This document shows, in pieces, positions 1-64,000 of a stretch of 64,000 bases of DNA. The notes beneath the pieces were generated by a model. It had not been told where the DNA came from, ran no database searches, and saw only the letters and a list, made by a program, of their open reading frames with translations. The stretch comes from Octopus sinensis (lineage: Eukaryota). Position 1 is the first letter of the stretch, and each line of letters begins with the position of its first letter. The translations under genes were made by a program, and so were the position numbers. The stretch spans positions 59,582,001-59,646,000 of the forward strand of contig NC_043010.1 of NCBI RefSeq assembly GCF_006345805.1, written 5' to 3'.

Positions 1-19
1 TAATATTTCCTTATTAGTT

Positions 20-215
20 AAGGTGGCAAGCTGGCAGAATCATTAGCATGCTGGGCAAAATGCTTAGCAGCATTTCATCCATCTTTACATCCTGAGTTCA
101 AATTCCACCTAGGTCGACTTTGCATTTCATCCTTTTGGGGTCGATAAAATAATTACTAAAGGGTCAATGTAAATGACTTGCCCCTCCCCTGAACTTGTGC
201 CGAAATTTGAAACCA
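20..215 (+). mobile_element. tRNA-derived SINE, family A
   Basis: Head 'gctggcagaatcattagca...gagttcaaattcc' (B-box-like) and core 'gactttgcatttcatccttttggggtcgataaaataa' recur at ~26300-26515 (-), ~29831-30040 and ~48503-48720. Confidence 0.75.
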
Positions 216-854
216 ATATTTCCTTATTGGTCATTGTTATAAGTTAGTTATTACCTTATTTTACTACCATTTTCTCATTGAGTCTCCTACTCCACAAGTA
301 ACTTTCACAGGGAGATAATTCACTTGTAATCATCGAGATAAAAACCTTTCAAGTCTCTCTGTTTTGTTACCTATAATTCAACATACAAATTTCTCTGAAT
401 CATCTAGTTATATTTAGAGATATTTCACTTTTAAAATGTGAGAAATAGCTTTGAACATATCAGTGAGTCATTTACTTAAACATAGATCCAAATTTTATCT
501 TTCCTATGCTCTTTAATAGTTTTGTGAATAAAATATCAACGACGTGAATTATCACAGGTAATTGTTGAAGTTTATTGCAGAAATATCTGTCCAAAGTATT
601 AAGGAAACATTCATATATTACCTAGTTATTTATATTTCATAAAACTATTTTAAAACTATTTATACTGTACCTGAGCACTGTGTACAATAATTACATTATT
701 ATTGTTATTTTACCTGGATGGATGTGGCATGATGAATTTTTCCAACTTGGTACTTTTATGACCAGTTGGATGTTGATTAATGAGTGTACTGGAAGATTTC
801 AACAAGACATTGAAAGAAATTAAACGTTCCTGGCAGAGCTAAACTTGTTGTCAA

Positions 855-972
855 TCTCCTGGCCATATATTACTGAAAACACTGGTTCTTGTCTGATCAT
901 TGAAGTTAAACAAAATCAATCTTGATTAGTAATTAGGTAGGAGATGATTTGGGAAACTTAGGTGCCTTAAGC
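855..972 (+). pseudogene. 5S rRNA pseudogene or 5S-derived SINE head
   Basis: 'ggccata...tgaaaacactggttcttgtctgatcattgaagttaaacaa...ttagta...ggaga...tgggaa...ggtgc' follows the invertebrate 5S sequence along its length, with many CpG-type changes. Confidence 0.75.
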
Positions 973-1659
973 CACAAAGAAAGACAGAAAGTAGTGTGTA
1001 TGTAGTCCCATGATTTGCTACAAACAATTGCTGCATCTCCCTCAAATAACACCTTAAAATATGGTAAAATTGTTAGATAATGTAGCCCTCAATATATACT
1101 TTTCCTAAATATTTCATTGAATTTCTCTATATAGTTAGAAATATGAATTTATGTATTGATTTATGGATTTGTTATTGTATCTGTATAATAACATCAGGTG
1201 TTTCCACGAATGATAATCATCTAATATTCTACCATTGACGGAGCAGAACAAAATCATCGAAATATAATGTGATTAGATAATATTTCATGTGATCACATAT
1301 TTCACATGACTGACCAGATTATCGATTGTTGTTACACATCCCTGATCACAATGTGCTTTGTGTTGTTTTAGCCTTCAAGTGATGCCACCCTGCTGATTGA
1401 AAGCAGACTGGAGCAATATGAAATGAAGTGTTTTACTCAAGAACACAACTTGCTACCCAGTTAGGGAATTAAGCCTATGATGTAAGGCCACATACCTAGT
1501 GGTTAGGGTATAGTAAACCTAAAATAAAAATACATTTTAGTTCTGTGTGAGGAATTTGTATGATAAATTATTATAAATTGAAGGGACTGGCATTTTCTAC
1601 TCAAATGCAACACATATCTGACACAAGATCTTCTCTTCCAATACTCCCTTCCCTCTAAA

Positions 1660-1962
1660 ATTCCTTGTCTTGCAAGATGCTTGGTGACCCTGCTGGTGCT
1701 GGTACCATGTAAAAAGCATCTAGACCACACTGTAAAGTGGTTGGCATTTGGAAGGACATCCAGCTGTAAAAATCAAGCTGAAACTGACCTTACCTGTGCT
1801 AGTGCCGCCTGAAAAGCATTGAGTCCACTCTGAAGAATGGTTGGTGCTAGGAAGGGCATGCAGACACAGCAACCTGGGTTAGTCTTCTACCTGGCCAGCT
1901 TGTCAACCATCCTACCCATGCATGCATGGAAGACAGACATTAAACAATAATGATGATGATGA
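1660..1962 (+). mobile_element. SINE-like repeat, family B (gat-repeat tail)
   Basis: 'ctgtaaagtggttggc...ggaagggcatccagctgta...catgcatggaa...gacattaaa...(gat)n'; related copies at ~10700-10880, ~29130-29420, ~37140-37350 (-), ~45830-46050 and ~57690-57770. Confidence 0.65.
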
Positions 1963-1965
1963 TGG

Positions 1966-2000
<35 letters not shown>

Positions 2001-2021
2001 GCTTGTGTATGTGTGTTTCAG

Positions 2022-2143
2022 GAATCTATGGTGGTGCCCCACCCGATGTATCAAGCACCAGTGAGAGAGACCATTACCAAGACAGATATGTGAAACCTCC
2101 AGAGAGACAGTTACCTTCAACACCAGATGTTGTTGTCAGTTAA
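2022..2143 (+). CDS. Protocadherin unit 0, last coding exon (rest of gene upstream of window)
   Basis: tttcag acceptor, then (G)IYGGAPPDVSSTSERDHYQDRYVKPPERQLPSTPDVVVS*, the same exon as exon 4 of units 1-6. Confidence 0.9.
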
Positions 2144-2334
2144 GTGAGGCTGAGAAAGGAACACAACAGAAATAATATCACCTTCAACATTCACACAACA
2201 TTTAAAACAACAGAAATATTACAAATATAAATTATATAATAAATAATGTTACATATTAATAATTGCAGAAAATGTATTTTACTTAATTTACATAACAAAA
2301 AATCTTTAAATCCTGTATGGAAATGTTAGTTTAG

Positions 2335-2830
2335 AATTAGGTCAAACACAGTAACTATTACTGTCAATATTGTATTTACATTTTAAATTACACACACATT
2401 AACAACATCAGCCATATTTTGTTAATATAACCTCTCTGTTCTAAGGATTTCTATGTCAGTCTCTCTCCACATCAGACATGTTGGTGTTATATAGACTTAT
2501 CATGGCTGACTGTTTGTGGAGCTGATTGTGTGTGTTCTCTCACTACTCTGTCTTTTCTGTGAGGGGAAACATAACATCTAATCTGAGTGAGGCTGGAGTA
2601 AGCATCACCCATCTCTCACTTATGCACACACACACACACATTAAACATCACACATCCACAAAGGAAGACTGAGAGGGAACTGCTGGTTCCCACTGACTCA
2701 CCACCAACACTATTCCATCAACATGAAGCCATTGTCACACCATAGCAGCAGTGACACAGACAACCATTAACAACAGAACATTGGGACCAAGTCACAGTTT
2801 ATACAACAAAGGATTTTACACACAATGAAG
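2335..2830 (+). promoter_or_regulatory. Conserved promoter and non-coding exon 1 of unit 1
   Basis: Block repeated upstream of every unit, from AATTAGGTCA to the donor AAG|gtaagt (2830/2831). The TSS cannot be located from sequence. Confidence 0.8.
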
Positions 2831-3284
2831 GTAAGTTTATTGTTCAATATTATTTATTCAAATTACATGAAATAATGATTTCATGTTTGCTTGTATTGTA
2901 GCCTCAAAATGTAATATTCTGTTGGTGGCCATATTAGATTTGCATTAGTTCTCATTCATTGTCCTCTTTACCAACATGGCTATTAAAATATTTTGCAAGA
3001 AAAAATATAGTAAAAGAAGAAAAGAATATTCAATTCTTGCTGTATACACTGTTCAAAATATTTGCTATCATTTTTGATGTATTCACAATAATTATTTTGC
3101 GTATCATATTATAGTTTTACCTAATCACCCAGTCTGACATTGTATGGTTTAAGGGCTTAGTAAATATTGAATAAAGATATCAGTGAATTATATATACCCG
3201 TCTAGGTTTTATTTTACATCCGTATTATCTAACTAGAAGTAAATAGATCGTGAAGTATAATATTTTGATAATGGTGTCTGTTAT

Positions 3285-3308
3285 ACACACGCCACACACA
3301 CGCACAAA

Positions 3309-3393
<85 letters not shown>

Positions 3394-3398
3394 TCACA
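3285..3398. repeat. (CA)n microsatellite
   Basis: Long, slightly interrupted CA run. Confidence 0.95.
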
Positions 3399-5621
3399 TA
3401 GTGTAAGTATAGTGTTCTACATAGAGCTATCTCAACATTATATACTCTATAATAAATATCTTTAAATCTTTATTTTGATCTCTATGTCTATTGATGGCTT
3501 CACTTTGATGTTAAAATAATGTCTTGTTAATTTAGTTTCTGTGAACTTACAGATATAACTGATACTCATTTACAGAAATTTGTCTTAAAAAAATTACTTT
3601 TCTGGCTAATTGTGTAGAAATATTTTCATCAAAATAGGTTAGCAAAGCTATAAGCGATCTGTGATTTTGACAAATGTTTAAAGAATATTGATTTCTTGTC
3701 ACCTGCGACATATTCAGTCTCAAGTCCCTATATGTTGTCACACATTTTCTTTTTTAACACCAATGGATTCTCTATGCAAACAAAATTATGGTTTGATCAT
3801 TTGCTTCAATGCACTTGGTTATGGTTCTGTTGGGTCAAAGCTGACACAGGGCTAAACAACAAAAAATTTGTAAATCTTCATTTAACAATTAAACACAATT
3901 AAACTAATTATGCTGTCACTTATTATTTGATTCATATTTCAAAATAAGTAATTAGAAACAAATTCATCAAGAATTTTGTTTTTAAATTATTTATTTTATT
4001 TCCACTCTCATCTGTAGGAAACAAAGGCAGTTTTATTAACCATGTGACTTTATTTAAAATTATCTTGATATTTAAAGGAAAATATTCTGCTATTTTTAAG
4101 GTATTCAGCTAAATATTGCCTCAGTATTATGTATTGAAGTAATGGTATACAAACAGAAATAAACTGGTTCACTGTCTTTTTTTAATGTTATTTTGATGAT
4201 AATTTTATTTAATGTGTGAGTCAGTTAATGAGTAATAATGATTTACCGCCTGTTTAAGGTGACAAGCGAAATATTAAAATAATTAATTCATCTAGAATAG
4301 CATATATTATTTATGGGACAATACTGTTTGAACTGAAAATGTTTTACAATATCAAATGGTATTTAGTTTAGAATATAAATCTGAATTTATTTATTGTGTC
4401 AAGTCAATATACACATAGAGACTGTCATTTCTATTTCATGTGGGGGAAAGGCAGTAATTTGATCAAGTTTTTAGTGTTGGGTAGAATACCTTGTGGTATT
4501 TGTTTCTATTTTGTGTCTTCTGAATTCAAGTTCCACTGAGGTCAATTTTGCTTTTTATCCATCCAGTCCTTGGGCATGAATTGGCAAACTTGTAAGAGCA
4601 GTGGACAAAATGCCCTGCATATCAGTTTTGACTCCGTACATACTGTTACTGAAAAATAGATAAATAAATAAACAGTGATTCGTCTGTCAAGAGTGATGAA
4701 TGACAGATAGTACGAGCAATTAGAAAAACCATTGGAAACTCTGCTTGGTTCAGTGAGAAGATTGACTGCTACCACTGCCAATACTTGAGTAACTTTTACA
4801 GCTGTTCATGATCAAGGGAGATCACTCAAAATGTCCTCCTGATTTCCTATTGAATCATGATTATATTTTTTATTTCTCATGTAAAATACAGAAAAATGTC
4901 AAGTAATTTAATCTGCTCTCATTTGGCTGTTAACATGCTCATCTTACTTATCTAACGCAAGACTATATTTATGTTATGTGATGTTTTCAAACTATTTATT
5001 TGAAAATATGTGTCACTTTTAGTCCAAAAATCATAAAAGATATTCCTGGGAGCCTTAAAATCTTTGAACAGTAAACCAAAATATAAATATTAAATTGGGC
5101 TGTGAATGCCAGACTCGGTTTTTGTTCATTGCTGATGAAGCAAAAAGACTGAGGAATGTCTAGGAAAAGAATTTTAGATGGTGTCCTCATCTCTGAAGGC
5201 ACTTGAACGTGTTAAATATGGTTTTTCACAAATATATTTTATATAAAGCTGCTTTGCGTGACATTGTATATTTTGTAAATATCTAGTTTTTCCCAAGCAG
5301 CAGCTTGAATGGATGTAAAACTATTTGAGATTAGTCCAAGCAGTGTTTCATATTGTATTCCATATAAATATATATATATGTACTCCAATTATACAAAATT
5401 AGGGTTAATTAAAAGAAATTATAGAATTAGCTATTTTCTTCTTAAATAACTATTACAATACAAAAAACTGTGTTATTGTACAGTCTTGTTTACATAGAGA
5501 AGAAAATGAAAGTAAGACTTAGTATAGCAGAATCTATTAATATACTAAACTTGTTTCTATTTCAGACTGAATATTTGAAGTCATCTTCCCTCTTGATACT
5601 GTATTAACACCAAGTCCAGAG

Positions 5622-7979
5622 ATGTTGTTACACCTGTGTGTTCTACTAACTTTATTCCACTGTTATCTAAGTGAAGATATCACATACCATGTTGAAGAAG
5701 AGAATGGTCCCTATACATATATAGGGGACATTGCTACTGACTTACAGAAATCAGACAGCTCCTTCCTAAAGAATAAAGATTTAATTACATTTAGTCAACT
5801 GCAACAAAAGGGAGAACAGGTGTTCAATGTGACGAGAACAGGTAAACTGTACACTGTTGAGACATTGGATGCTGAGTCTGTGTGTAGTTATGAGAAAGAA
5901 TGTTTTGAAATCGTTAAAGTTGCTGTTCACAAATCCAAGACATTTATGAAGATCTTAAAGATTAAAGTCATAATAGAAGACATCAATGACCACCAACCTG
6001 AGTTTCCTCAGAAAGAAATCACTTTGCAGTTTGAGGAAGGAGATGGTAAAGGTATGAAAAAAGCCATACCTAATGCTGTTGATAAAGATGTTGGACATCA
6101 GAACAGGCTGATTAAATATAGATTAAAAGATGGTTTTGGTCATTTTTCTTTATCTCAATCAAAATTAGCTGATGAAATATCAACATTAGGAATAATTTTA
6201 CAAGATAAATTAGACAGAGAAACGAAAGACAGCTACAATATTGAAGTCATTGCTAAAGATGGGGGAACTCCACCAAAACAATCTGTTTTAAATGTTAAAA
6301 TATCTGTAGAAGATGAAAATGATAATGCACCACAATTTTCCCAAAGTATCTACAATGTCTCTATTGAACATAAACATAAGAAGAACATTCCAGTAGTCAC
6401 AGTATCTGCCAGTGATTTAGACATTGGCAGGAATGGTAAAATATCTTTCTATTTCAGTCAGAAAACTGATGTGAAGATGAGAAAATATTTTCACCTGAAT
6501 GAAAATACAGGAATGTTATATTTAGCTAAATCGATAGAATTTGGAAAAGAAGAGAATTTTAAATTATATGTGGAAGCCAGGGATAATGGTATTTCCCCTC
6601 TCAGTTCTCTGGCAATCATTCAAATAAATGTCATCAATGAACACAACAATCCTCCAAATATTGATGTGAACTTTATTTCTACACAGAATCACAACACAGC
6701 TACCATTCTGGAAGACATCAAAGTTGGTAGTTTCATTGCTTATGTGATGGTCACTGACAATGATGTTGGACACAATGGACAGGTGAACTGTCATATCAAA
6801 GACGACACATTCAAACTACAGTCAATGGAATCGAAGGAATATAAAATAGTTCTAAAGAAAGCAGTAGACAGAGAGACACAGGAACATTATCACTTTACTG
6901 TGTCGTGTGAAGATAAAGGATTACCTGCTCTGAAAACTGATAAAGATCTGTCAATCCAAGTGTTGGATGTGAATGATGTAGAACCACACTTTACGAAAGA
7001 CACATTCAAGTTCCTTACCTATGAGAATGACAAAGCTAATTTCCCTATTGGCTTTATCAATGCTACAGACCCAGATATTGGTAAGGGAGGTGAATTGTCT
7101 TATTCTCTGAGAAATAAACAGCAATATCGTCTGCCATTCCAGATTATCAACTCTGGCTTTATTTCAACAAACCAGTCTTTAGACAGAGAACACAGAGATT
7201 TCTATGAGTTTGAGGTTTTTGTGAAAGACAATGGAAGCCCATCTCTGAATAACACAGTGAATGTTGAAGTGGAAGTATTGGATAGAAATGATAATGCTCC
7301 ATATTTTACATTTCCTAGTGTTGACCCTTTCACTCTTAATGTCCACTATCATCCACAAAGTAAGAACGACATCACAGTTCTGAAAGCATCTGATATAGAC
7401 AGTCACATGAATGCTTTTCTCAGGTATGAAATCGTTTCAGGTAACGAGAGACAGTTATTTAAACTGGACTCTTTCACTGGTGTGTTATCTTACTCTCGCA
7501 CAGTTTACCAAAATGATGCCGGATCATATGAGCTTGAGTTTGTTGTGAAAGACAGTGGTACTCCAGTTCTGTCGGCAACAACTAGTGTGTCTTTGACACT
7601 GACTGTTAGTAACAAGACGTCACCAATGTTCACAGCTGTGCACCTACCAAGTGATAACACAATAGATGCTACATTGTTGATTATCATTGTAGTAGCAGCT
7701 GTGATAGTATCTATAGCTATTGTGGTTTCTATAACCCTGTGTATTGTGAGATGTAACAATGTGAGAAATAGCTCATCTGAAAGAACAGCAGAAGAGAAAC
7801 AGGCATACCAATGTCGCAATGAGATGAGACAGTTGATCTATCAAGGTAACAATAGTGTACCTGTGATGTCAGGTAATCGAGGAGAGATGTCGGACAGATA
7901 TGGTCATTCGAGGAGCCATTACTATCCTGAAGACTGGAAGACATCAACAATGAGCAGATCACTTCAAAAGTCTACAAAG
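5622..7979 (+). CDS. Protocadherin unit 1, exon 2 (SP, EC1-EC6, TM, proximal tail; 786 codons)
   Basis: Cadherin motifs DINDHQPEF, LDRE, AKDGG, DENDNAPQF, DVNDVEP, DRNDNAP; EC1 Cys-X5-Cys; hydrophobic TM; acceptor ttcag|5566; phase-0 donor AAG|gtaatc. Confidence 0.96.
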
Positions 7980-8319
7980 GTAATCTTTACTTGGATTTAC
8001 TATTTGTTAGTTGTTTATGTTTAATTAAGAAGTATATGACTGGAAGACATCAACAATGAACAGAACTTTACCAAAAAGCATGAAGGTGTGTGGTAATATT
8101 CTCTGTTGATAATCTTATAATTATTTACTGAATAGTGGTTTTAAATGTTAGTTATATTCTTAGTCTGTAAATTTTAGAGTTTGTTTCTTCATACTTAGTT
8201 TAAACCAATAACATCAATGATGATTGATATTATATATAATATATAATTCTTGGATTTCGTAAAATTTTATATTCTATTAAAATTGCAATGCGACATGAAA
8301 TAATTTGTTTCTCTAACAG

Positions 8320-8473
8320 CAGAAATACAGTCAACCCATTGAAGTAACATCTTATGGAGACAACAGACCATCTTCTCACTATCCCACTGACACATTGACC
8401 AGTCGTAAGAGTAGTGGACAGTGCTGGAGTGAGCGGTCAAGTAGACAGTATGAAGAAATACCAGCAATGTCAG
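8320..8473 (+). CDS. Protocadherin unit 1, exon 3 (cytoplasmic)
   Basis: aacag|CAG...TCAG|gtaaaa; QKYSQPIEVTSYGDNRPSSHYPTDTLTSRKSSGQCWSERSSRQYEEIPAMS; in frame with exons 2 and 4; conserved in six units. Confidence 0.92.
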
Positions 8474-8831
8474 GTAAAACAAATTTGTTAACATATAGTT
8501 ATTGGTGCATGTATCATTTTACCCAGTGATATATCTTGGAGTGAATTTTAAAGAAAAACTAGGATTTTGAGGAATTCCCAAATCTTGTTTCTAATTGTTG
8601 TATCAGTTCATCTAAAACTTTGCTGAATTAAATTTATAACTTGCATACAGAAATCTATTTTTATTTTGTATTTAATTGTCAAAAGGTATACTGAAGATAG
8701 TGCCTGTCTAATATACATGTTGAGATTAATTTTTTCATCATTATTTGTTTTACAGATCACCAATGTCAGTTAATAATTATTGTCTCTGTGAATTCTGTAA
8801 TAATCTTATTTGATATATGTGTGTGTTTCAG

Positions 8832-8953
8832 GAATCTATGGTGGTGCCCCACCCGATGTATCAAGCACCAGTGAGAGAGACCATTACCAAGACAGATATG
8901 TGAAACCTCCAGAGAGACAGTTACCTTCAACACCAGATGTTGTTGTCAGTTAA
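8832..8953 (+). CDS. Protocadherin unit 1, exon 4 (C-terminus)
   Basis: tttcag acceptor, phase 1, ends PDVVVS-TAA. Confidence 0.92.
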
Positions 8954-9329
8954 GTGAGGCTGAGAAAGGAACACAACAGAAATAATATCACCTTCAACAT
9001 TCACACAACATTTAAAACAACAGAAATATATTAGCTAGACAATGATATTGCCCACATATTATGCTCATGTGTGTTTACAGCTTTATATATGAGAAAATCA
9101 GTTTAGAAAATCAGTTTATAGCCCCTTATTGTTAGGCAAAAAAAAGGTAAAGGAAATACTGTAAGAAATTATAAATACATATTTTTAAAATTGAATATAT
9201 GTTGTGAAATATAAAATAATTATATTACATCTAAATTCGATGTGCGACAACTATATTATATTTTAGAAAATAGTTTACATGGCATCTTTAAATTTTCCCT
9301 TTATATTCTACATAGGAAAAATTATTTCT

Positions 9330-9860
9330 AATTAGGTCAGGCATTCACTAACTATTATTGTCAATATTGTATTTACATTTTAAATTACACACACATTAAC
9401 AACATCAGCCATATTTTGTTAATATAACCTCTCTGTTCTAAGGATTTCTATGTCAGTCTCTCTCCACATCAGACATGTTGGTGTTATATAGACTTATCAT
9501 GGCTGACTGTTAGTGGAGCTGAAAATGCCTTTTCTCTTTCTGTCTCTCTATGTGAGAGGCAATACAACATGTCTGAGTGAGGGCAGACTAAGCATCATCC
9601 ATCCTACTCCCTCTCCCTTTCACACACACATACACAAACACACACACACGCATGTATATATACTCACACACACTAAACATCACTCCTCCACAGAGGAAGA
9701 CTGAGAGGGAACTGCTGGTTCCCACTGACTCACCACCAACACTATTCCATCAACATGAAGCCATTGTCACACCATAGCAGCAGTGACACAGACAACCATT
9801 AACAACAGAACATTGGGACCAAGTCACAGTTTATACAACAAAGGATTTTACACAATGAAG
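9330..9860 (+). promoter_or_regulatory. Conserved promoter and non-coding exon 1 of unit 2
   Basis: Same block as 2335-2830, ending ATGAAG|gtaagt. Confidence 0.8.
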
Positions 9861-12495
9861 GTAAGTTTATTGTTCCATATTATGTATCCAGTTATATGAA
9901 ATAATAATTTCACATAGAGCTGTATTATAAATCAAAATGTCTGTTGGTGGCCATATTAAATTTTTGATTGTTCATATTTAATGTCTTCTCTCTAAACATG
10001 GCTATCAAGCATTTTGATAACAGTTATAGGAAAAGAAAAAAACGGTTTAGGAATATAATGTCCATTATTTCAATATATTTTAATATATCATATTTTTTTA
10101 TGTTGATAGGGCTTCATGTATTCAATACAATTTTCTTATTCTTAGCTAGTTTCTAAATCTGTCAGAATAATATTCTGATAGATTAACATAAATATTTTAA
10201 AGGAATTATTTTGAAATATCCTGGTGGCAGAATATTTATATTTTTAAAAGAAATTATAGAAATAGCATGGTAAAATATAAAATTAAAAAATAACAACTTC
10301 TTATTGGATATATAATAATAACAATAAGGGGAAATATCCATGAAAAATAGATATGGGTGTATAATATAAATTACTGTATATCTTTTCTTGTTTCATTATT
10401 ACTTCTTACGTTCATAGATTTTACTACATCTATCCAAAGAAGATTATTTCTGAACAGTTCCATCATACATGCTTTGATGATATTAAAAAGTATTAGTATG
10501 GTATTCTTTGTTATTGGATATTCTAAAAATTTCATTTCATGTTCTGTACTAATCTTTTAGTCTTGAAATATTTTCTTACATTTTATAGTATTGTTTGAAA
10601 ATAATCATTTTTAATTTTTGGAAATGTCTCCTTTCTAAAACAAGATACATTTTCTGTCCCTCAAAACTACTTCACTCAGTTGAGGGGTATTTTTCTGCAA
10701 GTTACTTGGTGACTTTACTGCTGCTAGGGTCAAGTAAAATACTTCCATAACACTCTGTAAAGTGATTGGTGTTAGGAAAGGCATTCAGTCATAGAAACTC
10801 TGCCTGTTCCTGTCAAACTGTCCTATCCTTGCCAGCATGGAAAATGGATGTTAAGTGATGATGATGATTATGACGACGACTAAATTATAGATACTGTACT
10901 ATAAAAAGGTATTATTGATTGATTATGATTTAATTTTATGGTTCAATAGTAGATATTAGTTTGGTATCCATAATAGAATTTCACTAAACGACTTTTCTAA
11001 ATTTGTCAGTTAAACAGTTTCTAGTTTATGTATTATATCTTCTCTTTTCTGGAATATCTGTTACTTAATATTATCATAGTGTTATGTGACTGGTCATCTG
11101 ATGTAGATCTTTTGTGCCATTGTAACTATCAGACAAATTGTATAAAGTTTAAATATATATATTTTATTGTTAATCGCTTCTGTTTCAATAGAATTGTTGT
11201 AAATATATATTCCTGTGTTAATCGTTACTCTTTCCATGTCCTGATGATAGATGATATTGAATGTCTTTCAAGCAATATTACATATAGTAATATCTTTTTT
11301 AAAATACGGTTACATCAACAAAAATAGTTTTGCCAATATCTTATGTAGATAAAACTACATATCTTGGGAGTCCATGGTCTGATTTATGTGAAACTTGTTT
11401 TATTCCATTTGTATTCACATTTCAGGGCTACCTTACTATCAAAGTATTTTCCCATTTTGTGCTGGTTTGGCTGTGATGTTGAGGAGTTTCAAAATTTGTT
11501 TTTCATTTAAAGATGCTCCCTTCCCGCTCCCATCATTTCAAGGGTTGTGGGGAAATAAAAAATATGAAAAATTACTATCAAAACAAAGTAGTTCCAACTT
11601 ATTTGGTCTTCCTGATATGAAACTCCATGTTTTTGAAACTCCTCTCCCCACCCACTTGGAAAAAATTTTCCCCACAAATTTCTTTATTATTGTAATCTAT
11701 GCTGTTTTAAAGATATTCATATGAAACTTCATTAAAAGAAATCCATTTTCCTAAAAGTTATGAGGGAAAAAATTCAGAAAGTGTGAATTTTCTGAAACTC
11801 CTCTCCCCATACCCTCAGAAAAGTTATTTCCCATAAATCCCTATATGCTCTGAATCTATAGCATGTAAGCGGTATTTCTTGAAAATTTTGTTAAAAAGTA
11901 TCAATGTTTCTGGAAGTTATGAGGCAACAACTTCAGTAGGGTACACATCTGTAGTTATGCCAAGAAAACTATCCAGGTGTTCACAGGAAGGGCAATAACT
12001 CCAGGTTTTACTGCTTAAATCTGTAGAAACAAACCCCAAAAACCTGCATGTCTCGGGTATCCATGCTCTGATTTGTGCAAAATTTGTTTTATTCCGTTTG
12101 TAGTCACATTTCAGAGGTAACTTTATTTTGTTTCAAATAAGTTTATCTTCAAAGCATGGGAATATGGTTGTTGTGTTTGTGAAGTTTCTGGCAAATGGGA
12201 GTAGCTTTATAATGACTATAACTTGAAACACTGTGCTATAAAATTAATTATAATTAATTATTAGGATAGGAAATTTAGGAATTTAAGTTATCTGTTTTAT
12301 GAGAACGAACCTATCAAATCATAATTATTGCTTTCTCATTGCAAAGATAATCTCACTGAACTCTCTTTATCATGTATGCGTAAATCTACTGTATGTGCAT
12401 TTGTCTTGCAAATTGCTCTCTTGAAGTATTCTCTCACAGCTTTCTAGTTGGTATTCATAATTAGCATCACCACTTGCTTTATTCTTCTCTCTCTC

Positions 12496-12533
<38 letters not shown>

Positions 12534-12667
12534 CTGCAATGGCTCCATAACTACCGTCTTGGCCATAACCTTGGAGCCCCAGTAATCTGTTACAGCACTT
12601 ACCTAGCATACCTAATCATTTAGGTCACCAGTGAATTGAACCCCCATACTTTGTATATAATATATAT

Positions 12668-14001
<1,334 letters not shown>

Positions 14002-14309
14002 CTAATGTAGGATAAAATTTATTTTGAGAAAAAAATTTTATCAATGGCCAGCATATCAAAAAATACCTTTAAAGGTTAAATTTATAAATAATTTACAAAA
14101 TAAGGGCAAAAGAAAAATTCTAATGCCAAATATGCCGATAAAAAGACAAACTTGTCAATAACCATTATAATTTATGCGTCTCGAAACAAACTGATAGAAA
14201 TTTCTAAAAAATCCGTTATTACCGTATTGGTCCCAATTTTGGGGTTAATTCATAAGAATTTTCCCCTCCTCAGCAATAAATACGTGAGATATAAATGAAA
14301 TACTTATTT

Positions 14310-14413
14310 CGGAGAGGCACTGAGCAGCTATACGCACACATACACACACGGCAGTAACCTCCACCTACCGAATTCAATCACAAAGCTCCGGTCGGCTCGG
14401 GGCTATAGTGGAA

Positions 14414-14448
<35 letters not shown>

Positions 14449-14915
14449 AATATTAGGGAATGAATCCAAAATTACAGGGAAAAATCAGATTTAGGGTTAA
14501 ATCCAATTTTATAGTAAAATATTATATAATATAATTCGAGACAAAACCACTATTTTAAAACCAAACAAGGAAAGACTTAATCAATACATAAAATTTTAAT
14601 ATAAATTAAATAAACCGCCACTACAAATGTTTCATGTCTGCTACCGACAATCTTCAGGTGGATTTTCGATCTTCTAATCAGTATCAAATTTTGATATATA
14701 TATATATGGAAAAGAAGGTTTATTTTTATCCTCATAGAATTTTTTGATAAATAAAGTTATTATCTGTTATTATATATCTGTTTTTTTATATATATATATA
14801 TATATGTATGTCTTCCACTATAGCCCCAAGCCGACTGGAGCTTTGTGATTGAATTCGGTAGGTGGAGGTTACTGCCGTGTGTGTATGTGTGCGTATAGCT
14901 GCTCAGTGCCTCTCC
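14310..14915. repeat. Inverted repeat pair (14310-14420 / 14805-14915)
   Basis: 'ggagaggcactgagcagc...ggctatagtggaagacat' and its reverse complement, about 2 mismatches in ~110 bp. Confidence 0.9.
14618..14661 (-). ncRNA. Minimal type I hammerhead-ribozyme-like motif
   Basis: Minus strand: CCAC-CUGAAGA-u-UGUC(ggtagca)GACA-u-GAAA-C(auuu)G-UA-GUGG; stems I and II pair and core boxes are present; base pair closing stem II is U-U. Confidence 0.6.
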
Positions 14916-15483
14916 AAGGGATATACATACATATACATACAGAGAGGGATATACATACATATACATAGGTGTTAGTGTAGATCATTTTAACTCTTGCTAA
15001 CTCAACTCAATGCACTACACCAATGAAGTCTTCTAAGAGTGAAACATGTCTATTGCTTTAACCTCTTGGATTTAAAAAGACAAAACCCACTCCAGACTCT
15101 GTTACCTTTATCTTTGAAAAATGTGAATTTCTACCATTACTTTTATGGGATTTTCCACCTCTCTTGAGTGAATTTCTGTTTTGTAATAGCAAAGATAATC
15201 TCAATTAATGAAACTTTTTGAAACTCATGATATTACACATCTAAGATTCTACTCTATGTGTATTTAGTGTCTCCCCCAAGATACTTTCCTTCACTCCTGT
15301 ATTTGATGTATTACATAAAGCAATTGATGATTTACAAATGGATTTAACTTCCTTTCACATTAATGTATATATATATATATGTGTAATATATTGACTTATT
15401 TAGAAATCATTATGTTGTATATTTTTCTTTCAGGTTAATAATGTGAAGTTTTCCTGGACACAATGTTGATATCAATACAAAAA

Positions 15484-17841
15484 ATGTTGTTACACCTGTG
15501 TGTTTTACTGACTTTCTTCCACTGTTATCTAAGTGAAGACATCACATACCATGTTGAAGAAGAGAATAGTCCCTATACCTATGTAGGGGACATTGCTACT
15601 GACCTACAGAAATCAGACAGCTCCTATTTAAAGAATAAGGATTTAATTACATTTAGTCAACTGCAACAAAAGGGAGAACAGTTGTTCAATGTGACGAGAA
15701 CAGGTAAACTGTACACTGTTGAGACATTGGATGCTGAGTCTGTGTGTAGTTATGAGAAAGAATGTTTTGAAATCGTTAAAGTTGCTGTTCACAAATCGAA
15801 GACATTTATGAAGATCTTAAAGATTAAAGTCATAATAGAAGACATCAATGACCACCAACCTGAGTTTCCAACTAAACAAGTCAACATTCAATTTTCAGAG
15901 AGAGATGGTAAAGGTTCAAAACTATCAATACCCAATGCTGTTGATAATGATATGGGTCATAAGAACAGCTTAGTAACATATGAATTAAAAAAGGATAATG
16001 GACAATTTTCTTTATCAGTTTCAAAACAAACAGATAAAATATCAACATTAGGAATTATTTTAGAAAACAAGTTAGACAGAGAAACAAAAGACAGTTACAA
16101 TATTGAAGTCATTGCTAAAGATGGGGGATCTCCACCAAAACAATCTATTTTAAATGTGAAAATATCTGTGGAAGATGAAAATGATAATCCACCGCAATTT
16201 TCTCAAAGTATCTACAATGTCTCTATTGAACATAAGCATAAAAAGAATGTTCCTGTAGTCACATTATCTGCCAGTGATTTAGATATTGGCAGGAATGGTA
16301 AAATATCTTTTTATTTTGCAAGGAAAACTGTAGGGAAAATGGAGAGGAACTTCAATTTAGATGAAAATACTGGGAAATTATATTTAGCTACATCTTCAAA
16401 AATTGATAAGGATGAGTCTTTTAAATTATACGTTGAAGCCAGAGATGATGGCAGTCCTCCTCTGAGTTCCATAGCAACGGTTATGGTAAATGTCATCAAC
16501 CAACACAACAATCCCCCAAATATTGATGTGAACTTTATTTCTACACAGAATCACAACACAGCCACCATTCTGGAAGACATCAAAGTTGGTAGTTTCATTG
16601 CTTATGTGATGGTCACTGACAACGATGTTGGACACAATGGAGAGGTGAACTGTCATATCAAAGATGACACATTCAAACTACAGTCAATGGGATCGAAGGA
16701 ATATAAAATAGTTCTAAAGAAAGCAGTAGACAGAGAGACACAGGAACATTATCACTTTACTGTGTCGTGTGAAGATAAAGGATTACCTGCTCTGAAAACT
16801 GATAAAGATCTGTCAATCCAAGTGTTGGATGTGAATGATGTAGAACCACACTTTACGAAAGACACATTCAAGTTCCTTACCTATGAGAATGACAAAGCTA
16901 ATTTCCCTATTGGCTTTATCAATGCTACAGACCCAGATATTGGTAAGGGAGGTGAATTGTCTTATTCTCTGAGAAATAAACAGCAATATCGTCTGCCATT
17001 CCAGATTATCAACTCTGGCTTTATTTCAACAAACCAGTCTTTAGACAGAGAACACAGAGATTTCTATGAGTTTGAGGTTTTTGTGAAAGACAATGGAAGC
17101 CCATCTCTGAATAACACAGTGAATGTTGAAGTGGAAGTATTGGATAGAAATGATAATGCTCCATATTTTACATTTCCTAGTGTTGACCCTTTCACTCTTA
17201 ATGTCCACTATCATCCGCAAAGTAAGAACGACATCACAGTTCTGAAAGCATCTGATATAGACAGTCACATGAATGCTTTTCTCAGGTATGAAATCGTTTC
17301 AGGTAACGAGAGACAGTTATTTAAACTGGACTCGTTCACTGGTGTGTTATCTTACTCTCGCACAGTTTACCAAAATGATGCCGGATCATATGAGCTTGAG
17401 TTTGTTGTGAAAGACAGTGGTACTCCAGTTCTGTCAGCAACAACTAGTGTGTCTTTGACACTGACTGTTAGTAACAAGACGTCACCAATGTTCACAGCTG
17501 TGCACCTACCAAGTGATAACACAATAGATGCGACATTGTTGATTATCATTGTAGTAGCAGCTGTGATAGTATCTATAGCTATTGTGGTTTCTATAACCCT
17601 GTGTATTGTGAGATGTAACAATGTGAGAAATAGCTCATCTGAAAGAACAGCAGAAGAGAAACAGGCATACCAATGTCGCAATGAGATGAGACAGTTGATC
17701 TATCAAGGTAACAACAGTGTACCTGTGATGTCAGGTAATCGAGGAGAGATGTCAGATAGATACGGTCATTCGAGGAGCCATTACTATCCTGAAGACTGGA
17801 AGACATCAACAATGAGCAGAAGTTTACCAAAAAGTATGAAG
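15484..17841 (+). CDS. Protocadherin unit 2, exon 2
   Basis: Same architecture as unit 1; acceptor ttcag|15434; in-frame upstream ATG at 15463 also possible; donor AAG|gtatgt. Confidence 0.96.
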
Positions 17842-18075
17842 GTATGTTTTAAGATTCTCTGTTGATAATTCTTTAATTATTTACTGAATAATAATAAATG
17901 TTATTTATAGTCTTCATCTGTAACTTGTTAGTTTGCTTCTTTCTTCATATTTATTTTAGTTCCGTAACATGAATGACGATTCTTATTTTAGAATGCATAC
18001 ATTTTATAAAATCTTTAATGTAATATATTTTGTTAAAATTACAATAAATGTTGGAACAAATTTTTTCTCTAACAG

Positions 18076-18229
18076 CAGAAATACAGTCAACCGATTGAGG
18101 TGACATCTTATGGAGACAACAGACCATCTTCTCACTATCCCACTGACACATTGACCAGTCGTAAGAGCAGTGGACAGTGCTGGAGTGAGCGGTCAAGCAG
18201 ACAGTATGAAGAGATACCAGCAATGTCAG
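18076..18229 (+). CDS. Protocadherin unit 2, exon 3
   Basis: 154-nt conserved exon with ag/gt boundaries. Confidence 0.92.
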
Positions 18230-18568
18230 GTAAAACAATTTTATTTATCCCTCTTAATTGGTGTGTTTATTATTTATCCCATTGATATATCTGGGAGTGA
18301 AGTCTAAACAAACACTAGGATTTTGAGGACTTCGAAAATGTTATTTCTAATAGTTTTATCACTATGAAATAAATTTATAAATTAAAAGTGTAAATCTATT
18401 TTTATTTATTAGTTAATTGTCACGTAATATGCTCAAGATTGTATAGGTCTAATTGTATAGTGAGGTATTAATCCCTTTAAAATAGTTATTTTGTAGAGCA
18501 CTTAATATAAAAGAAGGAACTGTTGACTAAAGTCAATCGTTGAATACCCATTGATATATATGTTTCAG

Positions 18569-18690
18569 GAATCTATGGTGGTGCCCCACCCGATGTATCA
18601 AGCAGCAGTGAAAGAGACCATTACCAAGACAGATATGTGAAACCTCCAGAGAGACAGTTACCTTCAACACCAGATGTTGTTGTCAGTTAA
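18569..18690 (+). CDS. Protocadherin unit 2, exon 4
   Basis: tttcag|GAATCTATGGT...GTCAGTTAA. Confidence 0.92.
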
Positions 18691-19124
18691 GTGAGACTGA
18701 GAAAGGAACACAACAGAAATAATATCACCTTCAACATTCACACAACATTTAAAACAACAGAAATATATTAGTTAGTAAATAATATTGCCTACATACAACT
18801 GAATATCTTTGTATGTATTTCAGACAAAGTATTTGAAATGTGTACATCTGGGGTAGGTTTCTGCAGATAAAAACTGATATAACATCAATTGTTCTGATTA
18901 ATCAATTCACAACACCCTATTGTTAGGTAAATGAAAGGTAAATGCAATATTGGAAGAAATCATTGATTTGTATTCCACCCAGTGAAGTAAAGTTTGACAT
19001 TAAAAAAATGTTCCAAGCAATTAATACGAACAACTTTATGATGTAAAATGCCTCCATTACATTTTAAATATAAATATAGTTTACATGGCAGCCTTAAATT
19101 TGCTAAAAAGGAGATTTAGTTTAG

Positions 19125-19632
19125 AATTAGGTCAGACACACACACACTAACTGTTATTGTGAATATTGTATTTACATTTTAAATTACACACACATTAACA
19201 ACATCAGCCATATTTTGTTAATATAACCTCTCTGTTCTAAGGATTTCTATGTCAGTCTCTCTCCACATCAGACATGTTGGTGTTATATAGACTTATCATG
19301 GCTGACTGTTAGTGGAGCTGATAGTGTGTTGTCCCTCTCTTTTCATTGTGAGGGAAAACACATCAAGTCTGAGTGAGGCTGGAGTGAGCATCACCCATCT
19401 CTCTTCCTCTCTCTGTCTCTCACTCACACCCATGCACACACTCACTAAACACCACCCATCCACAGAGGAAGACTGAGAGGGAACTGCTGGTTCCCACTGA
19501 CTCACCACCAACACTATTCCATCAACATGAAGCCATTGTCACACCATAGCAGCAGTGACACAGACAACCATTAACAACAGAACATTGGGACCAAGTCACA
19601 GTTTATACAACAAAGGATTTTACACAATGAAG
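19125..19632 (+). promoter_or_regulatory. Conserved promoter and non-coding exon 1 of unit 3
   Basis: Same conserved block ending ATGAAG|gtaagt. Confidence 0.8.
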
Positions 19633-20634
19633 GTAAGTTTATTATTCTATATTATTTATCCAGTCATGTGAAATAATAATTTCATACCCAGCCATGTTGT
19701 AACATCAAAATGTAATATTCTAATGGTGGCCATGTTAAATCTTTGTTAGTTTTCACTTGATGTCTTCCTTTCCCAACATGGCTATCAAGTAGTTTGTGAA
19801 AATCTGTGAATATATGTTTAGTCTTAGTTACTACTATTCAAAAAATTTGCTTTTATCCTTTCTATTTTTACACAATTTATCTTGTCTGCTTTTTATTGTA
19901 CATTTTTTCATATTTCCTTCATCATTCAGACATTGTATGGTCTTAGAACATTCTAAATATTGAATAAAAATGTCTTTTAAAAATATATACAACAATTCAA
20001 TTTTACATAAAAGAAATAATAATGGACAAGAATATTGGTTAAAAATTATTAATAGTTTTCAAATAGTATATTGTGCGTGTGTAATCTTGAGTGGATGTAA
20101 ATGTCCATTGCTTTATATGAGTGTTTGACGGGTATTGTTTCATATTCTCATCTTCTGTTTTGTCTCTGAATAGTAGTCATATTGAAATGTCTTATTTGTT
20201 GTCTATGGAATATATTTAATAAATTAAAATGAGAAATACGCTCTTTCTTTATTAGTAAGGGGTTGTTTTTAGTATACATACTTAATATAATTTAATTAAT
20301 AGCCCAGAAATATTTCTGACATTTCACTAATTTCTGATCATATTACTTTAACCATTGTCATCAACATTTTTTCAATGTCCATTTTTCCATGCAGTTTATT
20401 GAGTCAGATTTTCTTCAGCTTAATGCCCTTACTGTTGCCAATTCTCACTTGTTCCCAACTTAAATAATATTTCTTATTGGCTAGACATGTTTTTGTAGGT
20501 TATTGGGAATGAATGACACTGCTTCTCTATCAGTGACACTCATTTACAACTATCATACAATGTCAAAACAATGGGATACAAAGACATATGCACATAGATA
20601 TATGCACACGCTCATTTAGAAATATATATGTACA

Positions 20635-20790
20635 GTGTGCTTCTTTCAGTTTCTACCTACCAAACCTACTAATGGTTTGGTTGGCCCAGAGCTATAGTTG
20701 AAGACACTTATCTAAGGTGCCTTGCAGTGGGACTGAACCCAAAACCATGTGATTGGGAAGCAAATTTCTTAACTACACAATCATACTTGC
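20635..20790 (-). mobile_element. tRNA-derived SINE fragment
   Basis: 'gctatagttgaagacacttatctaaggtgcc...cagtgggactgaaccc...catgtgattgggaagc' is the reverse complement of a tRNA-like head (GGTTCAGTCCC); shares 'gctatagt.gaagaca' with 14400-14420. Confidence 0.65.
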
Positions 20791-21385
20791 ACCTTGTTTT
20801 AATCAAATTTGCTAATTTAGCAAATGTATTGGAAACGTGTGGTATTAAATCTGATGAAGAATATTGATTTAGTAATTATTCCTGGTTATCTGTTCCAGTA
20901 CCAATGTTTAATCTTAATTTTTTTTATGTCAGTACTGTACCAGTATATGAAAGATGATGGGATGGTCATGGCTGGAAAGCTTTGATCATGTTTTTGCTGA
21001 AGACGTGCTGACATAGATTTAAACAAAAATAATCTAGTACACCGATGCTAGTATGTAAGGCAGACCTTAAACGATGATGATGAAATGATGATATATCACA
21101 GATAACAAACATTCACCCGCAGATCACTAAAACAGTTATCACTAAATGTTTGATGCATATTTCAGAATAATTAATTCCAGATAAATTTAGATTTTCTTTT
21201 TTACATAATTATATTTCCCTTTCAGTTATAGGAAACAATTCATTATAAATTTGTTGATTATTTAATTATTGAAATATTTCGAATTAGTTTGATATTTAAA
21301 TAGATATGTCATTCTCATACATGTTAAGTTTGAAGTAATCAGCTAAATCTGCCTCACCTTACCAAGCAAGCGCTTTCCTTCGCAT

Positions 21386-21446
21386 GGGCATATGGCATAG
21401 TGGTTAAGAGCGCAGGCTACTAACCCCAAGATTCCGAGTTTGAATC
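21386..21446 (+). mobile_element. tRNA-like SINE head or tRNA pseudogene fragment
   Basis: 'tggcatagtggttaagagcgcaggctactaacccc...gagtttgaatc' has A-box and B-box-like motifs; no 3' acceptor strand. Confidence 0.6.
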
Positions 21447-21502
21447 ATAACAACATTGAAAAATACCTTAGGAATGAGAAATCATGTTTGAAATTTCCCC
21501 AA

Positions 21503-21550
21503 GACACCTGATGAAGGCTGGAGGATATGTCAGCCGAAACATGTTGACAA
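21503..21550 (+). ncRNA. Hammerhead-ribozyme-like core in a repeat fragment
   Basis: CUGAUGA-a-GGCUG(gaggatatgt)CAGCC-GAAA-CAUGUU; perfect 5-bp stem II and palindromic stem III; stem I 3' strand degenerate. Confidence 0.55.
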
Positions 21551-22520
21551 GAAACAAGATGAGGACAAATGAGGAATGTACACAATTCCTCATCTCTTAA
21601 ATATAGAACTGTAGAATTTTCTTTGTCATGCATCAGGTTGCTACTTATCTAATGAATAGGTGAATCAAATAATGAACCAAATTATTTTATAAAATTATTT
21701 TGTTTGAAGTGACATAGATGTTAAATTATAATTTCATCGGAAGTAAGTGCTATTGACAAAGTATTATTTATTTCTTATAGGTTTAGTATATGAAACTGAC
21801 CAGTAACAAATCAATATATATTGTATCATTACTGTGTTATATGGATAACAATATTAGAAATTTCAGTCTCTAATTTCACCTGTCTTCTATAAAATACAGG
21901 CATCCTTACAATTATAAGATTATTGCTCTTTTTGATTCTGGTTAATATATTTGTGATGGTGTTTCATACACACACGCACACACGCACACATGGACACATG
22001 GACACACACACGCACGCACACGTAAAATACATAACTAAATTTAGTTGAAAATTCTTAAAAATTGTTAGGTTTAAGGGAAATAACTCAAAGTTACTTCCAT
22101 ACTATTTTTTGCTTTTTGACGTATAAAAATATCGATAGTATGTTAACTTCCAGTTTTAAAATATAGATAAAATACATGATCTTGCTCACAATGTATCTGT
22201 CTCATCTTTAGTTAATTTACTTCATGATGATACAGATTTGTTTCACATTGCTTATTTGAAAATAGGTGGCAAAAATATTGCAATTTTTTTCAGTCATTGA
22301 ATCTTAATATACATAATTAAATTTAGTGAAAATTTGTAATTATAACTCTTGTCCACGTGTACATGTTATTAAAAATAGTAGCATTGCTGTTCTTCATTGA
22401 GTATATTTTTATGAACAAACTTGGTTTGCTGAATCCATACATTTTTTATTAACATGATATACATATTTTTTGTTTCAGGTTTAATTTTACAAACCACCTT
22501 TTTCCTGGACAAGATCAGAA

Positions 22521-24878
22521 ATGTTGCTGTTTCTCTGTGTTTTATTGACTTTCTTCCACTGTTATCTAAGTGAAGATATCACATACCATGTTAAAGAAGA
22601 GAATATTCCTCATACCTATGTAGGGGACATAGCTACTGACCTACAAAAATCAGACAGCTCCTTCCTAAAGAATAAGGATTTAATTACATTTAGTCAACTG
22701 CAACAAAAGGGAGAACAGTTGTTCAATGTGACGAGAACAGGTAAACTGTACACTGTTGAGACATTGGATGCTGAGTCTGTGTGTAGTTATGAGAAAGAAT
22801 GTTTTGAAATCGTTAAAGTTGCAGTTCACAAATCCAAGACATTTATGAAGATCTTAAAGATTAAAGTCATCATAGAAGACATCAATGACCACCAACCTGA
22901 GTTTTCTGAGAAAGAAATCACGCTATACTTTGGTGAAGGTGATGGTAGAGGTATGAAGAAAACCATTCCTAATGCCATCGACAAAGATAACAGTTATGAG
23001 AACAGCATTATTAAATATGAACTACAAGACATTGATGGACATTTCTCTCTATCAGCTTTCAAGCGTGCAGATGGCATATCATCATTAGAAATTATTTTAG
23101 AAAAGAAATTAGACAGAGAAAAGAAAGACAGTTACAATATTGAAGTCATTGCTAAAGATGGGGGATCTCCCCCAAAACAATCTGTTTTAAATGTTAAAAT
23201 ATCTGTAAAAGACGAAAATGACAACAGACCACAGTTTTCTCAAAGTATCTACAATGTCTCTATTGAACATAAACATAAGAAGAACATTCCAGTAGTCACA
23301 GTATCTGCCAATGACTTAGACATTGGCAGGAATGGTAAAATATCTTTCTATTTCAGTCCGAAGACTGATATGCAAATGAAACAGTACTTTAATATTGATG
23401 AAAACTCTGGGAAAATATTCTTAATAAAATCTTTAGAGGTTGACACCAAAAATTCTTTAAAATTATACATTGAAGCTAAAGATAATGGAATTCCTCCTCT
23501 CAGTTCCATAGCAACCGTTATGGTAAATGTCATCAACCAACACAACAATCCCCCAAATATTGATGTGAACTTTATTTCTACACAGAATCACAACACAGCT
23601 ACCATTCTGGAAGACATCAAAGTTGGTAGTTTCATTGCTTATGTGATGGTCACTGACAATGATGTTGGACACAATGGAGAGGTGAACTGTCATATCAAAG
23701 ATGACACATTCAAACTACAGTCAATGGGATCGAAGGAATATAAAATAGTTCTAAAGAAAGCAGTAGACAGAGAGACACAGGAACATTATCACTTTACTGT
23801 GTCGTGTGAAGATAAAGGATTACCTGCTCTGAAAACTGATAAAGATCTGTCAATCCAAGTGTTGGATGTGAATGATGTAGAACCACACTTTACGAAAGAC
23901 ACATTCAAGTTCCTTACCTATGAGAATGACAAAGCTAATTTCCCTATTGGCTTTATCAATGCTACAGACCCAGATATTGGTAAGGGAGGTGAATTGTCTT
24001 ATTCTCTGAGAAATAAACAGCAATATCGTCTGCCATTCCAGATTATCAACTCTGGCTTTATTTCAACAAACCAGTCTTTAGACAGAGAACACAGAGATTT
24101 CTATGAGTTTGAGGTTTTTGTGAAAGACAATGGAAGCCCATCTCTGAATAACACAGTGAATGTTGAAGTGGAAGTATTGGATAGAAATGATAATGCTCCA
24201 TATTTTACATTTCCTAGTGTTGACCCTTTCACTCTTAATGTCCACTATCATCCGCAAAGTAAGAACGACATCACAGTTCTGAAAGCATCTGATATAGACA
24301 GTCACATGAATGCTTTTCTCAGGTACGAAATCGTTTCAGGTAACGAGAGACAGTTATTTAAACTGGACTCATTCACTGGTGTGTTATCTTACTCTCGCAC
24401 AGTTTACCAAAATGATGCCGGATCATATGAGCTTGAGTTTGTTGTGAAAGACAGTGGTACTCCAGTTCTGTCAGCAACAACTAGTGTGTCTTTGACACTG
24501 ACTGTTAGTAACAAGACGTCACCAATGTTCACAGCTGTGCACCTACCAAGTGATAACACAATAGATGCGACATTGTTGATTATCATTGTAGTAGCAGCTG
24601 TGATAGTATCTATAGCTATTGTGGTTTCTATAACCCTGTGTATTGTGAGATGTAACAATGTGAGAAATAGCTCATCTGAAAGAACAGCAGAAGAGAAACA
24701 GGCATACCAATGTCGCAATGAGATGAGACAGTTGATCTATCAAGGTAACAACAGTGTACCTGTGATGTCAGGTAATCGAGGAGAGATGTCAGACAGATAT
24801 GGTCATTCGAGGAGCCATTACTATCCTGAAGACTGGAAGACATCAACAATGAGCAGATCTCTTCAAAAGTCTACAAAG
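22521..24878 (+). CDS. Protocadherin unit 3, exon 2
   Basis: Six cadherin repeats plus TM; acceptor ttcag|22479; donor AAG|gtaagc. Confidence 0.96.
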
Positions 24879-26299
24879 GTAAGCTTCATTATTGATATTT
24901 TCATAAATATCCACCTAATTACACTTTTATATATTCTTTTAATTACAGTTTTCATAATTACATTTTCAAATGTTATTTACATATTCTTTATCCAACAATG
25001 CTTGTATAATGTTTAAAATACTTTATTTTCAACTTTAGTATATATGTGATAATGCATTTTTAGAATTTTATTGCTATGTAAGTTTAGTTAAGAGATTGTT
25101 ATTCCTAATATTTTATGTTGCTCATCTACACCAATGAATGGTATGTTTGTGTTTTGTGGTTGACTAACTACATTCAGCATTTGAATAAAGATGGTGGCAT
25201 ATAAATACACTAGTTTTTTTTTTTGTTTCTTGTTAATGGTTTGATCTGGAGGTCAGAGGTCAGTGTTGTGTCCATGACCTTTACAGGAACTCCATTACAA
25301 TTTAGTTTAGTGAAGTGTTAGTCCAAGCTGATGACTGATGGAAAAGCACGGGTTGGGACAAAAATGAAAGGGGAACTGTGTTTTGTAACAGAAGAAGTGG
25401 ATAAATGGTTACTGTAGGCCCATGAAAACCGACTGTATGAATAAGTAGAGCAGTCAGAATGAGTGAGAAGGTTGGTCTGAAGTAGAAGTGATACAAAAAT
25501 GTTGAGTTCTGAGACAGTGTGTCCATTATAGTAAAAGTAGAAAAGGCAGAGTGAAGAGCTGCAGAACAATGCTGGTGATGTCCGGAACATGTTTGTCCTG
25601 CTTATATCAGCTGCAGCCATTTACTGGCTGTGCTAGAAATAGAAGTTTGAATGCTGATATATGAAAAGATCAGATGATCACAGAAGACAATACTTTACCA
25701 TATTTCACCGTATTTCATTGACCTCTGTTTGTCAGAATATACCACATGGTCCCCAGCAATACAGAGATATGGATTTGTAGATCATGACTATTTCATTCTT
25801 TTTCAGATGTAGTATTTCAAGGACTACTTCCTATTTTTAGACTATAGGAAATGTTTTTTAAGGGAGCTATTTATTGTAGGCTGAGTGCTCAACTAGTGGG
25901 CCCCCTCATTTGTTTGTCTCTCTTGGAAGCTGTTTTTAAAACTCTCCAAGTTACCACAAATATTGGACCTTTCATTCTTTAATTTCCAATGGCAGCTTCA
26001 CATTGATAGCATTGCCAGACCTGCATTGACCCTCTGTAAAGCTTCAATGTGACCAACATTGGAGTACTGTTACGTCCCACACAAACATCCTAGATCATTG
26101 TACTTCATTTTTCATTTATGTTAAATTGTTAATACTTCACTGTGGTATCTTTTATTGATAATAGGTAATTATGTTAATTATTTCTTCTCTTTACTTGAGA
26201 TGTAATTTTAATTATCCAGCATTCCTTAACTCACCACCTTCAGTATTTCAACCTAACTTCAAGAATTTTTAAAGAAGTTTTTTGTAGTGATCAGTGAAT

Positions 26300-26515
26300 A
26301 TTCTTTTCTACTTTAGGCACAAGGCCCTAAATTTTGTGGGGAGGGGGCCAGTCAATTAGATCAATCCCAGTACACAACTGGTACTTAATTTTTCGACCCC
26401 AAAAGGATGAAAGGCAAAGTCGACCGTGACAGAATTTGAACTCAGAATGTAAAGTCTGACAAAATACTGCTAAGCATTTTGCCCGATGTGCTGACGATTC
26501 TGCCAGCTCACTGCC
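26300..26515 (-). mobile_element. SINE family A copy
   Basis: 'cgaccccaaaaggatgaaaggcaaagtcgac...gaatttgaactcag...gattctgccagct' is the reverse complement of 20-215. Confidence 0.8.
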
Positions 26516-26821
26516 TTGTGATCTGTGGCTATTAATTCAGCAATGCACTACAACTTCTTCATTACAGATGTATTATTTCTTTCTTTTTTGGTTACTAAAC
26601 ACCATGAACTCTTTCTATGAATAACTTGCTGAAAACTCACTCCATTGTGATCCACACAAGAAATCCCCTTTTACTTAGTCCCAAACTGTAACTATGGTCT
26701 CATCATCTTTATCTGACCCTAACCACATACCCTAACCGTTACACCCCAGTAAGCATCCAGAATTCCCAAATGTTTTTCTTAAACAAATCAAGTCGTTTTT
26801 GTTTTTTGTTTTCTCTAACAG

Positions 26822-26975
26822 CAGAAATACAGTCAACCGATTGAGGTGACATCTTATGGAGACAACAGACCATCTTCTCACTATCCCACCGACACATTGA
26901 CCAGTCGTAAGAGCAGTGGACAGTGCTGGAGTGAGCGGTCAAGCAGACAGTATGAAGAAATACCAGCAATGTCAG
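26822..26975 (+). CDS. Protocadherin unit 3, exon 3
   Basis: 154-nt conserved exon with ag/gt boundaries. Confidence 0.92.
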
Positions 26976-27314
26976 GTAAAACAATTGCATTTATCCCTCT
27001 TAATTGGTGTGTTTATCATTTATCCCATTGATATATCTGGGAGTGAAGTCTAAACAAACACCAGGATTTTGAGGACTTCCAAAATGTTATTTCTAATAGT
27101 TTTATCACTATGAATTAAATTTATAAATTAAAAGTGTAAATCTATTTTTATTTATTAGTTAATTGTCACGTAATATGCTCAAGATTGTATAGGTCTAATC
27201 GTATAGTGAGGTATTGATCCCATTATAATAGTTATTTTGTAGAGCACTTAATATAAAAGAAGGAACTGTTGACTAAAGTCAGTCAGTGAATATCCATTGA
27301 TATATATGTTTCAG

Positions 27315-27436
27315 GAATCTATGGTGGTGCCCCACCCGATGTATCAAGCACCAGTGAGAGAGACCATTACCAAGACAGATATGTGAAACCTCCAGAGAGA
27401 CAGTTACCTTCAACACCAGATGTTGTTGTCAGTTAA
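27315..27436 (+). CDS. Protocadherin unit 3, exon 4
   Basis: Conserved last exon ending VVVS*. Confidence 0.92.
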
Positions 27437-27870
27437 GTGAGACTGAGAAAGGAACACAACAGAAATAATATCACCTTCAACATTCACACAACATTTAAAA
27501 ACAACAGAATTATATTAGTTAGTTAATAATATTGCCCACATATGACTGAATATCTTTGTATGTGTTTCACACAAAGTATTTGAAATGTGTACATCTGGGG
27601 TAGGTTTCTGCAGATAAAACCGATATAGCATCAATTGTTCTGATTAATCAATTCACAACACTCTATTGTTAGGTAAACGAAAGGTAAATGCAATATTGGA
27701 AGAAATCACTGATCTATATTCCTCCCAGTGAAGTAAAGTTTGACATTAAAAAATGTTTTCAAGAAATTAATATCAACAACTTTATGATGTAAAATGCCTC
27801 CATTACATTTTAAATATAAATATAGTTTACATGACAGCCTTAAATTTGCTAAAAAGGAGATTTAGTTTAG

Positions 27871-28390
27871 AATTAGGTCAGACACACACACTAACTGTTA
27901 TTGTCAATATTCTGTTTATATTTTAAATTACACACACATTAACAACATCAGCCATATTTTGTTAATATAACCTCTCTGTTCTAAGGATTTCTATGTCAGT
28001 CTCTCTCCACATCAGACATGTTGGTGTTATATAGACTTATCATGGCTGACTGTTAGTGGAGCTGATAGTGTGTTGTCCCTCTCTTTTCATTGTGAGGGAA
28101 AACACATCAAGTCTGAGTGAGGCTGGAGTGAGCATCACCCATCTCTCCTCCTCTCTCTGTCTGTTTGTCTCTCTCTCACTCACACCCATGCACACACTCA
28201 CTAAACACCACCCATCCACAAAGGAAGACTGAGAGGGAACTGCTGGTTCCCACTGACTCACCACCAACACTATTCCATCAACATGAAGCCATTGTCACAC
28301 CATAGCAGCAGTGACACAGACAACCATTAACAACAGAACATTGGGACCAAGTCACACTTTATACAACAAAGGATTTTACACACAATGAAG
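27871..28390 (+). promoter_or_regulatory. Conserved promoter and non-coding exon 1 of unit 4
   Basis: Same conserved block ending ATGAAG|gtaagt. Confidence 0.8.
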
Positions 28391-28869
28391 GTAAGTTTAT
28401 TGTTCCATATTATTTATTCAAATTACATGAAATAATGATTTCATATGTAGCCTTCCTGTAATATCAAAATGTAATATTCTGTTGGTGGCCATATTAGATT
28501 TTTGTTAGTTCATTGTTAATGCCTTCTCTTCAAACATGGCTATCCAAGCATTTTGCTAACAGTTATATTAAAAGAAAAGTCTTTTTTGGAATATAATGTC
28601 CATGACTTTAATATATTTGTATATTATATATTTTTGAATGTCACTAGGTCTTCCTGTATTCAGTAGATTTTTAAAAATTCTTAACTAGTTCCTCAATCCT
28701 TATATTCTGATAGATTGAAATAGGCATTTTACAGGAATTATTTTGAAATATCTTGGTAGCAGAATATTTACATTTGCAAATAAATTATGGAAATGATATG
28801 ATAAAACATATAGGAAATTCTTACCAAATATGTAATATTATCAATAAAGAAAAATATTAATTAAATATA

Positions 28870-28901
<32 letters not shown>

Positions 28902-29830
28902 GTAGAAACAGAAATAGAAAGTCCTTCATACAGTATTATATATTTGAAGAAATGAATAGAATTGGCATTTCTGATGATTTTTCCACTTGGATAATTAGTT
29001 GTTTATAAGTTATAAAATATCACCTTTTCATAAACACTTAATAACTTATGAACATCTAATTATTAAAGTGGAACAATTATCATAGAAGCCATTTCTATTA
29101 TGTTTTTAAGCATTGAGCCTTATGGAGGCAGTGTCAGTGAAACCTTTGGCAGTATTCTGTGCTTGTGAAGACCTGTCAAGTCAAGTGAGATCGTAATCGT
29201 GGACGATACCGATGTCACGTCAATGGCACCTGTGCTGATGGTACATCGAAATCATCCACTATGCTCTTGGAGTGGGTGGCTTTAGGAAGGGCATCAAGCC
29301 ATAGGAAGGGTATTCAATCTAATCAGATTGGAACCTGGTGCAGCTCCCTAGCCTACCAGTTTAAAGTCACACCATCTAACCCATGCCATCATGGAAAACA
29401 GACATTAAATGATGATGATATATATTTATTGTAGTATATATTTCATCTGTTTTAGGTTATGTGAATGTGTGAGTTTCTCTGTATGATTGTGATTCTGTGT
29501 GTGTAATACATAAACTGTTGTTTCACTTTCACTCTTTACATTTATAAATGTTAATGGTATTATCTATCTTGATTTAATATTATCAAGCAATTGAATCAAA
29601 CATACTTTGATAACATTAAAAATTATTATTATGGTATTTATTAAAAGCTAATATTTTAATGATTTTCGTGTAAAATATGTTCTTTATTAATTTCTTAGTT
29701 TGGAGTTATTTAATTGTATTTTTCCGTATTTATGGAAAAAAAAGAAAGCCCCAATTTTTGTATGTTTTCTTTTCATTAAAATAACAATATAACTGTGACT
29801 AAATTAAATGTTAGTATCTGAAGTTTATAA

Positions 29831-30040
29831 GGTTGTGAGCTGGCAGAATCATTAGCACTCCAGACAAAATGCTTAGTGGCATTCTTCTTTTCATTCTGAG
29901 TTCAAATTCTGCTGAGGTTGACTTTGTCTTTTATCCTTTTGGGGTCAGTAAAATAAGTACCAGTTGAACTCTGGGGTTGATGTAATTGACTTACCTCTTC
30001 CTCAAAATTGCAGGCCTTGAGCCAGAATCTGAAGCCAATA
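29831..30040 (+). mobile_element. SINE family A copy
   Basis: Similar to 20-215 throughout. Confidence 0.75.
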
Positions 30041-32074
30041 TCTAAAGACTATTGATCCATGAATTAATCTTTTGGGTCAAATCAATATTAGCTTGGTATA
30101 TAATTTACTTCCAAGTAAATGGTTTCTATTATTTTGTCAGTTAAGCAGTTTCTTGTTTATATATTACATACTATACCTTCTCTATTCTCAAATACCCTTT
30201 ACATAATATTCTCATAGTATTCTCACATGGACATACATTTCTTGTACCATTGTTATTACCAACAAATTGAATGTGGTTTAAATACATATTTTATAATGAA
30301 TATCTCTTTTGGCAGAATTGTTGTAAGCCCATATTTCTGTCTTAATCCCTATCCTGTCCATGTCCTGAGTGTACACGAATTATTGTCTGTGTCTAACAAT
30401 GGTCTCATGGCTGTAATATTATATGTTATAAAGTGGTCTTTTTTTAAAACTGTGTCACATCAACAAATATGGTTCTATCAGTATTTAATGGAGATTATTA
30501 GAATTGTCAACTATTCACTCAAATGTACAAATACTTCCCTGCTTAAATAAGGAAGAATATATTTGTCAGTCTCTGCGTAAGATATTATGGTTATGTAATT
30601 TAGTTACATTACACCATCTAAACAGAAGAAGTGTTTTTAGCGCATTTGTAATAAAACAACTGAGTTTTATTTAAAGGAAAATTATTTCTTTTCCTATGGT
30701 AAGCATATTCAAGGGAGTGAACTCAATATTTACCGAATAAATGTTGTTTTATCTTCATTTATAATTTTTCATGAATTCTGTACGACTGTGTTCAAGTGTC
30801 GGCAGCTTACATTTTTTCTTTAAATTCATTAAAATATTTTACTGCATTGTGGCAAATAGCTGTTCATTTATAATGAATAAAGCTTTGAACAACAAAAATA
30901 AAATTAATTATAATTAAGACAAAAATATTTAAAAATTCAAGTAGTCTACTGAGGTGAGAATGAGATAAGAATGGTGAAATATCATGGCAGTTCTTAAGAA
31001 ATTTTTGTCATGTTTTGTGGAAATACAATTCTACAACTTTAAACTCTGTATTGAAATATTTGGTTATTTTTTTATAAGTGGGAAAGAAACCAAGTTGACC
31101 TTGAGGAATTTATGTTTCTCAAAGATTATATTTGTTTGTCTTATAAGAATAAACCTGTTATATCATATGAATTAAATTTTCAATATTATTATTATTACCT
31201 TCTTTTTGCAAAGATAATCTCAGTGAACTCTCTATATCATATATGTGAGATTCTACTGTATGTGCATTTGTCTTGCAAATTGCTCTCTTGAGGTATTTTC
31301 CTTCAGTACTATAACTGATATTCATAATCAGGATCACTATTTCCCCCAACACTATACTTGATACCCCCCACTCCATTCGCATGCACACATGTATATCACG
31401 ACACATACACTGTTCACTTTCCTGACTTTTGTACATAATTCTATGTACTGTATATGCACCTTTGATGAGTTGTAGTGCACCTGAGCACTATACACAGGAA
31501 TTTCATTATTATATATATATAACATATTGATCATTTCTAACTTTTGGTAAATGAGCTCAGTACAGTATAGCTAAGGTTGAAACATGTCTGTTTGGTTCAC
31601 CACTTGGATTTAAAATCGAGACCCACTGCAAGCTATATTATAATCTTCTAAAACAGGTCAATGAGCTAATACTGTTTTAGGTGCTTCCATGATATCTGAT
31701 ATCCCTGTAGATGTTCAGCCCTTCTTGAGAGATTTTCTGTCTTGTAATGGCAAGTATAATCTCAATAAACAGAACTTTTACAAAATTACAATATATTACA
31801 TATGTAAGACTCTGCTGTATGAGTATTTTGTAAGCAGATGAGTTTATCCCTGAGGCACTTTCTGTCAATCCTATTTTTGATGTTTCACCAAGAAAAAGAG
31901 ATTATTTTGTAAAAGTAAATAATTTTCTCTCACATTAATGTAATGTCTTTGTTTAATATATTAATTTCTTTAGAAATCATTATATCTCCCTATTATAAGC
32001 TATATATTTATCTTCCAGATTAATAATGTGAAAATACCATGTTCTTGGACACTGTTTTAACATCAAGACTAAAG

Positions 32075-34432
32075 ATGCAGTTATTTCTTTGTGTTTTACT
32101 GACTTTCTTCCATTGTTATGCAAGTGAAGATATCACATACCATGTTAAAGAAGAGAATATTCCTCATACCTATGTAGGGGACATTGCTATTGACTTACAG
32201 AAATCAGACAGCTCCTTCTTAAAGAATAAGGATTTAATTACATTTAGTCAACTGCAACAAAAGGGAGAACAGTTGTTCAATGTGACGAGAACAGGTAAAC
32301 TGTACACTGTTGAGACATTGGATGCTGAGTCTGTGTGTAGTTATGAGAAAGAATGTTTTGAAATCGTTAAAGTTGCAGTTCACAAATCCAAGACATTTAT
32401 GAAGATCTTAAAGATTAAAGTTATCATAGAAGACATCAATGACCACCAACCTGAGTTTCCAACTGAAGAAGTCAACATTCAGTTTTCAGAGAGAGATGGT
32501 AAAGGAGCAAAACTATCAATACCCAATGCTGTTGATAAAGATATGGGTCATAAGAACAGCTTGGTAACATATGAATTAAGAAATGATGACAGTTACTTTT
32601 CATTATTAATTGCCAAACAAGCTCATGAAATATCAACATTAGGAATTATTTTAGAAGAGAAATTAGACAGAGAGAAGAAAGACAATTATGATATTGAAGT
32701 CATTGCTAAAGATGGAGGAACTCCACCAAAAAAATCCATTTTAAATGTTAAAATATCTGTAAAAGATGAAAATGATAATCCACCACAATTTTCCCAAAGT
32801 ATCTACAATGTCTCTATAGAACATAAACATAAAAAGAATATTCCAGTTGTCACAGTATCTGCCAGTGATTTAGACATTGGCAGGAATGGTAAAATATCTT
32901 ATTATTTCAGTAGAAAGACTGCAGAAAAAATGAAGAGAAACTTTAATTTAGATGAAAGTACTGGGAAATTGTATTTAGCTACATCTTCAAAAATCGATAA
33001 GGATGAGTCTTTTAAATTATACATCGAAGCCAGAGATGATGGCAGTCCTCCTCTTAGTTCCATAGCAATGATTCAGATAAATGTTATTAATGAACACAAC
33101 AATCCCCCAAATATTGATGTGAACTTTATTTCTACACAGAATCACAACACAGCTACCATTCTGGAAGACATCAAAGTTGGTAGTTTCATTGCTTATGTGA
33201 TGGTCACTGACAATGATGTTGGACACAATGGAGAGGTGAACTGTCATATCAAAGACGACACATTCAAACTACAGTCAATGGGATCGAAGGAATATAAAAT
33301 AGTTCTAAAGAAAGCAGTAGACAGAGAGACACAGGAACATTATCACTTTACTGTGTCGTGTGAAGATAAAGGATTACCTGCTCTGAAAACTGATAAAGAT
33401 CTGTCAATCCAAGTGTTGGATGTGAATGATGTAGAACCACACTTTACGAAAGACACATTCAAGTTCCTTACCTATGAGAATGACAAAGCTAATTTCCCTA
33501 TTGGCTTTATCAATGCTACAGACCCAGATATTGGTAAGGGAGGTGAATTGTCTTATTCTCTGAGAAATAAACAGCAATATCGTCTGCCATTCCAGATTAT
33601 CAACTCTGGCTTTATTTCAACAAACCAGTCTTTAGACAGAGAACACAGAGATTTCTATGAGTTTGAGGTTTTTGTGAAAGACAATGGAAGCCCATCTCTG
33701 AATAACACAGTGAATGTTGAAGTGGAAGTATTGGATAGAAATGATAATGCTCCATATTTTACATTTCCTAGTGTTGACCCTTTCACTCTTAATGTCCACT
33801 ATCATCCGCAAAGTAAGAACGACATCACAGTTCTGAAAGCATCTGATATAGACAGTCACATGAATGCTTTTCTCAGGTATGAAATCGTTTCAGGTAACGA
33901 GAGACAGTTATTCAAACTGGACTCGTTCACTGGTGTGTTATCTTACTCTCGCACAGTTTACCAAAATGATGCCGGATCATATGAGCTTGAGTTTGTTGTG
34001 AAAGACAGTGGTACTCCAGTTCTGTCAGCAACAACTAGTGTGTCTTTGACACTGACTGTTAGTAACAAGACGTCACCAATGTTCACAGCTGTGCACCTAC
34101 CAAGTGATAACACAATAGATGCGACATTGTTGATTATCATTGTAGTAGCAGCTGTGATAGTATCTATAGCTATTGTGGTTTCTATAACCCTGTGTATTGT
34201 GAGATGTAACAATGTGAGAAATAGCTCATCTGAAAGAACAGCAGAAGAGAAACAGGCATACCAATGTCGCAATGAGATGAGACAGTTGATCTATCAAGGT
34301 AACAACAGTGTACCTGTGATGTCGGGTAATCGAGGAGAGATGTCAGACAGATATGGTCATTCAAGGAGCCATTACTATCCTGAAGACTGGAAGACATCGA
34401 CAATGAGCAGAAGTTTACCAAAAAGTATGAAG
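32075..34432 (+). CDS. Protocadherin unit 4, exon 2
   Basis: Acceptor tccag|32019; ATG homologous to the other units at 32075 (in-frame ATG at 32039 also possible); donor AAG|gtatgt. Confidence 0.96.
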
Positions 34433-35787
34433 GTATGTGTCTATAATTACTATATTCATATTTTTTATTCTATTAAATATCATAGTTTTTATAAGTATAT
34501 ATATATATATTTTTATAATGATTTTACTTAACATTATGTCAGTAATTGTTATAGAAAAGGTATATAACTTATTTTAAATGCCAGAAACATGTTATCATGC
34601 TCTAGTGAATTATGAAACGATTGAAGTTCACTGCCAGATCTTGTCTCTTAATTATAAGTTCTGTTACTTAGCTACACCTCTCTCCTTTGATAATGCTTAG
34701 TATTGAGCAACTTTACACATTACTTTTCTGTCTTTTTTATTATTGGCAAATACATGCATTATAATCATTGACCAAACTACATTGCACATTTAAACATCAT
34801 ACTACAATAGATATAACTGCACAGTTGTTTTTGTTGTACTGGCTTCACTTGAAGGTAGCTGCTGTGTCCATGTTCTTCACAGGTATTCTCTTACAAATGG
34901 TGTCAATGCAGTGTATTTTCTTGAGCAATAGCAAATTGATGACACCAGGAAATACTTGGATAGGGATAGTTCCATGGGGAAAGATGTCTTGAAGAATTGG
35001 ATACAGTGGTTGGAGTAGAGCCCAGGAAGGCAGACAATATGAATGACTTGGGGAGGAGAGATGAATTTGGTGAACAATGCTTGAGGTAGCACAAGACTAA
35101 CCAGCTTTTTAAAGCTGAGGACAGGATCGGATGAGACCACATAAAAGTGGTTGTTGTTGGAAGTGATGGTAGGTAGTTTATTGATATACAGAAGGAAGTG
35201 TATGTAGGAAGTGCATCAAAATTGAGAGTGTTTCTCAGAATTCAACTCCCTCGATTTATGCTGTGATGGTGCAATTTGACAAGGAGTTTCATATCCAAGA
35301 CATGAAAGATAGATGGAAGTAGTTTTGCTTGAAAATTTGCACACCACACATAGTCAAATTCTTAGCTAATGTCAAGTGCGACCTTTCTCCAAATTATTCA
35401 AGGGTAAGGACTTACCTGCAGAGCAGATCTCCAGTAGTGGCTTTATGGAAACTACATTTATAGGGTAGAGAGAGGTGTTGCAGATTGTGGTTGTTTGTGA
35501 TTGTCTCCATCTTTTGTTGAGATGCTGAAAGTTCTAGTTGGTCAGTATATGGGTGGTAGGTTGTGTGAAACATGATCAAATATAAAGGAAATTGACACAA
35601 ATATTTGTTATGCATAAGTGTTGTTGCATATTTGAAGCAATAATTTTTAAGAATGTCAAAATATTCCAGACAAAACTTGAAAATCATTATCAAAGAATAG
35701 ATATAAGGTTATTGGTAAGATTAGTTCAGTTGTGAAATTTACAATATGGCATGAAATAAGTTTTGTGTGTGTTTTTTTATATAACAG

Positions 35788-35941
35788 CAGAAATACAGTC
35801 AACCAATTGAGGTGACATCTTATGGAGACAACAGACCATCTTCTCACTATCCCACCGACACATTGACCAGTCGTAAGAGCAGTGGACAGTGCTGGAGTGA
35901 GCGGTCAAGCAGACAGTATGAAGAAATACCAGCAATGTCAG
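35788..35941 (+). CDS. Protocadherin unit 4, exon 3
   Basis: 154-nt conserved exon with ag/gt boundaries. Confidence 0.92.
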
Positions 35942-38021
35942 GTAAAACAATGTTGTTCATTAACAATTGTTACTAATTCTTTTATAATGATTTAATGATA
36001 AAATGTTTGATTTCAACAACACAGACTTCAGCTTTCATTATTTCTATAAATATTCTTCTATGAATGACTTTTATAAGTTAAATGTTATCTTATGTGTCTA
36101 CACTGGTATAATGTTTTATAGTGTCTGCTTCACATGTATACATCACACTGAGATGTATCACTGTTCTAGAAATCATTTGTATAGAAGAGAATATCATTTG
36201 TGTGGTAGAGGGTATCATCTTTTATAGTGTGTGTATAAGACACACACAAGTCTCTCTGTGTCATCTAAACAGGTTTTGAGAAATGTATTTCACAGAATTA
36301 TAAATTAAAAGAAATTGGTCTTGACCTGTCAATGTGACATTTTCGTAAACATATGTCAAGATGCTAGTTTGCCTATATTATATTGCCGTTGCTTGACAAA
36401 ACTCATGTGAAATATCATTATGTAATTGTGACTGTGTATTTTAGAATTATCTTTCTCAAACATTGACAAAATATTTGCATGTTGCTTCACTATGTACATT
36501 TCATAAAGTTCTATATTGCCAGGATGGATGTGGCATTATGAATCCTTTTAGGGTTGTAAAGTTCTCATTCAGACTCAGTACATTTGAAATTTGTGAGATA
36601 TGTGCTTATGGGTAAAATAGAACTTAGTTTTACTGAAGTTGAACATTCTTATATCCAAAGATTATTAAGAAGAGAGAAAGAGAGAGACAGACAGACAGAC
36701 AGAGGCTGAGAGAAAGTGAGTGAGAGAGAGAGAAGAAAGAAATCAAGAATGTCTTTAGAAAAATATATCTTGTCAAAATAGCAGCCACTTTTCCCTCAAA
36801 TCACAGCCTGTCTTAAAAGTGGGAGGATACATCAGATAATGTAGTAAAGACATGAATTTATATAAATATATTCATCTATGTATTGATGTTATATAGTGTG
36901 TTGCTCTACTTAAATGATAGCCGTCTAATCATCTATTTAACAAAGTATCACATTTCTCGCCATTGATTGATATATGTTAATGAGTATAATAGAATCTTGG
37001 ATTTTAGTCAAGAAGGAAAGTAACCATTCAATTTTTCCCCTCTATTTATTTCAACAAGACCTTGGAAGAAATCAAAAATACTGAATAGAGCTATACATAC
37101 GTGCTAACAATATGCACTTAGTATATTTTGGTTTTAATAATGTTCATCATCATTGTCATCATCATCATTTATCATCCATGTTCCATGTTAGCAAGGGTTG
37201 AATGGTTCGACAAGGATCTGAGGAGTCAAAGGATTGCACCAAGCTCTGTTGTCTGCTTTGGCCTGATTTTTATGGCTGGATGTCCTTCCTAACACTAACA
37301 TTCTACAATGTGTATTGGATGCATTTTTTCATGCCACCACCACTATTGAGGGTATCATCTAACTCACAAGGCAGAAGATCTAGGGAGGGAGGATGTTGCT
37401 TCCATATGAGAGACGGTGGTTGAGGTGTGAGGGAAGAGGTTGGGATAGAACGAGATTTTGTTGTAGAGGAGCTACATTTAGGAGAGAGAGAGAGAGAGAG
37501 AGAATAGAGGAGACAGATGGTGGTGATGAGGTGACCAGGTGGCACCTCAGGTAGCTGGAGCAGTAGTGAGTGGGGGAATGGGGGTTTGCAAGAATGAATG
37601 GGAAAAGACATAGGGAAGGTGAGAAAGACAGACAGACAGACAATATCTGGAAAGAATGGAGAAAAGGTTGGGCAAGAAGGGTGCAGAATTTGAGAAGGCT
37701 GCAGGGCTACAGGAATGCTGGCAGTAGGTTAGTAATGATGCTGATGACAGGTGGGAGAAGAGAGATGATGTGTTGGGTAGATTGCAGGAGCAGAGTAGAG
37801 AGATTAAACCAAGGTAATGCATGAGGAGAGATTATTTGGTGGTCTGGAGAGGCGGGGATGGCCACTGAAACATTTGGTGTTGGAGAACAATTTAAATTAC
37901 TAATGGATGAAGAATGGCTAACAAGTGGGGTGATTCTGGGTAACATGAGAGAAAAGTGGGTTTGGGATGGGGGAAAGAGCTGTAGTACATGATATGGTGT
38001 GTGTGTGTGTGGGGTGGGGGA

Positions 38022-38054
<33 letters not shown>

Positions 38055-38315
38055 CGTGCGTGCATGCACGTACACATTTTTATTTTCAATAAGTGAACAA
38101 CTGGCTTATCTCCTTCAAGATATTTAATCAATGGATCACTGATCTGTTGAGAATTGGAAAGGATCTTAGGGATGCTCAAATGAAACCTTTTCTGATTATT
38201 TCACATCTTAATCCAGTGAATGTTTTGGATTGGAAATTTCTTATTGATGTCATTAAATACCTATTTATTATATAAACTGTGTGATAAATGTAGTTGGTAT
38301 ATGTGTGTGTTTCAG

Positions 38316-38437
38316 GAATCTATGGTGGTGCCCCACCCGATGTGTCAAGCACCAGTGAGAGAGACCATTACCAAGACAGATATGTGAAACCTCCAGAGAG
38401 ACAGTTACCTTCAACACCAGATGTTGTTGTCAGTTAA
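38316..38437 (+). CDS. Protocadherin unit 4, exon 4
   Basis: Conserved last exon ending VVVS*. Confidence 0.92.
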
Positions 38438-38850
38438 GTGAGGCTGAGAAAGGAACACAACAGAAATAATATCACCTTCAACATTCACACATTTAAAAAC
38501 AACAAAAACAAATTAGTTAATAATACTGCCTACATATGACTGGATATCCTCATGTGTTTCAGAAAATGTATTCTGTATTCAACTTGGCAAGGTTATCACA
38601 TGTGTAAAGCAAAATAACATCTTTAGATAATAATAATCTGTTTTAAGCTTTGTGAACAAAAGATAAAGCAAGTTTTATATAGAAGTATAAGTAAAGATTT
38701 CTCCTATAGAAATACAATTTAAGATTGAAAATGTCCATATTATAAATAAATCATATACTTATTGTTAATATATGAGTAAATATATTTCACATAATTTACA
38801 TATTAACTTTAAAATTTCCAAATATATTTTGTGTTGGAAAGTTAATTTGG

Positions 38851-39368
38851 AATTAGGTCAAACACCCTGAAACTGTTATTGTCAATATTGTATTTACATT
38901 TTAAATTACACACACATTAACAACATCAGCCATATTTTGTTAATATAACCTCTCTGTTCTAAGGATTTCTATGTCAGTCTCTCTCCACATCAGACATGTT
39001 GGTATTATATAGACTTATCATGGCTGACTGTTAGTGGAGCTGATTGTATGTAGTCTCTCTCTCTCTTTCTGTCTTTTCTGTGAGGGGAAACATAACATCT
39101 AATCTGAGTGAGGCTGGAGTGAGCATCACCCATCTCTCTTCCTCTCTCTGTCTCTCACTCACACCCATGCACACACTCACTAAACACCACCCATCCACAG
39201 AGGAAGACTCGAGAGGGAACTGCTGGTTCCCACTGACTCACCACCAACACTATTCCATCAACATGAAGCCATTGTCACACCATAGCAGCAGTGACACAGA
39301 CAACCATTAACAACAGAACATTGGGACCAAGTCACACTTTATACAACAAAGGATTTTACACAATGACG
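38851..39368 (+). promoter_or_regulatory. Conserved promoter and non-coding exon 1 of unit 5
   Basis: Same block; donor variant ATGACG|gtaagt. Confidence 0.8.
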
Positions 39369-41492
39369 GTAAGTTTATTATTCTATATTATTTGTGCTAT
39401 TGTGTGAAATAATGATTTCATATATAGCTATATTGTAACATTCTGTAATATTGTAATGTAATATTCTGTTGGTGGCCATATTAGATCTGTGTCAGTTCTC
39501 ATTTAATGCCTTCCTTTCCATCATGGCTATCAAGTCGTTGTGTGAATATAAATTATCATTCAAAGCATTTGTGGTCATCTTTGGTGTTTCCACAATATTT
39601 ATATTATTTCTTATATTCCAGTGTTACACATTATAGTATTATTTAATCTCTCAGACATTTAATGCTCTTAGGACACACCAAATATTGGACAACACACACA
39701 CAATGTACAATAATACTATCGTGTTAAAATGTCTTGTAATTTTATTTGTGTGAATTATTTATCTGAGCTTAAATTTGCAAATATATTTACCTTTATTAGT
39801 TAATCATAGTTTTAAACAAATATACTGAACATATTTCGTTTCTGCATTTGGTTTGCAAGATTCCTCATATGAATTCGTGTTTTGAACCAGTGAGTGTGTT
39901 AATTAATAAGGCATTGAAACAGAATGACTCTTCCAGGCACAGCAAAATACTTAACATATTTTGGACAATAGATCAGAAACATTCATTATTATATATAATT
40001 TCTATTTAAATTATTTAAATTTGTTAATTTAACAAATGTATGACAAATTGTGACATGGAAAGTTAATTAACAACAAATTTGTAATTTAATTTAGGTTTTT
40101 TCGTAATTATATTTCTATTTTCATCTGAACAAAACATATATAAATTTGTTGAATATTTATTGTAGATCTCATGCAGAATGTGGCTAAACTTCAAATTAGC
40201 TTGATCCTCTGTTACAAAAGGATGCCTGTTTAAGTGTATATTGTTAATTGTAATATTTTCAGCTAAATAATGTATTAGTTTAATGTTATGGAGCGTATTG
40301 TTTGAATGTTAATTTAATGGTGATTATATTTCATGAGACAACAAGATATCTGTATAATAGATAGATGAGTCAGAGTTATGTAATATTTTTTAATGAATGA
40401 ATACTTTGTTTTAAAATGATATTGAAATGGTAAAATTATTCTAAAAAAGATCAATTTGTTCTGTTTTACATTTGTAAGCTCAAGTATTTTACTTTCATAA
40501 TGCAGTATTATAGCAAGTTTTCGATTTTATTTTATATATTGTCCCATTAGTTGATTTTGATATTAATGTATTTACGAAAACGAAATAGCATTTCTGGCAG
40601 GAGACTTATTGAACACAAAATGTTCAAAACTAAATGTTGATTACTTTAGTGTGTGTGTGTGTGTGTGTGAATTTTCCAATATGGAATTGGAAAACTTTTC
40701 AAATTTCAAGATGTACGACAGAAGTGGCCCCACAGTCAGAGTCTTAAAATGATTGTTATTCTTGGTAATATCTTAGCAATGATATTAATTTTCACATGTA
40801 CTGCACTACTTTGTAAAAATAAGGCATGACTTTTACTGAAAAATTGCCATTTCTGTGAAGTTGAGGCATTATAAACTATGGGAGATAACTCATATATCCC
40901 TTGTAATTTCTGTCGTGTAAACCTCCTGCTTCCTAGTATAAAATTGAATCTCTTGCGTTTTACATTTTGATAGGACTTTGCTGTCGACTTGCTGACAATT
41001 CTTTCGTCTTAACCTCTTATTGTTGATATCATCTGTCTTTTGACTTGACACATATTAATGTGTTCGTGTTGCAGATCATGCACCTGAAAATAGAAGTCAC
41101 TTTTCCTCAGCATGTCATTGTAAACAGAAAATTCAGCCATAAAAGGGTTGAATCTGTTGACCAAACTGCTGATTTTTAAAGGAATGTAACACCCGTGCAA
41201 GAGAAATTAAAAAAATGTTCTATATTACTGTGAATTGATCATAGAAATCTGGTCCACATCTACATAATAAAAATGGTATTAGCTTTTACTCTTCTTCAGT
41301 AACTGCACACAAAGAATTTGATCAGATTTTATACACTTCTGCTGTTATGACAAATAGAAAGAAAATAAATAATAAGTTTAGGAGAGATTCAGTTCATTTC
41401 TTGGTAATATACAAGGTTTTTTTCTTTTTCAGAATGAATATTTGAAGTCATCTCTCCCCTTCACACTGTGTTAACACCAGGAAAGATCAGAG

Positions 41493-43847
41493 ATGTTGCT
41501 ATTCCTATGCATTTTACTGACTTTTTTCCACTGTTATTTAAGTGAAGACATCACATACCATGTTGAAGAAGAGAATGGTCCTTATACATATATAGGGGAC
41601 ATTGCTGCTGACTTGCAGAAATCAGACAGCTCCTTCTTAAAGAATAAGGATTTAATTACATTTAGTCAACTGCAACAAAAGGGAGAACAGTTGTTCAATG
41701 TGACGAGAACAGGTAAACTGTACACTGTTGAGACATTGGATGCTGAGTCTGTGTGTAGTTATGAGAAAGAATGTTTTGAAATCGTTAAAGTTGCTGTTCA
41801 CAAATCCAAGACATTTATGAAGATCTTAAAGATTAAAGTCATAATAGAAGACATCAATGACCACCAACCTGAGTTTCCTGAGAAAGAAATTACTCTACAT
41901 TTTCGGGAAAGTGATGGCAAAGGTATGAAGAAGGCTATACCCAGTGCTATTGACAAAGATGTTGGATATCAGAACAGTTTTATTGAATATGTACTACATG
42001 GTGATGGACATTTTTCTTTATCCCAGTCAAAATTAACTGATGAAATATCAATATTAGAAATTATTTTAAATGAGAAATTAGACAGAGAAAAGAAAAACAG
42101 TTACAATATTGAAGTCATTGCTAAAGATGGGGGAACTCCACCAAAACAATCTGTTTTAAATGTTAAAATATCTGTGGAAGATGAAAATGACAATAGGCCA
42201 CAATTTTCTCAACATATTTACAATGTCTCTATAGAACATAAACATAAAAAGAATATTCCAGTAGTCACATTATCTGCCACTGATTTAGATATTGGCAGGA
42301 ATGGTAAAATATCTTTCTACTTCAGTCAAAAAACTGATGTGAAGATGAGAAAATATTTTCTTTTGAACGAAACTACAGGAATGTTATATTTAGTTAAATC
42401 ATTAGAATTTGGAAAAGAAGAGGAGTTTAAATTATATGTGGAAGCCAGGGATAATGGCATTTCCCCTTTAAGTTCTCTGGCAATCATTCAAATAAATGTC
42501 ATCAATGAACACAACAATCCCCCAAATATTGATGTGAACTTTATTTCTTCACAGAATCACAACACAGCAACCATTCTGGAAGACATCAAAGTTGGTAGTT
42601 TCATTGCTTATGTGATGGTCACTGACAATGATGTTGGACACAATGGAGAGGTGAACTGTCATATCAAAGACGACACATTCAAACTACAGTCAATGGGATC
42701 GAAGGAATATAAAATAGTTCTAAAGAAAGCAGTAGACAGAGAGACACAGGAACATTATCACTTTACTGTGTCGTGTGAAGATAAAGGATTACCTGCTCTG
42801 AAAACTGATAAAGATCTGTCGATCCAAGTGTTGGATGTGAATGATGTAGAACCACACTTTACGAAAGACACATTCAAGTTCCTTACCTATGAGAATGACA
42901 AAGCTAATTTCCCTATTGGCTTTATCAATGCTACAGACCCAGATATTGGTAAGGGAGGTGAATTGTCTTATTCTCTGAGAAATAAACAGCAATATCGTCT
43001 GCCATTCCAGATTATCAACTCTGGCTTTATTTCAACAAACCAGTCTTTAGACAGAGAACACAGAGATTTCTATGAGTTTGAGGTTTTTGTGAAAGACAAT
43101 GGAAGCCCATCTCTGAATAACACAGTGAATGTTGAAGTGGAAGTATTGGATAGAAATGATAATGCTCCATATTTTACATTTCCTAGTGTTGACCCTTTCA
43201 CTCTTAATGTCCACTATCATCCGCAAAGTAAGAACGACATCACAGTTCTGAAAGCATCTGATATAGACAGTCACATGAATGCTTTTCTCAGGTATGAAAT
43301 CGTTTCAGGTAACGAGAGACAGTTATTTAAACTGGATTCGTTCACTGGTGTGTTATCTTACTCTCGCACAGTTTACCAAAATGATGCCGGATCATATGAG
43401 CTTGAGTTTGTTGTGAAAGACAGTGGTACTCCAGTTCTGTCAGCAACAACTAGTGTGTCTTTGACACTGACTGTTAGTAACAAGACGTCACCAATGTTCA
43501 CAGCTGTGCACCTACCAAGTGATAACACAATAGATGCAACATTGTTGATTATCATTGTAGTAGCAGCTGTGATAGTATCTATAGCTATTGTGGTTTCTAT
43601 AACCCTGTGTATTGTGAGATGTAACAATGTGAGAAATAGCTCATCCGAAAGAACAGCAGAAGAGAAACAGGCATACCAATGTCGCAATGAGATGAGACAG
43701 TTGATCTATCAAGGTAACAACAGTGTACCTGTGATGTCAGGTAATCGAGGAGAGATGTCAGACAGATATGGTCATTCGAGGAGCCATTACTATCCAGATG
43801 ACTGGAAGATGTCAACAATGAGCAGAAGTCTTCAAAAGTCCACCAAG
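41493..43847 (+). CDS. Protocadherin unit 5, exon 2 (785 codons; one-residue deletion in EC2)
   Basis: Acceptor ttcag|41433; six cadherin repeats plus TM; donor AAG|gtaacc. Confidence 0.96.
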
Positions 43848-44851
43848 GTAACCAATACTTCACTTAACAACCTGTTAGTAGTTGATGTGTAATTATAAAT
43901 ACTTAACTATAACATGCTGTGTTTTGTAGTTTTTATTCTCTTTGTCAACTTAAGTTTTTTGTTTATTTTCTAAATATATTAAACGTAACATATTCATAGC
44001 TGAGAGATGACCATTTTGGTTTGGTGAAGAGAAATATGTTTGTGCTTAGTTTAATACTTTTTTTATTAATGTTGTTATGGAATGTTTTAAGTAATTAATC
44101 TTTCATACCTTCATGTATATTAAGTAAATACAATCATTAGATTTAAAAAAAACAAACATTGATTTGCTTGAACCCAATCTATCTTGGATCTGTTGGCTTG
44201 AATATGGAATGGTGTAATGTGAGTTAATGCTGATAATGTTTCACTGAATTTAAGACATTGTGTTTGTATGTGTCAGAGTGAGTGTGAGAGAGAGAGAGAG
44301 AGAGAGAGATGTTGCATTGATCTCTAAACTTGTTCATGCAAATCCTTATCTGACTTCTGTATATTAACCCGTTTGTTACCATATTTGGGTTTAAAAACAT
44401 TACTTATGTTTCACTTAAGTTTAAAATAATGAAGTGTTTATAAAGTAACGTAGTGATTAAGCTGGTGCTTGGAATATAAAGCAACATGAAATTTTGATGG
44501 GTGACTTCTATTTTGACCACTCTAAAGCAGAAAGTTTTTTTTATCACAGAACTAGGCACAGTTAGAAGCCAGTTGGTATGAAAATTGTTTAGCAGTATTT
44601 TAATGTATTTTAGTGTTTTATTGAATATATTCATTTTTTTCTAACAGAAATGATGTACCATTTCTCTAACAACTAAATTTCTTAACTTTTAGTAATTTGT
44701 CTATTTTAATTTGGAACAATTAAAAAATTTCAATCAAACTGTCATATGTATGAGTATATATTTTAAATTTTACTAATTTAATCAATATTGTAACATTTAA
44801 GCAACTATCTTTTACCATTGTAGTATATCCTGTTACTATCATATTTTACAG

Positions 44852-45005
44852 CAGAAATACAGTCAACCGATTGAGGTGACATCTTATGGAGACAACAGAC
44901 CATCTTCTAACTATCCCACTGACACATTGACCAGTCGTAAGAGCAGTGGACAGTGCTGGAGTGAGCGGTCAAGTAGACAGTATGAAGAAATACCAGCAAT
45001 GTCAG
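44852..45005 (+). CDS. Protocadherin unit 5, exon 3
   Basis: 154-nt conserved exon (H to N change in SSHYP). Confidence 0.92.
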
Positions 45006-46604
45006 GTAAAACAATCTCGTCCATTCATGATTCGTACTTCTTTCATTACAATAATTTAAATTTCAGATATTAAAAAAAAATTATTTTATTAAAATTTTAA
45101 GTAAATTTTTAATGAATTATATTTATAGTATGTAACTACATTATGTAGTATAGTATATTATAGCTTCTATGTCTGCAGAATTATATTTCCCATTCTAGCA
45201 TATTATCCTGCAGGAAACATCTAGAACCTTGTAATATCTTGTAATACTCAAAAGTCATAAAATAATAATTGCAAATATAAACAACATACTTATCAAATTT
45301 GCCCATTCCTACCCAAAATATTTAGAGCATCTTGATTAAGTTGTGTTGTTACATGAAAGAAATTGCCATCAACATTATACTATGTCATTGTCTTAAACAT
45401 ATACCATTTGCTAGTTTCTTGATAATCTGTCCAAACATATTTGTGAATACAATTTACAAAATGTTAAGTATCTCCAAGTTATTGTCAAGTATGCTACAGA
45501 AATAACTCCATAAACACTGAAAACTATTTTCATAAATTAACATTTTATATATTTCATAAAATAATATTTGATTTGATTGAACTTAGCATTAGGTAGGCCG
45601 CAATACATATCCAACACCATCTATTTCTCTTCTCTATGATAATTTCTCTATTTTCCTCTCTAATTCTTTTTAACCTCCCTTCTCCTTCCTTGTTTTGCTG
45701 GGGTATCTCCTCAATACTAAGACATCTATATATCCCTCTATTATACTCTAATCTCTCACCTGTTACACAAACACCTCCCTTGGTTCGCCCCCCTCCCCTC
45801 TCTCAACTAAGAGGTCTTCGCTTTACAAGTTACGTGGCAACCATGCTGGTGCTGGTAACATGCAAAAAGCACCTGTGGTCATGTCATATAAAAAGGACCC
45901 AGTACACTCTGTAGAGTGGTTAGTGTTAGGAAGGGCATCCAGCTGTAGAGATTATGCCAAAACTAGCAATTGAGGTCTAACGCAGCTCTCTGGCTCGCTG
46001 GCCCCTCTCAAACTGTCCAACCCATGCAAACATTGAAAACAGACTTTGGAGGAGGAGGAGGAGGAAGGGGGATGATGGTGGTGGTGATGGTGTAGTTACG
46101 AATGGGTGAATATTTTGAATATTTCTGTAATGGGATCCTTGTAAGAGTGAAAATGTATATTTATTGTTTATATTTACCCTATACTTTGTAACTTAGCCCT
46201 TGTCATGTATCTCCTTCAGTGTCAAATACATATCTACTCACCTTGTCAAGTTCTTAATTTCATATATTTTAACCTGGTCCATTGTTTTCACCATCAAAAC
46301 CTTGTTCTCATTATGTACATTTAGTTGTTCATTACAATATACAAGTAATTGTGGTGTTATTTCTAATGTCTTTAAAATCGATGGAGCAGAGAGCAGTATA
46401 AAATTGATCAGTAATAGAACATTATATATTGTGTGCATGCAATTAAAACACTGAACTGACTTATATTTTATCCATTCTAACTCTGCATATGGTCATCAGA
46501 TCACTGATCTACTTACAATGTCTAAGATTCTTAAGATTAGTAGATAACTTTTGACTATGGGAACAGTGTGATAAATTTATCTTATATACATGTGTGTGTT
46601 TCAG

Positions 46605-46726
46605 GAATCTATGGTGGTGCCCCACCCGATGTATCAAGCACCAGTGAGAGAGACCATTACCAAGACAGATATGTGAAACCTCCTGAGAGACAGTTACCTT
46701 CAACACCAGATGTTGTTGTCAGTTAA
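46605..46726 (+). CDS. Protocadherin unit 5, exon 4
   Basis: Conserved last exon ending VVVS*. Confidence 0.92.
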
Positions 46727-47223
46727 GTGAGACTAAGAAAGGAACACAACAGAAATAATATCACCTTCAACATTCACACAACATTTAAAACAGCAGAAAT
46801 ATTTTAGTTTGGTTATGATATTGCCCATATATATATGTGTGTGTGTCTTTTAGACTCTCTCTTCTCTCTCACTTTATAAATATATGTGTGTCTGTGTATA
46901 TCTTGGGAATATGTCCTCAGATGAAGAATCAAATTATAACAAATAAATTATGTAAATTTAGTCAAATCATACATATTAGGTATTTAAAACTCTACATTCC
47001 TTTGGAAAATGCAGTATAATTTTTAAAATGTTTATTAGGTTATGATATGCTGGTGCCCCAGCATGGCCACAGCCTTTGGGCTGAAACATTTTTTTAAGGA
47101 TTATATGAATAAATAATTTCTGTTTAAATTACACAGAATATGTTAATATTTCAGAAAATATATTTCACATGGCTAACAAATCAAATTTTCAGAGTATATC
47201 CTCATTTAAGAGAGTGAGCTTAG

Positions 47224-47724
47224 AATTAGGTCAGACACACTCTATTATTGTCAATATTGTATTTACATTTTAAATTACACACACATTAACAACATCAGCC
47301 ATATTTTGTTAATATAACCTCTCTGTTCTAAGGATTTCTATGTCAGTCTCTCTCCACATCAGACATGTTGGTGTTATATAGACTTATCATGGCTGACTGT
47401 TAGTGGAGCTGATAGTGTGTTGTCCCTCTCTTTTCTTTGTGAGGGAAAACACATCAAGTCTGAGTGAGGCTGGAGTGAGCATCACCCATCTCTCTTCCTC
47501 TCTCTGTCTCTCACTCACACCCATGCACACACTCACTAAACACCACACATCCACAGAGGAAGACTTGAGAGGGAACTGCTGGTTCCCACTGACTCACCAC
47601 CAACACTATTCCATCAACATGAAGCCATTGTCACACCATAGCAGCAGTGACACAGACAACCATTAACAACAGAACATTGGGACCAAGTCACAGTTTATAC
47701 AACAAAGGATTTTACACAATGAAG
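47224..47724 (+). promoter_or_regulatory. Conserved promoter and non-coding exon 1 of unit 6
   Basis: Same conserved block ending ATGAAG|gtaagt. Confidence 0.8.
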
Positions 47725-48502
47725 GTAAGTTTGTTATTCCATTTCAGTCATCTAAAATAATGATTTCACTTATAGCCATGTTTTGACATCAAAACTGTAG
47801 AATTCTGTTGGTGGCCATATTAGATTTGTGTTAGTTCTCATCCTGTATCTTTCTTTCCTGCATAACTAGATTGCTTGTTCTGCAGGATTGTAGACTGATA
47901 TTTAAGGAAAACAATACATCCTTGTCTCAGTGTCTGTACCTGTCTCCTTTCTGATTAATTTGTGCTTAATGATATTCTGGTGCAAACATTAATTCAGCCT
48001 TCCTAATGATCAGTTCTTCTGCATCAGTAATTTATTGAAAATACAGGAGAATTTTTTTAAAGTAAAATGAGTGAATTTTTAAGGGATATTTTTGCTTGTA
48101 AATATTTATTTTCACATTCTATAATATGAAAATCAATAATGAATATCAGGTAACCTTATTGTTTGTTTTTAAAGAAACCTGCTTTTTTTTTTCATTTTTG
48201 ATTGTATGTGTTTGCTTATCTAAGTAATGTGTATGTTATATTATTAGTTTTACATTAATATGGTTAATCAACTTCATTTACAAATGTTGTCTACTCCAAC
48301 ATTTATTCTAGAAAATTATATTATTCAACATACATCTTTGATGATAACCTTAATAAATTTATTTTAATTAGATTACACTTATTAGTTTTCTTACGCTTAT
48401 CAGTTTTCTATTTATTATTTTATTGAATTACGTAGTAAGTTTTTATATAAGCCATTTATCTTTCAGAAAACTATACTAGTAATTATTATTATTATTATTA
48501 CT

Positions 48503-48715
48503 ACGGCAACAAGGTGGCAGAATCGTTAGCATGTCGGGTAAAATGCTTAGCAGCATTTTGGCCATTTTTACATTCTGAGTTCAAATTCCACCAGGGTCAA
48601 CTTTGCCTTTCATCCTTTCAGGGTCGATAAATTAAGTACCATTTGCTAACTGGGGTCGATGTAATCAATTATCTCCCTCCCCTAAATTTCAGGCCTTGTG
48701 CCTATAGTAGAAAGG

Positions 48716-48760
<45 letters not shown>
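48503..48760 (+). mobile_element. SINE family A copy with (ATT)n tail
   Basis: Head, core 'ctttgcctttcatcctttcagggtcgataaattaagtacc' and ATT tail; flanked by ATT repeats on both sides. Confidence 0.85.
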
Positions 48761-51700
48761 GATTTGATGTATAACTTGCATAACTTATTCTGCAATTTTT
48801 GTGTTTAGTGGTGTAAAATAATGCAACTACCTTATATAAATATATTTTGACTATAAAATTGTCATGTTAATATATCTTTTAAATATTATATCTTCCAGTA
48901 TACTTAAATAATTTTTAGTATACATATTAAAGTAAGTAAATTTACAGATTAAGCATATTGTCAGTGATAGACTTAGTTTTCAGTGAGATTTGAATATAAT
49001 AACAAGTGGAGTAGTAAAAACATATTTCTTTGTTACTCTGGTAACATTATTTAAATTGCTGTTTGCTGTCCTGTTTACATTTTAATAATTCGTTTTCTGC
49101 TACTGTCAGTCAACATCTTAGAAGTAAGAGTTAAGAAAATTCTGATAAGCTGTACGGATGGTGAAACTATTTGGTTTGATTCTCAGAGAAAAAAAAATGC
49201 TGAGAAGAATCCTGCAGTCTAAGCACAATGTCTAATGTCACAAGACTAAATACACTAACTGTGACTCCATCTACATTTAATTATTTGATAGACTCCTTCA
49301 GTGAAGTTTATGAAGTTGTTAATATTCAGTCAGAAATATAAATATGATATATTGATTTACCAAACAGGTATTTATTGTCAGTGAAAGATAGAGTAAAGTT
49401 TAAAATGTTGTTTCTAATGTGAATTTGATGAAGCATAAAGTATTAAATTGATGTAAATGTTTACTTATATAACAAACGGCACAACTGGCGGCAATAAATT
49501 CGTACCCCATGGCTGGCTGTAGGTGCAATTCTGAATCCTTCAAATAGATATTTTTGCAAAATTATTGTATCTTGTGTAAAATTGATGAAGGACATGTTTG
49601 CATGCAGTAGAACACTCATCAAATCAGTTTTCTTATGTCTAGACTAGCTAATAAATAGTTTGCATTTTTACAGTGAATTTGTAGTAGTTTTGAAAATATT
49701 ATAGTAAGCAGGAATCTAGCAAGATAGCTTGGACACTCAGCATTTCCAGTATTTTATATATTTCTTATTTTATTTCATATTATCTATTAGTTGCCTTTTC
49801 TGTCGACTTTAAAGATGATTAAAGTTATATACTATCTTAATGTGGAAAACAGAATTGGTTGTCTGTATAAAGAAAAAAGAATTTTTTCTGCTTTTACATT
49901 TTTGTTAGAAATACTGATATGTTATATAAATTTAAGTTTTGCAATAACAAAGGCTACCATATCTCTTCTATGGTTTCCATACTTTGAAGAATTTTGTGAG
50001 ATAATCTGCAATGCGATCAATGTCATAGAAATTTCAAAACATCAAATATGATTTATTTGTGTGGCCTTCCCTCCCTTAGAGTTTCATCTTTTTTAATGAA
50101 AACAGCTTCAATTATTGTCCAAGGGGGATAACTCAAAATTCCCATTCCTACTGTGTCCGGCTAAAGTAAAAGCTTCAAATATCTATTTTACATACTCATG
50201 TGATAAAGGATACTTTTTGATTATTCGTAAAACAACATGTGTCTGTGGTCAGCAATCTGGGTTGAACCTAAAGAAAAGAGGGAGTGGATTTCTGAAAGAT
50301 GTCATCTGTAAAGCTTGACATAATTTTGCTTAAAACGGTTAATATTAAGTAAGCATTATTAATGTTAGAAAAATAGTCATTGTGGAGACAGTTAGGGGAG
50401 AATATCAGTCTTAATCATGTCGGGAAAGGATTTTTTTATACGCTTAGAAGGTGGACAGGGAAAGAAAATGTTGGGAGTTAACCCCATGGAAAACAACCAC
50501 ATATAATAAATACCTCTAGCCTCAATAAAAAGCCCACAAGGATAGAATTATGAAAACGGAGGAAATGGAATGATGATTCCTGGCCTTTGATGTATTTTTA
50601 CCTGAAGTTCAAAGAACGAGGTTTAGTTTTATGTTGAATGGTTTGTTTATTGTCAGTGTTTCACAAACTCAGATTTGGCTCCTCTCAAGCTTAAAACTGA
50701 TTTTTAAAAATCTCCTCAGTCAGCAAATAAATCTCTAGTGTATTTTTAGTGCATGCTGAAAGATTTTATTAAAGAAAAAGAAAATGAATCTGAACTTCCT
50801 GACTGTGTTAAGGTGTGGACACTATTCTGAATGTGTCAGTGTATATTTATTCTATATATTGCATTGACATTTGAGAGGAAATCACTAAAGAGGTTATATA
50901 TGAAAGCAGTGATGATTTCTTCTTTTGAACTTCTCTGGGGCAATTGCACTTCCTTCACTTTGGTTGCGGCTGCAGTAAGGACAAGTATGTGTCAGGTGTA
51001 TGAACACGTGTGAATCTTGTTTCTCTCATCTGCATCAATACTGACTGCATCATTTGCAGGGAATCACTGATTGTAATAGATTATGAGTTTACAGAGTGTA
51101 TCACTCAAATAGACATGCATTCAAAACAATGCCACATGTTTCAGGGGCTTTGTGAAGATATGGATGTCAAGGTTTCTTTCTACAGTCTTCAGTTTGGTGG
51201 CTTCTAGGAGGCAAAATTCTGGTTCAGGTTGTCATAATTCATTATATTCTTGCATTTCTCACCAATATGGAAACCAACCTTGTGACATTCTCTGATGATT
51301 AACAGTGGACCATCCCGTTGGGTTACATAGCTTCCTTACTTTAACCTTTAAATACTTTGTAATTGTCACCTAGAAAGGACAATAACATTTTGTTTTTGCA
51401 TCTGGCAAGATGTGTTAATAGTTAATGAATGAAATTTCAAGAGGCTTGTCTTCTCTAATTTTCCTTATATGTATTAACAGATTTAATAGAGGCATATTAG
51501 AGGAAGATTATAGTTACATTGTTGACGATATCACTGTCCTAATTTGTCTTTTGAAATCTAATACCAAAATATATTTAACTGTTGAGGAATACAGAAAAGT
51601 CAGGCGGAGTTTTAGATTCATTTGAAACAGCTGAATATTCTTAATGAAGTAAAAAGTCATTTTTGATCTTGTGGTAGAAATCAAAATTGCCAGCATCAGT

Positions 51701-53072
51701 TGTTGATATATTTTGTGTTGAAGATTTGAAAATTCCAGTTGATTTCCTACTACGTGTCTCTACTGAAGGAATTCTCAGTAATAAGTAAAACCCATAAAAG
51801 AAAGAAACCCAAAACACATCAGCTTTGCAAGCTGGAAGTACCAAAGAGAGGTGCTTTTAGGAAATATGATAATACTACTACAAAAGCAACCAAGTCATTA
51901 AATCTGCTGGCCCTTGTTAGTTGATTGATATAAGACTAGATTCTTCATGACATTCTAAAATATTCTATTTTAATCTGTTATTCTTTCAGGAAATAATATC
52001 TTTTTAAATAAAATATATAAAAAAAAATGTGAGCATACATATTCTTTCTGTTATCAAGTATAGGGGCTCTCTTTAAGTTTCTCTATATTTGGGATCTGTA
52101 TCAAAAAGGGTTGGAGACTATTGCCATATGTAATATTATTGTGGAGTAATTAAACTTAGACCTTGATAGTAACACTTGTTTCCCAACTTGTATTGCATAA
52201 TTTGGTAGCCGTTTCTTTACAGTGCATTTTTAATTATTACATTCTTAAATGTATATAATGAATTTTTCGCATTTTCCTGGGAATTATCATGGTTACTAAT
52301 AGTGGATTAATGTTTTTATTTATGACAAAATTTATTTGTCTTATTCGAAGTAATTGTAATTAGGATACTGGTGAGTTGAGTAGTAAGCTGATATTTATAA
52401 TGTAGGACCGTAATAATATATTTCAGATGAATATAATCTAAATTGGTGTCATTGACATTGGCAAGCATTCAAATGTTACAGTTAATTTGAAATTATTGCA
52501 GAAAGTACCACTTGCTGGCTTAATATAGTATTAATGTAGAAAAATCACACTTGCTGTAACAATTGATTTTAAATCAAACGTGTTCAGACATTGTCTTTGT
52601 CTCATAGCTAAGACCTACTTCCTAACACTTGCCACACAAATTATATAGCCGTAAGGAAGACCTGTTTTATTTCAAAAATTATGGCCAATAAATTGCTTAT
52701 TCTTCTACAATACACAAAACATTAAAATTTTTATTTATACAATTCCTAATAATATTTGTCTATAAAAGCAAGATAGGATTTTAATACGTCAAATGACTGT
52801 GAGGATCCATCTGAGTAAGAGAGGAATCAAAGAGGTCCATAGGTAAAAAAATCATTGAGAAACACTGGTCCCGATGATATTTGAGGATTCAGCAATCAAC
52901 ACTACAAAATGTAATTAGTTTCTTAAATAGAATTCAAAATGAGTCAAAATAATAATTAATCTCAGTGATACCTCTGGAAACTTTTATTCATTACAATATA
53001 TATATTTTTTTGCAGATTGAATATCTAAAACCATCATTTCCCTGGATACTTTAATAGCCCCCAAGACCAGAG

Positions 53073-55430
53073 ATGTTGTTACACCTGTGTGTTCTACTAA
53101 CTTTATTCCACTGTTATCTAAGTGAAGATATCACATACCATGTTGAAGAAGAGAATGGTCCTTATACATATATAGGGGACATTGCTGCTGACTTACAGCA
53201 ATCAGACAGCTCCTTCTTAAAGAATAAGGATTTAATAACATTTAGTCAACTGCAACAAAAGGGAGAACAGTTGTTCAATGTGACGAGAACAGGTAAACTG
53301 TACACTGTTGAGACATTGGATGCTGAGTCTGTGTGTAGTTATGAGAAAGAATGTTTTGAAATCGTTAAAGTTGCTGTTCACAAATCCAAGACATTTATGA
53401 AGATCTTAAAGATTAAAGTCATAATAGAAGACATCAATGACCACCAACCTGAGTTTCCAACTAAACAAGTCAACATTCAGTTTTCAGAGAGAGATGGTAA
53501 AGGAGCAAAACTATCAATACCCAATGCCATGGATAAAGATATAAGTTATCAAAACAGCTTAATTAATTATGAATTAAAAAATGATAGGGAACATTTCTCA
53601 CTATTAGTCTCTAAAAGAGCAGATGGAATATCTACGTTAGGAATTATTTTAGAAAAGAAATTAGACAGAGAAACGAAAGACAGTTACGATATTGAAGTCA
53701 TTGCTAAAGATGGGGGAACTCCACCAAAACAATCCATTTTAAATGTGAAAATATCTGTAGAAGACGAAAATGATAATCCACCACAATTTTCCCAAAGTAT
53801 CTACAATGTCTCTATTGAACATAAACATAAAAAGATTATTCCAGTAGTCACATTATCTGCCAGTGATTTAGACATTGGCAGGAATGGTAAAATATCTTTC
53901 TATTTCAGTCCGAAGACTGATATGCAAATGAAACAGTATTTTAATATTGATGAAAACTCTGGGAAAATATTCTTAATAAAATCTTTAGCGGTTGACACCA
54001 AAAATTCTTTAAAATTATATATTGAAGCTAAAGATAATGGAATTCCTCCTTTGAGTTCCATAGCAACTGTTATGGTAAATGTCATCAACCAACACAACAA
54101 TCCCCCAAATATTGATGTGAACTTTATTTCTACACAGAATCATAACACAGCTACCATTCTGGAAGACATCAAAGTTGGTAGTTTCATTGCTTATGTGATG
54201 GTCACTGACAATGATGTTGGACACAATGGAGAGGTGAACTGTCATATCAAAGATGACACATTCAAACTACAGTCAATGGGATCGAAGGAATATAAAATAG
54301 TTCTAAAGAAAGCAGTAGACAGAGAGACACAGGAACATTATCACTTTACTGTGTCGTGTGAAGATAAAGGATTACCTGCTCTGAAAACTGATAAAGATCT
54401 GTCAATCCAAGTGTTGGATGTGAATGATGTAGAACCACACTTTACGAAAGACACATTCAAGTTCCTTACCTATGAGAATGACAAAGCTAATTTCCCTATT
54501 GGCTTTATCAATGCTACAGACCCAGATATTGGTAAGGGAGGTGAATTGTCTTATTCTCTGAGAAATAAACAGCAATATCGTCTGCCATTCCAGATTATCA
54601 ACTCTGGCTTTATTTCAACAAACCAGTCTTTAGACAGAGAACACAGAGATTTCTATGAGTTTGAGGTTTTTGTGAAAGACAATGGAAGCCCATCTCTGAA
54701 TAACACAGTGAATGTTGAAGTGGAAGTATTGGATAGAAATGATAATGCTCCATATTTTACATTTCCTAGTGTTGACCATTTCACTCTTAATGTCCACTAT
54801 CATCCGCAAAGTAAGAACGACATCACAGTTCTGAAAGCATCTGATATAGACAGTCACATGAATGCTTTTCTCAGGTATGAAATCGTTTCAGGTAACGAGA
54901 GACAGCTATTTAAACTGGACTCGTTCACTGGTGTGTTATCTTACTCTCGCACAGTTTACCAAAATGATGCCGGATCATATGAGCTTGAGTTTGTTGTGAA
55001 AGACAGTGGTACTCCAGTTCTGTCAGCAACAACTAGTGTGTCTTTGACACTGACTGTTAGTAACAAGACATCACCAATGTTCACAGCTGTGCACCTACCA
55101 AGTGATAACACAATAGATGCGACATTGTTGATTATCATTGTAGTAGCAGCTGTGATAGTATCTATAGCTATTGTGGTTTCTATAACCCTGTGTATTGTGA
55201 GATGTAACAATGTGAGAAATAGCTCATCTGAAAGAACAGCAGAAGAGAAACAGGTATACCAATGTCGCAATGAGATGAGACAGTTGATCTATCAAGGTAA
55301 CAACAGTGTACCTGTGATGTCAGGTAATCGAGGAGAGATGTCAGACAGATACAGTCATTCGAGGAGCCATTACTATCCTGAAGACTGGAAGACGTCGACA
55401 ATGAGCAGATCTCTTCAAAAGTCTACAAAG
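53073..55430 (+). CDS. Protocadherin unit 6, exon 2
   Basis: Acceptor tgcag|53016; six cadherin repeats plus TM; donor AAG|gtaagc. Confidence 0.96.
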
Positions 55431-56308
55431 GTAAGCTGTTTTGTAATGTAGAATTCTCTTTCTAGCTATTGTTTAATTAATATTTTGTTGCGTTTAGGGA
55501 GTCTGAGACAGACAAATCCAGCCTACATAACGGACTAGGAGGAAAGTTATTGAAAAGGCTGCTAATAGCAACGAAAGAGCTTGACAAAAAGCAAGCAAAA
55601 CAAAACAGACGACCCAGTGTTTAACCAAGTTAAACAAACAATCAATTAGTTAGTTGAATATTTAACCAATTGACTACTAATAAAGGCATGCAATTGAATC
55701 AGTACATGTGTTAATAAAATTGGCACATTGACTCTTCCTAGACACAACAAAATTTGTTTCAGCATACAAATTCACAAAAAAAAATCTTGCAAAGCCAATC
55801 CAAAAATGAAGTTTAATTAAGAATTATGTTGTTTATGTGACAGCTACTTTTGTGTAGAAAATACAAATATTGTGTGGAGGTGAAAAATGTTTTTGTTACT
55901 TTTTCAAATTCAAGTTAATTGAGGATTTACTGTTGTTTTTCTTGTGTCCCTTCATTTACGAGCATGCTTTCTTACCATTTGTCAATAGAACCTTAGTTAA
56001 TATTCTGGAAACCCTTTTTTTACTAGCTTGCATTGTAAACATACAAACACATACAATACATGCTTACAGTACAACTAATAAGGGAAGACCTAGCATGGCA
56101 TGAAGACTACTCTTCTTTAGAGTAAATTTGTGACCTGTCTAATTTTAGCTAACCTCTACTGGTTGGTATGTAAGAAGGGTTTTCTAGATAATGTTCAAAT
56201 ATTTCATTTTATACATGTACCTATCAATATCTAATAATTGGTTATGTAACAGGTACACATTTATAAATAACATCTTAATTCTCCACCATGTTATTATTAC
56301 ATTTTCAG

Positions 56309-56462
56309 CAAAAATACAGTCAACCCATTGAGGTGACATCTTATGGAGACAACAGACCATCTTCTCACTATCCCACTGACACATTGACCAGTCGTAAGAG
56401 CAGTGGACAGTGCTGGAGTGAGCGGTCAAGCAGACAGTATGAAGAAATACCAGCAATGTCAG
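56309..56462 (+). CDS. Protocadherin unit 6, exon 3
   Basis: ttttcag|CAAAAATAC...TCAG|gtaaaa. Confidence 0.92.
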
Positions 56463-56732
56463 GTAAAACAATCTCGTCCATTCATGATTGTAATGAATTT
56501 CTTTTTCTCTGGAAATTAGGTTGTTCTAAATCTCTAATCTGTTAATTGATTAAATATTCCTCCATGAATTATAATTATGATATGCTGGCAAAAGCTTTGT
56601 GACATTATGTAACATTCAGTACATTGTACTGAAAGTATATTATCTCATCATGACATAGAAAGCTGTAAGGACACTTTCAGCAGTTCCAATATATGCTTAA
56701 AGTGATAAGATAGTAATGCCAAATAAAATGCC

Positions 56733-56788
<56 letters not shown>

Positions 56789-56819
56789 CAAAGTATAGTT
56801 GTAAGGTACTGCATGTGTG

Positions 56820-57359
56820 GAAATATATATGAAAGAAGGTTTGAAAATGCAATTTTAAAGATTTTTATTGACTTGACTGGTTTCACTTTTTTAGAAAAAG
56901 ATTATCCAAAGTAAAATGTAAATCTTTGTATAAACTCTGTTGTGTTAAGTACTGGTTATCACAAAAAGTATTAAAATACACCTGTACATTCTTTGATAAT
57001 AATAAGAAAATGTTAAAAACAGTTTACAAGAAAGTATTTAAGAAAGTATTCAGAACGGGACTACAAAATGTATTATGAGTTCAATAAAAATCATGTTTGG
57101 TAGTGTATATGTATGTATATATATATACACACACAAGGAGATATATTTAAGAATTTACAAAAAAATTGGAGTGGAATAACTGACCTATCTTTCTGACATT
57201 TTCTGTCTTGTGTGTAGCTAAGAGATGTTTGGAAACATTCTTTAGCTACACACAACAAAGCTTATACAAAGCTTTACATTTTACTTTTGACAATCTTTTC
57301 CCCAAAAAGTGAAACCGGTAAAGTCAATAAACATCTTTAAAATTACATTTTCAATCCTT

Positions 57360-57370
<11 letters not shown>
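56820..57370. repeat. Inverted repeat (~125-bp arms) carrying degenerate hammerhead motifs; Penelope-like/retrozyme-type fragment
   Basis: 56830-56947 is the reverse complement of ~57247-57365; the right arm reads ACTT-ttgacaa-tCTTTT(cccca)AAAAG-t-GAAA-CCGG-TA-AAGT; an additional short hairpin lies at 57209-57256. Confidence 0.7.
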
Positions 57371-57393
<23 letters not shown>

Positions 57394-57410
57394 TAGATAG
57401 ATAGATCGAT

Positions 57411-57585
57411 AGATAAAGTTATATAAGGCTGGTTTATGGGATTACCCTGGGTTTCACGTCCATAAAGCACTTAGCTTTACAGCATATTGTCAGATCCCAA
57501 ATCTGATGACGGGCTGTAAAGCTAAGCGCTTTATTGACATGAAACCTAAGGTAATCCCATAAACTGGCCTTATCTAACTTTATCT
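57411..57585. repeat. Long hairpin made of two divergent hammerhead-like copies
   Basis: Arms of ~85 bp around 'cagatcccaaatctg'. Plus strand: CUGAUGA (57503) ... GAAA-CC-uaa-GG-UA-AUCCC. Minus strand: GGGAU-CUGAcaa ... GAAA-CC-cag-GG-UA-AUCCC. Confidence 0.8.
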
Positions 57586-58059
57586 GTTTTTAATATACTG
57601 CTCTGTAGCTTAGAGTGTGCTTTGTGTTTAGGTTTATGTTTTACTGACAATTTATATATATATATATAAATAAAACAGACAGTGGAGCCTCCTCTGGCTT
57701 GCCAACTCCTGTCAAATTGTCTGACCCATGCCAGCATAGAAGATGGACGTTAAATATTGATGATGATATATGTATACACACACACACATGCACCAAATCC
57801 TGTACTATGCAAAAACATTTAGAGGAAGTTGTCTATGTTACGTCGACAACAGAGAGAAATTCCTATCAACATTACATGGGCTCTGACTGTGGAGGACATG
57901 CATAGGCTGGAGAGGAATGAAGGTAGTCTGCTCCATTGAATTTGCAACATCAGTGTGCATGACTGACAAAGCACAACTCTGTTGAGAAAAATTATCTTTG
58001 ACAACTTAGCATTAGGAACCCCTTCAAGTGTGTAATATTCTTATTCATATTCTGGTATT

Positions 58060-58880
58060 TATTCAAGGAAGCAAACTTTGCAGAATTGCTGTAACATTTG
58101 AAACTCTCTCATTGCGCATCAATACATTTAGTAATTCAAAAATAGGTTAAAAAAAAATTCACATATAATTACAAAACAAATACGTTATTCTATGTGGCTT
58201 CCATTGGTTGCAATTACGGCTTCCACATGGCCCCAGTTGTTTTGTTCTGAAGATGCCACTGATGTCGGCTGTTGACACCACAATGTACCGGTTGTTTCAC
58301 AACCGGTTCACAACAGCATCCTGTTCTTCTTGAAGTATGTGAGAACCTTTTTGCACCTCTCCAGTCTCTGAGCCTTCATAGGTTCTATCAACAGGTGTCT
58401 TGGTGTCCTGGTGTAGGACTTGTGGCCCAAGTCATTATTCACAGCTGTTCTGATGATTTTGGGGTCCACTTCAAGTTCAGAAGCCAGCTTCTGCATGGAT
58501 GTGGTTGGGTCCATTGAAATTTTGGATTTGAGGGTGTTGATGAAGTCTTGATTCCACTTCTTGTTGACCCCACTGCTGCCAGACTTCTGAATGTCATTGC
58601 CTATGTCCATTCTCTTCTTAATGTTATAAACTGTGTGTAAGGATACTCCAACTATGGTTGAGATCCTCTTCAGATTGACTTGAGCATGGACCAAATCACA
58701 TATTCATTGGCTTGTGTCTTCCTGCACAATTATTTTCTTTAATATTCCTGCAAAAAAATGAGTTTATTATTAGCTGACAGTGTATTCTTTGATCTGCTTT
58801 AGATTTCATATCCTTTGATGTTGTGGTTACTGCGAAATATTAGTGTAACTTTAATGCAAATTTTGTTTCCCCACCCTGTA
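58060..58880 (-). mobile_element. Internally deleted Tc1/mariner (maT-like) element
   Basis: ORF 58308-58694 encodes a paired-HTH transposase N-terminus ('ISTIVGVSLHTVYNIKKR...PTTSMQKLASELEV...DLGHKSY'); C-terminal 'VEAVIATNGSHIE*' at ~58187-58230; no DDD segment; end 'tacagggtggggaaacaaaatttgca'. Confidence 0.8.
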
Positions 58881-59447
58881 AATGCACTGGTTACAGGAAC
58901 CTAAAAAACGCTGAGCTTCTTTCCTCAAAAGTTCCATTCAGATAAGAGTTAAGGACATAAATTTTTAAACTGTTGTGTATGAAATACAAATTGATAAAAT
59001 GATTTTTATAAAAATTGTACACAAATGCTGAAATATTTTGAATATGGTTTTTGTTGTGGGTGTAATAAATTTATTTATTTATACTTATTTATTATTTACA
59101 CTATGTTTTGTAACTTATCCCTTGTGATGAATCTCCTTCAGTGTCAGATACATATCTACGTCAAGTTCTTAATTTCATATATTTTAACCTGGTCCAGTAT
59201 TTTTGTCATTAGTCCCTTGTTTTTCATTATGTACAATTAGTTGTTCATCACAATATACAGGTAATTGTGGTGTTATTTCTAATACTTTTTGAAACTAATG
59301 GAGCAGAACTGTTTAATTATAATCAGTAAACAACATAATATATTGTACAATTAAAACACATCTAAATAGTTTTTTTCCCTGACATAAAATACCTACTGAC
59401 TATGTGACTTATGCAATACATTTATTTGATATATGTGTGTGTTTCAG

Positions 59448-59569
59448 GAATCTATGGTGGTGCCCCACCCGATGTATCAAGCACCAGTGAGAGAGACCAT
59501 TACCAAGACAGATATGTGAAACCTCCAGAGAGACAGTTACCTTCAACACCAGATGTTGTTGCCAGTTAA
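59448..59569 (+). CDS. Protocadherin unit 6, exon 4
   Basis: Conserved last exon; ends DVVAS*; short deletion just after the stop. Confidence 0.92.
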
Positions 59570-60072
59570 GTTAACACAACAGAAATAATATCACCTTCAA
59601 CATTCACACAACATTTAAAACAGCAGAAATATATTAGTTACATCATGATATTGCTTTCATATGACTGAATTCCTTTCTATGCATTTCAAACTTTACATGT
59701 TATAAATAAATCTTTGGAAGGTTTTTACAGATGAAAAAAATAACCATCAGTTATAGGCATGAAAAGTTTCAATCAAAATATAACTCTCTGTAATTACATA
59801 AACTTAGGTAAGATTAACATTTTTGGAAATTTTAAAATAAATTTTTCTCTTGGTAAAAATAAAATTTAGAAATAAGAATGCTTTTGAAAATGTGTTATTA
59901 ATTAAATCATAGTATTTGAAGAAATATATTTTACATTGTTCACATGTGTATTCCATATACATTTTGAATAGGAATTGTATTATATGGTTAAATTTCAGAA
60001 AATATGATTTACTTAGTTTACATATCAATAAATGTTTAAATTTTCAAATCCTGCTTAGGTGAGTTTGTTTAG

Positions 60073-60620
60073 AATTAGGTCAGACACACACACTAACTGT
60101 TATTATCAATATTGTATTTACATTTTAAATTACACACACATTAACAACATCAGCCATATTTTGTTAATATAACCTCTCTGTTCTAAGGATTTCTATGTCA
60201 GTCTCTCTCCACATCAGACATGTTGGTGTTATATAGTCTTATCATGGCTGACTGTTAGTGGAGCTGATGGGATGTCTTCTCTCTCTGTATATGTATATTT
60301 CTCTCCTTTTTCTTTGTGGAGGGGAAACACAACATCTAGTCTGAGTGAGGCTGGAGTAAGCATCACCCATCCTCCTCTCTCCCTTTCTCTCTCATACACA
60401 AATATTCAACCACACTCACACACACACTCACTAAACACCACACATCCACAGAGGAAGACTGAGAGGGAACTGCTGGTTCCCACTGACTCACCACCAACAC
60501 TATTCCATCAACATGAAGCCATTGTCACACCATAGCAGCAGTGACACAGACAACCATTAACAACAGAACATTGGGACCAAGTCACAGTTTATACAACAAA
60601 GGATTTTACACACAATGAAG
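60073..60620 (+). promoter_or_regulatory. Conserved promoter and non-coding exon 1 of unit 7 (coding exons not in window)
   Basis: Same conserved block ending ATGAAG|gtaagt. Confidence 0.78.
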
Positions 60621-61799
60621 GTAAGTTTATTGTTCAATATTATTTATCCATTTATGTGAAATAATAATTTTGCTTATCACAAGAATATAATATCAAAATT
60701 CAAAATATAATATTCTAATGGTAGCCATATTAAATCTGTGTTAGATCTCATTCAATGGCTTTCAAAGATTCTCTTCAGAGAAACAGTTAATTTAAAAATA
60801 CATTTTAAAACTTGTATACTCATAATTTCCACAAATATAAGTCCTTCATCATTACATTTGCATATTATTTTATATTATTTATTAGTTATTGACATTGTGC
60901 ATTCCCATTCAGTGACTCAACGAGATATTGTTTAGTCTTTGTAATTATAAATTATTATACATAATGATCATGTAACTGTATTTAATACTATAAAAGATTT
61001 CTCTATTGAATTAACAATGTTACCAAATAACAAGAAAATTATTAATTTTTCTGTCTCCTTCACATATAAGTGTCTGTCTGTGTTTCAACTTGACTGTGTG
61101 TCCTTATTCCTGTCTATGTGTGTAGTGAGGAGACCATTTTCTCATAAAAATGTATCTCGTTAAATTCATTTGATAGAATATTGTTTTTTGGAAGGTTACT
61201 TAATAAGTATGTTCTATCTTGAAGGGGAAAATAAGTATTTTTGTTAACATTTATTTCTATGATTTAAAACATTTGAACCTATTAATATTGATTGTTTATT
61301 GCAACAGTTATAATTCCTTTAAATCAATTATCCACTCTCTGGTAATTTAATTTCTTCATAAGGTATATTCAAGCCACCCAACTGTTATTCTAAGTCTGTT
61401 ATATTATTGTAGCCACATAACAATAGGTAAATTAAATGTTTTCTTTATGTGTAACAGTGATTTCAGTTAGAAACAAAGAATGTAATTTGTATGTCTTATT
61501 AATTAATTATCTCACAGTAAATTTATTTCAAAAAATATCTCTGTGTAATCGTTTCCTTTTCCGTACATCGTCTGTTGTCATGGTGTCATATTAATGGCCA
61601 TAATATTACTCTCACCAAAGTTGTCCTTTAAACACTAACAGCTTAATTCAACATAGATTTGAGTGAAGTAATTAAGTATTTCTTCCATGAAAGCAGACGA
61701 CCAACATACTTATATTATAAGTTAACTTGATACAGGAAATCTATGATCTTTGTATTGAACAGATATCTACCAACAATATTAAGGAGCGAATAATATTGT

Positions 61800-62210
61800 T
61801 TTATGCAGAATGGTGAATATTTTAAGTATCATTTGGACCTAAAGAAACTAAGCCTCAATATATATATATTAATACTCAGAACAGCTCATAACCAGGCTGT
61901 TCTGAAATATTTATTCACACTTACAAGTGTTAAAGCATGGAATAAACTACCCTCATTGATTGGTAGTTTCCAGGAAACTATATTCTTCAAAATTCCTATA
62001 TTCCTGAAATTCACCAACACTACTCTTGATCTACCTCTGCACCATTTCTTTTACTGTTAGCTTTTGTTTGTTTTATGTTTTATTCTGTCTATGGTGTGGA
62101 TACTTTTAGCTTTCAGAACCGTTTTCTTTCTTGACTTATTGCTGCTTTTTGTTCCCTATTTTACCCTTTTCCAATGAGTCACAGTGGACCTGAGCGCTGT
62201 GTACAATATG
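61800..62210 (+). mobile_element. 3' end relic of a CR1-like LINE
   Basis: 'SVKAWNKLP' resembles the CR1 ORF2 C-terminal 'RVVxxWNxLP'; tail 'acctgagcgctgtgtacaata' also at ~668-700 and ~31475-31510. Confidence 0.5.
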
Positions 62211-62826
62211 CCTCTTACTATCATCAATGTTTAACATGGATTGCAATGTCACAATATCTCCTGGTTCTACTTTTAACCTAAAGTATATGATTTACAACAG
62301 AATTTCTTTCGTTTAGTGTGATGTTATACTTAATCCGTAAAAAGTATTGTTGATGTTATTTTTCACAACGTCTCTATAAGATAGATGTGAAGATCATTAT
62401 CTGTTGGGTCTTACAACTTTGTATTTGCTCAAGGGAACTAACTCAAAATTTACCATTTCTAATAGGAAATGAAAGTATAGAATTCAGATGATTTAATACT
62501 GTGTGACTCCTCCAAAAGCTGTCCAGTTTTTCTGGTTTTGTCTTCCATTATGTTTCTATCTTCAACACTTAGTTTGATTGTCTGTCATCTTTAGGGTTTA
62601 TATTTATTCATGCATATCTTAACAATAAATAAACACCAAATATGAATGGTAAAAGATTTTCAGCACTTTTAATTGCTATGCAGTAGTCTTGTGTAAATAT
62701 CTTTAATAGAACAAAATATGATTATTTGATTCAATGAAGTAATCATATTCTTCATTGGTAGAGAATAGTTTGACTTGATTCAATCCCTTTTGACTTTGAA
62801 GTGGTAGAGAAACTCATAGTTTAGAC

Positions 62827-64000
62827 CAGGGGTCTCCAAAGTACGGCCCGCGGGCCGGATTCGGCCCGCCAAGGTTTTTAATCCGGCCCGCCGAGCTGTC
62901 CTCCAAAATTATAAAACAAATGTCGAAAAACAAGCCTTGCCGAAATCATACAAAAACAAATATACTTTACACCCCTTTTAATACGTTTGACAAATATAGT
63001 ACAGCAAATAGACGCAAGACGACGCTAATTGATTTGCCATCAATTAATGTCTTTAAATTGCGCCGGCGAATTAAAAATTTATACACTAAACTTTAGTGTA
63101 AATATAGGTTCTTTTCCACTCCCCCCGTTTTAACTGACCCATCAGAACCACCATAAAATGAATTAACTTCGCTATGGAGCTACCTATCATTCATCTTAGA
63201 TAATAGGCGATTGTCAGTGAGATGGATGGTGCTGCTTACAATGAAGCAGAGATTCAATTTCTAGCTTTATTGATGTCGCAGAAAAGTCAACCTATTCCGT
63301 CAACTGTCGAGAGAGCAGATACGACAAGTATGACGTTAATAAAAGTCCCGTGCCTAGTATAATAAAAGAAGACAAATATCGATTTATCGATGTTACCTAC
63401 ATCTCACGAGCGATGAATAGAGAGGGTTGAGCCTGACGTTGTGTGGTGGTTTCTAATCCTGGTGCAGTCACCAATCAGCGTGGAGTAAAGTTCGATGCGC
63501 ATTCCGTCAGTCAGCACAGACTTGGCGTTTTCGTTGTGCACAAGTGTGAGTCATTTGTCGTCGTCGCTGCCGAAGTGAATGCACGTATCGAGTGACCTGT
63601 GAATATTGTTTTTACTTGTTTCGTCCTTTTACATATATCGTCGAGCAAAATCTGTCGACCCATAGTAAAAATGTTAGCTCAAGGAAGAAAACGAAAAATC
63701 GACTCTGAGTGTAGAGTTTTTAAGAAACAATGGAACATAGACTATTTTGTCATAGAGTCAAACAACAAGGCACTATGCGTTATATGCACCGACACAATTG
63801 CAGTACTTAAAGAGTACAACATTCGGAGACATTATGAAAAAAAGCATTCATCACAGTACTACCAATTCATTGGACAGCTACGTAAAGAGAAATTTGACAA
63901 ATTAAAGAAGAATTTATCATCAATGCAGTTTGTTTTCAAGAAGAAGGCTGTAGAAAAAGAGAGAGCAACAAGAGCAAGCTTCCATGTTGCTAACCTTTTG
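62827..64000 (+). mobile_element. hAT transposon (Buster/Charlie/SPIN-like), left part
   Basis: TIR 'caggggtctccaaagtacggcccgcgggccggattcggcccgcc'; preceding 8-mer GTTTAGAC has the central TA typical of Buster-family targets; CpG-rich compared with the flank; transposase ORF inside. Confidence 0.92.
63671..64000 (+). CDS. hAT transposase N-terminus with BED zinc finger (runs off window)
   Basis: MLAQGRKRKIDSECRVFKKQWNIDYFVIESNNKALCVICTDTIAVLKEYNIRRHYEKKH...; 110 open codons; CxxC...HxxxxH; resembles GTF2IRD2/SPIN-type transposases. Confidence 0.9.
   Translation, partial: MLAQGRKRKIDSECRVFKKQWNIDYFVIESNNKALCVICTDTIAVLKEYNIRRHYEKKHSSQYYQFIGQLRKEKFDKLKKNLSSMQFVFKKKAVEKERATRASFHVANLL

Follow-up and report, generated by a model that had tools for sequence, protein, structure and literature searches.

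Coleoid cephalopods carry clustered protocadherin genes, whose arrays and suggested gene conversion have already been published. The accessible parts of Albertin 2022 (PMC9068888), Jiang 2022 (PMC9795677) and Styfhals 2019 (PMC6339937) describe sub-arrays of tens of close, multi-exon genes, lying head-to-tail on one chromosome as whole-gene duplicates and having no shared spliced constant exons. According to the available text of PMC9712504, about 21 protocadherins are expressed per neuron in O. vulgaris. Vertebrate clustered protocadherins, especially those of the alpha cluster, place six EC repeats and the TM in one large exon, and their EC2 and EC3 escape conversion; Table 1 of PMC4978886 gives mouse alpha identities of 96% (EC1), 69% (EC2), 59% (EC3), 85% (EC4) and 98% (EC5). 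Binding choice in vertebrates is set by the domains that diverge most, as stated in PMC5001838 and PMC5106212. The octopus locus described here resembles both systems in these aspects of its layout and divergence.

Layout of the array and its genes

The window, a 64,000-nucleotide stretch of Octopus sinensis DNA, contains six intact main exons of 786-787 codons each, with ATG codons at 5622, 15484, 22521, 32075, 41493 and 53073. They belong to a tandem protocadherin array of about 40 units, in which 33 intact and 7 frame-interrupted units are arranged head-to-tail within about 360 kb; array-wide, 41 matches each were obtained for exons 2 and 3. One large exon encodes six EC repeats, including a protocadherin-type EC1, and the TM (PF08266 and PF00028 were matched), and a monomer model of EC1-4 consists of four beta-sandwich repeats (pLDDT 85.8). 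The nearest named relatives among the matches listed are octopod protocadherins (Octopus 82-87%, Argonauta 75-83% over EC1-4). Frame-interrupted genes and one truncated array-C ORF were excluded from the counts, and one edge gene of array B was also excluded from the dS table.

All features lie on the + strand. The main coding exon of gene 1 (5622-7979) comprises the signal peptide, EC1-EC6, the TM and the start of the tail and ends at a GT splice donor, as does that of unit 6 at 55430. Two further coding exons follow at 8320-8473, behind a CAGCAG acceptor, and at 8832-8953, the latter carrying the true stop codon. An earlier sequence-only reading had described near-identity from EC4 to the stop codon; the identity is real, but the stop sits two exons beyond the main exon. 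The corresponding coding exons are 15484-17841, 18076-18229 and 18569-18690 in gene 2 (15484-18690); 22521-24878, 26822-26975 and 27315-27436 in gene 3 (22521-27436); 32075-34432, 35788-35941 and 38316-38437 in gene 4 (32075-38437); 41493-43847, 44852-45005 and 46605-46726 in gene 5 (41493-46726); and 53073-55430, 56309-56462 and 59448-59569 in gene 6 (53073-59569). Every gene owns separate copies of the two downstream exons, most of them 94-100% identical, and RNA-like contigs join the coding exons at GT..AG. The introns, which had been called often unalignable by eye, are mostly so, but intron 2 is common to some pairs, such as units 2 and 3.

A 98.6%-identical element is located upstream of 32 of the 33 intact array-A genes. 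For genes 1 to 6 it was found at 2656-2830, 9688-9860, 19460-19632, 28216-28390, 39195-39368 and 47551-47724; a further copy at 60446-60620 belongs to the next array gene, which itself lies outside the window. The gene 1 copy terminates in a GTAAGT donor, and the element is likely a non-coding leader exon. No comparable upstream block was seen in the single array-B unit queried. Because the 154-nt exon and the 175-nt element are both homogenised amid unalignable flanks, short tracts can be conversion targets.

Divergence, probable gene conversion and the EC2-EC3 mosaic

Among the 15 gene pairs, nucleotide differences amounted to 4-15/333 in EC1, 73-157/657 in EC2-EC3 and 4-9/951 in EC4-6. The dS profile along the exon is strongly non-uniform and, among the EC domains, peaks in EC2-EC3 (EC1 0.10, EC2 0.55, EC3 0.54, EC4 0.03, EC5 0.00, EC6 0.04), which bears out the initial description of a near-identical EC1 core and EC4-6 around a divergent EC2-EC3. 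Divergence in gene 1 sets in at 6006, directly after DINDHQPEF, and ends near 6641-6650, both as first read; the EC2-3 regions of genes 2 to 6 cover approximately 15868-16524, 22905-23561, 32459-33115, 41877-42530 and 53457-54113. The constancy of EC1 holds for its core but not for its N-terminus, which varies together with the signal peptide (dS 0.77 for the latter). Similarity between genes did not follow their distance along the array (rho 0.00-0.22). In arrays A1, B and C, EC2-3 has a GC3 of 0.20-0.31, below the 0.34-0.46 of EC4-6; GC-biased conversion was set aside, since four-fold sites were inconsistent.

Two arrays of 24 and 20 genes showed dS values of 0.52-0.60 in EC2/EC3 versus 0.002-0.08 in EC4-6, and between the two the constant parts share only about 70% identity. 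The contrast is weak in array C (EC1 0.11, EC2 0.21, EC3 0.13, EC4 0.11), and 29 dispersed genes showed no EC2-3 dip of the array kind (EC1-4 0.47-0.53), their conservation rising mildly towards EC6. In Argonauta, 17 proteins repeat the profile, with identities of 0.71 in EC2, 0.69 in EC3 and 0.98-0.99 in EC4-6, while EC4-6 identity between Octopus and Argonauta is 0.95. With 33 Octopus and 23 Argonauta rows, the EC4-6 tree supports single-species clades (99.9), whereas a species clade is rejected for EC2-3 (AU test p=1.5e-5). EC3 types are common to both genera, and three divergent singletons pair with Argonauta proteins over EC1-3 (0.70-0.84), a pairing that is absent from EC4-6. The literature search gave no date for the Octopus-Argonauta split. 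These trees, a PHI-type recombination test (p<=0.001) and read depth uphold the proposal of domain-restricted conversion, and gene conversion confined to certain domains very probably homogenises the array genes.

EC2-EC3 forms a recombined mosaic, with variable islands at aa 129-200 and 278-340 and a calmer valley between them. In gene 1, the first island comprises EC2 strands A-E (6006-6221) and the second extends from the EC3 C-D loop to strand G (6453-6641). With thresholds chosen in this analysis, five-block combinations were distinct in 24/24 genes. In the 24-gene subfamily, omega was 0.26-0.30 in EC2/3, higher than in EC1 and EC4-6 (0.06-0.14). Selection was tested with custom implementations made for this analysis, a FUBAR-like grid and an omega mixture on seven block trees (kappa 1.5-4). 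No omega>1 class was detected (2dL 0.0 and 0.43) and the best-fit top class was 0.75, although 2dL exceeded 14 in six of seven simulations with planted positive sites. The diversifying selection originally suggested is thus not supported in the sense of dN>dS (omega 0.26-0.32). Segments that map to the vertebrate interface had no elevated site omega (p=0.34 and 0.99).

Proposed recognition and the EC3-EC4 junction

The EC2 segments that varied most consistently, in 5/5 groups, were strand A and the A-B loop, which lie in or adjoin the vertebrate interface as described in the available parts of PMC5115871 and PMC5106212. Entropy enrichment at the mapped interface was significant in one of five groups with one segment set and in none of five with the other, and the non-interface loops EC2 C-D and EC3 E-F rank among the most variable. 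In the window subfamily, the EC2 A-B block was uncorrelated with the EC3 blocks (rho 0.02-0.05), which counts against strict lock-and-key co-evolution. There was no excess of charge-opposed distant pairs (15 vs 11; 15 vs 16). In array B, EC4 A was the sole block to correlate with EC1 F-G (rho 0.32, Mantel p<=0.01), a contact named for vertebrate protocadherins (PMC5001838); this association held in 19/20 non-independent genes and was not significant in Argonauta (p ~0.3). The literature search found no cephalopod protocadherin binding data. By analogy with vertebrates, we lean slightly towards a homophilic EC2:EC3 recognition code in the array proteins.

At the EC3-EC4 linker of gene 1, NEHNN (6636-6650) replaces DxNDN. 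The EC3-4 motifs xE, DRE and DxNDN N3/D4 were present in 0/144 aligned coleoid sequences, compared with 133-144/144 at the other four junctions. All 144 retain the DxD on the EC4 side, so that one calcium may remain; the junction is predicted to be calcium-deficient, perhaps partly rather than fully calcium-free. A representative search with EC3-4 returned mostly long Fat-like cadherins and gave no date for the linker loss. The fixed EC1:EC4 scaffold of the sequence-only reading applies to the window's 24-gene subfamily only: among all 33 intact genes of the array, identity in EC1 drops to 47% while EC4 stays at 95-100%, and EC1 F-G and EC4 strand A are variable in neighbouring array B.

It is very improbable that the pattern merely reflects assembly collapse or polishing cross-talk, or recent duplication under strong purifying selection, for example on RNA-editing structures. 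The seven interrupted units hint at assembly errors and EC5 and the TM contain candidate A-to-I sites, but every gene has differences of its own in EC4-6 (4-9 of 951). In a DNA-like run, which may be the assembly's own source, depth was 1944-2206 in EC4-6 and 1237 in EC1 against 42-60 in introns (single contigs), implying roughly 35-50 and 21-29 copies. The pattern is also seen in an independent Argonauta assembly, whose separate consensus differs by 5%, so purifying selection alone is insufficient, and the artefact explanation is largely refuted. There is a modest but appreciable chance of a self-reinforcing escape without a code, in which conversion homogenises the parts under the strongest constraint and simply spares EC2-EC3 once drift has carried it below an identity threshold, under relaxed purifying selection and with largely redundant or promiscuous isoforms. 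Omega below 1 throughout, the non-robust interface enrichment alongside highly variable non-interface loops, the independent shuffling of EC2 A-B and EC3 and the mild gradient in dispersed genes all fit such an escape. It is opposed by the constant island location across separate arrays and two genera, the EC3 types shared between genera and the conversion of very short exons in divergent flanks; vertebrate EC2/EC3, moreover, escape in the same way, and binding specificity is demonstrated there (PMC4978886, in the part available).

A non-vertebrate geometry appears unlikely; here a code would exist, but a bent or flexible calcium-free EC3-EC4 hinge would leave EC1-EC3 or EC2-EC3 as recognition unit, possibly in defined heterophilic pairs, with EC4 as constant stalk. 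The family-wide motif loss and the pairing of a single EC4 type with very different EC1 types agree with it, and bends of 80-90 degrees are described at the calcium-free linkers of PCDH15 and Drosophila N-cadherin (PMC5120219, as far as accessible). However, the retained DxD, which is missing from PCDH15 EC9-10, and the co-variation of EC1 F-G and EC4 A in array B speak against it. Rather doubtful is a second neuronal barcode of coleoids that would combine a constant leader, stalk and tail made by conversion instead of splicing, new identities from block shuffling of ancient EC2-EC3 alleles, a calcium-free hinge that is fixed throughout the expanded family and uncouples EC4, and EC1-EC3 recognition in a dimer unlike any solved protocadherin.

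The explanation we favour, with some reserve, joins conversion-kept constant parts to ancient, reshuffled EC2-EC3 variants that likely set the binding partner. The six genes belong to an old octopod tandem array in which conversion probably holds the leader, most of EC1 and EC4-to-stop near-identical within a species, while EC2-EC3 retains ancient variants that recombination reshuffles blockwise and that likely decide each protein's partner. Selection may keep isoforms distinct by purging conversions that erase EC2-EC3 identity, a mode that would maintain old variants rather than drive rapid amino-acid change. Binding could be homophilic, with the partners lying antiparallel about the EC2-3 linker in the vertebrate manner; the calcium-poor EC3-EC4 hinge might loosen the EC1:EC4 contact and leave EC2:EC3 dominant, and near-identical leaders might allow neurons to draw isoform combinations.

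Comparison with known systems

Up to 24 proteins of the array have hardly any differences outside EC2-EC3 and include natural block swaps; they serve as natural controls, and a single aggregation matrix could therefore directly test the code. This bears on whether cephalopod protocadherins give neurons a vertebrate-like self/non-self identity. Short reads outside EC2-EC3 are not assignable to a single gene. Conversion would shrink whole-gene distances (JC distance 0.068 for the whole exon versus 0.215 in EC2-3), which understate the age of these arrays; from such distances PMC9795677, in its available text, dates a burst to 8-14 Ma, for a beta cluster that may not be this array.

The published coleoid treatments, in their accessible portions, are whole-gene, whereas the present one covers per-domain divergence, the mosaic, trans-genus EC2-3 lineages, the EC3-4 linker and the upstream element. 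Our literature search found no domain-level analysis of coleoid arrays, parts of which may stand in text outside that search; the two-island EC2-EC3 mosaic, the EC3-EC4 motif loss in 144/144 and the 98.6%-identical upstream element are new here. PCDH15 EC9-10 and Drosophila N-cadherin EC2-3, according to the part seen of PMC5120219, likewise have xE, DRE and DxNDN replaced at one junction. In octopus, by contrast, the following domain keeps DxD and the junction is part of the EC1-4 region presumed to mediate adhesion. Vertebrate structures hold three calcium ions per junction while octopus EC3-4 is devoid of the motifs, and this family-wide loss predicts that the vertebrate dimer should not be taken for granted. 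Compared with the vertebrate clusters, the octopus expansion is independent and its homogenisation more extreme (EC5 dS 0.002). Vertebrate alpha and gamma clusters obtain their common constant region through splicing of shared exons, whereas in octopus conversion would build it, the tail being encoded by each gene's own converted exons 2 and 3.

The six genes and their arrays

The plus strand of the window carries six head-to-tail reading frames, each unbroken over about 787 codons and encoding a protocadherin EC1 and cadherin repeats. With domain cuts placed at the DxNDN linkers, base differences among the 15 pairs of genes number 4-15 in EC1 (333 bases), 73-157 in EC2-3 (657 bases) and 4-9 in EC4-6 (951 bases), and dS is 0.10 (EC1), 0.55 (EC2), 0.54 (EC3), 0.03 (EC4), 0.00 (EC5) and 0.04 (EC6). 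The boundaries of divergence lie where the sequence-only reading had set them. Its constant part, said to run from EC4 to the stop codon, is indeed near-identical, but the large exon closes with a splice donor, and two further coding exons, most of them 94-100% identical throughout the array, follow in every gene. Around the splice sites of exons 1 and 2, identity falls off over no more than 10-20 bases. GT..AG joins of the coding exons were seen in RNA-like contigs, which leave the introns uncovered. The second coding exon has a CAGCAG tandem acceptor (8317-8322 and equivalents), where database proteins differ by one Gln.

The survey covered 890 kb around the window (G000:C14:59582001-59646000 in the genome) together with 110 kb from a third array. 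Array A, which holds the six genes, comprises 33 intact units (24 of the window's subfamily A1, five A2 and four divergent singletons) and seven interrupted ones; arrays B and C contain 21 and 7 long ORFs. Among named proteins, those of Octopus species and Argonauta hians are the nearest. The seven interrupted frames (C14 59.52-59.57 and 59.81-59.87 Mb, handles L014-L020 and L037-L043) may be pseudogenes or long-read indel errors. ORF fragments at 58311-58703 (minus strand, within the final intron of gene 6) and 63596-64000 (plus strand) resemble Tc1/mariner and hAT-type transposases.

An upstream element of about 175 bases (41 copies, mean identity 98.6%) occurs singly within 7 kb 5′ of 32 of the 33 intact array-A genes. 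A donor-like site follows each copy and an acceptor lies about 45-65 bases 5′ of each of the six window ATGs; judged from sequence, the element probably constitutes a leader exon together with its promoter. Some 700 bases of conserved non-coding sequence (9270-10010 and equivalents; 80-92% identity between units) lie between each stop codon and the donor of the next element and include TGACTCA, presumably an AP-1-like site. At 7056, 7083, 7084 and 7683, an A invariant in 33/33 array genes appears as G in RNA-like contigs and not in a DNA-like run. These candidate A-to-I editing sites are predicted to recode I479V, K488 (E/R/G) and I688V in EC5 and TM; only 7056 appears in a run from the same organism as the DNA-like run.

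Evidence for domain-restricted gene conversion

Arrays A1 and B alike show dS of 0.52-0.60 in EC2/EC3 and 0.002-0.08 in EC4-6, although their constant parts share just ~70% identity; the contrast is weaker in array C, and 29 dispersed genes lacked the array-type profile. The profile recurs in 17 A1-like Argonauta proteins (picked by identity among 45 aligned hits), whose own EC4-6 consensus lies 5% away. EC3 types are common to both genera, and three Octopus singletons are matched to Argonauta partners over EC1-3 and to Octopus neighbours over EC4-6. A species clade was rejected for EC2-3 (AU test, p=1.5e-5) and is contained in the best EC4-6 tree. It follows that the array and many EC2-3 variants are older than the Octopus-Argonauta split and that the remainder has been homogenized since. 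Together with read depth, which by a rough estimate agrees with genuine multi-copy identity, the Argonauta profile, singleton pairings and AU test support well the domain-restricted conversion proposed from the window. Coleoid arrays had been described and conversion suggested for them (PMC9068888, PMC6339937), and a recent burst was dated from whole-gene distances (PMC9795677), which at this locus amount to one third of those in EC2-3. Opposite polarity is seen in L109 and L131 (C14 58.77 and 58.69 Mb), a pair 90-98% identical in EC3-EC4 and just 68-76% elsewhere, a local conversion tract.

EC2-3 diversity forms two islands (pi 0.21-0.29) flanking a valley (0.06-0.10) that spans EC2 F-G and EC3 A-C. 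Recombination was found (p<=0.001), and five-block combinations, defined by ad hoc clustering, are distinct in all 24 A1 genes. Linkage to EC3 persists for the EC2 B-C to E blocks and is absent for the EC2 A-B block.

Selection and covariation

The diversifying selection invoked alongside conversion was not borne out. Omega in EC2/3 is 0.26-0.32 and no class with omega>1 was found in A1 or B, though 2dL exceeded 14 in six of seven simulations that placed 3-10% of sites at omega 2-3. The data fit preservation of old variants rather than driven change. Segments of the vertebrate interface, mapped by alignment from PMC5115871, were enriched by entropy in one of five groups and by omega in none. 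Covariation evidence is mixed: a charge pair, 190-236, recurs in Argonauta (r -0.72 and -0.70), and in array B pair 190-327 reaches p=0.005 and EC1 F-G is linked to EC4 strand A in 19/20 genes; but thousands of pairs were scanned, and charge-opposed pairs showed no excess.

The EC3-EC4 junction and vertebrate protocadherins

EC1 types of 47-100% identity go with one and the same EC4 (95-100%), so that the proposed fixed EC1:EC4 scaffold holds within A1 and not beyond it. The xE and DRE motifs are missing from EC3, and the EC3-4 linker reads N[EQ]HNN. Canonical motifs at this junction occur in 0 of the 144 coleoid sequences aligned, of which 64 come from this genome and 80 are homologues picked by similarity, vs 133-144 at other junctions, yet the EC4 DxD is retained. 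The loss extends to 28 of 32 dispersed protocadherins, four being canonical; one bivalve protein is intermediate. L124 and L125, protocadherins 99-100% identical that lie 92 kb from each other on another scaffold (C12464), differ from the expanded clade in that their EC3-4 linkers are canonical. A monomer model of EC1-4 folds confidently and yields no inter-domain angle.

No per-domain or linker analysis of cephalopod protocadherins was found in the literature searched, where coverage of key papers is incomplete; passages of PMC10084454 and bioRxiv 2025.05.16.652989 add nothing decisive. About 21 PCDH are reported per neuron (PMC9712504). In vertebrates it is established that EC2/EC3 escape conversion and play a role in specificity (PMC4978886, PMC5001838, PMC5106212), and the octopus arrays represent a real, well-supported convergent pattern in a known gene family. 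An EC2:EC3 recognition code is plausible, if unproven, and the array-A pattern makes it directly testable. Its geometry may differ from the vertebrate one: calcium occupies every junction in the vertebrate clustered and delta-2 structures described (PMC5106212, PMC5115871) and calcium-free linkers bend in other cadherins (PMC5120219), whereas the coleoid EC3-4 junction lacks the motifs and is predicted to be calcium-deficient.

What the first reader, a model, noticed from the sequence alone, without database searches (positions are those of the whole stretch)
53455..54100. Combinatorial shuffling of sub-domain modules; unit 6 is a clear chimera
Seen: EC3 core has three types: A in units 1/5 (SQKTDVKMRKYF..EFGKEE), B in 2/4 (ATSSKIDKDESF) and C in 3/6 (SPKTDMQMKQYFNIDENSGK). 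The EC2 start has two types: KEITL.F (1/3/5) and VNIQFSERDGKG (2/4/6). The last EC3 strand is TVMVNVINQH (2/3/6) or IQINVINEH (1/4/5). The EC1 start is ENGPYTYIG (1/5/6) or ENIPHTYVG (3/4). Unit 6 joins a 1/5-type EC1 start, a 2/4-type EC2 start, the unit-3 'KRADGIS' and a unit-3 EC3. These partitions do not fit one tree. Conserved islands (EVIAKDGG, YNVSIEHKHKK, DLDIGRNGKIS) sit between the variable blocks. Inference: new specificities arise by germline segment exchange that uses the conserved islands as crossover points.
Basis: partly seen in the sequence, partly recalled or inferred. Interest (0 to 1): 0.82.

Follow-up and report, generated by a model that had tools for sequence, protein, structure and literature searches.

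The report
Patchwork octopus nerve-adhesion genes
About forty neighbouring octopus genes for nerve-cell adhesion proteins are patchworks of shared DNA blocks, some block types also found in the paper nautilus, most likely because the copies overwrite pieces of one another in the germline, which would keep producing new versions of the surface by which nerve cells are predicted to recognise each other.

Summary
The window holds six complete protocadherin genes of a 42-copy head-to-tail octopus array. Among 29 core copies, segment trees conflict far beyond a no-recombination null (dlogL 665 vs at most 45 in 30 simulations). Shared blocks share codons, and contigs from three studies bridge unit 6's junction. 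Three details fail. Unit 6's downstream partner is the next copy outside the window, not unit 3. Its KRADGIS uses other codons than unit 3's. The three named islands are not enriched for breakpoints (5% vs 8-11% under uniform, 24-27% under island-anchored simulation). Unit 6's combination also occurs in O. bimaculoides and Argonauta, so direction is unknown. EC4-6 is homogenised within species, while EC2/EC3 block lineages cross the Octopus-Argonauta split. Shuffling is not free: the EC2 start swaps independently, but EC2 loop residues 182/185 stay tied to the EC3 core, possibly a kept lock-and-key. Best reading: germline interlocus gene conversion. That process is known for vertebrate protocadherins, but there EC2/EC3 are reported as spared. 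The scan noted the same pattern earlier in another genome (e1-9545755). New specificities are untested.

The parts
47693..47723 (+). 3' end of a 5' non-coding leader exon, the nearest copy upstream of U6 (its start was not mapped). A near-identical copy precedes most genes of the array.
   Evidence: Loose end of contigs in X1 and X3 joined to the acceptor near 53014; exact matches at 9829, 19601 and 47693; 39 copies in the fetched DNA. Which copy is spliced to U6 cannot be told.
53073..55430 (+). U6 (g17) large coding exon: signal peptide, EC1-EC6, TM, proximal tail (786 aa), ends at a GT donor
53073..53207 (+). U6 signal peptide (0 of 60 nt differences to U1) and EC1 start (nearest U5/U1)
53208..53450 (+). 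EC1 body, homogenised among the core copies (pS 0.069); likely upstream anchor for conversion tracts
   Evidence: anchor role inferred
53451..53522 (+). EC2 start block (A strand to start of B strand), V-type. 2-5 nt from U4, U2, g06 and g07; 24-37 nt from K-type copies. Independent of EC3 type.
   Evidence: strands
53522..53528 (+). U6 switch from U4-type to g18-type sequence, in IPNA|M and outside the named islands
   Evidence: bridged by contigs in X1, X2 and X3
53604..53633 (+). EC2 beta4-beta5 (D-E) loop, SKRADGIS. Residues R182 and G185 covary with EC3 type.
   Evidence: loop assignment
53694..53717 (+). Conserved island EVIAKDGG; pN/pS 0.03; not enriched for breakpoints
53802..53834 (+). 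Conserved island YNVSIEHKHKK; pN/pS 0.02
53865..53897 (+). Conserved island DLDIGRNGKIS; pN/pS 0.03
53901..54032 (+). EC3 core, C-type (Phe-X10/11-Phe loop to F strand). 2 nt from g18, 3 from U3; lineage shared with Argonauta.
54033..54107 (+). EC3 F-G loop and G strand block
54108..55430 (+). EC4-EC6, TM and tail, 97-99% identical to U6 in g03-g42 (EC4-6 pS 0.004-0.046) and species-specific
56309..56462 (+). U6 coding exon 2 (97% mean identity among 39 copies)
59448..59569 (+). U6 coding exon 3 to the stop codon
5622..7979 (+). U1 (g12) large coding exon: K-type EC2 start, EC3 A
15484..17841 (+). U2 (g13) large coding exon: V-type EC2 start, EC3 B
22521..24878 (+). U3 (g14) large coding exon: K-type EC2 start, EC3 C
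32075..34432 (+). U4 (g15) large coding exon: V-type EC2 start, EC3 B
41493..43847 (+). U5 (g16) large coding exon: K-type EC2 start, EC3 A

Best explanation
These full-length octopus protocadherin genes are mosaics of shared DNA blocks, most likely made by repeated germline gene conversion (and some unequal crossing-over) between copies of the tandem array. Shown: EC4-6 is nearly identical within a species, EC1 is nearly identical within the core subfamily, and EC2-EC3 is a patchwork of block lineages also present in Argonauta. Whole introns are shared between non-neighbouring copies. Copies on two small contigs that match array positions carry other block combinations. Inferred: tracts likely start in long identical stretches (EC1 body and EC1-EC2 linker, EC4 onward, small exons) and end at short similarities inside the variable region, so the EC2 start block moves freely. 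The EC2 D-E loop stays with its EC3 type, probably in part because selection removes copies whose two predicted trans-contact surfaces no longer match. New combinations would then tune recognition without breaking self-binding; this last step is untested.
For: Tree conflict: summed dlogL 665 vs null mean 29, max 45 in 30 simulations. Mosaic/best-single mismatch ratio 0.45 vs at least 0.79 in 20 nulls. Strict painting gives 84 switches vs 12-21 in 6 nulls. Shared blocks share codons. Silent homogenisation reaches the divergent subfamilies: pS 0.004-0.047 in EC4-6 vs about 0.7 in EC1-3. EC4-6 splits 28 octopus from 22 Argonauta rows with support 100, while species monophyly is rejected for the EC2 start (p-AU 0.011) and EC3 core (3e-5). 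Introns are shared at 95-97% by g06/g28, g10/g12 and g07/g08/g13/g14 despite different EC3 types, so exchange is at DNA level; U6's own introns and upstream DNA have no close match, so it is not a fresh duplicate of g18. Copy x4 at the g31 position has 0 differences in EC3 core but a g06-type EC2 start and is tiled without mismatch in 1 of 4 runs. Linkage to EC3 type: z>3 at 11 of 18 D-E-loop sites, 3 of 42 intervening sites and 1 of 42 EC2-start sites. The corresponding loops are specificity regions in vertebrate dimers (PMC5001838).
Against: Silent-only PHI is weak (p 0.41 in the window, 0.018 in the core, 0.90 in EC3 alone). pN/pS is 0.38-0.40 in the main variable blocks, so there is no direct signal of positive selection. 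The D-E/EC3 link is weak at segment level in this genome (Mantel r 0.11, p 0.053 with the Phe-X-Phe loop). In Argonauta the intervening region is as linked (0.47) as the loop (0.28), so shared ancestry can explain it. The 64-of-65 class table uses rules set after seeing the data, with two catch-all classes, and the [QE][AD]DG loop pairs with several different EC3 types. Direction and non-reciprocity are not shown. The small contigs could be extra paralogues rather than alleles (non-coding flanks of x2 and x3 only 95-97% alike). GC at fourfold sites shows no clear conversion signature.
Confidence: 0.8

Rival explanations
1. One reading: blocks are swapped freely by crossovers that use the three short conserved islands as preferred exchange points.
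For: The islands lie between variable blocks, and their silent diversity (0.16-0.27) is below that of the blocks (0.44-0.58). Some block ends fall in the 720-830 stretch. Tracts wholly inside near-identical DNA cannot be seen.
Against: Breakpoint share in the islands is 5% vs 24-27% in island-anchored simulations; in all low-diversity stretches it is 12% vs 54-58%. EC2b and the EC3 core remain linked across the islands. Island pN/pS of 0.02-0.03 fits structural constraint on cadherin calcium-binding and core motifs (motif role recalled).
Confidence: 0.07
2. Neutral version of conversion: the patchwork and the D-E/EC3 link arise only from homology dependence and shared ancestry, with no selection on matched surfaces and no effect on specificity.
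For: pN/pS below 1 everywhere; broad linkage in Argonauta; short tracts in the conserved middle can erase local linkage without separating the flanks (inference).
Against: Equally divergent EC2-start blocks and whole introns do move between copies, yet D-E loop and EC3 type rarely part, also where the loop is encoded by different codons (U3 vs U6). G185 and R182 give the top shared EC2-EC3 covariation signals in both species.
Confidence: 0.4
3. Assembly artefact: collapsed or mis-polished repeats mixed reads from different copies.
For: More than 1.3 kb is near-identical across 40 copies; 8 of 42 copies have frame breaks; duplicate small contigs exist.
Against: Single contigs bridge U6's junction in 3 of 4 runs, from 3 studies. 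Combinations recur in other species: O. vulgaris P0130 matches g31 in EC2-EC3 (3 differences), and O. bimaculoides P0001 is U6-like.
Confidence: 0.04
4. Convergent amino-acid evolution on one gene tree.
For: True for short motifs such as KRADGIS (retained or convergent, different codons); silent-only PHI is weak.
Against: pS is 0-0.12 within shared blocks vs 0.44-0.8 beside them; shared introns.
Confidence: 0.03
5. Somatic exchange in neurons adds diversity on top of the genome.
For: None found.
Against: Contigs of presumed RNA runs match the assembled combinations, and the combinations are inherited across species. Contigs drop rare variants, so this is not excluded.
Confidence: 0.03

Closest known systems
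Coleoid tandem protocadherin sub-arrays (Albertin et al. 2022, PMC9068888, passages read; PMC6339937, passages; PMC9795677, section 7 and passages)
   Same: Full-gene duplicates in the same orientation on octopus chromosome 14; gene conversion was proposed from whole-gene trees.
   Different: The passages seen give no domain-level or breakpoint analysis. Here conversion is shown to be regional, EC2-3 is a patchwork, and block lineages cross species. PMC9795677 dates one cluster at 8-14 Ma from paralogue distances; if that is this array (not established), homogenisation would make it look too young.
Regional gene conversion in vertebrate clustered protocadherins (fugu PMC1852091 and Xenopus PMC4978886, passages read; Noonan 2004 not held, known only through their citations)
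   Same: Over 99% identical 3' ectodomain within a subcluster; divergence concentrated in EC2-EC3.
   Different: Those papers state that EC2/EC3 seldom or never undergo conversion. Here EC2-EC3 holds most detectable breakpoints. Vertebrates splice variable exons to shared constant exons; here every copy has its own exons 2 and 3.
EC2/EC3 specificity code of vertebrate protocadherin dimers (PMC5001838, passages and section 7; 10.1101/493106, PMC8901172 and PMC5106212, passages)
   Same: The variable blocks include the EC2 beta4-beta5 loop and the EC3 Phe-X10-Phe loop, named there as specificity regions; EC1/EC4, the non-selective affinity pair, is nearly constant here.
   Different: No binding data were found or produced for these octopus proteins; the array is a separate expansion.
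Dscam exon diversification by staggered homologous recombination (Lee et al. 2010; title seen only in a reference list; paper not held) and patchwork MHC or var genes (MHC recalled; var PMC4270465, search listing only)
   Same: A recognition-molecule family whose variable surfaces are mosaics of old segments.
   Different: Whole genes rather than alternative exons; there is no evidence here for somatic or mitotic exchange, or for an immune role.

Membership tests
Protocadherin | Signal peptide, six cadherin repeats and TM in one large exon | tested here: met
   Pfam Cadherin_2 plus 5 Cadherin stretches; best PDB sequence hits are protocadherins; single exon
Protocadherin | EC1-4 fold like solved protocadherins | tested here: met
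   Model pLDDT 86; top Foldseek hits are protocadherin EC1-4/6 at E about 1e-44
Protocadherin | Antiparallel EC1-4 homophilic dimer | not tested
Coleoid tandem PCDH sub-array | Head-to-tail full multi-exon duplicates in one orientation | tested here: met
   42 copies on + over C14 59.418-59.872 Mb; own exons 2 and 3 and own leader; named homologues are octopod
Vertebrate clustered Pcdh (alpha/gamma) | Variable exons spliced to shared constant exons | tested here: not met
   Each copy has its own downstream exons
Vertebrate clustered Pcdh (alpha/gamma) | Stochastic promoter choice (CSE/CTCF) | not tested
   A conserved upstream leader block exists per gene; its regulation was not examined
Vertebrate clustered Pcdh conversion pattern | EC1 and EC4-6 homogenised, EC2-3 divergent | tested here: met
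Vertebrate clustered Pcdh conversion pattern | EC2/EC3 spared from conversion | tested here: not met
   PHI within EC2 and within EC3 p=0.0005
Interlocus gene conversion / concerted evolution | Silent-site identity in bounded tracts between otherwise divergent paralogues | tested here: met
Interlocus gene conversion / concerted evolution | Paralogues more alike within than between species in homogenised regions | tested here: met
Interlocus gene conversion / concerted evolution | Non-reciprocal transfer (vs unequal crossing-over) | not testable with these tools
   U6's unique flanks favour patching, but copy-number differences on small contigs allow crossovers
Interlocus gene conversion / concerted evolution | Raised third-position GC in converted regions | tested here: inconclusive
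   GC3 0.35-0.40 vs 0.18-0.30, but GC4 0.26-0.34 vs 0.13-0.37
Somatic diversification (Ig conversion, vlsE, VSG type) | New combinations arise in somatic cells from silent donors | not testable with these tools
   Only contigs were available; 34 of 42 copies have an open frame, so the array is not a silent-donor bank

The most novel reading that the evidence does not exclude
The octopus array is an MHC-like shuffling system for neuronal barcodes. Selection keeps old lock-and-key pairs (EC2 D-E loop with EC3 core) across octopods, while an independent EC2 A-strand cassette is swapped among genes and still segregates between haplotypes, so individual octopuses carry different self-recognition repertoires.
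Probability: 0.33. Interest if true: 0.82.

Novelty: new variant of a known kind. Interest (0 to 1): 0.57.

Why it matters
Cephalopods expanded protocadherins independently of vertebrates, and how their near-identical copies could encode distinct identities is open. This array offers natural chimeras with constant EC1 body and EC4-6, a free EC2-start cassette and a tied EC2/EC3 pair, so the specificity code can be tested with a small panel of natural genes. It also contrasts with vertebrate reports that EC2/EC3 escape conversion, and it warns that whole-gene trees and dates of cephalopod protocadherin expansions are distorted by homogenisation.

Tried and rejected
AU tests of each segment's own tree against the others rejected all alternatives, but that comparison favours the own tree, so I rely on the simulation-calibrated version. 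Permissive painting gave 218 switches, but the null also gave 117 on average, so breakpoint placement used strict settings; about a fifth of the 84 may still be false. The conversion simulations act on tip sequences only. cDNA-templated conversion was considered because identity falls to background within about 20 nt of splice sites; rejected as the main route because introns travel between copies and none of the 39 copies examined lacks intron 1. Long-range splicing of U2's leader to U6 was considered; it is not needed, as an identical leader lies at 47693. Positive selection was not found by mean pN/pS; no site model was run. Missing cover of x4 in X12 and X5 is not evidence of absence. Rows dropped: the core set is 29 of 42 C14 copies (g01, g03 and g32-g42 left out as divergent subfamilies); g02 was also left out of the EC4-end PHI test, the EC5-onward pS/pN values and the cross-species comparisons (28 rows); g01, g02 and g33 were left out of the intron analysis (39 rows). 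Argonauta rows are 22 core-type proteins chosen (clustered at 90%, so not the full array). Eight divergent or gapped units and one misaligned unit were left out of the 65-row class table. Three papers were not held (Noonan 2004, Rubinstein 2015, Lee 2010). Ten literature searches showed no paper on sub-domain mosaicism in cephalopod protocadherins; subscription papers (Albertin 2015, Wang and Ragsdale 2017) and the supplements of the papers read were not seen and may bear on novelty.

Full report
What is there. The window carries six ORFs on the + strand, each a 785-786-codon exon ending at a GT donor. They encode a signal peptide, six cadherin repeats, a TM segment and a proximal tail; the best solved relatives are protocadherins by sequence and by fold. 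Each unit has its own exons 2 and 3 and a conserved non-coding leader exon; contigs in two runs join such a leader to U6's acceptor. The window is G000:C14:59582001-59646000. Fetched stretches show 42 copies head to tail over 59.418-59.872 Mb, with U1-U6 as g12-g17; 8 of 42 have frame breaks (error or pseudogene, not tested). Named homologues are octopod, with Octopus sinensis records on a contig of C14's length and many Argonauta hians members. I analysed 29 core copies (g02, g04-g31), whose EC1-3 is at least 83% identical to U6.

Observation. PHI gives p=0.0005 for the six units and for the core; on silent-only sites it is 0.41 and 0.018. Letting six segments have their own trees gains 665 log-likelihood units, against a mean of 29 and a maximum of 45 in 30 no-recombination simulations with the same site rates. 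A mosaic of paralogues explains each copy with 3.3% mismatch against 7.4% for the best single paralogue; that ratio of 0.45 compares with at least 0.79 in 20 nulls.

Unit 6 corrected. U6 paints as U1 signal peptide, U5-like EC1 start, U4-type EC2 start, then g18 from nt 451 to 1050 (17 differences). The switch lies at 53522-53528. KRADGIS differs from U3 at 4 of 7 codons and also occurs in divergent paralogues, so it was not imported from U3. U6's introns and upstream DNA have no close relative. The same combination is present in O. bimaculoides P0001 and Argonauta P0006/P0149, so U6 may be donor as well as recipient. The junction is not an assembly error: single contigs bridge it in X1, X2 and X3 (3 of 4 runs, 3 studies; X12 did not bridge it by the 31-letter rule).

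Islands. With strict painting (84 switches vs 12-21 in 6 nulls), the three named islands take 5.1% of breakpoint mass in EC2-3 while covering 13% of its length. Simulations give 8-11% for uniform tract ends and 24-27% for island-anchored ends (8 runs for each of four settings); 54% of the observed mass lies in variable EC2. The islands have pN/pS 0.02-0.03 and pS 0.16-0.27, which fits structural cadherin motifs (role recalled) rather than exchange signals.

Two regimes. EC4-6 has pS 0.004-0.046 in the core and 0.004-0.047 even to subfamilies whose EC1-3 has pS about 0.7. It separates 28 octopus from 22 Argonauta rows with support 100. In contrast, for the EC2 start, EC2b, EC3 core and EC3 end the nearest Argonauta protein is closer than the median octopus paralogue in 26-28 of 28 copies, and species monophyly is rejected (p-AU 0.011 and 3e-5; short alignments). 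V-type EC2 starts of both species form one group (support 99). The blocks are therefore old lineages, reassorted among genes. pN/pS in them is 0.32-0.40; no positive selection is shown.

DNA-level and probably ongoing. Introns are shared at 95-97% by g06/g28, g10/g12, g11/g19/g21 and g07/g08/g13/g14, across different EC3 types. Two small contigs parallel parts of the array. On C12667, x4 at the g31 position has g31's EC3 core (0 differences) but a g06-type EC2 start. On C10512, x3 sits in g07/g08-type flanks but has an A-type EC3 (x3 has indels). Run X4 tiles x4 over about 600 nt with four overlapping contigs and no other letters (1 of 4 runs); it may not be independent of the assembly. These copies may be alleles or extra paralogues.

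Not free shuffling. All 29 core copies differ in block combination, with 22 EC2-start x EC3-core pairs. The EC2 start is unlinked to the EC3 core (r -0.05), whereas EC2b is linked (r 0.26-0.27, p 0.0003). An earlier scan note (e1-9545755) prompted a finer test. Association with EC3 type reaches z>3 at 11 of 18 D-E-loop sites, 10 of 45 sites just upstream, 3 of 42 sites between the loop and the core, and 1 of 42 EC2-start sites. G185 and R182 head the EC2-EC3 pairs that covary in both species. With rules set after seeing the data, 64 of 65 units in four species fit a loop-class to EC3-class mapping, while V/K EC2 starts occur with three of four EC3 classes. Against this: two classes are catch-alls, the segment-level link to the Phe-X-Phe loop is marginal here (p 0.053), and in Argonauta the intervening region is linked as well. 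In vertebrate dimers the EC2 beta4-beta5 loop and the EC3 Phe-X10-Phe loop are specificity regions and EC1/EC4 supplies affinity (PMC5001838). Matched-surface selection is thus plausible, somewhat better than even, but not shown.

Mechanism. Shown: mosaic structure, codon-level sharing, regional homogenisation, trans-species blocks, shared introns. Inferred: germline conversion started in long identical stretches and ended at short similarities; some unequal crossing-over; selection against homogenising EC2-3 and against mismatched loop/EC3 pairs. Untested: homophilic binding, new specificities, somatic exchange.

Known and new. Conversion was proposed for octopus protocadherins from whole-gene trees (PMC9068888; PMC6339937) and is documented for vertebrate clusters, where EC2/EC3 are said to be spared (PMC4978886; PMC1852091). 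My ten searches showed no sub-domain analysis for cephalopods, but key subscription papers and supplements were not seen. Verdict: a real and well-supported new variant of a known process, with the island hypothesis rejected and the functional pay-off open. Interest 0.57.

Noticed in passing
window 9829-9860, 19601-19632, about 28390, 39337-39368, 47693-47724, about 60620: Each gene's leader exon and upstream block lies about 1 kb after the previous gene's stop codon and is homogenised (39 copies); identical leaders leave open which promoter drives which gene.
   Followed up: partly
window 56309-56462 and its copies: Exon 2 is 97% identical among 39 copies, while identity drops to about 0.4 within 20 nt of the splice sites; intron 1 ranges from 210 to 3175 nt.
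   Followed up: partly
window 56309-56314: Tandem CAG-CAG/CAA acceptor at exon 2; database proteins occur with and without the Q (P0002 vs P0005), suggesting NAGNAG splicing.
   Followed up: no
L031 2469-4829 (g32): A divergent-subfamily copy (EC1-3 65% identical to U6) carries a core-type EC2 start (8% from g09), and its O. vulgaris counterpart P0122 has a different EC2 start.
   Followed up: partly
L030 2474-4831 (g31): Hybrid EC3 core: B-like first half, C-like second half; the same in O. vulgaris P0130 and in x4.
   Followed up: partly
window 63596-64000 and L017 3-1406: hAT/SPIN-type transposon between U6 and g18 (zf-C2H2_12, Dimer_Tnp_hAT).
   Followed up: partly
window 58308-58703 (-) and 13097-13447 (-): Likely transposase remnants; weak HTH_23 hit for the first, no Pfam hit for the second (Tc1/mariner look recalled).
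   Followed up: no
L034 5339-8000 (g35); L045 7281-7526: g35 has an insertion of about 300 nt in EC3 with rearranged pieces; an isolated 246-nt TM/tail fragment lies about 30 kb past the array.
   Followed up: no
L010, L011, L041 near codon 533: Frame breaks recur at the same T-run in EC5 in three copies, which suggests homopolymer errors rather than pseudogenes.
   Followed up: no
P0006-P0017, P0148, P0149 (Argonauta): Argonauta has expanded the C-type EC3 lineage (12 of 22 rows vs 3 of 28 here) with both V and K EC2 starts and a loop class (QTDL) not seen in this genome.
   Followed up: partly
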